A DNA stretch of 64,000 nt from Cenococcum geophilum (lineage: Eukaryota). Positions within the stretch are counted from its first letter, which is position 1; each line of letters begins with the position of its first letter. Location of the stretch: NCBI GenBank assembly GCA_050273025.1, contig CP158635.1, forward strand, positions 11,222,001-11,286,000, given 5' to 3'. The position numbers were made by a program, and so were the translations under genes. This document shows positions 1 through 64,000 of the stretch, in pieces. The notes under the pieces are model-generated. The model was not told the origin of the DNA. It ran no database searches and was given only the letters and a program-made list of their open reading frames with translations.

Positions 1-283
1 CCTTATTAGGTGGAATATTTAAAAAAGGTAATATAGAATAACTTACCTAAGTATAACTAGGCTAAATATTTTATAGAATTATCTCTTAAAGGGAAGTAAG
101 ATACTCTCTCCTTTTTTATCCTCTTTTTAAGTATATTACTTATATTTACCCTAGAAGCTATAATTATATAATACTAAGAAGCATTTAGTTTTTTAGAAAG
201 TATAGTATAGAAATTAATATTATTAAGTAAAATTTATAAATTAAAATAAAGGGGTTAAGAAAATGCCACTATTACTACCGCTA

Positions 284-475
284 TGTCATAGGACGGGGCA
301 GTGGCTACAAGACGTATGTATTCGAGGAGTCTACAAGACGTTACGCGATCGATCGTAAGGGTCGAGGGCGTAAGGAGGTGATATACCTACGCGTAGCTGA
401 CATAAGCTATACGTAAGGTATACGCGAGAGCACGGGGCTCTCCTATAGAGGCCCCTACGGTGGGGTTCCGTAACA
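284..475 (-). repeat. 3' LTR of element A
   Basis: Near-identical to 6436-6627; the differences seen are C>T/G>A transitions. Confidence 0.95.
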
Positions 476-809
476 CTACCCCCCCTCCTATAGAGGCGGA
501 GCTCCGGCGACGCTGTGGTTACTATATATATATAGAAGGGATACTTAGGGTATAGAAAAGAAGAAAGGGGGGTATTACTAAAGGCTTAAAACAACGTTAT
601 GTGATAAGGCTTGGCATCTAAAAATCCGACTAATTAGACAACTTTAACCGCCGGTTGAAGTTCCTAGATATCTTAACGATATTCCGGTTACGTAATCGCA
701 CTTTACCGCAATCTAACGGCAATCTAATGGTAATTTGCCCTTACGTGGCAATGTATAACGGTTTAACTCTATAAGGGCTCCTATAGAGGATTAGGTATAA
801 AATCTCTGC

Positions 810-3800
810 TTAGGCCTAGTTTCTATGGGTTCGTGTAGTAAAAGTCGCTAATTAGATCCTTTGCATTTTTAAAGTCTTCCTATAGTTGCCATTCTGGCTA
901 ATCTATATTAAATCCTATATATATAGCTCTATAGTAGAGCCGTCGTCCTCTACCTTTGCTAAAGTATTTAGAGTTAATAATTCGTTCAACAGTCCACTCC
1001 TTGTGGTTCTCGTCTTCGTTCTCGTCTTGGATTAGTACTGGTAGGGGTTTAAGCTATATCTGCCCCGGTAAGGGGTTAGGCTAGTAAAGGTGTAGTAGCT
1101 ATAGGTGAAATATAGGCTATATCCCGCGGGTGGCTAGGGCAGGCGGGAGCTCTAGCTCGTATACGGCTCCCCTATTAATAACTCGTTTAATTAGGTAGGG
1201 GCCGAGGTTCTTATAATTAAGTGACTTTATAGGCCTCTGCGTAGAGATATTGCGTATATTTAGCTATACCTAGTTACCAATACGCATCTCCGGTGGTGGC
1301 GTTCTATAATAGTTAGCAAAGTAGGCCTGCTTTGCTTAAGCCCAGGCCATTTCTCCCTTGTAGTAGTTAAGTAGATTTTTTATACGGTCTATATACTGGT
1401 TAGTAAGTAGCATCTTAAGGCGTTTTCCATATGGCAGTTTCTTATTAATAGGTTCTAGTGGTTCTATGCCGGATTGGGGGTAATATCCCTTGTTTGCGAA
1501 GAACGGGGTAAGTCCTATAGTAGTTAAGATATAGTTATTTGCTGCGAATTCACCTAGTAGGAGGTAATCCACCCAGTTATCTTAACTATAGGCGACTACC
1601 TATCATAGGTACGCTTTTATGCTAGTATTAGCGTTTTCCAGTTGCCCAGTAGTTTTGTGGTAGAAGGATGTAGACATCTTAACAGAGATGCTAAGGCGTT
1701 AGCAGATTTGTCTCTATATATTAGAGCCAAACTATATACCTTAGTCGGACGTAATTAAGTTAGGTAACCCATATAATCGGTAGATTTTATAGAGGAAGGC
1801 GTTAGTGACGTCGCTAACGGCTACGCCTTTAGTTAGGACGTAGTGGCGCTCTTTTATAAGTCGGCATATTATTATAAGGATGTTCTTATAGGTATAGCTA
1901 TGTCGCTTATAGGGTGGTAGGTTAATAACGAAATCTATAGCGATATCTGCCCATCGTCGTATAGGTACTGGTAGAGGGTATAGTAGTCCTTAGTACTTTG
2001 TATTAAAGGCCTTAGCGCGCTTATAACCGTGGCAGGCGCCTATAAAGCGTTTAACTAAGTCTATTATTTTAGGCCAGAAGTAGTATCGGCTAAGAAGCTT
2101 ATAGGTTCCTCCTTTACCTAGGTGGCCGCTTAATCGGAGGTCGTGGGCCATTTAAATTAGTTACTGTTGTAGATTTTCTAAGTTAGGGATAAATAGACGG
2201 CCTCTATAATAGAGCCTATTCTCTTTTACTTCTAAGGCTGCTATATTAATTTAGCCTAAGCTTTAGAGTTTAGTTAGTAGCGTACAGGCGCTAGCAGTCT
2301 TTATAGTAATAAGTTAATGCAGTAATAGGTTAATAGAGGTGTTATATGCCGTAGTAATAAGCTCGTTAATTTTAGGAGGTAATTTTAGTTCTATAGTATG
2401 GAGCTAAGGTACAGTTAGCTCTATTGTAGGTAGTATACCTAGGGCTAAATTCCGTGCTTTTAGGATCGTCTATTGTTGGAACTAGTTATAGGGGTTATCT
2501 TTAGACTAAGGAAGGTCTTATAAGCGGCGTATTAGGCTATTAGGCTTAGTACCTTATACTCCTAGCCTATATACAATTTTAAAGTTAAAACTAAAGAGGA
2601 ACTTATTCCAGCGTGCTTGGCGTTAGTTTAACTGTTTTATAGTTATAAAGTACTTAAGATTGCGATAATCCGTAAGGACTTTAGTTGGCTAGTTAGGTTC
2701 TGCTAAGGAGAGTTCTAGTTAGAATTCCTTAAACGCTTATACAATCGCGAGAAGTTCCTTATTATAGATCTTGTAGTTATATTCTTATAGTATAAGCTTA
2801 GATGAATAGAATGCGACTAGGTAGAGGAGACCGTTATCGCCTATCTAGAAGAGGACGCCTGCGTTAACATGGTTTAAGGAGTTAGTCTTAAGATAGAGTT
2901 GTTATCCTGGTATAAAGTAAGCTAGAATAGGTGCTTTAGTAAAAGTATCTTTAAGGTCTTGGAACGCCTTCTCGCATTTAGGCGTCTAAATAAAACGTGA
3001 ATATATTTTTCTTCCTTTCGCGGAAAGGCCCTTTATTCGCATTATTGCTATAAGTGGTACTATAACACCCGAGAAGTTATATATAAATTTTCAATAAAAG
3101 TTAGCGAAACTAAGAAAAGCTTATACGTCTTTAATGCAGTTAGGGGTTTACCATTCGGTAATTATGCGTACCTTCTTAGGGTCTATATAGACACCCTTAG
3201 TAATAATAATTAGTTTAAGGTATTTTACTTCTATAACTAAGAATTCGTACTTCTTTAAATTAATGTAAAGTCCTACGTCCCTAAGGCGCTGTAGGACCTT
3301 TTAAACGTGCTCGGTATACTTAAAAGGGTTATTACTATAAATAAGTATATTATCTAGGTACGCAGAGCAGAAGTCGTTAAGATAGTCCCATAAGGCGTTA
3401 TTAATATAGCTTTAGAAGCTGCCTGGGCCGTTACATACGCTAAAGGGCATAACGGTATATTTAAATTGGCTAAAGCGCAATACGAATGCGGTTTTCCATT
3501 CGTTACCTTCTTATATTCAGAGGCGGTTAAAGGCGGCAATAATATTAAGCTTAGTATAGATTTTGGCTTAGCTAAGCCGCTTAAAAGTCTTACGTATAAG
3601 CGGTACAGGGTATTAGTTCTTAATTATAATAGCGTTAAGTCCTCTATAGTTAACGCAGAATTAAATACCTCCTTCTAGCTTCTTAGTAAGGAGGATAGGG
3701 GCGGCTGCTAGGGACATGCTAGGGCGAATAAACCCTTTATTAAGGTGTTCGTCAATATACTTTTTAACAACTAGAAGTTTATCTTTTAATATTAGGTAGG

Positions 3801-6180
3801 GTCTCTTATAGGGTGGCGTTTTTCCTTATTTAATATTAATGGCATGGTTATTAGGTTAATATAGGGGGAGTATATCTACGCTCTTTTATAAGCACACGTT
3901 AATAAAGTTATAGTACCTCTTAGGGAGGAGCTTACGGAGTTCCTCATTAGTAAGTCCTTTTTTAAGCTTTATAAACTTCTTAAAGTCTAAAGGTAAAAGT
4001 CCATAGAGTTCTACGGGGGCATCATTTTCTAAGAGGTCGACTATATCTATCCTATTACTATAGAGGACGTGGTCCTGTTCTTTATTAAGCTTATATAGTT
4101 ATAATTAGGAGGCTACAGTAACAGTCCAGCCTTTCCTATATGCTATACGGTAGAAGGCCGCGGTACTTATATAATAGTAGTTAGTCGTAAATAGGGTAAT
4201 AAGGGGTTCCTTAGGTTAATATCCTGGGGAGTAAATAGAGGCGGCTAGGCTATATCCTAGGCAGGTCTCTCTACAGTATTTAGAGTTAAAGGTTACTTCT
4301 CTCTTTTTCTAGTTAATGGCGGGGTTGTGTTATTCAAGCTAGTTTATTTTAAGGATAATAGAGTAGTTAGCAAGTAGTATAATATAGGCCCAGAGTTCTT
4401 CCTAGTGCCTATTTATGTCTAGGTGGAGTTATGCTATATAGGTAATCTTTTATACGGTATAACTACCGTCAGCGAGTTATAGGGCGCGGGCTTTAGTAAG
4501 GGGTAAGGTAGGTAGGTTATAAATACGCACGAATTAGGTATCTATAAATTTATTAGTAGCTCCGCAATTAATTATAGAACGGCTTTTATATTGTTTTTTA
4601 GCAGTAGTTCCTATTACGGGTAAAACTATCTATTTCCGTCCATTTATCTTTACTAAGTTATCTATTAAGCAGGCTGATATATAAATCCCCTTATCGTCAG
4701 GGCGTCCTAACCTGCGACTTAGGGCTAGGACTTAGCGTTTTCCGTTTCCGTATCCAACTCTACCGCTATTACTACGTCTTTATCTTATACGGTAGTAGCA
4801 CGTAGCAACGTATTTAGTGTTTAAGGTACTAGGTTAGGTGTTAGGCGGCAGCTGCTAAACCTAGCTATTAGGTAGTTTAGGCTATAGCTATAACAGCCTT
4901 CTTAACAACATCTATAGCAACGCTTTAGCTTCCGGAGTAGCTCGCGTTCTCCATCTAGTAGCTTCTGCGGGAAGGTTAATATAAAAAGGTCGATATTAGG
5001 ACTAGTAGTATTACTTAGGGTAGTAGGCGTTGGTGGTTTAGTAGGTCCGGAGGGCTTCTATAGGGAGGTCTTTAGGCAGGGGTTTGCAGTAGCGATCTGA
5101 TTTAGTCGTTGTTTAATCTTCTATATAGCTGCTACCATATTATAAACATTATTGTAGTTATGGCTGGCGGCTGCGTAACTAAGGCAATAAGTGACTTTTT
5201 TAAGGAGATCTTTTTAGCCTTTAGTATCGTCTCAGGCAAGGGCTCCAGTATATTCCTGGAATTTAATATAGAACTCATCAAATAATTTAGTAAGGCTTAT
5301 CTTTAGGGCACGTAGTTTAGCTCGGTTAGTGGCTAGTAGGTTATAGTCGTGGTATATTAGGTTAAGATCGTTAAGGACTTCTTAGTAGGACTGCCACTTC
5401 TAGGGGTTATTGGTCTCCCATTAGGCGAAGAGTCTGTTAAATAGTATACCCTTTATTTGCCTAATAATATAGCCAATCTTAGTATCTTCCGTAGGAAAAA
5501 GGTAGGCGCTCTAAGTTAGTTTCTCGCGGATTTACATCTTCTAGTGGCTATATTCTTTGCGGTCTCCCTAAAAAACTAGGGGATTAGGATAACATACATT
5601 AGACCCTATAGTGGCAGCTTAGGTTCGGTTGTTATAGCTTTCATCGTTACTTTAGTAGGGGTTCCCATTAGGTAAGGCTGCTCAGCACTAACCCTCTATT
5701 AAGCGTTAAGTAGGTAAAGTTGCCAGGGGTGTAGAGACTTAAGTGGCGTTATATGCAGTAGAGAGGTGTCTGGCGTTATTACAAATGTGCTTATTAAGCT
5801 AAAATTATAGGTATTTAATTATGCCTTCTCTTTTAGTAACTGTAGCAATAAGTGTGATCTTAGCCTTCTTTAACTATTAGACGTCGCGTTTAGACACGCG
5901 GAGGTCGTCTTTAGTTTTTTAACGCGTGTTATCGGCGAGCGCCTCACGAGCTTATAGGTCTTAGATAATATCGCAATCTTAGGCAGTACGCATCTTGGCT
6001 TATATAAGCTTTAGGTAGTAGTTCTATAGAAGGCGGTAGTATTTATTAGGTTCTTATGCTACCATTTTTACAAACGTCTTAGCGTCTCATATTTTAATTT
6101 TAATAGGTAATAGCCCTTCCGCTTACTTGTCCGTAGTTATATAGTTAATAAAAGATAAGATATTATTAGTGTCCATCTCC
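810..6180 (-). pseudogene. gag-pol of element A (protease, RT, RNase H, integrase, chromodomain), disrupted by RIP stops
   Basis: Minus-strand YLDNILI (RIPed YLDD) at about 3341-3360. Integrase fragment in ORF 1336-1572 (TPFFANKGY). DENHKEWTVERI chromodomain start near 1000. GGAAAAC slippery site (4737-4743) plus hairpin at the gag/pol junction. Ends approximate. Confidence 0.9.
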
Positions 6181-6435
6181 TTAGGGGTTAAGGCTAGGGC
6201 TAATAAATCAAATTCTCCTAGGATTGATTGGCGTCATAGGTTAAGTATAGGTATTGGATTATTCTTTAGGTTTAATATAGTGGCTAGTAAGGAATATTGT
6301 CTTACTATTATAGGTTCCTTAGAAGTATAAAGTGAGGTAACTTATAGGCACGCTACTTCTAGCAGCGCCTATAGTATTACAAAGACGTAGAATTAGTTAT
6401 AGGCTGGGTGTTAGTGGTAAAAAGGCGCAACATAA

Positions 6436-6627
6436 TATCATGGGACGGGGCAGTGGCTACAAGACGTATGTATTTGAGGAGTCTATAAGACGTTACGCGA
6501 TCGATCGTAAGGGTCGAGGGCGTAAGGAGGTGATATACCTACGCGTAGCTGACATAAGCTGTACGCGAGGTGTACGCGAGAGCACGGGGCTCTCCTATGG
6601 AGGCCCCTGCGGTGGGGTTCCGTGACA
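6436..6627 (-). repeat. 5' LTR of element A
   Basis: Direct repeat of 284-475, followed on the plus strand by TSD CGCTA. Confidence 0.95.
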
Positions 6628-6636
6628 CGCTATTAT

Positions 6637-7006
6637 TATCACGGGACACCCCCGTAACACCTTACACACGTCCACCTGTTTCCACCAACTTAGCAATTAG
6701 AGACCAACCGCGAAATGGCAATCTAATGGCAATCTAATGGCAATCTAACGGCAATCTACGGCATTCTGCTATATTCTGCCAAGTTCCACCAAATTCTACT
6801 AAGTTCTGCCAGGACCACGACCTAAACCCTATTCTGCCTATGCATGTATTAACTAAGCAACCAAGTCAATAATATATACCCTTTCTTCCCGTTTTCCTAC
6901 CTTCTTTCCTTACACAATATCTTAACTTTATTACGCAGTTTATATATATAGCTTAATAATACCTACTTCGCTATATATTATTACCGCTTATACTTACTCC
7001 ATAACA
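6637..7006 (+). repeat. 5' LTR of element B
   Basis: Direct repeat of 12180-12549; contains an 11-bp GGCAATCTAAY tandem array. Confidence 0.95.
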
Positions 7007-7029
7007 CTACATTATATTAAAAACTTATA

Positions 7030-10000
7030 CTACCCTCCAAAAATGTAGAACGACCCTAAAGCCCCTATAACGGCCAACGCTATTATAGCCGTACTCTAAG
7101 AACAATTAGTAGGTATATAGAAGTCCTTTATAGACGCCCTTATATAGCACTAAGCCACTTTAACTTAATAGTAAGCTGAATAAGAAGCATGACAATAATA
7201 ATTAATTAAAGCACTTTAAGAAGAAGTCCGCATCCTTAAGATGCTTATATTAAGGCCCTAAGACTAAATGCTATCTCTGGAGATAAACACGCGGAATACA
7301 AGCCCCGAATTAGTAGTAGTTACTTACCCTATAAAGCCAACTACCGCACCAAAACAATTTAAGAAACTACTAGACCCCCTAGTATTTACCGGTAAATAAC
7401 AAGAGCTTTAGTTATTCTTAAGCTAGCTTAAGAATAAGCTAACTAGTAATACTAACTACTACCTAACCAAAGCTAACTAACTCTATTACGCCCTAAGTTA
7501 ACTAGAAGGAGACATAGCTAACCTTATTAAACCTCTCTAACCAAACTTAGTATAAAGCCTAGTTATACTTCTTAAAGCTATATACAGTAACCCAAACCAC
7601 TAAGCTACCGCTTAAAAAAAGATAAACCAAATAACTTAAGAAAAGAAAAGTTTCCTAGTATACTTCTCCAAATTTAACCGCTACGCAAAGGAAATAGGCT
7701 AGAATAACTCCATACTAATTAACAGCCTTATTAAATCCCTAAGCCCTAAACTAAAAACCTCCCTAATAGGCATAGACCTCTTAGAAACTCTTAACGCCTA
7801 TATAAACGTTATTAATAAACGGTATAACAATATACTACGCCTCATACTAAAGCCCGTTTATTGGTACAATATAACAACCCCATAAATACTTACTAAGTCA
7901 TTATCTTAACCTAAGCACCCTAACGCTATAGATATTAACACTAGGACCCTAGGATACGCCCTATTAGGGTCCTCTAAACGAGAATAATGCATTAAGCTAG
8001 GCCTCTACTTTAAATATAGAAGCAGCTCCCACCTTTTAAACTACTACTCCGTCCCTATACCCTAAAACAATTTACAAACAGCTAGCACTGGCAGCCGTTT
8101 ACTATATTAATCTTCCGGTTACCGTCCCTAATCTTTATCTAGTTCTAGCCCTACGTTTAATAAGCACTACTTATAAGGACAAAGCTCCAACTAACGTCCT
8201 ATAAGAACCCCGCCCTAATTGCCTCTAAAAGGAAGGTCCTAGAGCTAAGTTGCTCTCCGGGACGGCTCTACTACAGGATCTCGTTAAACGCATTTAACGT
8301 TATAAACTCCGACTCTTAGGACCGTAGCATAACTATTAACTGCCGCCTTTAGCAGAATAGTTAAAAGGCTAACGCTTAAATCCTAATTAATACAGGAGCT
8401 AGCGGTATAGGATTTATTAACAGGATCTTTACGCAAGATAATAGTTTTACCTTAACCCCCCTTAACCGGCATATTAATGTATTTAGATTTAATAGCAAAC
8501 GCACCATCTTAGGCCATATTACCTACGTGGTAGCCCTAAGACTCTAATACCTAAACCACAAAGAACTAATTAAGCTTTTTGTTACTACCCTAGGTCACCT
8601 AGTAATCCTTAAATAACCCTAGATAAAGCTATATAAGGTAACCATTAATTAGAACAACCTTAAGCTTCTATTTACTACCTCCTATTATAAGCAGAAGTGT
8701 TACATAACGTACTACCTTAACCCCAAACTAAAATCTAGGAAATCCGCTAAGATCCACTAGCCTAAGATTTCCACTAATATCCACTCTGCGCCTAAGGAAT
8801 CCACCAAATTCCACTAACCTGGGAATTCTACTAAACTCCATAAATTAGCCCTAAGCACTATACCGCCCTAAGCTAAGCAAAAGCTTAAGCTCTATACACA
8901 AAAATACTAAAAAAACTAGTATTCCACTATAAAAAGGATTCTTAAAGAACCCAAACCTAAATCTAATACTAACTTTATACCTAATACCAAACCTAAACCT
9001 AAATAAGAAACTATAGACAATCTAAGCAAGCTTAGCACCCTAGATATCCGTATAATTAAAGCTACCCCGCTAGCGCAACTTACTAAGAAACCTAAATATA
9101 TAATCTTCGCTATTATAATAGCCGATATTAAGAAGGCCTTAGTACTAAAGAAGCACACTAACCCTACTATAAAGGTACTAATAGAGTATTATTATCGCCT
9201 AGATACATTCTTATAAAAGGAAGCCGATAAGCTACTAGAACACTAACTATACAACCATAAAATTATACTTAAAGAAGGAAAGCAGCCCGGATTTAGACCC
9301 TTATATGGGATATCCCAAAATAAACTCTAAGTGCTACGAAAGTATTTAAATAAAAACCTAAGTAGAGAATTTATTAGAGTAAGCTCGTCGCCTATAGCCG
9401 CACTAGTGATCTTTATTAAGAAACCCAGCGGCGGTCTACGCTTCTATATAGACTACTAAGCTCTTAACACCGTTACCGTTAAGAACTAATATCCAATCCT
9501 ATTAATACAAGAGACGCTAAACTAACTAAGTAAGGCTCGTTACTACACAAAGCTTAATATCATCTCTATATTTAACCGTCTCCGCATTACAAAAGGGGAC
9601 AAATAGCTTACTATATTTCGTACCCGATATAGACTATTTAAGTACTTAGTAACACCCTTTAGCCTTATAAATACCCTAAGCTCGTTTCAACATTATATAA
9701 ATAACACCCTACGCCCCTACCTAGACATCTTCTATACTGCTTATATTAACAACATCCTAATATATAGTAATAACCTAACCAAATATCGGAAATACGTTAA
9801 CCTTATCCTATAAGCCCTACACGGAGCTGGTCTATAATTAGATATAGATAAATGCGAGTTCCATAAAACGGAAGTCCTATACCTTAAACTCCTTATTTCT
9901 ATAAATGGTATATAAATAGACCTAAAGAAAGTCAAAGCAATTGTAAACTAGTAAGAACCCAAGAACGTTAAGGACATAAGAGCCTTTATAGGATTTGCTA

Positions 10001-12168
10001 ATTTCTACTAATAGTTTATTAATAACTTCTCCGCCCTAGTTTTACCCCTTATAGCTTTAACCTAAAAGGATAAAGTCTTTATCTTTAACAAGGAATATAA
10101 AAAGGCCTTTACCTATCTAAAGGTTATATTTACTACTATACCTATACTCTAACACTTTAACCTAAACCGAATAAGTGTTATAGAAGCCAACTTATCTAAC
10201 TACGTCACTAAAGGCATCCTATCTTAATATAACAAGGATAAAGTATTACACCCTATAGCATACTTCTTAAAATAACTAAGCCTAGCCGAATATAACTACA
10301 AGATCTACAATAAGGAATTATTAGCTATTATTAGGTGTTTTAAACAATAGCGACCCAAACTAAAAGGCGCTAAATTTCTGATTAAGGTCCTTAGCAACTA
10401 TAAAAACCTACAGTACTTTACAACTATAAAACAGCTAAGTTATTGTTAGGCCCGCTGGTTAGAATATCTATCTTATTTCCGATTCTTAATTATATACCAC
10501 CTAGGCGTCTAAGGTTAAAAGCCTAATGCCCTAACCTAATACTTGTAAGACGCGCTAGCCCTAAAAGAAGCGCGCTCTTACTAAAATTAGACCCTACTTC
10601 GCCCTAAACTATTTAACCCTCCCACTAAAGACCTTATGGTATACGTCCTTAAAATAACTAATTAATCAATTAAACAGATTATAGTTAATAAATACCCAAA
10701 TAATAAGTTTATCTAAGAGACGCTTAAGCTAATATAAGATAGCATTAGACGCTCTAAAAAGATTTTTCTAAGTAAATACGAAGCCCGTAAAAACCGCTTA
10801 TATTACTAAAACCGTCTAGTTATCCCTAATTATAATAAGCTTAAGCTTAAACTCCTTAAATACGTATATAATCTACCTATCACCGGCCACCCGGGCTAAG
10901 AAAAGACCCTAGAACTACTTTAATGGGAGTATTATTGGCCGAATATACATAATATAATATGAAGGTACGTCTCTAGCTACCACACCTACTAATAAGCTAA
11001 AGCCTCGCATAAGACATATAACGGTCTTTTAAAGCCGCTACCTATTCCAAACCAAAGATGGAAGGATATCTTAATTAACTTTATTATTAACCTTCCTAAT
11101 AGTAGAGGCTGTATAAACATTATAGTAGTTATAAACCGACTATCTAAAATAAGACACTTAATCGCCTACCCTAATATATTAACGCCTACCGTCGCCTAAC
11201 TATTTCTAGATTACGTATAGAAACTCTATGGACTCCCTAAAATAATTATCTCTAATAAAGGCAGCCAGTTTGTCTTGGTATTCTAGAAAAAACTAACTAC
11301 TTAACTCTATATTAAAGCACTGTTATCTACTATATATTATCTAAAAACGGATAGCTAAACGGAACGCGTAAATACTATAATAGAATAGTATATTTAGATA
11401 TATACGTCGTATTTATAGGATAACTAGATTAACTGGCTCGTATTCGCCAAGTTTACTATAAATAATTCCATCTCGGAAACCACAAAAGTCTCCCTATTCC
11501 TAGCCAATTACGGCTAGCACCTATAAATGGGTTTTAAACCCTTTAGTAATGTTCCTTACCCTACTTATTACGCCTTATAAGTCGCAGAAGTAAATAAATT
11601 TATAGAGAAGATAGAGGAACTACAATAGTTCCTTACTAATAAGATAATATGGGCTTAATCTATCTATAAAGCCGCAGTAAATAAGAAATAAACCCTAGCA
11701 CCGGTCTACTAAATTAGTAATTTCGTTTAGCTAGATATAAGAAATCTAAACACAAAACGACCTACTAAGAAACTTAATTAGAAGAACGCTAGCCCTTATA
11801 AGGTTAAAAAGGTTATCTCTCCTTATACCTACTAACTAAAGCTCCCTAATACGGTTAAAATCCACCCCATATTCCATACGTCAGTCCTCCGCCCTACTAC
11901 CCCCATATTAGACGCCCTGCCTAGACAGATATAAGACCCTCCCCCACTAGTTAAAGTAGATAGTAAGAACGAGTACTTTATTAAAAGAATTAATAATATT
12001 AAGTACGACAAACGGAAACGCTAATATATATATCTTATAAAATGGAGAGGCTTTACTAAGTCCTTATAGGAACCTATTAACTCTATAGGACTTATATAAG
12101 CCGTAAAAGACTTTCATAAACTCCACCCAGAACTACCATAGCCCCATCTCGCAGAAGCTCGAGTTTAA
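7030..12168 (+). pseudogene. gag-pol of element B
   Basis: Zn-knuckle remnant near 8000. Protease LI(N/D)TGAS at about 8383. RT YI(N/D)(N/D)IL at 9741. RNase H near 10185. Integrase GHPG near 10885 and GPY/F-like motif near 11791. Chromodomain EYFIKRI...YLIKWRG at about 11971-12050. Confidence 0.92.
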
Positions 12169-12179
12169 AGGGGGGGTAC

Positions 12180-12549
12180 TATCACGGGACACCCCTGTAA
12201 TACCTTGCATATATCTACTTATTTCTACCAACTTAGCAATTAGAGACTAACCGTAAAATAGCAATCTAACGGCAATCTAATGGCAATCTAACGGCAATCT
12301 ACGGCATTCTACCATATTCTGCTAAGTTCTACCAAATTCTACTAAGTTCTACCAGGACCATAACCTAAACCCTATTCTGCCTATACACGTGTTAACTAAG
12401 CAACTAAGTCAACAATATATACCCTTTCTTCCCGTTTTCCTACCTTCTTTCCTTACGCAACGTCTTAACTTCATCACGCAGTTCATATACATAGCTTAAT
12501 AATACCTACTTCGCTATATATTATCACCGCTTATGCTCACTCCGTGACA
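12180..12549 (+). repeat. 3' LTR of element B
   Basis: Direct repeat of 6637-7006; ends TGACA. Confidence 0.95.
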
Positions 12550-13900
12550 ATTATTATTAGAATTATTATTACCTTATGCCTTTCTAATAGCACTAAAAAA
12601 CGGGTTACGCTAAGCTTTTAAATCTACGCTAGTCCCTTCTTCATTACTAGCTTATATCCGTAGTATCTACGCTAAAATAACCCTACTAACTTAATAGCGA
12701 ATTAAAACGTGTAATCTATACTCTACTAGTAATTACTATTTGTAATATATAAAGGTTTATATAGGCTTAAACTCTATTATAAGATTAACGCTTATTAGGA
12801 ACTGCGATTAAGACCTAACTAACTAAGCTAGTATATTTAGCCTCTAATAGGGGCATTACACTAAGCCTCCTTATTAAGGAGGTTAGTAGTAAAGTACCTC
12901 TACCCTTATTCCTTAGAGTTAGAGCTAGCGCTAATATATCCGTTTTTTAACCCGATTATATTAGTAAACTAAATCTTCTATACTAGATCCTTTATAAGAC
13001 TATAGTTCCTAGGGTTAGATAAGTAGGGGGCATACTATAATTCTGCTATAAGCATTAAAAAACACTTTAAGTAATAAGGGCATCCTTAAATCTCTCTCCT
13101 AGATCTAAGGAACTTCCTTAGTTATACTCTATAGAGCTTATAGCCGCTACTTAACCTCCTAAATATACGTAAAAGCCTTACTTTTATTTTTACCTATAGC
13201 CGGATATTACAAATAATATAAGGGGGCAGATAATATAAGTAGATTAGGTAATTACGCTTATATCTATCTTACTACGCCCTTTTAGCTAATATAGCCACTA
13301 TATAAAGTCCGTCTCCGTTAGGAGATTAAATACATAAATTTTTCTCTAGTATTTGTTAGCTAAGAGTAAGATTATAATACTAGCTCTACTAGAAGCTAGG
13401 CTATACTACTAAATAGGCTATTTACCCCTAGATTCCGCCTTATAAGTCTTAGGTCTATATAAAGGATATTTTTATATAACCTATACCTCCTTAGCTAAAT
13501 AGGGGGCTAGATTAAACTAAAGCCTAGCGGCTTCTCTAATTGTAATATAATCCTCTAATTATTAGGGAAAAGTAAGGTTTAGGTCTAGGTTAAGAAAGTA
13601 CTAAAGAGGGCAAGAGCTTCTAGCTTCTAGCGGCGCAGCTTTAACTAAGCTAAGTAAGTAGTATTAGCCTATAGTTTTACTAAGGACCTACTTCGGCATC
13701 CAGCTTCGCCTTTATTATAATACTATAATATAATACTACCTAACGCATCCCATAGCTTATAGTAGCTATAACCCGTATAATCTATTACTAGGCGGTTCTT
13801 AGTATAGCTATTTATAGCTATTCCGATAGGAATTAAGTCGCATATTATAGTTATATTTAAGATACTGCTAGAGGCAGAGGTAAAGAAAAGGATAAATAGA
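12550..13900 (-). pseudogene. RIP-degraded gene of unknown function, interrupted by elements A and B; continues at 1-283
   Basis: The rejoined insertion site reads GGC ATA AGG TAA TAA TAA TTC TAA TAA TAA TAG CGG TAG TAA TAG TGG on the minus strand, i.e. a RIPed poly-Gln tract. Intron-like GTAAAT...CTAAC...TAG at about 13347-13426. Confidence 0.45.
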
Positions 13901-15694
13901 AATGTTATTCCGGTATACTAATCGGTAAGAGATATAGGCAAAAGGAAAGGAAAAAGGAGAGAAGAAAGGAGAAATATAGTAGGACTAAAGTATATATTAA
14001 TACTAGAAGAGAGTATAAATATATCCTATAAAAAGGGCCAAAAAGTTATAGCGCTAGGTAATTATTAGTATAAAATATAATATATAGAGATTAGGGAAAA
14101 GGCAAAGCACCTATATAGACGCTAAGGGGATAGAAAATGCCTTACGGCTAATAGCTAGAGTTTAAGGTGGCATAGTAGCGGGAAAGAAAAGAGGAGATAG
14201 AGTATAAGGGCAAAAGTAGTAAGGGAGAAGGCCTTTTATAGTTAAGGTTAAGGTTAGGTCTTAGCTAAACTAGAATAGGAAAGCGAGCGTGCCTTGCCTA
14301 TAAAGGAACCTCTATTTCCTAATACATAGTCTCTATCTTATTTTTTACTAAGTAAAAGAATAATAGTTACTAGCTAGTTACGATAATTAGATATAAAGGA
14401 TTTAATAAAAGGTATTAGAAATAATAAAGGTTATTAAATTAAAGATGGGAATATTATACCTCTAATAGACAACTTAGAGATAGGAGATATCTTTAAGGAT
14501 AAAGATAAAAAGGAGGGGGATAGTGTTACGGACCTTATATTAGCAGTAGTATAACTACTAAAAAGAGATATTAATGGGTTAGTTAAGATAGTATAGGAGG
14601 TACTAAAACTGATTAAGCTATAGAATAAGGGGTAGCTAAGTTATATAGCTAGTTATATTATAAGTTTAAAACGTAGAAATATAGAAATATAGGAACGTAA
14701 GACGTACTAATATACTAACGTATTAATATACTTAGTACATTTCTTAGGCGCAGTATTATATATTTAAAGGACTATAGTCCCTACCTAGATAGTTCTTTTC
14801 TTTATAGTAAATCTTAGAATATAATTAGAGTTAATCTATTAGGTAACTACTCCACCAGTTATTATTATATTATTAACTTTCCCGCCACCTATATACCTAG
14901 CCTATTAATAAGTTTACCGTAGTTCCTACTACAAGGCTTTATTATATAGGCTACTTAACTTTTATAAGCTTTATAGTATATAGGAATTAAACAAGCAACT
15001 TAATTACAAATCTATGGAAATTAAGTAATATATATACATAAAATGGTGGCAAGAAGACTGCGCTAATAGTCGGCAATAGGTAATAGAAATAGGTAGTAAG
15101 ATATATAATATAAGATAATTAAGTTAAAAAATGGGTGGTGAGTTATAGAGTAATACGAGCCTCAGTAGTTGGTTACAACTTTTATTAAATAAAATTATAA
15201 GCTCACCTAAATATATAAGCGAGTATAGAAGCTAGTTTATTAGAAAGCTAAATAAAACTCCGCAAATTACTCCTACTTTATTATACCTTTTATTTATTTA
15301 TCTTAATAAATTTACTCTTCTATATTCTAGATATAACTATTTATTAGTAATAAGTTATTAATAGATAGAAGCTACTATACCCTTCTTATAGATATATTAG
15401 CAGGTTAGTAGTTAAGGGCTTTTACTACAGTTATAGCTAATAGCTTCTATATTGTAGAAGAGAGAGAGGATTTAGTATAGCTATATAAGTATATATATTA
15501 TTATTAACTTTTATAACCCAAGTAATAACTCTTTTATTTATATACTTATAAATAAAAACTTAATAAGAATAATCTTTTAAAAATAGCCGCCTAAATAATT
15601 AACCTTCCTAAACCTTTTATTAGTGGTTATCCTTAGTAAACTCCTAATAATTACAAGCCTCTGCACTATAAGCTCTGTATTTTATATAGAGTTG

Positions 15695-15950
15695 TATAAG
15701 GGTTATTTTAACCCTTACTCGGGTGTATCGCTCGAGGGCCGCTTAGGGGTAGCCAAGGCCTAGCCGAAGGCTAAGCTTGGCACCTCCTTATAAGCACCTC
15801 GGGCTTACAGCCCTTTCCCTCATCGGTTCGTCTCTATACGAGGCTATTGCCTACCCTCATTACCATATCGTCCTCTTCCATCGACTCTCCTTGTGACTCA
15901 TGCTCGGCTTGCCTGCTCCCTACCGTACGCCTGGGCAAATATGCCTCACA
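15695..15950. mobile_element. 256-bp solo-LTR-like insertion flanked by a 16-bp direct repeat
   Basis: Ends TATAAGG (RIPed TGTGAGG) and CCTCACA. Flanked by ATTTTATATAGAGTTG at 15679-15694 and 15951-15966. GC-richer than the flanks. Confidence 0.65.
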
Positions 15951-16765
15951 ATTTTATATAGAGTTGCTATATAATTGTTAGATTATATATATTAGATCCC
16001 GTAAGAGTCGCGTAAGTTCGCGAGTACTCTCTATCTTTTTAGCTGTATAGCGACGTGGAAAGGGATACGTTACAATAATTTAGCCACCACTGATACAGAG
16101 CTTACGGCCTTAAGAGAATGCGTAATTATTAAAGTGCTATATTGTTAAGTCTTAAGTATTATAATATTTATTAGCTTCCGGCTTAAGCAAGTGTTTAGAA
16201 GAGATTAATTAAATAACTGTCTGCACTATCGCAGTCACATTCTTATTTCTTGGCTTCTTGTTAGCCTTCTATTTGACTGACTGAGTTGCCTAAGGTGTAG
16301 TGGCAGGAGTAACTGAGGTAGGAGCGTCTATTTTAGATAAGAATCTTGGTGTAGAGCGTAAGGAGTTATTGCTATGTATATATATAGAGCTTGGGTGGCG
16401 ATTGAGCAGAGGCAATTGACGCGCTGGCGTTAATTTTGACGGCGGCGAGAGTATGTACGTGCACCTTCGTTTAATCGTGCAGCGGCTTGCGGGGCATGCG
16501 GGGGTGGGGGGTATTGGTGAACACATCATTTGTATGGCTTTTACTAGTAAAATAGGTGCCCGGGTAGTGCCTTGGCTACCCTTACCGCCTGCTGAGCCGC
16601 CGCTGATCAAAAGATTCGGGCAGTAAAGTTACTGCCAAGAGTTGCTGCCCGGATCCTGGCCGAAGTTCGATCACCCATGTAGATTCCTGATGATGATATG
16701 TGGGAAAGCTATATGAAAGGATTAATGATCAACGACCAGCTCGATATATAGTGCACTTCCCAATT

Positions 16766-19328
16766 TCATATCCTGGTTCTCGGTCTAACTTCCGGCTCCA
16801 CATAATGGATATGAGCTTCGTCTAGCCTGATCCCTACCAAGAGTGAACACAACGTCTTTATGTCTAGCCATTGCTTGTGACGAGGAGAGCTGATAAACTT
16901 ACCATTGTACATAGGAAAGAACCTAATTTGGTTATCAAAAATCATAACCAGGTCGAAGTGAATCTCGTAGTACCATCCACTGGAGCTCTTCTTCAGATAG
17001 CCGGACCTTTCCAATTTACCCCGAAAATCCTCAATCTGATTCAAATCTGTGGACACTTTCGCAAGTGGCTTGCAGTCTGCATTTCGCTATTAGTGAACTG
17101 CGAATGTCTTCTAGCCACAGAGACAACCTTACCGCCGTCCTTATATTCCGGCCCTTTGGCGCCATCCACTCCGTCCATGTATATGTACACGATATCTTCA
17201 AACTTCATGCTATGATACAAGCCCACAGTACGGTAATATGGAAAGGAAACTGTTTTGGTGTCGGTAAACTCCTCTCCCTATTTAAGGTCAATAGTAATAC
17301 GCATGGGCGGTCCGGAACAATGTGACTAACATTCTTAACGTACCATTCCATGCATTTGTTGCAAAACCAATCATCTTCATACTCACCCCACACCCTAGCC
17401 ATGTATTAAAGTTTTTGCAAATTTTACCTAACAGATGTATTCTTACCGGTGTTCGTCCCTAAAACGTTGTGGTTTGCCATCCAAGTCGCGCGTCCATTTC
17501 TTTCGGAACACCACTCCGTATGCGCAACGAATTTTTCTCTTTTTAATCGCCCCTCTCATTAAGGACCCTCTAATGATAGCGGACCAACTAAATTCTTGTA
17601 AGTCAGGAACAAGACGAACATCTCATGATATCGAGAGCGCTCACGCATCTGGTGGCTGAATAACATCGAAGGGTCGAAATTCTTCAGTGATTCGCTGCTT
17701 CAGGTAATGATTGGAGCCAAAACCACCCACAAGAAGGATGGATAGAGGTTTTTGATATCCAGCTTTGCGTACATTATCGATAAGCCGTGTGAGCAGGACC
17801 AGAATTTGTCCAACAATCTTGTCGAAGATTTGCTTCACCTCGTCATGTATAACGACCAGGCATCCATTTTCGAGCCCTATTTCCGGCCTGTTGGGTATTT
17901 GTTCGTCGACTGGTGGGATTTAGTTTGAAGTCTTCTATCACGTTCTGCATGCAGCTCACCGTATACTGAATGGTCTTCGCCATCCTCGCCAGTGAAGTCC
18001 AGTTTTATCTATGTGCCTTTTAGATGCATTCCTTGATCGCTACGTGCCACTTACGTCCTCTCGAAATTGTGCTAGAACCTAGAAGGATCAGACAAGCATT
18101 TGAGGGGTTTTAGAAGACTCTTACACCATGACGGGTATCTTCGGGTAATCGGCTTCCAACTTTTTTTTCTACGTGCTCCAGAAACTCTTTGTCAAGAAAC
18201 ACAGATCCGCAGAGGTCGCCATCGCTGATCGCTACCTCATCCAGCTCCAGTCTTGGCATTGGATTCGTGATTTTGTAGGCAGACAAATCCTTCAATCTCA
18301 TTAGTCTTTTCACCAATCCCATCATGAAAGGAGACATACCACTGTGCCCCCTCCGGCGTCGCAAACCACGAAGACGTCACCAGCGCGGAAGGATTGTGAC
18401 GGTTGCTAATCCTCGTAAGCTTTCATGCTAAATTAGATATTTTTCCAAGAAACCTACAGTGGTAATGGTGTATGCAGCGGCAGCTTCCGGTTCACGTATG
18501 AGCGAGATGCTCTCAGGGGAAAATCGGATACCGTAACCCGCGCGGTATGCACAGTCGAGTGTTTTCTCCCTGGCATTATCGGACCAAATTGCTGGAACAG
18601 TCAAGACGTACGTTTTAGGAGTTATGTTGATAAATGCTAACAATGTTTAGTTCCTGAATAATACAATCATGGTTTTGGACCGAGTTACTTTCACTCCACC
18701 CTGCGTTCTTCACCATGTGTTCTAAGGCCCTTTCCCTTAAGACTTTGAGGTACAATGAGACGCTGTCAGCGAGCCGATCCAGTTGTCGCACCTCCTTTAC
18801 ATTGGTGCATCGCCCAAGCTCTACAGCGAAGTCAACTTGATATGGATCGAGGAAGCTGTATTTGTCTCATTAGAATCGACAATCATATCAGATGGCGCGT
18901 TTTAAGCGGGGTTTCAGGACACACATACAGCTTAGAGAATGCGATTCTATCGTCGTCATGCTGGACGTCAAAACCGTATTTGAACTCGCCATTTTCAAAT
19001 TTGAATAAACTAATACGAAATCAGTGTGCCCCGAAGACGAAGCCAACAGAATAGAGTACGTTGGAATCTTTGGAGATGGCTCAAGACCTTGCCCAGGCCA
19101 GCCATCTTGGATGATATAGAGAGGCGCGTTGGTAGACTGAACCAAGTTAGGACAACGCGTAACATGATATGTCATGAATTAAGTACGTACACCGGCCTCG
19201 GTGTCGAATTTGCAATAGCCAATGGCCGAGAAAGTGGTGCCGAAATCGACGGCAATCTAGAGCATGAGCTATTAGTGGCGGATAGCGCGCGGTGGAACAT
19301 TGCAACCTACCACTATCTCTTCAGGCAT
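16766..19328 (-). CDS. Hsp70-like (HSPA12-type, actin-like ATPase fold) protein, about 15 introns, apparently intact
   Basis: Manual splice at GT-AG introns gives MPEEIV|IAVDFGTTFS, WPG...KIPT, YVLTVPAIWSD, IREPEAAA, FVVCDAGGGTV|DL, CGSVFLD, ILLVGGFGSNHYL, WSAIIRG, ending EVRPRTRI-stop. No RIP signature. Confidence 0.92.
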
Positions 19329-19916
19329 TCTCCAGACTTCAAGCTTCCCTTGCTAAAGTGTCAAATCGAGGAATTCAAAGGATAAATGAGGTTGAAGAAG
19401 TTATTAAGCTCCAGTCGTTGGGGGAGGGGAAGGGCTGGCTTGGCTTGGGCGCTAGGATCCAGAGCTGAATGCAATCTCCAATACTGGCTAGGCGTCTCAG
19501 CCACTAAGGCAGGTTCTAAGAATTTTCGCACCTTCGAAAAGGGACGGGCTAGAAAATGAAGAAAAAGTAACGAATATCATGCCATTTCACGAAAAGTGTC
19601 GTCCTTGACCGGATCCGGCGACTCTGACCTCTTAAAAGCCTCAGCGAGGCCCTGCATTGTTCCCATATTTTCGGTATACTATACTTGCAACAAAGCAATT
19701 TTTGTGGACCGGCCTGTCTCATGTATATATTTGCGAAGTTCTCGGTCATACCCTAATTGTTCGTCTACAGATCTAGCTTATCCCTTCGGCTAGTGGATTC
19801 AGTCCTACGGTTATCGATAAGAGCTAGCCAATAGAATCAACAGGATCAAGGCTCCGTGATAAGAAATATGAGGTCGTAAGAACTGTCAATTTCCATATAC
19901 AATTGCTATATATACT

Positions 19917-21800
19917 CAATCTTTAGAGTTAAATTGCTTAAGATAAGGCAGCCAATACTTATCTCTTCTATAGAACGGAATTTGGCAAATAGAGCAGCTA
20001 TATAGAGTCCTTAAGGCTTTATAAGGCCTCTTCTAACTCTTACTATTGAGAGATCTATAAGTTGTATTTAGTGAGAGCTCTAAGAGAGCCTTCTTACGTC
20101 CTCTATGCTGTGTCTAAGTCTTTCTACTAGCCTTAATATAAGTAGGGTAGAACTTTAAGCTTTATAAGCTTATAATTATTAACTAAGTACTATAAAATAT
20201 TACTTATAGAGTATCGCACTAGCCTCTTTTAATTATATGCCCGCGGGTAAGTTAACTGCTTAAAGAGAGCCTGCTAAAGGTCCTTCTAAAACTACTTATA
20301 CGTATTATAAGTATTATTAGAGAGGAGAGTAAAAAGCAGTTAATAAGAATAATGTTAAGAAGGAAGTGCTATAAAGGCTTCTAAGTCTTTATATAAGGCC
20401 GCTAAGTATTACAATAAGATTGTCTTTAGTTAGTAAGATTAACCCCTAGTATATAGTAATTATAGTCGTTTATAAAGGTTGGAATTAGTAGATTTTTAAT
20501 AATAGCGTTTCTAAATACCTTATGTGTTTATTTAGTAGAGCTAGTAGTAAGAGCAAAACGCCATTAGGAGGTAATAATAGATTCCTACCCTAATCGCAAT
20601 ATATAATATTAGTAGGAAAAGTAATTAAGGAGCAAAATAGATTTCTTACTAATATTAACTATAGTTATAAAAAGGACGACTTAGGCGTCTTTCTAAGCAA
20701 ATTCTATTACTTTTAAGCCCTTTAAGGTGGCTCCGCACAATATACCCTATGGTAGTTAAGCCGTATAGTAGAGCTTAAGGTAAGAGAGTCTCTTATTAAT
20801 CTACTCTATAGAAATCTTTCCCCTACCTCCTCTAGCGTTAATTAAGATATCGCCTTTAGAGTTACCTAATTCTTCGCGCTTTATTTTAGTTATCTAGATA
20901 GTATTTATACCTTTAATTCCAAGTTTACAAAGCCTAGTAAGAAATTTAACACTTATAAATAGATTATTAAGCTAAATAATATGGCGCCTAGGGGGTAAAG
21001 AGGCTTATCTATATCCGCATTACGCTAAATAAGTAAATTAAGTATAATTAACTACGTCTTTAAAAAGCCTTTATTAATAAATATAGTATTAAGATCTACT
21101 AGGCCCTTTCTATTGCCTTTAGCGTAGTATAACCAATTAAGTATATAGCCCTTATTAGCTAATACCCAATCTTAAAGCCATTAGACGTTATTTTAAATAG
21201 AATACCAATAATTTCTAAGGCGCGTCCTATAAAGTACTGTATTATCTTATTAACTATAAGGTAAGTTTTAGGGGTATAAAGCTTATAATAGCTTTATTAG
21301 GGGTATTTAGAAAAACTATTAACTCTATTAAGTTTATAGAGTAGAATCTTCCTTTAGCTAAGGATCTATATACTTAATATAGCGATTAAGTTGCTAGAAT
21401 CTTATAAGGCTTATATGGTTTTTAACTATATAGTCTACGCTAGCTAGTTTTAAATTACCCTAATAGTCCTTAATAGAAGATTCTATAGTAATACCTATAT
21501 AAATTAGTATACCAAAGTAGGCGTATAATTCTTGCCTATCTATTGGTTTCCATAGGTGCGCAACCTTAGCTTCCTCTACAGGATAAAGCTCCGCATATTT
21601 ATTTGTCCACTCCACAAGTTTATCTATTATCTTATTAGTAAAAAAGAGCTTAAATTTAGTGAAGGGGTCGTGTAGATTAAGATTGGGAGGAAGATTTGTC
21701 AAAATCATTAATATGCAGGGGTTCGAAGGAGGGCAACGGCCACAGCTGCAGGGGGGGTTCTTTTGCTTTCCGAGTCGGTGGAATTAAATATTGAGTCGGT
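19917..21800 (-). mobile_element. piggyBac-like (DDE_Tnp_1_7 type) transposase pseudogene
   Basis: ORF 21460-21708 reads PFTKFKLFFT..IIDKLVEWTNKYA..WKPIDRQELYAYFGILIYIG. Cys-rich C-terminus (CSICQIPF..) near 19950-20000. Frameshift near 21700 and RIP stops in the core. No TTAA-bounded TIRs found. Confidence 0.85.
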
Positions 21801-21958
21801 AGAACGAGGTCTATATCATCAGAAGTACGATTGGTAGGCGTGGTTGATTGATGTAATTAATTGAATATATGTGGATTATACGCTTACTTTTGATTCTGGT
21901 GTTTTGGTCACCAACCGAAGGGATACAAGCTGCTTAGCCGATCCAACCTTGTTCACAA

Positions 21959-22180
21959 TCACAATGCACAATTGGAATCCCCAGTATTACGAGTAACTAC
22001 CAAATGGCCGTCGATGTCGAGGTCAAGCAAGTAATCCTCAACAGGTTGGTTGGCGACAATATGCTCGTTAACTTCCAGGTACTTTCCAATCACTTTTAAC
22101 TCGATTTCGTTTCTTACTGCGGCGTCAAGACTGCGAGCCCCTCTGTCTGAGTCATAGTAATCTGTGTCCAGGTGCGCTGC
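21959..22180 (-). pseudogene. 3' fragment of a ClpA/ClpB-like AAA+ ATPase (D2-small-like domain)
   Basis: Un-RIPed minus-strand frame AAHLDTDYYDSDRGARSLDAAVRNEIELKVIGKYL...CAL-stop, resembling the YDxxxGARxLxxxI motif. No ATPase core seen upstream. Confidence 0.55.
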
Positions 22181-23499
22181 CTATTTAAGTTTAGCGGGGC
22201 CCCGACACCCGTTTTCGGGCATCGCTCTCTCGCTTAGCCGACCGCCGCTTTTAACGTCTATAAAATGCTCCATCGCCTTTACTGCCCTCTCTACCAGCTC
22301 TTTCTCCCTTGGATTTCACTTCTGCCCTAGCCTTACCCCTGCTATAAGGCCCCACCCTCATGGCCTGCGCCCGCCCCTTAATACTAAACTTCTAATTATA
22401 ACTAACACCGAGATGCACGCTCTCTCAGCTGACGACTCCTAAATATTTAACTATCGTTTCTACTCTTGCGGCCTATATGCTACCGTTATAATCTTGGTAT
22501 AAACTACCTTAAATAGATACACTAGATTTAGGGAGGCTGATATTACATCCCCTCTTTAAGCCTTATTTTCTCTTTACGCTCCTTCTATTTATTTTCCTCT
22601 CTAGTATTTTTTTTATAGGCTATCTAGGTCTTTGGTTCTAACTTTTACATAGTCCTACTTTATCTATATTTTATTATCTTAGCTCTATTAACTAATAGCC
22701 TGCCCTAGAGTTAAGACGCCTATTTAAACACTTAGACGTTACGCCAGAAATTACTTTAGCGCTAGCACTCTACCACGCCATTACTATAGTTAATTAAAAA
22801 ATATATCTTATCCTTACCGCTTTAATAATATAACTTAGGAGGCTGTAATTAAAATAAGGAGCTGCGGAGCCTAAACCGTAACTAGTTACTAAAATAACTG
22901 CTATAGTAGTAGGAGTGTAAGTAGGGCAGGAGGGCGTAGCAAAAGGACGGCAAGGGGTTTAGATAAAGGGTAAACCTAACTAAAGGACTATTAAATTAAT
23001 CTTCTAACTAATAAAGGAAATGCCTTATTATATAAAGCTATTATAGCGCTAGAATAGGTTAGCAGAACTTTACGGATATTTTGTATAACTGCTTGCCAAT
23101 TACTTTAAACTAGTTAATTCTGTCTCTATTATAGAGTCCCTGTCTTATAAGAAAGAGTAGGTAGTATATTTTAGCGAATAAATAGGATAAATTAAGGCTA
23201 ATAGGCTAGGATCTAGGGTATTCTATTAGCCTTTTATCCCCTAGGCATTAGTTTTGGCCCTCTTTAAAAAAACCTAAAATTAAAATCTATGGAGAATAAC
23301 CGGGAATACACGGTCTGGATTTAACGGCAATACTATAATATACTATTAATCTAGGATAACTATGTTATACTACTATGCTAAGGGCACTTAAAGCATCCAC
23401 TATTGTAACTAGTAAAGGAGGGAAAGGTTATATAGCCGAAAGGGGCGGAATAAGTTAATCCGGTACCGCTAATGGATATTAGTATTACTACTACTTATA

Positions 23500-26160
23500 G
23501 AAGTTGCAGATATAGCACTATTAACGTAAATCCTAGTGCTGTAAGGCGTAAACAGCAATATTTGTTTATATATTTGCTAACTAAAAGAAGTAATACTATG
23601 TAAGAATATTTAAAGGATTTAGTAGGGGAAGTAACGTAAAAGCCTTAGACAACTCCCTAAGTAGCTCTAGCTAGAAGTTAACCTATTAAGCTAATCCTAG
23701 TACCGCAGGCACCACTAATTCCTAGGGGATAGGCGCAATATTTATATACTATAACGCCTTAGCCCAAAGCTATATAAACTAAGCCACCGCCGTTACTATT
23801 AGGTTCGGCGGTAAGTACGGAGAGGATAATAGATTAAACTAGCTAAGGACTAGGCTATGCTAAGAGCATATATATAAGAATACACTTTCTTACTAATTCC
23901 TAGATTATCTTACTCCTTAAAAAGATTTTTTTATTACTTCTATATCTTTCTATCCCAATCCTTAAATTATAATGGACTTTTAATCTTTTTATATACCTAG
24001 AGCACCAACTACCTAGATTTCTAGGCCCAAGCTATACCCCCAATTACCCTATATACAATTACCTCCCATTATAGCTAGTAGATAAGGTAGGCAATTTACT
24101 AAAAGAAATAAGAGTTCTATGTCAATTATTAATCTTATAGCCTTTACTCCGGAAAAAACTGTTATAGAGTGCTAAATAGCTAGAGGTGACCTAACTAGGG
24201 CTTAAGGTAAGTGTATATATAGTTAGATTATAGTAATAGTATCTAATATAATATAGGAAACTCGTCTATCGCCTAAAATAATATTACTAGGAAAACTTCT
24301 AGTGGCCCCCGTAGTAACAATAACGACTACCTTTTAAAAGTAGAAGACCTTATTTCTAAAAAACATTAGAGAAAAGAAATAGGAATTTTTAACCTTAATC
24401 CTTAACATACGACCACTAGGTAGTTATTTAATAATAAAAGTTAGAAAAGTGGCCTTCTTTATAACGGATATAGATCTAGAGCTAGGACTAAAGTATTAGT
24501 TAACAGCAAAGGTAAACATATTACATTTAAGATTTCTTTATAATCGGCTTAAGGAAATTGCTTATACTATACTATAGATAAACTAGCTATACTAAATACT
24601 AAAAAACTATATAGCGGCCTATCCCACTATAACGCCTAAAGCCCTAAGCCTACTACCGTTGGCGATTAAACTAGCTTTACTCCTATTTCTAGTATCCTAA
24701 ATAATATTACGGTTAGTTATCTAGGTGCTAAACCAGGAAGTACTAATAGCATTAATAATAGCTAGAGCCTTAATAACCAAAACTACAATATTAGCGAAAG
24801 TGCCAATAAGGCAGACAAGTAGCTAGAGAAGCCAATTAGAACCATTTTAGTCTTAGAATACCCTCTAACCCCCTCTAAGAATTTTAACTAAGGTAACCCC
24901 TAAAGAACTATAAATAACACAGGCGTCTAGGGTAAGGAGTTGGCCCCTAATCGCTCCAAAATATATAGGAGCGGCTCTGGCTCTAATAGCGCTAGCAACT
25001 ATATAAGTAATTAAAACATTAATACTCTCTAATAGTAAGGAATTGGGCTATAAAATGGACTAGACTATACCTAAATAACTAGGATTAGACATTCTAACTC
25101 CTGTAATAAACTTGCCGAAGAAGAACTACAGGATAAATCTACAGTAGGGGTTAGCGATTTTTGCGCACTAAGTCCGACTAAGGTAGATACTAATAACGTT
25201 TACGGCGAATACCTTTATAGTAAGGGGGTTAACTTTAGATAAGATAGTAACTAGTATTTAGAGCAAACACTTCCCCAAAGCAATTTAGCCATAAAGTATT
25301 ATATTAGTAGTAATCCTACGGAGAATAACATAAGTATAAAAAGAGCGTATTCTTAAAGAGCTTATTAAGGTATGCTTAAGATAATATTAAAAGAACCCCA
25401 GCCCACCTAATGCGTTTTCTTAGAAAATGCCACCTATAAGTATAACCTAGCTAAGAACGTAAGTAGATTAGACCCTATATACTAATTATTACCAAAGTAA
25501 TAAAGTTAATACGCTCCACTTTAAGCTAAGGCTCTACCATCTAGCGTTAATGCTCTACCTCGGAATACTCTTACTTAGAAACGGCCTATCTCACTCATTA
25601 ATTCCTCTATACTCCCTTAAGATGGTTAATCCGCTAAGCGACGTAAACGCTTAAGGGGAAAAACGGGGAAGGCTAGAATGGTGAAGGAAATGCTCCTTTA
25701 CGTATATCCACCTAATAAAAAGAATATGGGTTACACGGTTAAGCGTATTAAAGCTATTCACCTTATAGATAACGGGTTTATACTATCCACTATAAAATAG
25801 ACGTCATTAGAGGTACCAACGGATAGTCTAGTAGGAGAAGAGTATTATAGCCAGTTTAAGGGCTTATTTAAGATAGAGTTTAGAGAAAAGGAGTGGGACC
25901 TATAACGGGAGAAGCGGCTTTAGAAGATGGTAAGATATCTATATCACGGAGAGGATAACGATTACATAGTTAAGTATATTAAGGCTCTTCACATTATAGA
26001 GGATGGATCTATATAATGCACTATTAGATAGGCGTTATTAGTAGTAGCGGAGGATAATCTTAAAGAAGATCTGCTTAAATAGGCTAAGAAACTATTTAAG
26101 GAAAAGTACAGAGAGGAGAAGTAGGAGTAGTAGCTTTAGAAGAAGTAAGAAGCTACTAAC
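23500..26160 (+). pseudogene. RIPed gene ending in two tandem chromo-like domains
   Basis: YTVKRIKAIH..DNG....IK(W) from 25732 and YIVKYIKASH..EDG....IR(W) from 25963, after a long low-complexity linker. 5' boundary uncertain. Confidence 0.5.
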
Positions 26161-26599
26161 TAAAAGCCCTAAAGCAAAGGTTAGAAGATTTAGAGAAGGT
26201 AACAGGATATTTTTACTAGCTATAATAGTTTTAGTATCCCTTAACTGGCATCGGCGTTAAAGAAAAAAAGATATTTTTAGTATTTATTATCTAGCAACCT
26301 AACTAATTGCTTTCGGCTTAGGTGCAAAATATACTTTTAGTAATTAGATAAACTAGCGAGGTAGGTAAGATCTAGTAATTACTTCTACTAAAAAGGGTCT
26401 CCCTTAAGAAGGTAACCCTTTTACTAAAATCACCCCTTACAAACCTACTTTATTAAGCGCTATAAATCTTACTATAAAAAAGCTAAAGCTAGTTCTTTAT
26501 TGTAACCACTTATTATTTAAATATATTTTTATTTTGGGATAACGATATACTTCTTCAGCCTAATATATCTATTAACATTAATAAAGTAAACTGTTTTAT

Positions 26600-27410
26600 T
26601 AATGGCGACCATAATACGCATATTGTGATATATTAGCAATATATAAGCTAGTTAATAAATTCGCATATCTGCTAAGCTTTCCTTGAAGAAATACCATATA
26701 ACGATCGCAAGAAATTATTTAAGAGCATAGACAAACAAGTACTTTTGAGATCACTTCCCTATATAGACTACGACTAAGCTTAGAAGGTCCTTATAGAATA
26801 CCGTAGGGAAATTAACTCTATAATTGAAATTCTTAATCATGTTAATAACCAACAGCGAGCACTATTAATATTCGCGCTTACAAAAACAGCTTATATAAAA
26901 ATATTTTATAATATAGACGAGGAAAGCAAGGACAGAGCTATTCGCAGTCTTAATAGCAAAGCTGTCTATAACGGGAGAAAGCAGATAGGTGCTGTAGCAC
27001 TTAGTAGTTATAGTGCCTATCCGTTAAACTAGATAAAATTCGAAGATTTATATGCTTCTTATAAGAAGAAATATAGCTTTAGAGACAAAATATAGAGAGC
27101 GAATTATTAGGACTATACCTATTATAGAGACTATTTGCTTAATCACTATGGAATAAACTGCATTTAATGCCAAGTTCCACTACATGTTATTCGCCTTTAA
27201 GATCGGCATTACTTATAGGAACTTAGACTAACCAAGATAAAGGTTAACGGACTTATAGTCTACCCACAAGACCAAATTGTATACGCGATAGCAAAATTTA
27301 TAGAAGAAGGAGACCCTTACTAGTACAAAGCGGAAGTCCTTTATAACTATTATGGCGCTGCATACAATATAGCGGTATTTAATTTCCTTAGTATACTAGC
27401 TTTTAGGTAA
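26600..27410 (+). pseudogene. RIPed RING-HC finger protein (putative E3 ligase)
   Basis: At 27051-27170, reverting TAT to TGT/CAT gives CASC-x14-C-x2-H-x2-CRDC-x8-CIQC. The last two Cys survive unmutated as TGC. Confidence 0.65.
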
Positions 27411-28189
27411 AGGCTTTACCCATAAATAAGATATATAGAAGGCGGAGGTAGAGGCAATAATAGTAGGTAGTGCGGTGCTAACTAGTATAGTAGATTTCTG
27501 TTACTTTAAAGAGATATCTATATACTCGCTATAGGTTTGTATAATAGCGCTCAAACAGCTTATTCTGTAAGATTAAATAACGATACTACCGCGTAGAATA
27601 GATTTTAGAAGTTAAAAAGGTCTATAATATACTATTTTAAAATCGCAGTACTTTTTATACAGTTATGATATTAAAATACTATTTTTTGCTAGTAATGTTC
27701 GCTACAGTTATTTCTAAGCAGATTATTAGCTTTAATTATTTCTGGAGACGATTTTAATCCGTTTATAATAATGCAATGCTTTTATACTATACTAAATATA
27801 AATATCTAACTAAAATATATTATATTAGTGCGGAAGAACTAACGCATCGGTCTCTGGCTTTATAAGTAGTACTTAGCTATTATTGCTTATTAAATTATAA
27901 GTGGTCTCTGCCTAAATCTATATAATGTAGGTAAAAGCAATGCCGCTTTCTAAGCGCTATACTACGGTTTCTAAGGCATATAGCGTAAGTAAGGAGTTAG
28001 GAGATAAAGCTACGGCGCATTTAGCCAGCTCTAATATAACTAAAAAGAAGTTTAGAAATACAGTTCTTACTCCATTTAAAACTAAATAAGGGGCTCTATA
28101 TACTAGTGTTTAGGGGTAGCCCTAATAGTTAATTATCGTTTAAAGCTAATAATCTAACTAAGCCAAGCTTTACGCTTAGAATTAAATAG

Positions 28190-29190
28190 GGGACTCACTT
28201 AATATTATAAGAAGGGCCTTAGACACTAGATGCCGGTAGAGACATTAGCTACTTAAATACCTAGAGGTCACGGGCGGTAAAAAGATTATCCTACAACTAT
28301 TAATATAACTTAGTATTGCGGCGAAGCAGCTTATATAGTTTAATATTTTTAGATTAAAACTATACTTTTAGCATTAGTTTTAGGCGCAAGGGTATAAAGG
28401 GCGTTATTACGCAGTGTTTTTTTGCTCTATAGCACTTACAATTCTTAATTCTTTTATTCTGGCCCTAAGCTCTCACCAGCCATACTTTCTCCAGTTAAGG
28501 ACTACTTATAGCCATCCGGTCCCAGACAGGTAGGAATTTCTTACCCAATAATAGGCTTATCTAACCCCGCGAATATAGTCGCTAATATTAAGCACGTTTC
28601 TCTAATACCTCCTAGTAAGATAGCTAAATAATTATAGATCTTTTAATTACACTAACGGCCAAGCAGGTAATAATAAAGCTCACTTTACGGATATTTCTAA
28701 TAACAGCTTAGATTGTAAAAGAGAAGATAAACAGCCTATTAGATTCCTAAGAAGACTAAACCAAATTTTAGAAGGCGTAACCAAAAACGGTGCACTTAAA
28801 TACTAGGTAGAGTGGAAGCCTAGGCTAACGAGTATTAGAGCCGCGAAGAGTAATAAAGATTTAAGGTATTGCTTGGTTCACATTATAGATAAAGTGGCAG
28901 TTTTATACTAAAAGCTTACTAAGGAGCCTGTGACTAACCTAATATCCTATAAACTTCGATCTTATTATAAAAGGAATCTTAGTAAGTTTATTAAGCATAT
29001 TATAAGGTTCTAAGAGCTTAAAGAGGCGCTTAAGAAGGAAGACAGAAAAATACTTATAGCTTTAGTAGATAAGAGTGGAATATAGAAGGGGCTTAGATCG
29101 ACCCTATAAAATGCTATCAATAAAAGTAGTAAAAGGAGATTAACGGCGAATCTTTAAAAAAGAAAGAGAAGTAGAGATTACCCCTAAACA
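28190..29190 (+). pseudogene. RIPed gene with a chromo-like domain
   Basis: About 28760-28950 reads QILEGVTKNGALKY.VEWKP...TKEPVTNL. Confidence 0.5.
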
Positions 29191-30069
29191 TATAGCGTGT
29201 GGTAAGCTTAGGCCTAAATAATTTAAAAACAGAACTTTCTCCTATAGTACTTTAAGCTACAAAAACTTTACTTCTAGCAGACTTCGCAATTAGCTTTCCT
29301 CCATAGTGTCGTAATCTTTATTAAATATTATAAGGTTTCCACCCATACAATATTACTAAATTTCGTCAGCAATTGCAGAGACAGCGTTATATTTCTGTTT
29401 TGGCGGCAATAACAGGGGCGTAGTTAAGGGGGAAGCGTACATCTTTAATTTAATTCTCCTAGCTAACCTAGGCGATTCTCCAGGGCAACTATAGCGATTC
29501 TCTAGGGCAACTAAAAAGGCCCTTACGTATAGGCACACGCGTTCGCTATAATAGCTCCAATTTATATAAATAAGGGTTTATTTACACAATTTAAAGTCAA
29601 ATTAGTAGAGGTTGCGGCGTTATAGCAAAATAAAATCAGCTCTACTCGTTATAAAGAAGGCTCGCTTTATAAATCCATATATTCTAACTTTACGCTTTTA
29701 GAATTAATAAGAGATTATTAAGTGTTAGATAGGGCAATCAAGAATAAAAACTCTGTTAATTAAAGCCGGCTTTAGAAGCTATTTATATATATAAGGTTTA
29801 GTCCGCATAAGCCCAATAGGGATCCAAATCAGATATTAAGTAATAAATAATTATATATAAGGTAGGTATAGGCAATAGAAACAGGTAGTGAGATATAATC
29901 AAGGTGGTAAGATATAGGGTAGTAGTGTTAAATTGAGGTTATAGAGCTAAAACTCTATATATTACTTATTTTCTATATAGGTAGTTAAAGAGATTTTAAG
30001 GAACTTCAACCGCCAGTCAAAGTTGTCTAATTAGGTGCTTATGGGGATTTGGCAACTCCTATTCTATAA

Positions 30070-31200
30070 ACTTACAGGTGCCTATTAAGATTTTCCACTT
30101 ATAAAAAGTCTTTAGCGCATTTTAAGCCCTTAAATTTGGAATTTGGCATATCTAGAGGTATTAGAAAAAAAAAGGTCGTAGCATAAAGCCGAACTTACAA
30201 GTCCGTCTATATTAAAGCATATCTTACCTTCTAGCGTAGCTCCTTAAACACATATCACAATTTGCTTATAGGGCTGGTGTAGACAGTTCCAAAGCGGGAG
30301 TACTATTACTATTTATAGGAGAGGTCTTTTTCTGCCATACGGGCAGTGTAAATAGATAACCTCCGTACATTCCTAAAGAACTATTAGAAGTTATTAGGAG
30401 GGTTTATAGTAGTTCTATCTACCCAGTCTTTATACCCAACTAAGTAAGTAAATTATTAAATATTTCTAAGGACGAAGGGCTAGCCACCTAAAGGATCTCA
30501 TTCTAAAGTAGTTAACGCTTCGTTAACTCTAGATGCGCTATATAGCATATCTAAATCTCGCTTCAAATCTCTCCAATATATTATTTATCTTTAGCATTAA
30601 TATTAACAGTTTTACAATAAGCTAGGATATATTCCCACTTTATTTAAGCAGCAATTAAAGTAGTATAAGCTCTGTAGATAAATTATATTAGCATTTAGTA
30701 AAAATAATAGGTGCGGTAATAATAGTAAATTAAATAAGACTAGATATATTTAATAGAGGTAGGCCACGTTAAAGGCATAGGTAGAGCCACCTTTATTTAT
30801 AAGTTTATTTATAAGAACTATATCTACAATATTAATGTCACTTTTAGGGTATATCTATTACGTATTAGGGTTATAAAGATCTATAGTATAGCCAGCGGTT
30901 ATTCTAAAGGCCTAACAGTACTATCTATTACCTAATAGTGCCTAACCTTTAATATATAGGTTATTAGGAGGGGGTATAAAGTACGCGCGTGGATCTAATA
31001 ACTTATATCTTATTAATACCCGCTATATATTACTAAGCTAGGGAGAGTTATAGACATACTAGTAACAATATAATAGGTATTTAAGATATATACGGAAGGC
31101 CACACTAAATTACTCGTCGTTAGCTAAGAATTAGAATCCCAACTTATTAAACTTCGTAGAGGGGAAGGGATAAAGACATTCGATAAGATATTTAGTTATA
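30070..31200 (-). pseudogene. Unknown protein, tandem paralog 1
   Basis: 30100-30610 aligns with 31550-32060, including an intron position; probable frame YWRDLKRDL...LVGYKDWVDRT...SRFGTVY. Confidence 0.6.
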
Positions 31201-31479
31201 AGTTAAGAGATAACTAAGACAAAGTGTACGTAAATACGATCTAGGTCGATAGATAATAGTATAATAGTAGTAAGGGAATCCGATCTAGGTCGACACTCTA
31301 TAGTTAAAATCCTTAACTATTTAGACAACTAACAGCAAACACTACTATTAAATTATCCTCCTAAATGCCGCTATACCACTAAACTATCTCTTTCTTATAT
31401 AACGAGCGTGTCTCCTATTACATTTTACTTTAAAAGCCCGGTAATTAAAATAGGCTCTCCAACTACGTAAGTCTCTATT

Positions 31480-33150
31480 AGGCGCTTCTAGGAATTTAAG
31501 GGCTCTATTTATATAAGTTTGTAGGTACTTAGTAAAAGTGTCCACTCGTAAAAAGTTTTTATTGCATTTTTAGCAGTTATGTTTTAAATTTAATATATCT
31601 AGATATATTAGAAATAAAAAAGAATTATAACATAAAGCCGAACTTATAAGATCGTCTATATCGAAGTATATTTAACCTACTAGTATAGCTCTTATAACAG
31701 ATATCACAATTTATTTATAGAGCTAGCGTAGACAGGTCCGAAGCGGGAGTGTTGTTACTGTCTATAGGAGAGGTCCTTTCCTGCTATATAAGAGGTACAA
31801 ATAGATAGCCTTTATACATTTCTAAAGAACTATTAGGAGTTGCTAGGAGGATTTGCTATAGTTCTATCTACCTAGTTATTATACCCAACTAGGTAAGTAA
31901 ATTGCTAAATATTTCTAAGAATAAAGGGCTAGCTATCTAAAGGGTCTTATTCTAAAGTAGTTAATACTCTACTAACTCTAGATGCGCTATATAGGACTCC
32001 TAAACCTTACTTTAGGTCTCTCTAATATATTTATCATTTATCTTTAGCATTAGTGTTAACAGATAACCTAAATTAAGAGATTATTACAGTGTCTCCTCTA
32101 AATTAGTAAAAGTTCCGTATATTAAAGGCTGCCACGCGCTATCATTATCCATTATCTCTACAAGTGCTGAAGCTAAGAAGTCCTACCCTAAATTTATATT
32201 GTTATTGCCGGAATCTTTAATTAAGTAATCCTTAGGGCTATTATTCACACTTTCTATTCTAGCTAAGTGCATAAAGGTAGATGATTGAGAAAAGGTAGGC
32301 GGTATTAGGGCCATTGGTGCGCGTAGGCAGACCTTAGAATTATTTAGAGTTTAAGACAGATAATTTGCCATCCCATTAATTATTTAGGGAACTCCTATAA
32401 CAGGCCACATATTATAAGTACCTATAATTATATTACCCTATAGGCCGAAGTTCGTACTACTAGGCAGCGCTATTATCTATACGTAGGTATTAGTAGATAG
32501 CACTAGATATACCAGGAAGGGGATAGATATACTAAGCTAGTAACAGTATTAGGAGGTTTAATATATACTTAGTCGCCATTATACTTCTCTCTACATTCTT
32601 ATACATCTTGCTTTTTTATATCTTAATATATAGGTAATTAAAGTAGATAAGCTTAAATGATCTCCAACTATGTGTTTAGATAGCTTAGCATATCTAATAA
32701 TAGAGGGGTAGCTAACTGAAGGACTATATCCTACAATTTTTCAGACTCCTTTAGCTCTAGAATTGACCGCTTAAGGCCCGGAAATATTCCTAGTATACTA
32801 AGGCTGTTAATTATTAATAAAGTCTGCGAATCGCGGCCTAATAGTACTTACTTTTCATTATATAAGGCTTTAGGAGTAGGTAACTATACGGGTTTACTAA
32901 GGGTAGAATAGTTATGCAGATCTACTAACTTATATATTATTAATACTGGCCACCTTAGCAAGCGTATAATAGTTACAGATATACCGGCCACAATGGAATT
33001 ATTACTTAAGGTATATTTATAGGGCCGTACCAAATCATTCGTCGCCAACTAAGAATTAGGATCCCGCCTTATTAGATCCTATAAAGGCGCTATAGGATAA
33101 AACTAGTTTAAATCCTTAAATTTAATTTACTTAGTGTTAAATTCTACCAT
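31480..33150 (-). pseudogene. Unknown protein, tandem paralog 2
   Basis: Shares the C-terminal block with paralog 1 and an N-terminal motif (33031-33090 vs 31110-31165); the middle region differs. Confidence 0.6.
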
Positions 33151-33199
33151 TTTTAGGACCGGTACTATTATACACCACCCTTTAAAACCCGAACTATTC

Positions 33200-35600
33200 G
33201 GTTTATCCTAGAAATAGTTTTGCACAACATAAGTGGCATAGGCTGCCGTATTCCGACACATAACACCAATACGTTTACCTAAAATTTCCATAGCTGCAAG
33301 CCCTTTTACCGGTCGTTTACTAATTAGGGGTGGGTAGAAATCTATATATAGGCCGCTATGCATAGGATGAATTACAATTTCGTATTCTATGCGACTGCTA
33401 GCGCACCCAAATAACTATATACATTTTAGATGCCCGCATTTAAAGGCTCTTATATACCGGTCTATATACTTTCTTAATACTAAATTAGACAAACTACTAA
33501 TAAGGGGTAGCTCTATACTTACTTAAACTTTCTCTTATTCGGAGTGGGTCTATGCTTACATTTAGGCCAATATAGGTAGTGAAAGAGACAGTTTGCTCTA
33601 GGGGGGATCTAATAGTAGCGGTATTAACATCTTAGTAGCCTATTAGCCGGATTTATTTAACTTCTTACCTTAGTCTCAGTTCCTATATTGGCTTATTTAA
33701 ACTAGGGATTTATAAAATATTTGGTAATTATTATAGAGGATTATAAATGCCTTCTAATATATAATTACGCTTAGTTAGTAAAAGAAGGAATACCGGCTAA
33801 AGCTATAAGGGAGGGAGTAGGGGGCGGGGTAAATGGGAAATCGGGCCTATATCCTAAATTACGTATAATTAGAAATTTATATATATTAGCAAACTAAGGA
33901 GGGTTATAGACATACCTATAATAAACCTAGTTAAAAATTAAAACTCGACTCTATTAAATCCAGGTTCGTCTAAAGGGGCGCCGCGATATTATTTAGGGCT
34001 AAATCTAGGTTTTAAGTGTGTCGTCTTATATAGTTTTTTAATTTATACCTCTTAGTAAATCCATTACCTTTTTAGGATTTCTTGCAATTTAAATATAGGC
34101 AAAGGTAAGGGTTGCGGCCGCCGTGCATTCCATAGGCGTTTCTTTTATGGCGATAGAGGTTACTAAAAGTCAACACAGTCTCCTAGTAATCCTTAAATCC
34201 GCATTAAACCCCTAGTATTTGGTTTAGGGTTAAATATGGATTTTAAGAGTGTTTTCTTCTTATATAGTCTCTCAATTTATTTTACTTAGTAAATCCATTA
34301 CCTTTTTAAGATTTCTTACAATATAAATCTAGGCAGAGGTAAGCGTTACGGCCGCCGTGCATTCCGTAGGCGTTTCTTTTATAGCAATAAAGGTTATTAG
34401 AAGTTGACTTAATCGTCTCCTAGCAATCCTTAAATCTACATAGAACTTTCCGCATTAGAATTAGTCCTATAAATAGCTAGCACTAAAGGTATTAACTTAT
34501 CCAGAAATTAAGAGATATAGATAAATAATTTACTATATAATAAGATATGTTTTAATCTAAAGGGGAGTAAAAGTTAAGGTTAACATAAGGAAGAACCCAA
34601 CTAGCTCTCTATAAGGCATTATTAGCGTTAAATAGTTACGCTAAAGGCTTATTAGATATAGGGGGTTATAAAAAAGGCTTACATTATCCATTATTAAGGA
34701 TCTCCTATAGATTTGTTAGATAAGGTCCCAACAAAAAGAGACTAATAGAGGGGGAGGAAATAGGCTTACACCTACCATTTCTTAGGCTATGACCCATAGT
34801 ATTAAATAAGGGGTAGATATAGAAGAAGGAATGTTATATTTAAGTTAGCATTTGTTATCTATATTATAGTTAGCTACCTAATCAAACGTATTCACCTAAA
34901 TTAAAGTAGCTGGCTATAAATATGCACGGTTTACAGCCGCTTATCTCGAAGTCCGTAGTAGGGTAATTCCCATAGGGTATATATTGCATAACGACTACCT
35001 TTAAATTCTCTACTAGATTAATTTTAAGACTACGTAAAGGATTTATATTGCGCTTAGGAACTACATACTTTAAAAATTTGCTTAATCCCTATAAATTCAG
35101 CGCGCTAATAAACTTATATACATAGAACTAAAAAAATTCTACAATAACTATAAAGAAATAGACTTAAGTTTCTAACCTTTAGTTAGGATGTAGATTGTTA
35201 ACCATCTCCTATTATCTACCCGCTAATAAGTTATATACCCATAAGTAATATTATAACTTACCTCTACTTTTAAGTCCTTAGTTTTTCTAACTAGTCCCCC
35301 TAAAGGATATATTCATCTATTTTAACCTTAAGAACATAAAGATAAGATATTAACTTAGTATACACAAATAATAACTAGATAATTAAATACTTACGTAAGC
35401 AATATTGTTAAATACCGTACTAAGATATAGCCTAACTGGACATTATTAAGTAACCTCTATCGCAACGTTATTCGCGAAGTCTCTAAACCACTCCTTATAA
35501 GATTAATAATCTTTATTCTCTTTAGGTTGCCGCTCCGCCCAGTTTACAGCCTTTACTATAAGTATTATAATATATTTAAGATATAGATCTCCATCGGAAC
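33200..35600 (-). pseudogene. RIPed tandem C2H2 zinc-finger transcription factor with an internal 234-bp duplication
   Basis: De-RIPed LFHCPYWPKCKH...KK(H)xDR(H) and FKCGHxKC..LFGCASSRIE(H)EIVIH at about 33370-33590, split by an intron. Upstream extent uncertain. Confidence 0.65.
34051..34440. repeat. Direct repeat with 234-bp period (78 codons)
   Basis: CTTAGTAAATCCATTACCTTTT at 34051 and 34285, with about 155 bp of continued similarity. Confidence 0.85.
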
Positions 35601-36569
35601 CCTCTTATAGTGGTTAGTATTAAAATATTCTTTAGGGAGTATAAGAATAAGGAGGGAGGTATTACAGATTTTGTTCTTTAGGAGAGTTAATAACAATTGC
35701 ATGCGGAAATCTAATCTACTAGTAGGGTATACGAATTATACTCGAAATTTCTATTAATACCGCGCCGGTAATACTGCGATCTATTAATAATATAAAGACA
35801 AAATCCACTCTTACTATCCCCGGTTATATAGTAACGCCCTAAATACGACTAGTTATAATTTTCCTTTATTAGGTTTATAGGTTAGGAGTATATAATGGGG
35901 CTATAGAGTGGCTTATATCCTCTAAGTTCCTAAGAGGCAATAAGGGAGATTTATATACTCTTTCTAAGCCAAGATTTTATTCTAGTATTTTAGTAATAAT
36001 GGATAAGGAGATGTTTATAGGCTATAAGATATAAAGTCATTAGCGTAAAACCTTATCCGTTTATCTCTATTTCCGTTAATATATCTATATACCTAAATAG
36101 TAGATTATTTATAAGTCGTTTCTAGGCTTAGATTGCTAGCTAGTTAGCCTAGCCTAAAATAGGATAAAATATATCTAGCTTATACTATAAAAGGTAAGAA
36201 GCGAAGGTCAAAGACAGACACGAAGCAAAAATTGCCCTATAACTGTTAGTGATTTAAATAAAAGTAGCTAGAAAAAAAGTACTTAGTATATAGCCAAGCT
36301 ATCCTTTAGAAGTTTTAGTAGAAGGATTAAGGATATAATAATTATAACACTTATAAGAAATAGTAAGATAACTTATATCTAGCCCCAGATTCTAGTACCT
36401 CTACTTATTAAGCAAAGTAAATACTTCTAGCATTCCCAGGTTAGGAAGTAGATTAGGTAAATTTACTTTATAATAAGAATGCTATATATTAAGCAGCGTA
36501 CTCCAGCTTTTATCCTAAGAGTTTCACTTTAATAAATTTAGCATTTAGAGTCTAAAGTTAAAACCTTTT

Positions 36570-37070
36570 ACTTATACAAATGCCGAAAATAATGTTAAAG
36601 CTACCTCTACTATAGTAAGAAACAACCATCCGGCTAGAACCCTATAAGAGATAGCTTAGCCAGATATTTCTGCTACACTAGTATTAAGTAATGTAGTAGT
36701 TTTTAGGATCTATAAACGATATTAGCTATAGAGAAGGAGGTTAGGCACCGCACTTATAGATAAAAATATTACCATTTCTAGCGCGCAATCTATTACTGCT
36801 AGGGAAACATTTTCGAACTTCTATCTAGTCCCGTGCTACTTTTAGGCGATTTCTAAAAATGCAAATGCCAAAACTGTAAAAGTAATGTGTGCCCCATAAG
36901 CAATAACTATAAAAACCTTAGTGGAGCTATAGAAGGGTGTATATTTCCAAAAAAGGATATAAATACTAATACCTATTGCAAGCACGTAAGCCACAGTAGC
37001 AGTAATAGCGAAGGAAAGTATGATTACAGTAGTATTAAAGGAATAGGTAGAGTCTATCTTAATAAATAAG
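36570..37070 (-). pseudogene. Possible small integral membrane protein, RIPed
   Basis: Several hydrophobic segments (VIILSFAITATVAYVLAIGISIYILF; VLAGWLFLTIVEVALTLFSAF). RIP itself inflates hydrophobic codons. Confidence 0.3.
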
Positions 37071-38214
37071 TCCTATTAGTCTAAGTGGCGCAGAAATAAG
37101 GTAAATAAGACCACAGTTCACCCAATTACGTCAGAGCAGAGTGTATCTATAAGGAATATAAGGCAAAGAAAATCGGTAAGGCCTTAAGGCAACGGGGCAA
37201 TTATATAATTAACGTGCGTCTTTAATTACTGGGCGTAATTGCTCTATATACCACCAAGCGTCTATCCTCCCCCTACCGTAATATTTAATATTAGACATAT
37301 TTAAGGATTTCTTAATAACTGCCCTCCCCTAAAAGCTAACGTCAGCTCCTTAATAAAGGGGTATTACCATAGCAATTACTTCTTTCTTCTTAGGGAGCGC
37401 TCTATACCGTAAAGCCGAAGAAAGATTAGAATTTATTACACGCTAAGCTGCCGCTAAATTTACATAGGAATGTTAATATGCCCGTAGCTTATAGCTTATA
37501 GCCTTCAAATAGTAACTCTATTTATTTTTAGGGATCGTTTATAGAGGCTATAAAGACAACACCAAGACTTAGGCTAGGCCTACCCGTGGGATCTCTAACA
37601 AAAAAATCGTTGCAGCTTGGGGGTTTCATAGAGTCTTGCATTGGCTTCCGCCATAAGTCTATTTCCGGAAGTTTAATAAGGCGTTAAAAATCTAGCCTCT
37701 CTATGGTGGTATTAGTACGTTAATACTATTATTTTTTTTAATTATTTGCGTAAAAAGCGCCTATATAAGGAGGCTATAAATATTCCTTCCCGTTTAGGAG
37801 AAGGGGCTATATTATTAAATCGGATAGTAGCTACGGGTCATGCCACTAAGAACGCTAATATAGCCATAGCTACATTAGCGCTTTTAGTAGCGCCCTTTAA
37901 ATAACCTTAAGGTATAAGCTTCCCCTAAACACATCTATTTCCTAGCAACCTTTCTATATTTATACCAACGGCCTTTAATAATGGGCGCTAACCTTAGTAG
38001 GCCTAAATTCCAAAAATTTACACATTTATTATTTAATGAGGCTGTAAAGGATAAAGAGGTACTTTAGTTAAGTATCCTTTATACAAATTCGCTAACTCTT
38101 CTATAAGTTTAAAGATCTTATTACTTCCTTAGTCTAGACATTACCTCTAGAAACAAAGCAGGCTTTAGGATCTCTTATCTTAAATAATTATTTAGCATCT
38201 AATCTTTCTTAAAA

Positions 38215-38475
38215 AGAATCACAAGCCGCTAAGCTTCCGTTTAATGCCAACGGTCCCTTATTAAACGACAGCTTAATATTAAACCCCTCTTAAAATGGAC
38301 TATAAATAACTAAGTTTCCGTCTAATACTAACGATCCTTTATTAAACGACAGCTTAATATTAAATCCCTCTCAAAATGGATTATAAGTCGCTGAGCTCCC
38401 ATCTGGTGCCAACGGTCCCTTATTAAACAACAGCTTAACATTAAACCCCCCTTAAAGAGAACTACAAATTATTAA
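38215..38475 (+). repeat. 81-bp tandem repeat, 3 copies (27 codons)
   Basis: AACG(G/A)TCC(C/T)TTATTAAAC anchors at 38249, 38330 and 38411. Confidence 0.9.
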
Positions 38476-39630
38476 GATTTTAAAAGGTATAAGATTTTAG
38501 TACTTGCTGAAAATAACGCCAGAGTAGCTCTATATTAACCCTAAAATCTAAAAGTAGTATATAGGGTAAACCAGTAACTAGACTCTCCTCTTTACTATAC
38601 CTATAGCCCAGTTATAACTATAAGAAAACACTATCGCCCACTCCCAACTATAAAGAGACTTTATTATCTACTTACAACCTTAGGGAGTTATTAGTACTAG
38701 CTTAGGTGCGCTATATAATGCTACTATACTTATTAAGCAGAATACTCTTATTAACTCCATCTATTAGAGATTCCTTATAGTGTTCTATAACGGACTATAT
38801 AAAATAGTTAAAGATACGGAAGTACTAGCCGTACTTATCTCCAATAGCACTAGGATTAGGCTTAAGGAGGTAAAGGAAAAAATAGATAGTTAGGTTTTAG
38901 ATAGTAGAAGGTAGCATACTCTAGCACTATCTCTTAGTTAGGGTTCCTTATTTCTACTCCTAGAATTAATAAGTAAGTACCCAAATATCTAAAAAGGTTA
39001 AAATACTAACAATCTAGATAGCTTTATCTGCCGCTAAGTAGTTATAACCGCGAGGCGGCAGTTAACAAACTTAAACTTTTAGGTATTATAGAAAATGCGC
39101 AGTCTAAAAAGGTAGACAACTTAGGCGTAGACAAGCTAAGTGCTAACGAGCTCAGTATAACGATTAAAGACGGCTTATTAAACCCCTTTAAAGATATTAT
39201 TAAATCTATCTACTACTAAATAACAGAGGCAATAAATACTCTTAAGCGGGGACGGCGCTTAGTTGCGAATAAAAGCCACAGGTCTAAAAAAGCCCGTTAC
39301 AATATCCCCTCTACCGCTCTAGTAGTTGCTTAAGACACAATTTTAGGTATAGAGATAACTAGACCTAGCAATAAGAGCCACTACTTAGCGGACTACGGCT
39401 TAGCACTATAACCGGGTCTCACCCAAGAAAGGGAAGATGGCATAAGTAGGCCAACTATAGACGTATAAGTCCTAGTTACTAGCCAGAGCCCTAATTTAAT
39501 ATAAGGAATCTTTCCGAAATCTTCCTATAAAGGGAACAACGCAAGACTAGGCGCGATTATCAGCCCTATTAACCCTCACTATAATTTATATATAAACTCT
39601 CTAGTCCGTCCTACTAAATACTAGTAGAGT

Positions 39631-39950
39631 GGGCTATATAACTACCTAAACCCGCTACCTACTTAGGATCCTTCTACTCTTTATAAATTTTATAAGGGCG
39701 GGCTATATAACTACCTAAACCCGCTACCCGCCTAGGATCCTCCTACTCTCTATAAATTCTATAAGGGTGGGCTATATAACTACTTAAACCTACTACCTGC
39801 CTTAGATCCTTCTGCTCTTAATAAATTCTATAAGGGCGGGCTATATAACTACCTAAACCCACTACCTGCCTAGGATCCTTCTACTCTTAATAAACTCTAT
39901 AAGGGCGGGCCATATAACTATCTAAACCCCCTACCCGCCTTAGACCCTTT
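39631..39950 (+). repeat. 69-bp tandem repeat, about 4.6 copies (23 codons)
   Basis: GGGC(T/C)ATATAACTA anchors at 39631, 39700, 39769, 39838 and 39907; unit approximately GLYNYLNPLPA(Q)DPSTLxKFYKG. Confidence 0.92.
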
Positions 39951-41939
39951 AAGTCCTATTTATTAAGGCTAATACTAAGGGCTGCCAGATACCGGATCGA
40001 TAAATAGCGCCCTACCCACCTCTTATAAGAATAGTAGATTAGCAATAAACAGCTATATTAATTCCTTTTTTACCGCTTTCTCTATAGGGTATAATAATAG
40101 CTCCAACCCATAAGCCTTAGCAAATTCTAGCACCTTAGGCGTAATATCTTCCTTAAATTTTAATAGCATTCCGGCTTTCAACTATGCATAACCCTTATAT
40201 TCTCCTCACCCTTCTATAGTTACCTACGAGATAGTATTTTAATAAAGCCATATAGATATATACGCGAGCCCGCCTCCCTTACCTTTAAAGTACTAAAGTA
40301 TATCCTCCGGCGCAGCTAGTATATCACCGCTCTTAAGCTAAAAGGGCTGGAAATTTCTTTCCCTTAAGACTTAAAATAGCGGAAACCTATTATCCTAATC
40401 CAAATTACTAAGTACTAATATCACTATAGCCGTATTCACTAATCCGCGTATACTAGGGCTAGGTTTTTCTAGTTTTATATATACTGCTAGAAACGAATTT
40501 TCAAGTAAGAGCTTATTGGAGGTAGTATTAAGTATAATAGCGGTATATTCTTTAGCTTTCTAGTTCTTATTTATTAGCATAAATCATATATTATAAATGT
40601 TAACAGTACCTCTAGGTACATAGAAATAATCTTCTCTATTTTTAGAGGGGTGCCTAATATATAGAAAGGCTCTAGAAAGTTACGTAAGGAATAATATTCG
40701 CCCTATATTACTAATTGTTTATATAAGCTATTCATATCTTAACTCTCTATACTATAAAGTATCTTTAGTATAGTTATAGTGGTGCCTATAATAAGTAAGA
40801 CGTAAGTATGGGATATAGATATGTTAAACAGCGGGTAATAAAAAGTAATTATAGTGGGGCTGATTTCAGTCTAGGCAGTGCCCCTTAGCATAAGCATGTA
40901 ATATTTAGACGTCTTAAGGCTATTACTTATACCTATTATAAACCTCATTCCTATCGCTCTAATAAGAAACGTTATACTATAAACCCTTTTACCGGCCTCT
41001 TTTATATATACTGCTATAACCAATATATAAGTCGCATATTACTTTATAAATAGATACCTAATATCTCCACGCAGATATATAGGCGGCGCCCCTTCCCCTT
41101 CCCGTTTACGTATTTCCCGCTAGCGTATATCCTAATAAGACCCTAGATAGTATACTGCACGCAACCTTTAACCGGCCTCCGTTATACGCAGCGCCTCTAG
41201 ATAATAAATATGCAGCTATATCAATTCCACCTACTAATTCTTATTTAATCCTAAAGGCAACACTTATAGGCAAGCAGCTCTATAACTAGCCTCTCTATTT
41301 AGAACAGATATACTAATATCTTACCCTCTGCAGTTATATATATAAATTCTCCCTAAACTTCCTAGCGCCTAGAAACCTCCGCAGATGCATATATAGCTTA
41401 CTCCCTTATATTTAGCGCCTCCTAATTTACGCCCTACTCTAAGATATATTTATAATATCTTCTTATCTTATACCGTCTAGAAATCCCAATTTAAGCCTTA
41501 AACATCATTCTTAACCTTTATCAATCTTTACTACCCACAATACTAACACTAGCCCTATATTCTATAAGTGTTTAAAGCATAGCTAGAGGCGAGGCGATAT
41601 TCGCCCTATAGGGGCTTCCTATTATACTAGTTCGCAACCTCTATATATATATCTACGGCACACCCGCCTTTAATTTAGGCTTTAATACCTCTAAGACAGG
41701 CATTTACTAGTCTTAATCACCCGCAGCACTAGCATTAGTAAGGCATTAACACGCCTTCGTTACTACTATATATATATACCCTAAGCTAGCTTGGCTAATA
41801 CATACCGCAATCTATACCTTACTATTAGATCCACAATATTAAGCTGATATTTTAGTAGCGACGTCCTAAACCAAAATTTCGCCTTTATTTAGCTCGATAC
41901 TCTATTAGAAAAACCATTTTTATATATTTACATTCAGCA

Positions 41940-44900
41940 TTAAATCAATCTCTATCACACTTTTTGCCCAAATAGATCGATAATATAGCTTTGACTATTT
42001 TAAAAATCTTCTCTATTAAACCAAGGATAAAGTAAATAGAGTAAGGGCTCTAGAGAGTTGCGTAGGGAAACTCCATATCGCGGTAGCTATAAAATAGTAT
42101 CGTCGCGCAGACTCTTTACTAACGCGTATTTTAAACTTACTATACCTAAAATTTAAACTTCCTCGCGACACTTATCTAAAGCTCGTAAGACTTTATTTCG
42201 AGCTAGGGTTAATATAAAGGTTGGATATAGGATATATAAGAAATTTTCAAAATATATTTATAACTCTGGCAAAGTAATGGCTTTCTTAATTATTTCTCCT
42301 AGTTTAACATTTTATTCGCTAATATACTACTTATAGTCGGAAATACTGCCTTTAGTATAGGAAAGTCCTAATACTTAATTAGAGACGCGCTATTAAAGAA
42401 CTTAAGGCTAAGTTCCTGCCTAATAAATTTAGAACTGTTTATCCTAAAAACATAGACCATCTTACTAGCTTATTAATCTAAGTTTACAAGTCCGCTTGTC
42501 TTTACTTCGATCTAGAACAGATTCCCGCTATATTTAAGAAGTTTCTACCCTACTTTAGCATTATTAACCTAGAGCATGCATATATAGTAATTATATTGCT
42601 TAATCTATTATTCCTAACAGTCCCTATAGAGCAGACTGCTAAAAAGCAACAATGCTACCTACTAACTCTCTTTAATGCTTAGTCCTAGGTTACTTGCTTA
42701 TAGTTTACTAATAAGAATTTTATTAATCTATTTTCTAGGCTTATTAAAAACTCTTTACTTATAAGACATATCCTATTCTTAGAGTATAGTGTCTTTACCA
42801 ATTAACAATCTGCGCTTATTTTTACTACTATTTTACGGCTTCTTAACATACCTAATAAAAACTTAAACTCTACTTACTAATAAGTTAGAGAACATTCTTA
42901 GAGAGTAAGGGCGTAACTTAAATCTAACACTAAAAGCCCTCCTACTGCCTAGAATGTCGCTTAATTAATTATAATGTCCTTATCTCCCGCCTATTTAGTC
43001 TATTTAGACTCGGTTTTATTAAAGCTAGAAACCCTCCTATAAGCCGTTAAGATATACTTCTATCTATTAAATTCTAGCGACTGGACTCTAACCTTATCGT
43101 AACTAGTCTTCCATTTAGCTAATATATTTGTCTTACGCTAGAATTAAGAGCGAAGTAGTAAGATAAAGGTATTAGATAAGAGGAGACTCGATAACGCTCT
43201 TAAGTATTAATTCATACTATGCTTACGGGAGGCCGTATTTATAGGAATTTTCGCTAAGACACCTTCTGCTATAGAACTTACTATATTAACTCTTCAACTC
43301 CTAGCCTTTTTTAACTAGGACTTAATCCTGCCTAAAGCCCTCTAGCGGATATATTTAGCCATCTAAGGCCTAGTTAAAGTCTATAGAACAATACCCTTAA
43401 TCTAAGCGTTAAGCGTACTGTTTAACATTATAGCAAAGGCGAAAGGCTATAGGTGTTACATTATAACACTCCTTAGGCTTATCCTTCCGGGTATTAACAC
43501 TAATAATTTAAAGAAGATATTACACACATTATCCTACATAGAAGTTATATCCTATATAGTACCATTCTATAACCTAATAAAGGAGAAGATAGCGGGTTAT
43601 AATAAGCTAGTGTAGGAAGATAATATAAATACCCTAGCGGAATACGACTTATACCTAGCTAAGCGGTAAATAACTAATTAGATCGTCCGGTTAGAAAGCG
43701 GCGACATTAATATTAACTACAAGAAAGAGTTAGACGACTATTAGGAAAAAGCAATTCTAAAGTCATCCACTGTAAAAGTCTTAGGATTTATCGTATTACT
43801 ATTTAACCGGGTCTTTACCCTTTTGGAGAAGTTAGAGAGGCCTAACAGTTTCCATTTACATAGCGATCACTTAGAAAATAAGGTGCTGTATATACTTAGA
43901 AGAGCATCTACTATATTTCTTACAGTATTATCGCCGGATTTATTTAATATAGCGCTAAATAGAATCGCCGGATTTGTAGCAAGTACTAGCTTTTAGCAAA
44001 TAAGATCCGTAGTGGGTTTTTTATGCAACGCATTTATAAAGGTTAACCCTAGAAAGTCTTTAAAGCGATTGCTCCCCCTTCTTATTACTAGTATTTGTAG
44101 AGAAATCGATATTTATAGAGCTAGCATAACGGCAGATACAGAGATACTACTAGGGGATTGTATATTAGTGTGGACCATACATCTACTCGGTTATTCCTTA
44201 ACTAAAGTTAAAGACTCTGTCCTTACTTAGAAAAAAGAGCTATTTGCTATTATTAAGTACGTACAGCTAGAATGCAAAGGGAGGCCTAAGATAATTGCCT
44301 CCGATATTACTAGCCGTCTCCTATATAATTTAACAGCTATATATATTATTAATTACTTAATCTATAAAAAGGACAAACTTAAGAATAAACTTATAATGTA
44401 AGCATAGGGTAAAACTGCCAATTTAAAGCATGTTATATAGCACAAGCTAAGTAATAAGGAAATCAACTTTGCAGCTAAACTATTCAGCTCGTAGTGCAAT
44501 ATAGTAATCGATTCTTTAGCTAATTTAACTAGACCTACGCCATTAATTAAATAAGACGGTACTAGGAAAGAGTAGTCCGACGAAGTATCTTAATACCTTT
44601 ACCTTCTTTAATTAGTAATGTCAGGGATCTCAACCCTTTTTAATCCTAGGGCTAACCATAGTAATTCTACTATAGGCTGTGACGCCTTACATTAAAGGGG
44701 CGGAATTAACATAGATAGTGATAAAGACGGTACTAATTTAGCTAAAACGGAGGACAAGGAGCTAACCTTCTAGCATATATTAGGTTACCCCTTAGATTAA
44801 GGAGGAGAGAATTACCAGTTGGTCTACAAGCTGCGCCATAAAATAGGTAGAATTATTTATAAGACCCACTAGTTTCTATTTACAGAGTAGTAGAATAAAC

Positions 44901-47637
44901 CGCAATGCCTTAAGGCGTTATATAATGCATCCAAGTCATAGTTTACCTAAATGGGTTCCTACAATGACGAAATGTCTAAAAGGTTAAAGATTTTCAAAGC
45001 TTGGCTTACTCTATTTAAGTTTAAAGGGCTCTAAAAGGAATATCTAAGGCCGTTACTTATTAAGCGGGCACAGTTATATCATTTTTAGAGGTTAGACTAT
45101 AATGTGTACTTTAGGCCCCTAAAGGAACTAGAGCTAACTAAGCTACTACTTTCTAACCTTATTAATTTAAGCTTGTTTACTTATAAGGAAGTTCACCAGA
45201 GCACAGGGAATATACTTAATTAGGTAGTGGGCCAATTTCTAAGGACCGTACCACTTGTTATTCTACCACTTCTAAACGCATTTACACGAGTAGTAGAGGG
45301 GGAAAATTCTATAAGCATTAAAGGCGCAATAACCTATTTATTATCCAGCTGTATACAATCTAAAATTTCCCAGCATTAGGGATACATTCCACGTACCATA
45401 AAAGCCTGCGTTAAGGCTACTCAAATTAAGAACAATTCTATGCAGAATCTTTTAAAAAATAAGGAATGGCAAATTATAGACATTATTAGACCTTAAAAAT
45501 GCATAGTTATTCACCAGTATAACTTTAGAGAGGCCATTATCCCAGAGAAAGTCAAGGCCCAAATTTAGGCAAGAAGTGACTTTATAGCGAGCGAGAAAGT
45601 GAAGTTATTAAGGGATCTTATCTAATTAACTAAGGAATCTCACTAGAAGATAAAATAGTATCTAATTATAAAGATTATAGAAAACCTTAAAGTTACCTAT
45701 AGTTTAATTACTTCTAAAGCGTTTATTAACATAATTATAGAAGCCTCTATAGATTCTTATCCGGACCTTTATTATATCTCTTAATAGGTTATATATAAGA
45801 TCTTTAAGTTAATAGACATATAAATCTTCACCAAACGTAAATACAACAATTATCTTCAAGACGTCGTCTCAAACCCTAATAAAAACCCTTAAACTAACTC
45901 CGGTTATAAGTCGGATTTAGGGTCTAAGACTTCTACTAAAAAATACTATACGGATAAGGACCCTCAAACGATAATATAGAGTAAATCTCTGCAGGTAGCA
46001 CGGCTTATTACTATAGGAGTTATATATAACGACCTTAAGGAGAAGGTATTCTCCTGCATTACGTAGCGATTAGATTAAAAATAGCTATTAAAGTAATTAG
46101 AGTTTATAAAGATAGAACTAGATTACGAATTCCAAGAGTCGCATTATATATTAATTTATTATATATGTCGGCTTTTCTTAACTAGGTCCAACTTTATAGA
46201 TATTCGAAAATTCGTAGAGAGTGTTTTTAAAGCGTATAGTGACGAAAACTACTACGGGGTCGCTGTAGAAGCTATAACTGCGTTATTCCTTCTTCCTATG
46301 GTTTTAGCCCTATACACACTAAAGACGTTTTAGGAATCCGTCTTATCTAAGGCTAGAACGGTTTTATAAGAGCGGTTAGCTAATAAGAATTAAGAGAAGT
46401 TTTTAAGGCATATAATAAAAGACAACAACCTAAGACAATTCTAGCCACTTATTAAACCTATATTTTACATTAGCATAGAATCTAATATAGCATCTTAAGA
46501 TTCCCTTTAGATCAGTCTACTAGGCTTAATTATTCACTATACTAGTCCACGATATTTAGAAAAGTAGGAGATTTTACAAGGCTTTATAGAGTATCTTAAT
46601 TATCCATATAATGCTGTCCATTTAGCGACAGGTATAGCGCTAGCTTGTATAATAACAATTAGCAAGTTATATAAGGATATTAACCATCTTATTAACGCAC
46701 AGATAAAATATTCTTTAGTTAGTATCTAACTGTATTAGTTAATAGATAAGGAATCTATAATAAACGCTAAAGTCCTTCGCCGACTTAATATATAGCAGAA
46801 GCACAACCAAGATTCTTACGTCCGGGCTATACGCACCCTTTTAATATAGTAGGATACCTATCTATCATCTTACAGTTATACTTAGCTACTTAATTTCCCG
46901 CACAAAAGGCTTATCGAGCTTATCCTCTTTATAGTTGCTATTAATAAAGAAACCAAACTCCTAGTAGAAGAAATCCTTAACAAGCTTTCCAATGTCCCTT
47001 TCCATATAGATAAAGTTGGACCATTTATCTCTATTTTAATCTATATAGGAGCTAAGGCAGAATCTTAGCGTTACCAGTCTCTCATTCTATAGTTTATAAA
47101 TATTTTTAACTACCGCAACCTGTTCCTTATATCGGACAATTAGCAGTAGGACCTTATTAAATATATTAACAATATAATTTTCAATAAGCAGCCAGAAGTC
47201 CAAGCTAAGGCCGCTAATACGCTTACTAGTATAATTAGGGCCTCACCTATAGTGTTTAGTATTAACCGTCGGCGGTAATTATATATAGTGATATTAAAAA
47301 AGAACTATTAACAATAATGGCAAATTCATAGCGCAGTACTCGGCCTTAGTGCTTTACTACTAGCATTCCCATATTAGACAGCCCTAGCATTATAGCAACG
47401 GAAAGTATTAGTTATACTTATAAAGACCTCACGCTTAGGTTTAGGGCTAGTAGACAATAGCGTAAAGGAAATTTTAGCAGTCTTTAAGAAGAAGAGATAA
47501 GATACATAGCTTAAGGATAGAGAAGTAATTATCCCTTATTAGATAATTCCAAATAATACTAAATCGCCTATTAGGGATTCTCTTTAAATCGGCTAGAGGT
47601 CTTAGAAGATATATAACCGATAAGCTACTTCGCCTAA
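41940..47637 (+). pseudogene. BLM10: Blm10/PA200 proteasome activator homolog, full-length, RIP-inactivated
   Basis: FDYFKNL..KLHIAV..LKFKLPR..LKLVRLYFEL (about 41990-42215). DWTLTLS(Q)LVFHLANIFVLR(W)N (about 43078-43143). GINTNNLKKILHTL (about 43490). HSAVLGLSALLLAFPY (about 47327-47375). Spliced C-terminus ending SYFA-stop at 47637. Confidence 0.9.
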
Positions 47638-49259
47638 AACTATTATCCCCCTAACCAGCAAATAAAGGATAAGAGGTAAGTAAGAAAAGTAAGGGAAATA
47701 TAATAGAAGTACTTAATAAGAAGGCAAGTAGAGAAACTAGTAGGTAGTATAGTCGTCATAAATTAATTTAATAAAAATTTTCTTTATTTTTATTAGGTGC
47801 TAGTACAGTATATAGCTACAAGGCGCATGTTATTTGTATATAAGCTATATACTGCGCATATAACCTAAAAGACCTCTTCTATACCCTTACACTGAGACGC
47901 CCCCTTTCCTTAAGGATTTGTCTCTTAGTTTCTTACAACCTACTAATATATCCTATTATTCTATCAATTAGACTCCCTATCTACCTCGTGCCTTATATTA
48001 ATAAATATTATACTATATACTATATATTAACTAGACAATTTAGAATAAGAGCTCTATCTTTTAAAATAAGACTTTAGAGCCTCTAATAGAACCCTAAAAC
48101 ACGTTGCCCTTCTATATACGCCTACCACTATCTAATATCGGCTCGCTAAATCTAAATAGACGGAGTTTTAACTCTAATAAATACAGTAGGGATAAATACA
48201 GACGCAAGACGTAGCGGTTAAATTAAGATATAGAGGAAGGAAGCGGTAAACAGGTACGGTATAGAGTGAAACAGGGCGAATACTTATAGCAACCTAGTAG
48301 TCTATAGGCGATATACCATTCTAAAATCTCACTAGGCACTTTAACGCCACCTATGACCTATCGTCTATCCCTTCCCCTTTAGAACTAGCATTGCTAAATC
48401 TATTAAATAGACCGTAAATATTATATTCGTTTCCTTAACTAAATTCTTTTAGGTGCCTTATAATGGATAAAGCCCTATCTTTATAACTAGGTCACGCGGT
48501 TAACTCCGCTTAATATTAAGGGATTAGCTAAGACGTTGCCTAAATACCCTCTTACATTAAGGCGCTATATTTTAATTTATGCTTACTAAGCTATAAGCTA
48601 AGCCTCGCTTTAGGTATTATTAGTAAACGTCTCTATTGGCAACGTAATGCCTATTAACTAGCTTTAGTAAAAGAGTATATAAGACCCCCTTATACAATTA
48701 CAGCGCGTTAGTAGACTTAATCTAAATAAAGAGTAAATTGGGTGGCGATGCAGGACTATATTAACTATATTAGTGGGGCATAGCACGCGGGCTATAATAG
48801 AGAAGTGAGGATTAGATAGCTTAGCACCAAACTTATAGAACGAAAGGGCTGCTATAGATAGGTGCGTTATTAGTAAGGGAATTTCTAGTTAACCCGCTTA
48901 GTTAACTAATTTGCTAAAGCTAAAAGCGTATATATTGTATAGCTAGACACTAAATAGGACGTGCTAATGCTTTGGCATTGCATACGCCTAAAAACCCATA
49001 GCTATATAATTAATACGCGCGTTTAATAACAAGGCCTAATTAATCATTTTCGGAGCCCTTTAAAATCCCTAATTTTGCGTCGCGACTATTTTATATACGG
49101 CCACTACCGGTGTATAGAATTTGTTAATAAAGGCCCTTAGTTACTATTAGGGCTATATATATATATTATATACTTCTCTATTAACTAATTACTTAAAGTA
49201 ATTTAAAGATTATAAATATTAAGACAATATTTATTAAATTTAACGACACTATTCTAATT

Positions 49260-50350
49260 ATAAATATTAACCCTAAACCTAGGCCATTACTTCTTAAACG
49301 CATTCTCTCTTATCTACTCTCTTATCTACACAATAACGGGAATAGCCGCTATTAAAAGATGCGGTTTAATAGAAGTGGGTAGTTTTAGGCTAAGCTATCT
49401 ATACCTACTACTAATTAACGTTTAGTTAATAACTACGTTAATGGCATTCCGAAGGCAGCAGCAACTATATCTTTAGAGCCGCAATTTATAATCTTTTAGC
49501 GGTTCGCACTAGAATTAATATAAGTCCTTTTATATTACTAGTATAAGGTTAGTAAGGCGAAAAAAGCACTAAATAATTATAATAGGGAGCGTATAGGCGA
49601 TATTATATCCTTTTATAACAAGGAACGAAATAAACTCTTAACTGCCTTAGATAGTGCGCTTTAGGACTATAATAAATTAACCTAAATACAAACTTATGGC
49701 TGTAAACGGTAGCTAATATATCTAGGTATAAGGGTGGCTCTTACCTAATAAATACTTAGCATCCCTAAGCCTAATAGTCGAGATATACACAGCTTTTTTA
49801 ATCTCTTTTATAACGACAAAGAGGTCACAGAAGCGTTTTTTTAAATATTACACAGCTCCTATGTCTGACCTGTTTATACTCAGTACTCGGCGGGATTCAT
49901 AGCTTTATACGCTATTAGGTCATTCAGCCTGCCGATCTCTATTTCTAAAGGTATTCTCACCGCATCCTTAAGCCTAAATATACTAATTAAAGTAGCGTAT
50001 CTTGTTAACGGCGGAACAGATAGCAAGGTTTAATAATATAATTATTAATCTAATAGACAATACTAGGATTGTTTATTTAATCCAAATTATATACTATCTA
50101 TTCTTAGTTATCTTTCTATAGTCACTATATTTTACTATACTTTCTAGTACCATTATTCCTTTTGCCACTATATTACTCATTATTAAAGATATATCATTCC
50201 ACTAAGCATTTGTTCCTATTGCAGCGTATATCTTAAGCCCTGTTTTTCTCCTTTATAAACACTAAGGTAGCATACTAACCGGAAATCTTATATAGGTTTT
50301 GCATCATATATAAGGTTATAGCTAAAAGCGGCGGTAGCCTAGTTATAACA
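49260..50350 (+). pseudogene. DUF6594-like membrane protein, RIPed
   Basis: YVNGIPKAAATISLEPQFIIF.RFALEL..VLLYY(Q)...LL..LDSAL(Q)DYNKL...PNSRD, matching the recalled GYPxxAxxxxxxPxxxIFRRF pattern. Hydrophobic 3' part. Confidence 0.55.
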
Positions 50351-52549
50351 GTTTAGACCTACCCCTATAACTAGAGCAACAAAGTACTATTAGAATAGAT
50401 AAAAACAGTAACCAGGGAAAGTTTTCTACAAGGGCCTTAGAGCCTAAATCTAATTTAAATTCGTTATTCTTAATTTAATACAGTCCCTTTATTTTTTTCT
50501 TTATAGAAAAGGAATATACTACTATTTATTTCGCTATAAGCTGCCCTTAGGCTATTCGCATCTTTCTTATAAAAATTTTATCCTATTAAAAATAAATAAA
50601 TTGGGTTGAAAACTTTCCTGCTAAAATTACATCTATTTAACCCTAAAAACCCTTATCGCCTTATTTATAGTAGGCTTTAAAGCTTAGCCAGTTAGGCCAC
50701 AATAAAGGCATACGCCCGTTAATCCAGTGGCGGGCCTTATAGTTATTGTAGAGGATATTCGTCGCTCTAAAGCCAAGGGGCTTTACAGTATAAGATATAG
50801 CAAGGCATTTGGCGAAGCCCTATAGCGTTAGCGTTGGGTTTATAGCGTCCGCAATAGGCCGTAAGGACTAGCCGGTAGCTGCAGGTTAGCTGTTACCAAC
50901 TATAGTATTAGCGGGCATAGGACGGTAGCGGGCGAGGCGTAAGGGCTAGGTAGGTAGTAGGGGTAGTAGTAGGACGTTGTCTTTCCCTCCCTTTACAGAT
51001 AAGAGCTAAGGGGATATTAGGAAGCAAGAAATAGTTACGTTAATAAATTACTTATTTAACGTCCACTCGCTAAAGTAAATTAAAGCCTAAGTTTTATAAT
51101 TCTATAAGATAATAGCTGCTTTAATTGCTACTGTTTACTAGGGTTTACTATTTCTCTACCTAGCAACCTCTAATAATGTCCAGCGAGACTTATAGCAACC
51201 TATTATTTTATATTAGGCTATTTATATCGCTAAAGGAATATTTTATACCTAATCCTCTCTAATATATTTCTTAAATACTAACTTAATTACATTTTTAAAG
51301 ACAGACTCTATTATATTAACTCTTAGCCATAAAACTCCATTCCATTTCTACGGGTATACTTTATTAGCTAAATTTAAAATAGCCTATAGGGATATACGTA
51401 CTTCTAATTCTATAAGCTTCTCCTACTTACCCTTTAGTACCTTTACCCTTTGCTTTAAGGCTACCCTTTCCTCCTATAGTTACCATTCTATTAGATAAGT
51501 AAAATACTTCTAAGAGGCATATATACCTTTTTAAGCGCTAACGCATCCTCTAGGCCCTTTATAAATAGAGTGGAGGTATATAAATCTAGATATTAAGTAT
51601 TAGAGGTTTAGCTAGATGCTATACCATTTTCACTAACAAAGTAGTATAAGAAGCTATATATATTAACTTCTCTAGCATTAGCGGTATGCGTAGGCACATT
51701 ACCCTCTATAGGCGATTTTTGGAAAGCCATTCCGTAAATTAAAATATTAGTAGAACTAACAATAGCTAGTTAAGTATAGAGCGTGCCTTATATATTCGGT
51801 AGCTACTCCTTAAGTAATTAACAGTTTAATAAGAGCTTAGGAATAGATTACCAGAGGACAGCGGTTTAGAGTTTTTAGCGTATTTAATAGAGATTTTTTT
51901 TTTTAAAGAATAAACGTCATTTAATAGAGAATTTATATAGCTTACCCGCAAAAATCATAAAAGTAGTCTAGAAATTTTAAGAGAAAAGTTAAGTTCCTAG
52001 GCCCCCTACTCCACAAAGCTATACCATAGTTAACACTCGCGCTCGGTTACGGGTTAGTAGAGGTAAGATTATACTTTAAATTTCTTATTATTATAGGCTC
52101 TCCGGCTTTCTGCTCTATAAAAGCTATACTATAATATATACGTTGCATTTATTACGCGCTAGGCCTCCTACTAAATAAGTCATAAATAAGGGATTAGTAG
52201 GGATAAAGCAGGGGACGTATATTCTATCTATGCTTACTCGCATAAAAGTAGGGTCATATAATAGTTATAATCTATATAGGTAATAGTTTATATAAGTTAA
52301 TGCGATTATTACTCTCGTTCCCCTTAGCAAACTAGATAAATAAAGAAATTAAATACGCTTCGTTTATTTAATTTCCTTAGGAAATTTAATAAGAAGCAAG
52401 ACGCGGCGAAAACAGGACTAGGTAATAGTGGTGCTATCCTATACACTATTAAGAAAGGCATACACACAAGCGAATTAACTAGAGTCACTAAATTAAATTA
52501 AGTCTTGGCGAAATAAAGTTATAAATTTAATTAGCGAATTAAGGCTCTA

Positions 52550-53060
52550 AATCGTTATAATAAAGCTTAAAATTTATATATAATTGATTCTATTATATAC
52601 TAATTAGGCTAGTAAGGTCCTTCTTTATAAAGGGGTATATTGTATAAAGCACAGCCAAATTAAGTCCTCGGAGGAGCGTATTAATGTTTTAGTATTCGCG
52701 CACGGGCCTCTTTTGGCGTACGCCTTAACGGCGTATAGAATACTCTTTAAAGAGTTTACCCGAAGATAGTTTAATACTACTTTATAATACTTGGATGGCT
52801 TTACTAGCCTATCTATAACAGGTTATCACCTTATTCCTTAACTATGCCACAGTATTAATCTACGTCCGTCTAAGCTTTAAAGCCATATTTCTAGGTTGTC
52901 CTCTTCCTACTATATATTCGTAATATATATAGGTAAATCGGCATATAGCCTTAGTTTAGCATCTTACATTATTTTAGTTTTTAGGATCTCCTAAATATAT
53001 ATAACACCTATAACTAACGTCTTTCTTAATTCACCATATATGTAATTTCCTCCATCCTAA
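52550..53060 (-). pseudogene. Unknown protein, shares a motif with the gene at 61.2 kb
   Basis: DLPIYITNI(Q)(W)EEDNLEIWL at about 52880-52940. Confidence 0.45.
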
Positions 53061-53880
53061 ATAAAAATATATTACCCCCTATAAGTAGAATACTAAATAA
53101 AAATACTAGGCAGATAGACGTGCTAGATAAATAAAGGCTTATAGGTAGATTAGGTATATAATAGATAGATTAGGTACGTAATAGGCGGATAAAGCTATAT
53201 AGTAGATAGATAAAGGTTTATAATGGTAGCAAGTGACGTAATTAGATAATTATAGCTTTTTACCTTTTTTTGTATTATTTACTCCTCTAGTAAACTAAGT
53301 AAGTCGGTCGTCGCTAGCTTTAGCGGAGACGATTAAACTAGCTAATATGTCTTTTAACAGTATTCTTATCACTGCTTCCCTTATAGCACTTTATTTTATC
53401 CTTTACCTCCTTAACTAGTTTATCTAACATCTCTACTAGCTTTCCGCTATATTTACCGCATATAACCTACACATTACCTCTTCTATAAAAACTATCTGGG
53501 CAGTAAATTACTATTTTCCTGGTTTTTATAAACAATCCTAGCTCTATTAAACTTATTAAGGAATTGGTTTTTAGATAAAGATATATAGCGATCACTATGG
53601 CCTTCTCCTAGCATCTAAGCCCTTATTAAACTTGCCTATAGAATTCCGGGTTACTAATATCTTACTTAAGATTGGCATTGTAGTAATCCTGGCGCGGATT
53701 TAGAACCGTAATTAGGAGTAAGCTAAGGCGCTTCATTATATCATTTTGCTATTTAGGCGCTTTCCCTATTTCTATACTACTAGTAAGAAAGACAGATCCG
53801 CCAGTAAGAGGAGCTATATTTAATAGTTAGTAGATAGAAAAGCCTAGGTATATATCCTGCGTAATAGGCTCTATAGTAAT

Positions 53881-54170
53881 TAGGGTTATAGCCGAAGACT
53901 TAATAGTAATCTTAGTAGGACTTATAATGGTTAGGATAATAGGTATAGAGTTAGCAAAAAGTTTAGCAGGAGTTAAAACAACTAAAGCTATAGCTATAGA
54001 TTTAGCTAAGATATTAGTTAGGGTTATAGCTAGAGACTTAGTAATAATCCTAGTAGGACTTATAATAGTTAGGATAGTAGGTATATAGTTAACGAAAAGT
54101 TTGGCAGAAGTTAAGACAACTAGGGCTATAGCTATAGATTTAGCCGAGATGTTAATTAGATTTATAGCGA
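53881..54170 (-). repeat. 138-bp direct repeat, 2 copies, in a probable Pro/Gln-rich coding region
   Basis: TAGGGTTATAGC at 53881 and 54019; a minus frame de-RIPs to Gln/Pro-rich sequence. Confidence 0.8.
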
Positions 54171-57144
54171 TAAACTAAAAACGTAGGAATAGATTGACTT
54201 AAATACGGAATAAAAGCCTTACCTATTAGTCCTATATAAAGAAGATAGTAGGTAATTTTATATTTTCTAGGTAGGTACTATTATTGTTTTATAGTCTTCT
54301 CCTTTATAAAAACATATACTCCTACCTTGTAATAGAGGGCTTAGAGTCCTAAATCTGCCTTAAAAGAGTAAGCCTTAAAACAAAGGGCCTATAAGCCCTA
54401 TAGATCTCTTTTATATATTTAAAAAAGCTATACAGATCTAAATACTACTATAGCCCTATATGCGTGGACCTAGTATTGACCTATTTAATCCATTATCTAT
54501 CTAATCCACCTAATCCACCTAACCTACCCGATTTACGTTAACTGCCTTATCCGTATTATTCCTATATACCTACTAATGTCTCCCTATACCCCGTTTTGGC
54601 CTATATTAAAAGTTCTTATAATCTAAACGTATTTCCCTGCGTAATAGTTAGTCCGTACGGTAAAGGCTTTAAGTTAATAAGCTAGGGAAAATGTAAGTAA
54701 TAGCGTATATCCTCAGCCCCTTTAGGCGTAGCCAGCCTCGCCCTATATAATAGCTGCCTTTCTATATATCACTAGCGAACCTCCTTATAATTAATATAGT
54801 TATTATCGTTTCTTAGATTAGTCTCTTTAATACTAACATCCTATTATAATATAAATTCCTATATTATTCTAGTGGAGTAATTAATTACTTAGTAACAAAG
54901 GTGTTAATTTAAACTTGTATAGTAAGCCACTATAAATTTATCGCAGTTCTTAGGAGTGCTAAAATAGGCAAGAACGAGACGGCCGTGGAACTTACGCGGG
55001 AGGGTTAGGAGACAAAGAGGTGTGGTAACTAAGCAAGGCATAAAAGGGGGTCTGTTTGGTCTTTACTTAGCAGGCTAAGGCTAAATTAGGCAGGCTAGAT
55101 AGAGGCCCACTTTAATCAGTTACTAGTAGAGTTTCTAAAAGAGCGGGAAAGCTTAAGCCTTCTTAGCACCTAGATAGAGGTTATAAGTATAAACAAATAC
55201 CAGCTTTTCCTAAGACATACTAAGAAGAATAAATTTTCTAAATTTACCAATTAGTATATATGTTCTCATCGCTAATCAGCTAGATACTCTTAATATATTT
55301 ATTATAACAAGGACTTATTTATTTTATCGACATCTATTTTAAAAAGATATCGATTTATAGAATATTAACGCTTCTTATATTTGTTAACATATACGCCTTA
55401 CTATACTAGCCCGTTTAGTTAAGCCTAAAAGGGCAAGCGTAAGTGCCGCCGCTACTACGGGACGTTATCTTATAGGGAAAGAGGTCCGTCCCTACTTACT
55501 AATTATAAGCTTTTATAGGAAGCTCTCTAATGCTTATATAGAAAGTAGATAGTTTTTATATAAATTGCTACCTTAACAAAGGTGAAAAATAGCGGGACTG
55601 GTTTAGGTGTGGGACTCCGACCTACGGTTTTAAAGTTTTTAGATATTATACTTGTCTATTATTATATAAGCGCGATATCTACGGCAAGTATAGTAGCAAG
55701 AGGAACGATAGGCTCTGCGCCTATAATACCCTTTATAAGTTATATTTAAGAGAACCTTAGGAATTTTTAGGATGGGTTAAGGACAGTAGATATTAGAATT
55801 AAGCGAGAGATACTAACTAAGCTCTAGACATATTGCGAGGACGAAGTCCGTATATAATCTATATAGACATCAACCGCATCTACTACATCACAAATCAATT
55901 AATATTCATCGTCTGCGTCATCTCTATTATCAATTAAATCCTTAAAATAGCTCCGCTATAACCTTATAACCTTGTAATTCTAATAATAGAGGAAGTCTTT
56001 AATTAATTAAGCTTACTAACAAGCTTATAGCCTACTGTAATTTATTATCTTTTAATGTTGTTATTATAAGAGCAACCGCGTTAGGTAAAATAAAAACTAT
56101 ATAAAGAGTATTTTCCTTTTCTTAAAGTAGTAGACTAAAGTAACTAGTGAAATTATTTTGCGCGATAGTAGTATTTTACTACACTACGGGAGTATTGCCA
56201 CCATTAGTGGACTATAGTCATCCCCTAGCTAATAATTCTTAGTTAGCAATCAATTATTAAGTATATATAATGGGTAAGATATAAGTTGCTGCTGCCCTAA
56301 CTTCCTTAATTTAAAGTTCTAATTGCCTTAATAAGATAGCCAGATAAGAAACAGCATAATATAAAAATATCTACTATCTAAATATCTAGATCTACTAAAT
56401 GCCACCTATTATACTCTATACTATCACAATCAGCTATTATAATCTGCTCCGATTTTAGGTGGGCCAAAAAACTCCAACTAAGATTTCTTAGCTTTGCGTT
56501 AGTTATCTATATAACGCTCTATTATATAGCGAAGATTAATACAAAGCTTATTATAGTACTTAAGAGAATCTCCGGTTTATAAAGCATCTTAATAGTAAGC
56601 AACTTATAACTATTAACAAATGTTACCAACTTTAAGGTGGAATTGTTAAGCGTACTTAAAGCAATCCCAATAGAACTAAATTTCCACCTATAAATAGCCG
56701 TTGTCTCTTATAAGTCGGACTCTATCATCTAGCGGAGAGCTACTTTTGCCCGTTTATAGGCGTTAAATAGTAGCTTCAAGCGCTATAGAGGTCCCTTTGC
56801 GAAGCCTAATCTTATAATCTAAAAGGGTAACCTCCAGAGGCTTATTAGCACGCTATTTCACCTATAAAGCCTATTTATCCCTTCTCCCAAATCTATTAGG
56901 AGCAGATATAATTTACGATTTTAAAAAGATTTAGGCCGCTACTAAACTTTTTAAACGGGTCCTAGCTAATATACTAGTAATTAAAACAACCTCAAATATT
57001 AGTAGTGAGGCTATAACCTAATAGCCTACGTAAATAGTATGGTTAAGGAGACTTTAATATTCTATAAGCCTGGTACTGCAATATATATATATATAGGATA
57101 AGTATTAGTAAATATATCGAGTATTAATACGTTTTCGCACCTTA

Positions 57145-58317
57145 ATGGCTCCAACGCAACTACGGCCGGTAACTCTATTCCCGAGGAATACTAACAATGG
57201 TAGGCATAGTCGGATTAGTACTAAACCTAATAACTCCCCACCAAATATACCTAGTAGCGATAAGCCTGCCTCAAAGGAAAGTAAAGTAAAGAAAGTAGCT
57301 TATTAGAAGTTCCTACGGCCTTTTAATCTTCCTAAAGCTTCTTAAATATTACCCTTTAATAAATTAAACGCGCAGCCTATAAAAGAAGAGCTATAGCGAC
57401 TTATATATAGACTAAACGACCCTAATAAACACTACTACCCCTTTTAGAAGCGAGAATTAGGGGGATAGGCTATTATATCTTACGGTAAGAGTTTAAACTA
57501 TAAACTTATTATAATAAAGAAACACGCGTTAAAACCTACCGATAGTTACATATATCGTTTAAAAGAGTTCTCTTATAGTAATATCGTAAAGCTATATAAA
57601 GTCTTTTATATTAAGGTTCTTTATTCAGCATCTATAAGTACGATTATTTTAAAGTAACATTATTAGAGGTTAACTCTATCCCTATAATGCTTGAAGAGCA
57701 TTATATAGCGGTAATATATCATAAAGTAAGCTAGCCGGTTATAACTATACGCATAACACTAACTATATATAAGGTTCTTAAGGGTATATATTATTTACAG
57801 CGGGTCCTTTAAATTATCTACGGCCACCTTAATACCAATAATATTATACTCTTAGTTACAGAAAATATCAGAATTAGTAAAACACTTAACCTATTTATAA
57901 GAGATAGGAATACTAATAGCTCTTACTAGCAAATATTGCTGAAAGTATAATAATAGAGGAAAATAAGGCGTCTATAACAGACACCCAAAATACATAAGCG
58001 TTGGGTCGCCTCGTAATACGATTAATAGAGACTAATACGAGCATCCAGAATCTAGGGACGTTAGTTCTTCGACGTCTAAAAGTATAGTCTCCTAAGGCGT
58101 GGAGTTTCTTAAAGAATATAGAATTTATAACTTCAGAGAAGCTTCTAAAAGTAGGTTATATTACTTCCTAGTTTAAATACATTGCTTATATAAATTATAG
58201 TCGCGCTTTTTAAAAAATTCAACTAGTTCCTAATATCTTTATCCTTATATTTATACGGCGATAATAGCAAAAGAAAGACCCTAGGGATTATGTAATGAAA
58301 TTAATACAACAGATTAA
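57145..58317 (+). pseudogene. STE20/PAK-like pseudokinase, RIPed, 3 introns
   Basis: MAPTQLRP start; SNIVKLYKVF, IAVIYHK|VLKGIYYL, IIYGHLNTNNIIL, IRI|ANIAES, ALGRLVIRLIE. HRD and DFG motifs are replaced. Confidence 0.75.
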
Positions 58318-58329
58318 CTATGCTACTTC

Positions 58330-59050
58330 CTATTAATACTAATCTAGTAGTTAAGCTTCTTAGGGGCTCTTTAAGTCCGTTTCTTCCTATTTTTTACATC
58401 GCTCTTATCTAATATACTACTATTAATAATCCCTCTAAGGCCCGCATTCTCCTCTCTTTCTTTCTCTAGCTAAAGTTCGGTGTACTTAAGCGCATCCTAG
58501 CTATCCCAGACTTGCCATTATAAATTATTATTCTTATCTAGTGCTCAGAGCATCTGCTTCTAAAATAAGGCTTCTTAATCCTCTAATTCTATAATTTTAT
58601 CTAAAGCGTCAAGTTTCCTATTTATTACTATAATCTAATATATTAGGTCGGCGGTTATTAGAGTCGAGTTATAGACTATATATTAGTCTCCCTTTAGTAT
58701 CGCAATCTCCCCACATAAAGCATCCACCATCTTTTTAGCCTCTTGTGCTACATTATAAGCGCACTCTAAGCATTTTTCTACTTTATCTACTTTTTTTTTT
58801 TTAAATTATAGTTCTTCTCTACTCCCTTAATGCTCTAGCCGCTCTTATATAAGCTCCTCTTTACACTTAAAGAGAGCGTTCTGACATTCCCTATACGAAA
58901 TTATAGCGTTCTTAGCTGACGTAGTGGCATATATAAGGCGTTAATTAAGATCTCTTATACGTAGCTTAAGGCTTCGTAAGTAATCGTTTGCCGCATAAAC
59001 ATTCCCGTAAAATTCCTTTAGGAAATCCCAATGTGTTTATTTATTACATA
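58330..59050 (-). pseudogene. Probable coiled-coil protein convergent on the kinase, RIPed
   Basis: Pyrimidine-rich plus strand giving Glu/Lys/Arg-rich minus frames; no family recognised. Confidence 0.3.
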
Positions 59051-59499
59051 ATTAGTAGCGGATATACGGTATCTTAGTCTTAATTAGTAGATAATATAGG
59101 AAATAGTAGATTCTATATTCTCCTTACCGGTCCTAGGGTAGAGTTAGTTACTATTAAGTTTTTCTTTCTACTAGAAGATAGTGAGGTATATTAGATTAAG
59201 TTTTATAGAGTAAAGCCACCGCCCCTTTTTATACGTTGCTCGCAATATATAAGGAGCTTAATACTCTTAGGGTACGCTACGTTCGTAGAGCTGTAAGGTT
59301 TATAACCGTTATCTAATTACCTAGTTTAACCTTATAAGTAATATAATGTTAATAATTAATTACTAGGGACTATTAAGCCAATATATTTATATAAGGGTTT
59401 ATTACAGCCTAGCTTATCGCCTATAATATACTTAATAACTAGGATATTAAGAATAGTAAACCGCAATCACTAGTTCTGGAAGCCCTGTAGCTATCTATT

Positions 59500-60500
59500 A
59501 GAATTACTATAACGCTCTAATCCCTCTCATTTTCGGAATCGAACTAATTTATTTAAGGATAAAGATAACTACGGATACACCTAAGGAGGTTTTAAAATCG
59601 CTATATGTATATAATAGTGCATATAGCGGCAGCGCCTTTATTAAGGTTGTCTCGAAATCTTAAATTAAATAGTAATAAGTAGGGTATAATCACTTAAAGC
59701 GTAGTTAAGGAAGATTTAACTTCAACACACTTATAGGAAGTGTTTAAAGAGTTTCTTTAAATCTAAGGGAGATGGTTTAAAAGCTAATTTGGAGTTAATA
59801 TTAATTTATCTACAATAACTATCTATATATATCCCGTTATGTAACCTTACCCAAATTAAGGGAGTCTGCTCTACCCCGCTACCAATATTAATACTTATTT
59901 TACCTTTAATAAATTAAAGGTTATAAAACTCCTAATTATAGCTAATTGCCTAACTTAATAAAGTATTGCGAATATGCGTTAAACTAACCCTTAACCTCTT
60001 CTTTAATAGTTCTATTAGCACTCTAAAGCAATATAGCGTTAGTCTATAGCTAGGGAATTTATAGCTTATATAAGTTAACACCAAATTTTTAGTATAGAAT
60101 TTGTGCTATAACTTATAATATAGGTCTGGAATTCCTACCCATTTACTATAGTAGGAGGATATTAAAAGTACGGGCTATATAGATGGCTTACAGCAAATTG
60201 TCTAGGAGGTACCGCCTTAGTAAAAATAGGGGTATTTGCTTCGGGCCTCCCGTTATTAGCAATCCTCTTTATTCTCGCCTAATTCTTAACCTCTCTCCTC
60301 TTTAAGGCTTTATACTTATTGGTTAAGGCATCCTCTATTCTATATTGCCGAATATTTTAGACCCTATTATTATAGGCCTCTATTATCTAGCCTTATAGTT
60401 TGTTATTATATTCAGCCCTTAGATCTAAAAAAAGCTTTTCCTCCTTAGGGTAGTACGCCTTCCTACTAGATAATATATCTAAAATACGGAGGTATAACTA
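59500..60500 (-). pseudogene. Myb/SANT-like domain protein, RIPed
   Basis: About 60290-60470 reads RKAYYPKEEKLFLDLRAEY..G(W)IIEAYNNRV....RIEDALTNKYKALKRR. Confidence 0.5.
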
Positions 60501-60869
60501 GCGTAAAGAGGATAGGCTGGTAAGATCGGAAGATTAACAAATAAAAGAGCTATAAAGTAGTAAAGCTAGGAGTAATAAGTGGTAACTAATATAAGAGCTA
60601 TATAGCTGGCCTACTTTATTCCTTTATAAGAACGTTTAGCATATTAGGGAAAGCTACCTCTTAAATCTAGTACGCTTTAGATTTCCCTATATAGTATATT
60701 ATAGGTACCTTAAGGTAGGTATCCGACTTAGATTATATAGGCTATCTCGATTTATAAAACGTACTTAAACGCTAAATTAAGTTAGATGGAGTGAAAGAGG
60801 TAAAATCTATTATACTATCCATTTCCGTCACTAATTACCGTTATAACGCCTTTACCTAGTATATAACTT

Positions 60870-61020
60870 CATCTACCCACTATACTGCTTAATCCACCCA
60901 GCATAAATATTTACCTACTTAGTATAAATATTCACTTACCTAGTATAAATATTCACTTACTTAGTATATCTACCCACCTAGCATATCTACCTACCTAACA
61001 CATCCACCCACCTAGCATTA
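60870..61020. repeat. Degenerate short tandem array (ATCCACCCACCTAGC-like units) upstream of the 61.2-kb gene
   Basis: Repeated AGTATAAATATTCACTTAC and ATCTACC(C/T)ACCTA units. Confidence 0.7.
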
Positions 61021-61199
61021 TTATTCGGTATTTAATAACACCGCCGCTCTTTACCCTCTTTGTAGGGAACTCCGCTTTTATATACAATAGTAATTTATTA
61101 CTGCTGCTTACAGGGGTTTATATATCTCCGTTTAGAACAGAGCGAATTACGCATATAACTAGCTACGAAAGATATCAGTTAGGGATATTATATATAAGT

Positions 61200-62320
61200 A
61201 GGTCCAGAGGGGTAATATATTATCAATTTTAGTAATATAAAAGCGTTTCTACTGCTCTTAAAGTAATAGAGAGTATAAACAACAACATCTTTTTTAAAGA
61301 TTGGGACGCTCTTTTTCTAAAGATCCCGAAACTTGGAACGACACAGAAGCCTAAATTAAAGCCCCTAGAGAATTTACCTGTATATATTGCGAATATATAG
61401 TAGGAAGAGAGCAATCTAGAAACATAGCTTGAAGGCTTAGGCAGATATCCTATTATACTAGATCAGTGCTATAGCACAGTTAATAAGGACGGGGGGCTTT
61501 AATAGAATAAGCCTAACTTATTAGATATTAATAGCACTAATGACTTGCTAATACAGACGTAGGTTATATAGCCTATAGATAAATCGCTAGCAGTTTTACA
61601 AGACGTCCCTATTTAGCTAAAAGGCTTATAAAAGTAAGTAAAGCAACTTCGGCTTTCTATTATAGACAAGTTAGAGCAAATTAAAAGGTATATAGTAGAA
61701 ACTAAAGAATATATCAACAAGCTCCTACCCTAGATACTTAAGGTTCACGCCGCGATATCAAACATTACCGACTAAATTAGTGAAGCTAGTTCTGGCAGGT
61801 TCACGTAGGGTAATTAGTAGGTTATCCGTTATACGCATCTTAGAGACGTTTAAGTAGCTAACCCTAGGGCGGGTAGCAACTTCTAATTCGTATATAAAGG
61901 TTAGGCTGGGTAGCTTAAAGTTTAATTTTATCTTTATTATCTTTACTACCACTATACCAGGCAAAAAGTGGCCGAAATTAGAAGAAATTATTATTCTATA
62001 TTAAGCTTTAAGGGGCATAAGCCATATAAGATATATTAAAATCCTTAAGGATAGCTAAGGGAGAGACCGTACTATTATAGCTATACGATATAAATTACTA
62101 CAACTCTAAGAGGACAATCTACTTCTCTATAACTCGCAAACGAAATTATAGAACACTTAAGAGGTAAATAAGTAGATAGCTTTATAAAGCCTTTCCGAAG
62201 ATAAGCTTAAAGTTAGACGCGCGGAATATGCCATTTAAGTATAGATCTTTACGGGTGGCACGTACAGCAAATTTCTTAAACATTATAACTTAGTAAGACG
62301 TCAATCTCTAGGCGGATTAT
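61200..62320 (+). pseudogene. Unknown spliced protein, paralogous to the 52.6-53.0 kb gene
   Basis: NLPVYIANI(Q)(W)EESNLET(W)L at about 61370-61430; GT-AG intron at about 61900-61960. Confidence 0.5.
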
Positions 62321-64000
62321 AGCCCCGACGTTTTCCAACTCTATTTTTACCTATACCTCTATATTTTCTACTTATCCTAAATATACAACTAAGGAGAAAT
62401 TACATACATAGGGGCGCCTCTAATTTCCTATCTAAAGGGAAGTAGCGGAGATAATAATAATGACTTAAAGAAGCGAATAAGTGTATAGATCGTAACGCTA
62501 CAAATATTAGGTGACCTTTTTTTCATATATATAATTAGGTAGGGAATATACACCCCTACCTAATTTATTATTTTAATTTCTTATCTATGACTTATTTAGT
62601 ATAGGATTTTTATATAGCCTATCGTTTCCACGCGCATTTAGCGCAGGGTATTTCGTAGAGCAAAAGGCGTAATGAGAAAGGCGTGGTATAACCACAATTT
62701 TTACTAATTCTGTTAATCTTACCAAATTCTTAACTTTATTCCCAGATTCCCTAGACCACGTTTATAGGTTTTCCTACTTAGTAATATAAATACTCTATAC
62801 CCGTTAATATTTATTTTTAATAAAATGATAGAAATCTAATAAGTATAATAAAATCGCAAAACTAACGTCTTTAGGTTATTAATACTTCCGTCGCTTAAAT
62901 ATTTATTATACTAATAATATAAAAAGAACCCAGGAGATCTTTATATCCGCACTATACTTAAAGAATAAAAGACTATATTCGAACCCTTTTATTCCGTAAA
63001 GGTTTAACAAAAGATATTAAGCTATCTTCCTCTTAGTAGACATAAATTCTTAAGAGTAGGCTATAAAACGATTATAATAGACCTAGAAACATTATAGAAG
63101 ACGCTAAATAGAAACGCCACCTTAAATAACTAAAAGTGGCAATACGCAATTTAAGAAAAACTAAGGATTGAAGAGACAATAACTATAGAGATATACTAGG
63201 CAAAGTCCTAGCCTAGTTATAAGGGTCTTGTCAGAGAGTAATAGGAGTTAAAGGAGTTAGGGAAGATAATAGTTAACAACTATAGCCTACTAAAAGAAAG
63301 AAATTACATAAAGATATTAAAAGGGTTCTTTTATATAAGCTTATATAATACTAGTACAGATATTAAGTTGGTAAGAGCAGACTTATTTAAGTAGTATTAG
63401 TATAAAGGATTAAATAATACAGTTAACTGCTTCCTAACGGGAAATTGTATAAATAATAAATAAAATCTTATATTATACAGCCTTTAGATTAATATAAATT
63501 AATCCCAGGTTATACTTTAAAGATAATCCTACTTTATTCCCCTGGGAAAACTAAACAAAATTAAAGAAGATTTAATTGGCAGAGATTTATATTTCTAGTA
63601 GGTATCTTTCTTAAAACTAAAGCAAAGCGTAAGTTAGCTATACTAGAGGCTATATTCTTTCTTAGTAACTATTAACTTACTAATTTAATGGCTACCTAGG
63701 TCCCTTAGCTGTGGCTTAGAGTACTTATTTTTACTAAACATTATTATTAATAGCGAAATCCCTTATTCTATTATTGATTTTATACTTCCGAATTCTCCAT
63801 AGCCAATACGCCATCGGAGTTTACCCGACCAACCCTTAAATTTATTCCTTCCACCTCTTTTATACAGGTACTCTCTTTTAAGAGCTATATATATTAGTTT
63901 AGTTATAGATAACCATTATAATTAATCCCTTAAAATAAAGACCATTATTTACTTTTTACTCTACAATATTATATAAGTTTATAGCTCTTCGTCAGTAAAG

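Follow-up and report, generated by a model that had tools for sequence, protein, structure and literature searches.

What kind of DNA fills the AT-rich block at 22.5-64 kb of the window (the whole 64-kb stretch of DNA analysed here), and what brought it there? A preliminary description took the block for a contiguous run of spliced genes destroyed by RIP-type transitions, and saw in it a multi-copy giant element whose cargo might act together in chromatin-targeted protein turnover. The observation is partly confirmed and the interpretation partly supported: the block probably belongs to a family of large duplicated DNA that exists in multiple copies and carries copies of ordinary host genes, and has itself been inactivated by RIP. 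The features that bear on this assessment are collected in Table 1.

Table 1. Features of the window, in order of position.
Feature	Position	Strand	Evidence and remarks
piggyBac-type transposase relic	21358-21669	n/a	Pfam scan
RIP-type AT-rich block	22501-64000		Dinucleotide indices and absence of ORFs; edges from the preliminary description; right edge runs off the window
Old local duplication	30030-32062	+	30030-30609 versus 31477-32062, 77% alike; 99 transitions, 28 transversions
Multi-copy stretch	36001-56000		Each of three isolate runs indicates some 5-15 diverged copies per genome (from summed contig depth, which is no true copy number)
Spliced-gene relic	36237-36762	-	RNA of un-RIPed homologue skips 36237-36285 and 36709-36762
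Segment absent from one or more other family copies	38162-41445		Joint 38162>41445 skipping 3282 nt, one contig each in X1 and X6
Orphan repeat-protein relic	39028-40188	+	8 relatives, best P0008 (E 1e-52); known domain: none found
Blm10/PA200 (PSME4, proteasome activator subunit 4) pseudogene, full-length, intronless	41975-47584	+	tblastn; one frame, 95 in-frame stops
HEAT_PSME4_mid (PF16507) of Blm10 relic	43025-44641	+	E 1.1e-104; profile positions 1-524 of 524
PSME4_C (PF11919) of Blm10 relic	47321-47521	+	Same frame; E 3.9e-8; 33.5 bits versus cut-off 22.5
Spliced-gene relic	49994-50403	+	RNA of un-RIPed homologue skips 50225-50296, canonical GT..AG
Nucleoside 2-deoxyribosyltransferase-like (Nuc_deoxyri_tr2, PF15891) relic	53488-53796	-	E 5.5e-16; profile positions 3-105 of 105
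Much higher-copy short repeat	55344-56000		About 50 contig-equivalents; summed depth 6086 (X1), 203 (X5), 550 (X6)

RIP in the block is real. All 21 two-kb windows between positions 22001 and 64000 combine a GC content of 0.30-0.38 with a high, RIP-type TpA/ApT ratio (1.44-1.86) and a low, likewise RIP-type (CpA+TpG)/(ApC+GpT) ratio (0.44-0.65), and the same indices hold in 30 of the 32 two-kb windows of the whole 64 kb. The genome is not uniformly AT-rich, given that an island at 16-20 kb, used as a control, shows normal values (GC 0.44-0.46, TpA/ApT 0.82-0.93, (CpA+TpG)/(ApC+GpT) 1.11-1.21); a PDB sequence search with an Hsp70-like frame in this island returned 0 matches. The whole window lacks ORFs of at least 150 aa, and only seven stop-to-stop frames of at least 80 aa are found in the block, the longest being 115 aa. 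The block's left edge, placed at 22.5 kb, is an arbitrary one: the RIP composition spans 1-16 kb and 20-64 kb, and a piggyBac relic and two RIPed Gypsy elements (0.3-12.5 kb) lie to the left of it. The mismatches between the paired LTRs of these two elements are transitions without exception (11/11 and 40/40, with 8/11 and 25/40 at CpA; pooled, 51/51, including 33 at CpA and 16 at CpG). A search of the LTRs against the window detected no solo LTRs of the two Gypsy elements in the block.

The Blm10/PA200 gene named in the preliminary description is present as a full-length relic containing both characteristic domains. It gives a single colinear tblastn match to amino acids 49-1946 of P0004 (1974 aa) and 1-1665 of P0002, and is colinear with family members of 1755-1974 aa. 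The stops, 95 in 1870 codons, comprise 43 TAA, 52 TAG and no TGA. The relic shares 1055 of 1642 residues with P0002, its closest intact relative; of the 587 mismatches, 441 (75%; null expectation 15%) are reversible by T>C or A>G, that is, C>T or G>A changes account for 75% of the differences; 77 of 84 stops revert to the P0002 residue, and the identity after reversal reaches 91%. The other 146 of the 587 mismatches are not RIP-type, and P0002 may therefore come from a related species rather than represent the donor; a P0002 pattern search of metagenome contigs produced 46 pattern matches, none of which was confirmed. With these in-frame stops the relic cannot encode the protein; it is a dead copy, while the gene survives in an intact, expressed form at another place. 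The unbroken colinear match to P0002 suggests that the intact gene lacks introns over the matched range, in which case the intronless state of the relic would be no sign of retrocopying.

Several other gene relics accompany Blm10. The 23-residue repeats of the orphan protein relic are encoded by a 69-bp tandem array (39615-39959); its relatives include the intact P0008, P0010 and P0012 as well as the RIP-like fragments P0009 and P0013, and 58 of the 128 mismatches to P0008 are RIP-reversible (null expectation 14). The orphan protein belongs to no Pfam family, and an Atlas search with intact P0008, for which the model is poor (pLDDT 0.45), gave no usable look-alike. The sole relative of the deoxyribosyltransferase-like relic is P0016, a protein of 287 aa that contains PF15891 alone and is not an NLR.

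The two spliced-gene relics were recognised through RNA, in a run that may be of another strain; the exact-word comparison listed no RNA sample containing the stretch. Among the 6859 reads that align on 36-56 kb, only one is at least 99% alike whereas 5602 fall below 90%, and A>G or T>C accounts for 1201 of the 1404 difference places. RNA from un-RIPed spliced homologues maps to at least five parts of this stretch and contains four intron-like joints: two in the 36.2-36.8 kb relic, with 635 and 66 reads at 36237-36285 and 36709-36762, respectively (RNA depth 57-186 over 36001-37334), where the relic has an AT..AG intron end in place of the expected GT..AG, and, farther to the right, joints at 41.3 kb and at 50225-50296, the latter with 943 reads (RNA depth 340 in 50008-50674). 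Intact, expressed homologues of the relic genes thus exist elsewhere.

The claim of spliced genes destroyed by RIP stands for these relics, to which spliced RNA of un-RIPed homologues can be matched, but not for the RING finger, chromo-like, C2H2, Myb/SANT-like and pseudokinase genes that had been listed with them. Six-frame Pfam scans (pieces of at most 6.9 kb, stops read as X, cut-off E<=0.01), which covered the block except for the plus frames of 42601-43000 inside Blm10, yielded no RING, chromo, C2H2, Myb/SANT or kinase match, and these domains gave none even at E<=10 (no Chromo, Pkinase or zinc-finger family) in the four likeliest chromo-, kinase- and RING-like candidate patches, chosen by us as the preliminary description carried no coordinates for these genes. 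As a control of the method, the scans recovered RIPed reverse transcriptase, RNase H, integrase and piggyBac domains in the window. The suggested combination of chromatin reader, E3 ligase and proteasome activator is reduced to the proteasome activator, itself a dead duplicate; as there is only this one part to it, the proposed combination should be dropped. As originally noted, no recognised transposase domain occurs within 22.5-64 kb in the six-frame Pfam scans.

A large share of the block may always have been non-genic. The part between 22.5 and 39 kb (given as about 20 kb) is without any homologue or domain. A codon-usage likelihood scan trained on Blm10 and two pol relics, which in cross-validation ranked the true frame first, albeit weakly, marked about 30 coding-like patches of 450-1200 bp in 20-64 kb; these guided the choice of queries and were not counted as genes. 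For the strongest of them, 26253-27452 (+), no relative was found in the database among proteins of 220-700 aa, and its only Pfam match, a weak one to MgtE_N (23.7 and 29.5 bits), was taken as a chance helical match. Long frames with TGA as the only stop are uninformative because TGA is strongly depleted; a Markov null model gives runs of more than 1400 codons.

The multi-copy state was established for 36-56 kb, the stretch on which contigs from three isolate runs (X1, X5 and X6) were aligned. The inference that this DNA was multi-copy holds, because many diverged contigs cover all of it (30/30 bins): 2214, 1579 and 2400 contigs align in X1, X5 and X6, respectively, of which 552, 384 and 189 are at least 99% alike, the remaining 1662 in X1 being 85-99% alike. 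They differ almost only by transitions, which make up 95-97% of the difference places (3524/3641, 3353/3543 and 3719/3927 in X1, X5 and X6). A single place in X1 is covered equally deeply by two contigs (records 5 and 6), of which one is free of differences and one has 54. The summed depth in X1 is 598-1802 in 29 of the 30 bins, against about 105-134 for single contigs, with similar results for X5 and X6; the ratio of about 5-15, being derived from summed contig depth, is no true copy number. The contigs, 350-870 nt long, are shorter than needed to show long-range colinearity of the copies.

We favor the following scenario for this family of duplicated DNA. The host is a Pezizomycotina-type fungus whose genome is large, and the region is rich in transposons and in AT. 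The duplicated DNA carried a complete intronless Blm10/PA200 gene, the orphan repeat-protein gene, at least two spliced genes and a gene for a deoxyribosyltransferase-like protein. When more than one copy had come to exist, RIP in sexual cycles would have converted C to T in the copies, on both strands and chiefly at CpA, so that the GC content fell to about 0.33 and TAA and TAG stops came to occupy all reading frames. GC-normal intact versions of the same genes persist elsewhere and are transcribed. Duplication would accordingly have come before RIP, and the intact homologues were presumably the donors. The copies could have been made by a giant transposon, by segmental duplication or as nested smaller repeats.

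The first of these makers deserves separate consideration. We give a low, although appreciable, probability to the reading under which 36-56 kb, perhaps the whole block, is the fossil of a family of giant cargo-carrying elements, Starship-like with the captain lost or off the window, or of an undescribed kind, that picked up host genes including Blm10, reached about 10 copies and was RIP-silenced copy by copy in a large-genome root-associated ascomycete. A single giant colinear unit is unproven because the copies share internal breakpoints, every 3-6 kb in 36-56 kb.

Derivation from a degenerate Starship or another giant cargo transposon that had about 10 copies before RIP, with captain and ends now outside the window or degraded beyond recognition, also appears unlikely. 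It would account for a multi-copy state over at least 19 kb with a summed depth that varies rather little (mostly 850-1450 per X1 bin in 40.7-55.3 kb, outliers 1689 and 1802), as is more readily explained by one large unit than by repeat families unrelated to each other, and for the carriage of non-transposon genes. The share of exact words of 40-50 kb, 0.76-0.79 in one sample and 0.64 in a second versus 0.07-0.13 in eight other isolate samples, can be read as a strain-variable copy, although a low share fits copy absence and strain divergence alike; X6, a low-share isolate, still has its 2400 related contigs, 189 of them at least 99% alike. There is precedent, too, in excerpts of the literature, for RIP striking multi-copy Starships (PMC10104507) and for degraded Starships without a captain (PMC9156397). 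However, the suggested search for a captain in stop-through translations found none in the window: there is no DUF3435 (PF11917) match at E<=0.01 in the six frames of 12301-64000 (except the plus frames of 42601-43000) or in the coding strands of 1-12600, although similarly RIPed reverse transcriptase, integrase and piggyBac domains were recovered. The same scans of the window gave 0 matches to DUF3723, ferric reductase, patatin and NACHT/HET (NLR), against at least three matches to conserved accessory families by which the excerpted text of PMC9156397 recognises a degraded Starship. Neither ends nor a target-site duplication nor terminal repeats of a giant element were found within the window; self-comparison detected no long terminal repeats, and the right end lies beyond the window while the left edge is unmarked. 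Furthermore, other copies break or skip at 37.85-37.9, 41.3-41.45, 52.6-52.73 and 55.8-56.0 kb, and the cargo consists of duplicates of expressed host genes, not of accessory genes. The case for a Starship or another defined giant element is accordingly not borne out within the window.

The same breakpoints lend themselves to another explanation, which we likewise consider improbable, namely, that 36-56 kb is a patchwork of separate neighbouring repeats of 3-7 kb, one of them a gene-sized Blm10 repeat (about 41.4-48.0 kb) that arose by gene capture, retrocopying or local duplication and was then amplified. Common breaks occur at 37842/37897 (5 contigs in X1; 4+5 in X5), 41274-41400 (X6), 47983 (X5), 52608/52733 (2+7 in X1; 6 in X6) and 55793-55985; the loose ends at 41400 and 47983, however, span no more than 9-13 letters and may reflect small indels. 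The 3282-nt skip, which coincides with a lower summed depth (598-727) over 38.7-40.7 kb, points in the same direction, although there are no convincing terminal inverted repeats at 38162 and 41445. The bin of about 50-fold depth, with loose ends at 55793, 55856 and 55985 that have unlike continuations, would fit a separate repeat; its high-copy piece (55.8-56.0 kb) does not resemble either of the window's two LTRs. Transposons abound in the surroundings, and the Blm10 relic is intronless and complete, but if the intact gene also lacks introns, as the unbroken match to P0002 suggests, the intronless state would be no sign of retrocopying. A similar summed depth over all units except the last bin is, moreover, unexpected for independent families. 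Finally, a single-copy core region reached by RIP that spilled over from adjacent repeats (there are Gypsy and piggyBac relics within 1-22 kb of the block), or plain AT-rich genome, is rejected as extremely improbable, being contradicted by the many diverged copies in three isolate runs over all 20 kb of 36-56 kb and by the normal indices of the 4-kb island at 16-20 kb.

In fungi with RIP, the process is generally regarded as a barrier to gene duplication. Under the preferred reading, duplicated DNA with host gene copies, a complete housekeeping-type gene (Blm10) was copied about 10 times together with several neighbours, and all the extra copies were killed while an intact version remained and is expressed. 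The block would then be a clear natural record of that barrier at work. Copies that proved colinear over tens of kb and had common ends would make this a giant, gene-carrying element with an unusually high copy number in a genome rich in repeats; otherwise, the block would be ordinary repeat-island content.

Compared with degraded ('Derelict'-type) or RIPed Starships, as portrayed in excerpts of the two studies (Gluck-Thaler et al. 2022, PMC9156397; Urquhart et al. 2023, PMC10104507), the block is similarly large, multi-copy and gene-carrying, lies in a Pezizomycotina-type genome without a functional captain, is RIP-mutated because it was duplicated, and has a copy reported as strain-variable on the basis of word share, which strain divergence would explain equally well. 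It differs in the lack, within the window, of DUF3435, DUF3723, ferric reductase, patatin-like and NLR genes, ends and target site, in that its genes are dead duplicates of expressed host genes, and in its apparent 5-15 or so copies versus 0-5 per genome given for two Starships in the excerpted text of PMC9156397.

The Blm10 relic resembles the Blm10/PA200/PSME4 activators in having the whole middle HEAT domain and the C-terminal domain in colinear order, and differs from them in its in-frame stops and in being one of several dead copies. Repeat-rich ascomycete genomes contain AT-rich isochores of tens of kb with nested LTR and DNA transposon relics, in which GC-normal islands are rare. The block shares with such isochores of RIP-degraded repeats the size of tens of kb, the GC content of about 0.33, the RIP indices, the LTR and DNA transposon relics and the rarity of GC-normal islands. 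Unlike them, it is for the most part not recognisable as transposon and holds a complete 5.6-kb relic of a housekeeping-type gene along with other host-gene relics, all of them multi-copy.

The block that occupies 22.5-64 kb of the window is most likely one copy, fossilised by RIP, from a multi-copy family of duplicated DNA that bears genes and sits in an AT isochore rich in transposons. The window is AT-rich and shows the signature of repeat-induced point mutation (RIP) almost everywhere: in 30 of the 32 two-kb windows, TpA/ApT is at least 1.44 and (CpA+TpG)/(ApC+GpT) at most 0.65, and RIP-like indices characterize all 21 two-kb windows of the block (22-64 kb). There is no ORF of at least 150 aa in the whole window, and only 26 stop-to-stop frames reach 80 aa, 7 of these within the block and 10 within the island at 16-20 kb; the RIP-type decay proposed in the preliminary description is thus borne out. 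The composition is unchanged across 22.5 kb, the proposed left edge of the block. TGA is nearly missing from the RIPed DNA, with a Markov null yielding TGA-free runs of more than 1400 codons, so that tests on frames open except for TAA and TAG are meaningless in such sequence.

The two exceptional two-kb windows (16001-20000; GC 0.44-0.46, TpA/ApT 0.82-0.93, (CpA+TpG)/(ApC+GpT) 1.11-1.21) form a 4-kb GC-normal island that lacks the RIP signature amid RIPed DNA. Hsp70/actin-like ATPase motifs, recognized by eye in its minus-strand frames (18601-18470, 18366-18340 and 17736-17710), are spread over two frames, stops included, and Pfam and PDB searches gave no match; either a pseudogene or a gene with introns could account for this stretch.

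The block was scanned against Pfam in six frames (22501-64000, except for the plus-strand frames of 42601-43000, inside Blm10), with stops replaced by X, in pieces of up to 6.9 kb, at E<=0.01. The same method recovered RVT_1, RT_RNaseH, RT_RNaseH_2, Integrase_H2C2 and SH3_Tf2-1 (E 1e-10 to 1e-19) from two RIPed Ty3/Gypsy elements left of the block, as well as a piggyBac-type relic, and accordingly detects RIPed domains at this level of decay. It might still overlook short domains or older ones. No further Pfam domain was found in 12301-16200 or the remainder of 15901-22800. The Gypsy elements face each other head to head, separated by 5 bp, and each of the 51 mismatches between paired LTRs is a transition.

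Within the block, the scan identified two domains of the Blm10/PA200 gene noted before, both in one frame, and a deoxyribosyltransferase-like domain (see the table). It detected no transposase, in agreement with the preliminary description, and no reverse transcriptase, integrase or DUF3435 at E<=0.01. The RING, chromo-like, C2H2, Myb/SANT-like and kinase genes perceived earlier likewise had no Pfam match at this threshold, and a permissive search (E<=10) of the four patches most resembling the chromo, kinase and RING candidates, chosen by this resemblance rather than by the original coordinates, returned none of those families. With chromatin and ubiquitin domains not found, the suggested functional theme of chromatin reader, E3 ligase and proteasome activator is unsupported. 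Both Gypsy pol C-termini finish, by eye, in chromodomain-like motifs, which suggests that similar motifs in other places could be remnants of Gypsy elements. A sub-threshold MgtE_N hit in the block (23.7 bits, cut-off 25.9) was taken as a chance match. A codon-usage scan ranked 26253-27452 (+) as the part of the block most like coding sequence; this patch gave a weak MgtE_N match when scanned alone (29.5 bits) and had no database relatives among proteins of 220-700 aa.

Features of the window, with breaks in other copies of 36001-56000 and RNA coverage from homologues
Feature	Position	Strand	Details
Ty3/Gypsy element	283-6628	-	LTR pair 283-476/6435-6628, 94% alike
Ty3/Gypsy element	6634-12549	+	LTR pair 6634-7006/12177-12549, 89% alike
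piggyBac-type relic, DDE_Tnp_1_7	21358-21669	-	E 1.5e-9, first 95 of 349 profile positions; just left of block
Tandem array	33992-34436		unit about 231 bp
Tandem array	38173-38479		unit 81 bp
Tandem array	39615-39959		unit 69 bp; codes for repeats of orphan protein
HEAT_PSME4_mid	43025-44641	+	E 1.1e-104, full profile
PSME4_C	47321-47521	+	E 3.9e-8, frame shared with HEAT_PSME4_mid
Nuc_deoxyri_tr2	53488-53796	-	E 5.5e-16
Tandem array	53873-54176		unit 138 bp; immediately upstream of deoxyribosyltransferase-like relic (minus strand)
Break	37842/37897		5 contigs X1, 4+5 X5
Skip	38162>41445		3282 nt, X1 and X6; depth reduced over 38.7-40.7 kb
Break	41274-41400		X6
Break	47983		X5
Skip	52435>52740
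Break	52608/52733		2+7 contigs X1, 6 X6
Break	55793-55985
RNA coverage	36.0-37.3 kb		RNA of minus strand
RNA coverage	38-47.3 kb		orientation of Blm10
RNA coverage	49.3-50.7 kb
RNA coverage	51.3-52.0 kb
RNA coverage	55.3-56 kb

In tblastn searches with five relatives, the Blm10 relic gave a single colinear one-frame match (41975-47584) that spans aa 49-1946 of P0004 (1974 aa) and aa 1-1665 of P0002, an unnamed protein of 1671 aa with Blm10 domains. Its 1870 codons include 95 stops (43 TAA, 52 TAG and no TGA). Of 1642 aligned residues, the relic and P0002 have 1055 in common; among the 587 mismatches, 441 disappear on a T>C or A>G change in the relic codon (shuffled null 15%, s.d. 1.3%), 77 of the 84 aligned stops revert to the P0002 residue, and the reversal raises the identity to 91%. 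Against the more distant P0003-P0005, just 32-35% of the mismatches are reversible. Because the mismatches and stops relative to P0002 are mostly reversible, the relic is a RIP-killed copy of a very similar gene. The alignment with P0002 is colinear and gap-free, and the intact gene probably lacks introns over the matched range too, so that the intronless state of the relic is no pointer to retrocopying.

A further relic is that of an orphan repeat protein whose repeats correspond to the 69-bp tandem array. A HMMER search with the plus-strand frame of 38395-40860 yielded 8 relatives, none with a Pfam family, in keeping with the orphan paralogs noted before; P0008, P0010 and P0012 appear intact, with 23-residue repeats, whereas P0009 and P0013 are short fragments of RIP-like character with many F, I, L, N, K, Y and M residues. 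Of the 128 mismatches with P0008, 58 are RIP-reversible (null 14). An Atlas search found no look-alike of this protein. A single-domain protein of 287 aa is the sole relative of the deoxyribosyltransferase-like relic.

From an RNA run with the same species label, 6859 reads aligned, one at >=99% and 5602 under 90%, and 1201 of 1404 difference places were A>G or T>C; thus, the reads stem from un-RIPed homologues rather than from the window locus. Four intron-like skips occur in them (47, 52, 78 and 70 nt), of which the 70-nt one has canonical GT..AG, and at one intron start the relic has AT in place of the expected GT. The relics therefore descend from genuine spliced genes whose expression persists.

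The multi-copy state was confirmed in sequencing runs of three isolates (X1, X5 and X6), in which many contigs at 85-99% identity cover 36001-56000 and differ mostly by transitions. At >=85%, 2214, 1579 and 2400 contigs aligned, respectively (552, 384 and 189 at >=99%), covering all 30 bins of the stretch in each run, with transitions at 3524 of 3641, 3353 of 3543 and 3719 of 3927 difference places. Summed depths over the first 29 bins were 598-1802, 21-78 and 18-156, compared with 105-134, 4.8-7.6 and 5.7-9.2 for the single contigs listed. Two X1 contigs (records 5 and 6) occupy the identical 420-base position at the same depth, with 0 and 54 differences; position 43189, inside Blm10, has an alternative base in 5, 9 and 14 contigs of X1, X5 and X6; and the transitions between copies go both ways. 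We read these data as about 5-15 RIP-diverged copies per genome over all of 36001-56000, Blm10 included, the summed depth not being a copy number. The exact-word share of 40001-50000 was 0.76-0.79 in four runs of one sample, 0.64 in a run of a second, and 0.07-0.13 in a further eight isolate samples and in two metagenomes from roots, so that isolates with the same species label form two groups (0.64-0.79 versus 0.07-0.13); X6, a low-share isolate, is still rich in related copies. With contigs adding up to 124-232 million letters in each isolate run, the genome would seem to be very large and rich in repeats. The segment 55344-56000 is a separate, short high-copy repeat; its summed contig depth is about 50-fold in X1, X5 and X6 alike, and it has unlike continuations on both sides (55793/55856, 55985) and no resemblance to the LTRs of the window.

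The family could consist of one large unit, as the even depth across the stretch would have it, or of a mosaic of repeats, to which the recurrent breaks and skips in the other copies of 36001-56000 point; these were read from contigs that are all shorter than 900 nt, too short for the order of segments in the copies.

Overall, the earlier observation is partly confirmed and its interpretation partly supported, the giant mobile element being unproven. By published criteria (PMC9156397), target-site duplications together with a DUF3435 captain mark a Starship, a captain accompanied by DUF3723, FRE, PLP or NLR genes marks a Starship-like region, and at least three hits to such genes in the absence of a captain mark a degraded Starship; the window contains none of these combinations, and nothing found demands a Starship. 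RIP of multi-copy Starships is documented (PMC10104507), so the block could possibly belong to a Starship whose captain lies outside the window.

What the first reader, a model, noticed from the sequence alone, without database searches (positions are those of the whole stretch)
41940..47637. A divergent extra Blm10/PA200 proteasome activator inside RIPed accessory DNA
Seen: a complete gene of about 5.7 kb with N-terminal, middle and C-terminal Blm10 motifs and the proteasome-docking YFA terminus. Many differences from canonical fungal Blm10 motifs (as recalled) cannot be produced by C>T/G>A, so it probably diverged as a paralog before RIP. Known: Blm10 is normally a conserved single-copy gene; it promotes ubiquitin-independent proteolysis, including reported turnover of acetylated histones. 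Inference: a mobile lineage of Blm10 may exist.
Basis: partly seen in the sequence, partly recalled or inferred. Interest (0 to 1): 0.8.

Follow-up and report, generated by a model that had tools for sequence, protein, structure and literature searches.

The report
Dead copy of amplified Blm10-like gene
This is a mutation-riddled, dead copy of a highly divergent proteasome-activator (Blm10/PA200) gene that has multiplied into a dispersed repeat family in a repeat-rich root-symbiotic fungus, where a few undamaged copies are still transcribed.

Summary
Window 41972-47637 (+) is a full-length Blm10/PSME4 homologue (PF16507 E 5e-104, PF11919 E 4e-8), with two introns and a C-terminal SYFA plus stop ending at 47637. 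It is dead: 91 in-frame stops in 1852 codons. The damage has a RIP signature (TpA/ApT 1.54; C>T at 64% of CpA against 16% of CpC and CpT).

It is not a fresh copy of a canonical BLM10. Its closest intact relative, P0002 (a 1671-aa ORF), is only 37-44% identical to canonical Pezizomycotina Blm10s, which are 50-85% identical to each other. P0002 still nests inside Dothideomycetes, next to Lepidopterella and Mytilinidion, on a stem about 12 times longer than normal.

The gene belongs to a dispersed repeat family:
- 14 further RIPed DNA copies in metagenome contigs
- at least 13 protein fragments
- about 6-24 contigs per site in three genome runs

Named members are Cenococcum geophilum 'hypothetical proteins'. 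Less-RIPed copies give sense-strand RNA reads.

Both introns are retained, so copying was at the DNA level. The copies share a sharp 3' end near 49015 but have staggered 5' ends. I found no TIR, LTR or transposase.

The host's canonical BLM10 could not be located, so 'extra' is inferred and 'mobile' is unproven.

The parts
41972..42273 (+). Exon 1 of the RIPed Blm10-like pseudogene. The start codon is mutated to ATA.
   Evidence: The frame and start come from the multi-copy alignment and from the N-terminus of P0299/P0310. Canonical homology starts at residue 53, window 41987.
42274..42336 (+). Intron 1 (63 nt; GTAATG...CTAAT...TATAG). It is present in all six copies that cover it.
   Evidence: It shows as 21 extra codons against the canonical proteins and P0299/P0310.
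42337..47524 (+). Exon 2. It holds the HEAT_PSME4_mid domain and most of the PSME4_C domain, and is riddled with TAA/TAG stops.
   Evidence: Pfam hits. tblastn: P0002 residues 1-1665 align to 42626-47584 at 63% identity. Stop count.
47525..47574 (+). Intron 2 (50 nt), at the same position as the last intron of canonical BLM10 genes.
   Evidence: All six canonical ORF-called proteins break off right after ...RQDTWHVDVK. The family ORFs P0002, P0305 and P0313 break off after ...RQDTWL(T/A)D(K/R)(K/E).
47575..47637 (+). Exon 3. It ends ...SYFA, an HbYX-type proteasome-docking terminus, followed by TAA.
   Evidence: Canonical proteins end ...LWKSYFA.
41442..41971 (+). Upstream flank shared with other family copies. 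This is the 5' part of the repeat unit, and its outer limit is staggered among copies.
   Evidence: Homology to the window starts at 41164 (L007), 41442 (L014), 41523 (L003) and 41570 (L001). Contig loose ends lie at 41444 and 41601.
47638..49015 (+). Downstream flank shared with other copies, up to a sharp common 3' boundary. Positions 47819-48019 are missing from several copies.
   Evidence: Homology ends at 48994-49015, followed by three different continuations. RNA depth falls to 3.5 and then 0.2 beyond 47672.

Best explanation
The feature is one RIP-inactivated member of a lineage-specific repeat family. The family descends from a DNA-level duplicate of a Dothideomycete BLM10 (proteasome activator Blm10/PA200/PSME4) gene. 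The host is very probably Cenococcum geophilum.

Shown:
- The window copy is a full-length pseudogene killed by C>T/G>A transitions.
- Its progenitor was already very unlike canonical Blm10.
- The family is multi-copy and dispersed in different flanking contexts.
- Both parental introns and about 1.4 kb of untranscribed 3' flank are copied along.
- All 15 DNA copies in hand are dead and have diverged from each other neutrally.
- Less-mutated copies are transcribed in sense.

Inferred history:
1. After duplication, one or a few live copies evolved very fast under weak residual constraint. They kept a long open frame, the HEAT-solenoid domains and the C-terminal Tyr-Phe-Ala docking motif. Their products probably still cap the 20S proteasome, with altered or relaxed function.
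2. The roughly 7.5 kb unit (gene plus short flanks) was copied repeatedly inside the repeat-rich compartment. The route was segmental duplication or passage as a passenger of another element, not the gene's own machinery.
3. RIP then destroyed most copies, this one included.

The window copy itself has no function.
For: Identity and damage:
- Pfam and tblastn place it in the Blm10/PSME4 family.
- It has 91 stops in 1852 codons and no frameshift relative to its relatives.
- C>T has hit 371/582 CpA, 290/658 CpG, 114/702 CpC and 124/794 CpT.

Divergence before RIP:
- 443 of 591 differences from P0002 are RIP-explainable. Against four canonical proteins the counts are 383-395 of 1141-1163.
- P0002 is 37-44% identical to 17 canonical proteins, which are 50-85% identical to each other.
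- Both copies differ at 195 of 600 near-invariant canonical columns.

Origin:
- P0002 sits in a 6-row clade with Lepidopterella, Mytilinidion and three Pleosporales (SH-aLRT 100). Its end branch is 1.91 against a median of 0.15.
- With P0310 added, the family stem is 1.74 and the tips are 0.12-0.13.
- The AU test rejects a canonical-Dothideomycetes clade that shuts P0002 out (p 0.005).

Family size:
- 11 short proteins are 70-86% identical to P0002. With P0262 and P0263 that makes 13 fragments, which are 30-55% identical to a canonical protein.
- 14 metagenome loci are all RIPed copies.
- At single sites, 5-6 (X1), 8-13 (X5) and 14-24 (X14) contigs carry another letter.

DNA-level copying: both introns are kept, and intron 2 lies at the canonical position.

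Neutral decay of dead copies: transversion-polymorphic columns number 89, 81 and 95 at codon positions 1, 2 and 3 (p 0.56).

Live copies:
- P0002 has a 1671-codon open frame on a tip of 0.13 changes per site. That gives about 13 nonsense changes expected if neutral (my estimate, from the 23:392 nonsense-to-missense ratio of the standard code).
- P0002 against P0310 is 85% identical at canonical-invariant columns and 78% at variable ones (p 0.02).

Expression: in RNA run X21, first-mate-on-minus depth is 22-165 over 41003-47672 and about 0 on plus. Differences are A>G 896 and T>C 772 against C>T 101 and G>A 85.

Host: cluster members P0310, P0311 and P0314 are NCBI records named Cenococcum geophilum.
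Against: - The host's canonical BLM10 was not found, because no genome is held. The capped protein searches list no Cenococcum canonical protein. The family could therefore be the only Blm10-type gene.
- The sharp common 3' boundary with three different continuations looks more like an element terminus than random segmental duplication.
- Constraint between un-RIPed members is weak. 59 of 389 canonically invariant positions differ between P0002 and P0310. The reference-genome copy is split into two gene models with a lesion after ...GHDG. 'Live' copies may therefore be few or recently dead.
- The RNA reads come from another strain and show transcription, not a protein.
- Trees used LG+G4 with a short search, because the mixture model did not finish. 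The AU group was named after the tree had been seen.
- Proteasome binding is untested.
Confidence: 0.8

Rival explanations
1. The family is the cargo, or the body, of a genuine mobile element that moves as DNA. Candidates are a Helitron-like element, a Starship or an undescribed type. Under this view the copies are insertions rather than segmental duplicates.
For: - The copies lie in at least six different flanking contexts.
- They share a sharp 3' boundary at about 48994-49015, followed by three unrelated continuations.
- In run X14, summed depth is 487-790 over 41003-47672. It is 37-106 just upstream (37668-41002) and 66-364 in the four bins just downstream.
- Copy number differs between strains.
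- Introns and flanks travel with the gene.
Against: - No terminal inverted or direct repeats appear, even in a purine/pyrimidine alphabet that ignores RIP. Scores of 93.5 and 105 lie below the shuffle means of 109 and 114.
- The 5' limits are staggered: 41164, 41442, 41523 and 41570.
- The six flank segments scanned gave no Pfam domain.
- No target-site duplication was seen at L003 by eye.
- The window and L013 are collinear from 36856 to 57033, which is segmental.
- The window was not scanned whole for a Starship captain gene.
Confidence: 0.3
2. The family is the host's own BLM10 orthologue. It was released from constraint, amplified and is now decaying. No canonical copy remains, so nothing here is 'extra'.
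For: - The family branches exactly where the host species is expected, beside Lepidopterella and Mytilinidion.
- No canonical Cenococcum protein appeared among the listed hits.
- Blm10 is dispensable in yeast (recalled).
Against: - The protein searches score only the 7999 candidates that share the most words. They listed a small part of all canonical Blm10s (171 and 35 hits), so absence says little.
- All 35 named Pezizomycotina used in the tree have a canonical protein on a short branch.
- Stem lengthening of about 12-fold is typical of a redundant duplicate.
Confidence: 0.15
3. It is a recent RIPed duplicate of the canonical host BLM10, and its apparent divergence is RIP damage only.
For: The RIP signature is strong. 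RIP needs a duplicate to act on.
Against: - Only about a third of the differences from canonical proteins are RIP-explainable.
- The un-RIPed members P0002 and P0310 are 37-47% identical to canonical proteins.
- The de-RIPed consensus of 15 copies is 43-44% identical to canonical proteins.
Confidence: 0.02
4. It is a processed retrocopy (retrogene) spread through RNA by LINE machinery. This would explain the common 3' end and the 5'-truncated copies.
For: - The copies share a 3' end.
- Some copies start at 45381 (L009) and 47150 (L004, L005), and the 5' limits are staggered.
Against: - Both introns are retained in every copy that covers them.
- The unit includes about 1.4 kb beyond the point where RNA coverage ends.
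- There is no poly(A) tail at the boundary.
- L004 and L005 are better explained as an internal deletion of the window-type block.
Confidence: 0.02
5. The family was acquired horizontally from another, unsampled Dothideomycete and did not arise by duplication in the host lineage.
For: The stem is very long. The distribution looks species-restricted as far as the databases show.
Against: - The family is placed beside the host's closest sequenced relatives.
- The intron position is shared with canonical genes.
- No donor-like sequence turned up among 1.84 billion representatives. The best long hit is 42% identical.
Confidence: 0.05

Closest known systems
Canonical fungal Blm10 / mammalian PA200 (PSME4), the single-chain HEAT-repeat activator that caps the 20S proteasome
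   Same: - Same domain set: PF16507 over the full length, plus PF11919.
- Same size class, about 1850 codons.
- Same last-intron position.
- Same C-terminal ...SYFA docking motif.
   Different: - 37-47% identity, where orthologues across Pezizomycotina keep 50-85%.
- About 37% of near-invariant residues have changed.
- About 45 N-terminal residues are missing, and PF16547 scores under its cutoff.
- It is multi-copy and dispersed instead of single-copy.
- Most copies are dead.
Duplicated genes and transposons inactivated by repeat-induced point mutation in Pezizomycotina. For C. geophilum this includes the large RIP-affected regions described in PMC12910237 (passages read).
   Same: - AT-rich block with 33% GC.
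- C>T/G>A transitions with a CpA preference.
- TAA and TAG stops, and almost no indels.
   Different: The target is not a transposon but a housekeeping-gene derivative. Un-RIPed transcribed members persist beside the dead ones.
Host genes captured and amplified by DNA transposons, such as Pack-MULE or Helitron capture and Starship cargo (recalled, not tested against any record)
   Same: A host-derived gene with its introns and flanks is present in many dispersed copies. Copy number varies between strains.
   Different: No element termini, target-site duplications or transposase were found. A whole 5.7 kb gene is copied rather than a fragment. The 5' ends are staggered.

Membership tests
Blm10/PA200 (PSME4) proteasome activators | Central HEAT region (Pfam PF16507) | tested here: met
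   Window copy: E 4.8e-104, profile positions 1-524 of 524. P0002 and P0310: E 6e-152.
Blm10/PA200 (PSME4) proteasome activators | C-terminal domain (PF11919) | tested here: met
   Window: 33.4 bits against a cutoff of 22.5. P0002: 54.6 bits.
Blm10/PA200 (PSME4) proteasome activators | N-terminal domain (PF16547, BLM10_N) | tested here: not met
   No hit on the window copy. P0310 scores 20.3 bits, under the cutoff of 27.2. Pairwise homology to canonical residues 53-149 is nevertheless present.
Blm10/PA200 (PSME4) proteasome activators | C-terminal hydrophobic-Tyr-X (HbYX) tail that docks into the 20S alpha ring (the motif's role is recalled) | tested here: met
   The last exon ends SYFA, as canonical proteins do (LWKSYFA). 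Variants such as YLA and YFT occur in other RIPed copies (read by eye).
Blm10/PA200 (PSME4) proteasome activators | Intact open reading frame | tested here: not met
   The window copy has 91 internal stops in 1852 codons. All 14 metagenome copies have 6-109 stops. The relative P0002 has an open 1671-codon frame.
Blm10/PA200 (PSME4) proteasome activators | Orthology: single copy with a normal rate of change | tested here: not met
   The family is multi-copy. The stem is 1.74-1.91 against a median of 0.12-0.15.
Blm10/PA200 (PSME4) proteasome activators | Binds and opens the 20S core particle | not testable with these tools
   No complex job was sent. The chains exceed the size limit and the question needs a bench test.
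RIP-mutated duplicated DNA | Excess of C>T/G>A with a CpA preference, and skewed dinucleotide indices | tested here: met
   TpA/ApT is 1.54 and (CpA+TpG)/(ApC+GpT) is 0.57 in the gene. C>T rates are CpA 0.64, CpG 0.44, CpC 0.16 and CpT 0.16. In run X1, 3933 of 4180 listed changes are transitions.
RIP-mutated duplicated DNA | Other copies of the same sequence exist | tested here: met
   14 loci are 80-90% identical over the gene. Several contigs cover each site in three genome runs.
Transposable element (any class) | Terminal inverted or long terminal repeats | tested here: not met
   The repeat finder gave only chance-level short matches. Purine/pyrimidine alignment of the flanks scored below shuffled controls.
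Transposable element (any class) | Transposase, reverse transcriptase or recombinase inside the unit | tested here: inconclusive
   Pfam found nothing in 39001-40500(+), 40202-41101(-) or 49203-50402(+). The stretch 47638-49015 was not scanned with Pfam. RIP may hide domains.
Transposable element (any class) | Precise common termini in different genomic contexts | tested here: inconclusive
   The 3' end is sharp and is followed by three different continuations. The 5' ends are staggered over about 400 bp.
Processed retrogene | Loss of the parental introns | tested here: not met
   Intron 1 is present in 6 of 6 copies that cover it. Intron 2 is present in 11 of 11.
Starship giant transposon cargo | Captain tyrosine recombinase (DUF3435) at one end, and element-scale boundaries | not tested
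   Only selected segments of the window went to Pfam. Whole-window scans failed because of output limits.

The most novel reading that the evidence does not exclude
The un-RIPed members are not decaying leftovers but a selfish or conflict-driven gene. On this reading a fast-evolving proteasome cap, with its docking tail preserved, spreads as a new kind of DNA element with a defined 3' terminus. Its product would redirect 20S proteasomes, for example towards histones or host defence proteins, to the benefit of the element or of the fungus in some genetic conflict. This would be a first case of a proteasome activator recruited by mobile or repeat DNA.
Probability: 0.12. Interest if true: 0.85.

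Novelty: new variant of a known kind. Interest (0 to 1): 0.6.

Why it matters
Blm10/PA200 is treated as a conserved single-copy proteasome regulator. Here a derivative has lost about a third of the residues that are otherwise invariant across Pezizomycotina. It has kept its docking tail and multiplied to roughly ten or more copies per genome, and it is still transcribed.

This offers three things:
- A natural experiment on which parts of the 250 kDa solenoid are needed for what.
- A clear case of a housekeeping-gene derivative behaving like a repeat in a RIP-active genome.
- A marker family for copy-number and RIP dynamics among strains of a globally dominant ectomycorrhizal fungus.

In public records the members are only 'hypothetical protein', or auto-named 'proteasome activator subunit 4'.

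I found no paper on it:
- No paper holds both 'Cenococcum' and 'proteasome activator'.
- None of the 10 papers listed holds 'repeat-induced point mutation' or 'gene family expansion' beside a Blm10/PA200 term.
- 'Proteasome' and 'Blm10' occur 0 times in the main text of the 2026 genome paper PMC12910237. Its supplements were not read.

Tried and rejected
- Whole-genome search: no genome is held.
- Whole-window six-frame Pfam: failed on a typo and on output limits. It was replaced by a stop-density scan and targeted scans.
- Mixture-model tree: did not finish in two 300 s runs. LG+G4 was used instead.
- The search for related loci with P0002 in metagenomes: 46 pattern matches, none a relative. 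A purine/pyrimidine-degenerate DNA pattern then worked.
- Earlier findings of this scan: nothing by place, sequence or words.
- TIR/LTR search: negative.
- Helitron-like ends: the boundary reads ...AAAAACCCATAG and shows no TC or CTRR pattern on either strand. There is only a weak 5-bp hairpin (read by eye).
- Candidate host canonical protein P0125: it groups with Venturiales, so it is not the host's.
- Run search: no RNA holder of the window copy itself is listed.
- P0299 lacks intron 1 and may come from a transcript, but its source type is unknown, so it is not used as evidence.
- No structure or complex job was sent.

Full report
**What is there**

The window is AT-rich fungal DNA, about 33% GC. 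It carries RIP-type dinucleotide skews everywhere except an island at 16-20 kb.

A canonical Blm10 (P0003, Lepidopterella) aligns by tblastn from residue 53 to 1942 of 1968 onto window 41987-47506, in one frame on the + strand. The read-through translation matches Pfam PF16507 over its whole profile (E 4.8e-104) and PF11919 (E 4.1e-8). It also matches human PA200 chains (E 4e-23).

I compared the window with other copies and with intact relatives. This gives the following gene model:

| Part | Window coordinates | Note |
|---|---|---|
| Start codon | 41972 | ATG mutated to ATA |
| Exon 1 | 41972-42273 | |
| Intron 1 | 42274-42336 | 63 nt |
| Exon 2 | 42337-47524 | |
| Intron 2 | 47525-47574 | 50 nt |
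| Exon 3 | 47575-47637 | ends SYFA plus TAA |

The gene is dead, however. It has 91 internal stops (51 TAG, 40 TAA) in 1852 codons.

**RIP**

I scored the window copy against a consensus of 15 copies. C>T, counted on both strands, has hit 371 of 582 CpA, 290 of 658 CpG, 114 of 702 CpC and 124 of 794 CpT. Relative to the window copy, the other 14 copies show 0-2 frameshifting indels each, so the damage is almost purely transitions.

**It is not a mutated canonical BLM10**

The first protein search gave one outlier, P0002. It comes from ENA and is an open 1671-residue frame on a 19 kb contig. It is 63% identical to the RIPed translation. Every other listed hit was a canonical Blm10 at 29-35%.

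| Comparison | Result |
|---|---|
| Window vs P0002: differences explainable by C>T/G>A in the window codon | 443 of 591 (75%) |
| Window vs P0002: differences explainable by the reverse change only | 47 of 591 |
| Window vs four canonical proteins: RIP-explainable differences | 383-395 of 1141-1163 (33-35%) |
| P0002 vs 17 canonical Pezizomycotina proteins | 37-44% identical |
| The 17 canonical proteins vs each other | 50-85% identical |

At 600 alignment columns that are the same in at least 20 of 21 canonical proteins, P0002 differs at 220 and both copies differ at 195. P0002's changes at such columns are not RIP-biased: 53 are RIP-type, 42 are reverse-type and 133 are other. Its amino-acid make-up is near normal, with GARP 0.209 against 0.246 in canonical proteins. 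A naive de-RIP consensus of the 15 DNA copies is 43-44% identical to canonical proteins and 77% identical to P0002.

**Where it came from**

- In an LG+G4 tree of 36 proteins, P0002 falls inside Dothideomycetes. It sits in a clade with Lepidopterella, Mytilinidion and three Pleosporales (SH-aLRT 100). Its end branch is 1.91 against a median of 0.15.
- Forcing the 16 canonical Dothideomycetes into a clade without P0002 costs 20 log-likelihood units (AU p 0.005). The group was named after the tree had been seen, and no mixture model was used.
- With a second un-RIPed member added (P0310), the family has a stem of 1.74 and tips of 0.12-0.13. It sits beside Lepidopterella and Mytilinidion (support 84), inside Pleosporomycetidae (support 100).
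- Intron 2 lies exactly where canonical genes have their last intron. Six canonical proteins called as plain ORFs all break off after ...RQDTWHVDVK.

The family is thus a DNA-level derivative of a BLM10 from this part of the fungal tree. It is not a retrocopy and not an ancient paralogue.

**It is a family**

*Proteins.* A search of 1.84 billion representatives found no long relative above 42% identity. It did find two short family fragments, P0262 and P0263. The 'shorter' search added 11 fragments that are 70-86% identical to P0002 and 30-55% identical to a canonical protein. Seven of these overlap P0002 residues 1437-1526.

*DNA.* A purine/pyrimidine-degenerate DNA pattern fetched 14 metagenome loci. 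All are RIPed copies, with GC 0.28-0.37 over the gene and 6-109 in-frame stops. Among the eight long copies compared, every pair differs by at least 8.6%.

*Genome runs.* I laid three genome runs on window 35000-54999 at 80% likeness or more.
- The whole stretch is repeated.
- At single sites in the gene, 5-6 (X1), 8-13 (X5) and 14-24 (X14) contigs carry another letter.
- In X14, summed depth is 487-790 over 41003-47672. It is 37-106 in the five bins just upstream and 66-364 in the four bins just downstream.

**Host**

Clusters at 90% identity that hold family fragments also hold NCBI records named Cenococcum geophilum: P0310 (1283 aa), P0314 and P0311. P0310 is 99.8% identical to P0299 and 80.5% identical to P0002.

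The runs that hold the window have 146-232 million letters of contigs and include root metagenomes. A 2026 genome paper on this species (passages read) reports 178.5 Mb, 37.5% GC and widespread RIP. That the window itself is from this species is a strong inference. It is not a direct read-out.

**How the copies relate**

Homology between the copies and the window starts at staggered points:

| Locus | Homology to the window starts at |
|---|---|
| L007 | 41164 |
| L014 | 41442 |
| L003 | 41523 |
| L001 | 41570 |

- Homology runs through the gene and on to about 48994-49015.
- After that point there are three different continuations: window/L013/L004/L011, then L003, then L009/L010/L006.
- L013 is collinear with the window from 36856 to 57033 at about 89% identity.
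- L009 starts inside the gene at 45381. L004 and L005 start at 47150.
- L014 has a Ty3/gypsy element, like window 284-6627, inserted at the equivalent of 47382.
- I found no terminal repeats, plain or in a RIP-blind alphabet.
- Pfam found no domain in the flank segments tested.

Copying at the DNA level is shown. Whether it happened by transposition or by segmental duplication plus nested insertions is open.

**Selection**

Among the 15 RIPed copies, transversions cannot have been made by RIP. They are spread evenly over codon positions: 89, 81 and 95 polymorphic columns out of about 1847 each (p 0.56). This also holds for transversions shared by two or more copies (43, 41 and 48). These copies therefore diverged as dead DNA. 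Transversion distances are 0.2-2.6%.

The un-RIPed members differ.
- P0002 keeps 1671 open codons on a tip of 0.13 changes per site. About 13 nonsense changes would be expected if it were evolving neutrally. This is my estimate from the 23:392 nonsense-to-missense ratio of the standard code.
- P0002 against P0310 is 85% identical at canonically invariant columns and 78% at variable ones (Fisher p 0.02). Against P0313 the figures are 85% and 72% (p 0.01).
- This constraint is real but weak. The reference-genome copy is also split into two gene models.

**Expression**

In the stranded RNA run X21 (organism B in the run table; about 12% of the run was read), reads at 80-95% likeness cover 41003-47672 with the first mate on the minus strand. 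Depth there is 22-165, against about 0 on the plus strand.

A neighbouring GT..AG joint at 50225-50296, read in the same orientation, shows that this orientation means + strand RNA. The reads are therefore sense to the gene.

The reads differ from the window mainly by A>G (896) and T>C (772), not C>T (101) or G>A (85). They therefore come from less-RIPed copies and not from this one. Depth drops to 3.5 beyond 47672, so the shared 1.4 kb downstream flank is not part of the mRNA.

**Open points**

- The host's canonical BLM10 was not located.
- The mechanism of spread is unknown.
- Splicing of intron 2, which is needed for the SYFA tail, was not seen in the rows shown.
- Binding to the proteasome is untested.
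- I found no paper describing this family. The supplements of PMC12910237 were not read.

Noticed in passing
window 901-4800 (-) and 8401-12300 (+): Two RIPed Ty3/gypsy-type pol remnants in opposite orientation, with RVT_1, RT_RNaseH, Integrase_H2C2 and SH3_Tf2-1 domains. The same element type is inserted into another family copy (L014) at the equivalent of window 47382.
   Followed up: partly
window 16000-20000: The only stretch without a RIP signature (GC 0.44-0.46, TpA/ApT 0.82-0.93). It holds several 70-125 aa open frames on the minus strand. By eye they look like pieces of an Hsp70/actin-like ATPase, but four of them gave no Pfam hit.
   Followed up: partly
window 21463-21783 (-) and 21962-22180 (-): An open fragment of a piggyBac-type transposase (PF13843, E 4e-10). 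Next to it is a weak ClpB_D2-small match, under its cutoff.
   Followed up: no
window about 39700-40100 (+): Five tandem copies of a unit of about 23 residues (GLYNYLNPLPAxDPSTLYKFYKG) in the frame with the fewest stops. There is no Pfam hit. The 38335-40335 stretch gives + strand RNA reads in X21 at depth 83-213.
   Followed up: no
window 38163-41441: This 3.3 kb is skipped in one X1 contig (joint 38162 to 41445). It is also absent from locus L014, where 37762-38162-like sequence abuts 41442. L007 and L013 share at least part of it. It is a structural polymorphism just upstream of the gene.
   Followed up: partly
window 49674-50340 (+) and 35667-37000 (-): Other repeats in the flanks are strongly transcribed in X21. 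One has depth 387 with a spliced 70-nt GT..AG intron at 50225-50296 (945 reads). The other has depth 134-177 on the other strand with a 47-nt joint at 36237-36285 (636 reads). Pfam finds nothing there.
   Followed up: no
window 41003-41669, about 47966, 52342-53008: Short stretches with much higher summed contig depth than their surroundings in X1: 2174, 8726 at one site, and 2426, against about 1000 elsewhere. This suggests small high-copy repeats flanking the gene.
   Followed up: no
L003 4412-4711 and L007 (between window 41827 and 41856): Two copies carry an extra stretch of about 300 nt in the shared upstream flank that the other four lack. It is either an insertion in those two copies or a deletion in the others.
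   Followed up: no
protein P0226 (154 aa): A fragment with a RIP-like make-up. It is closer to canonical Blm10 (65-68%) than to the family (60%). It may be a RIPed canonical-type copy from an unknown fungus.
   Followed up: no
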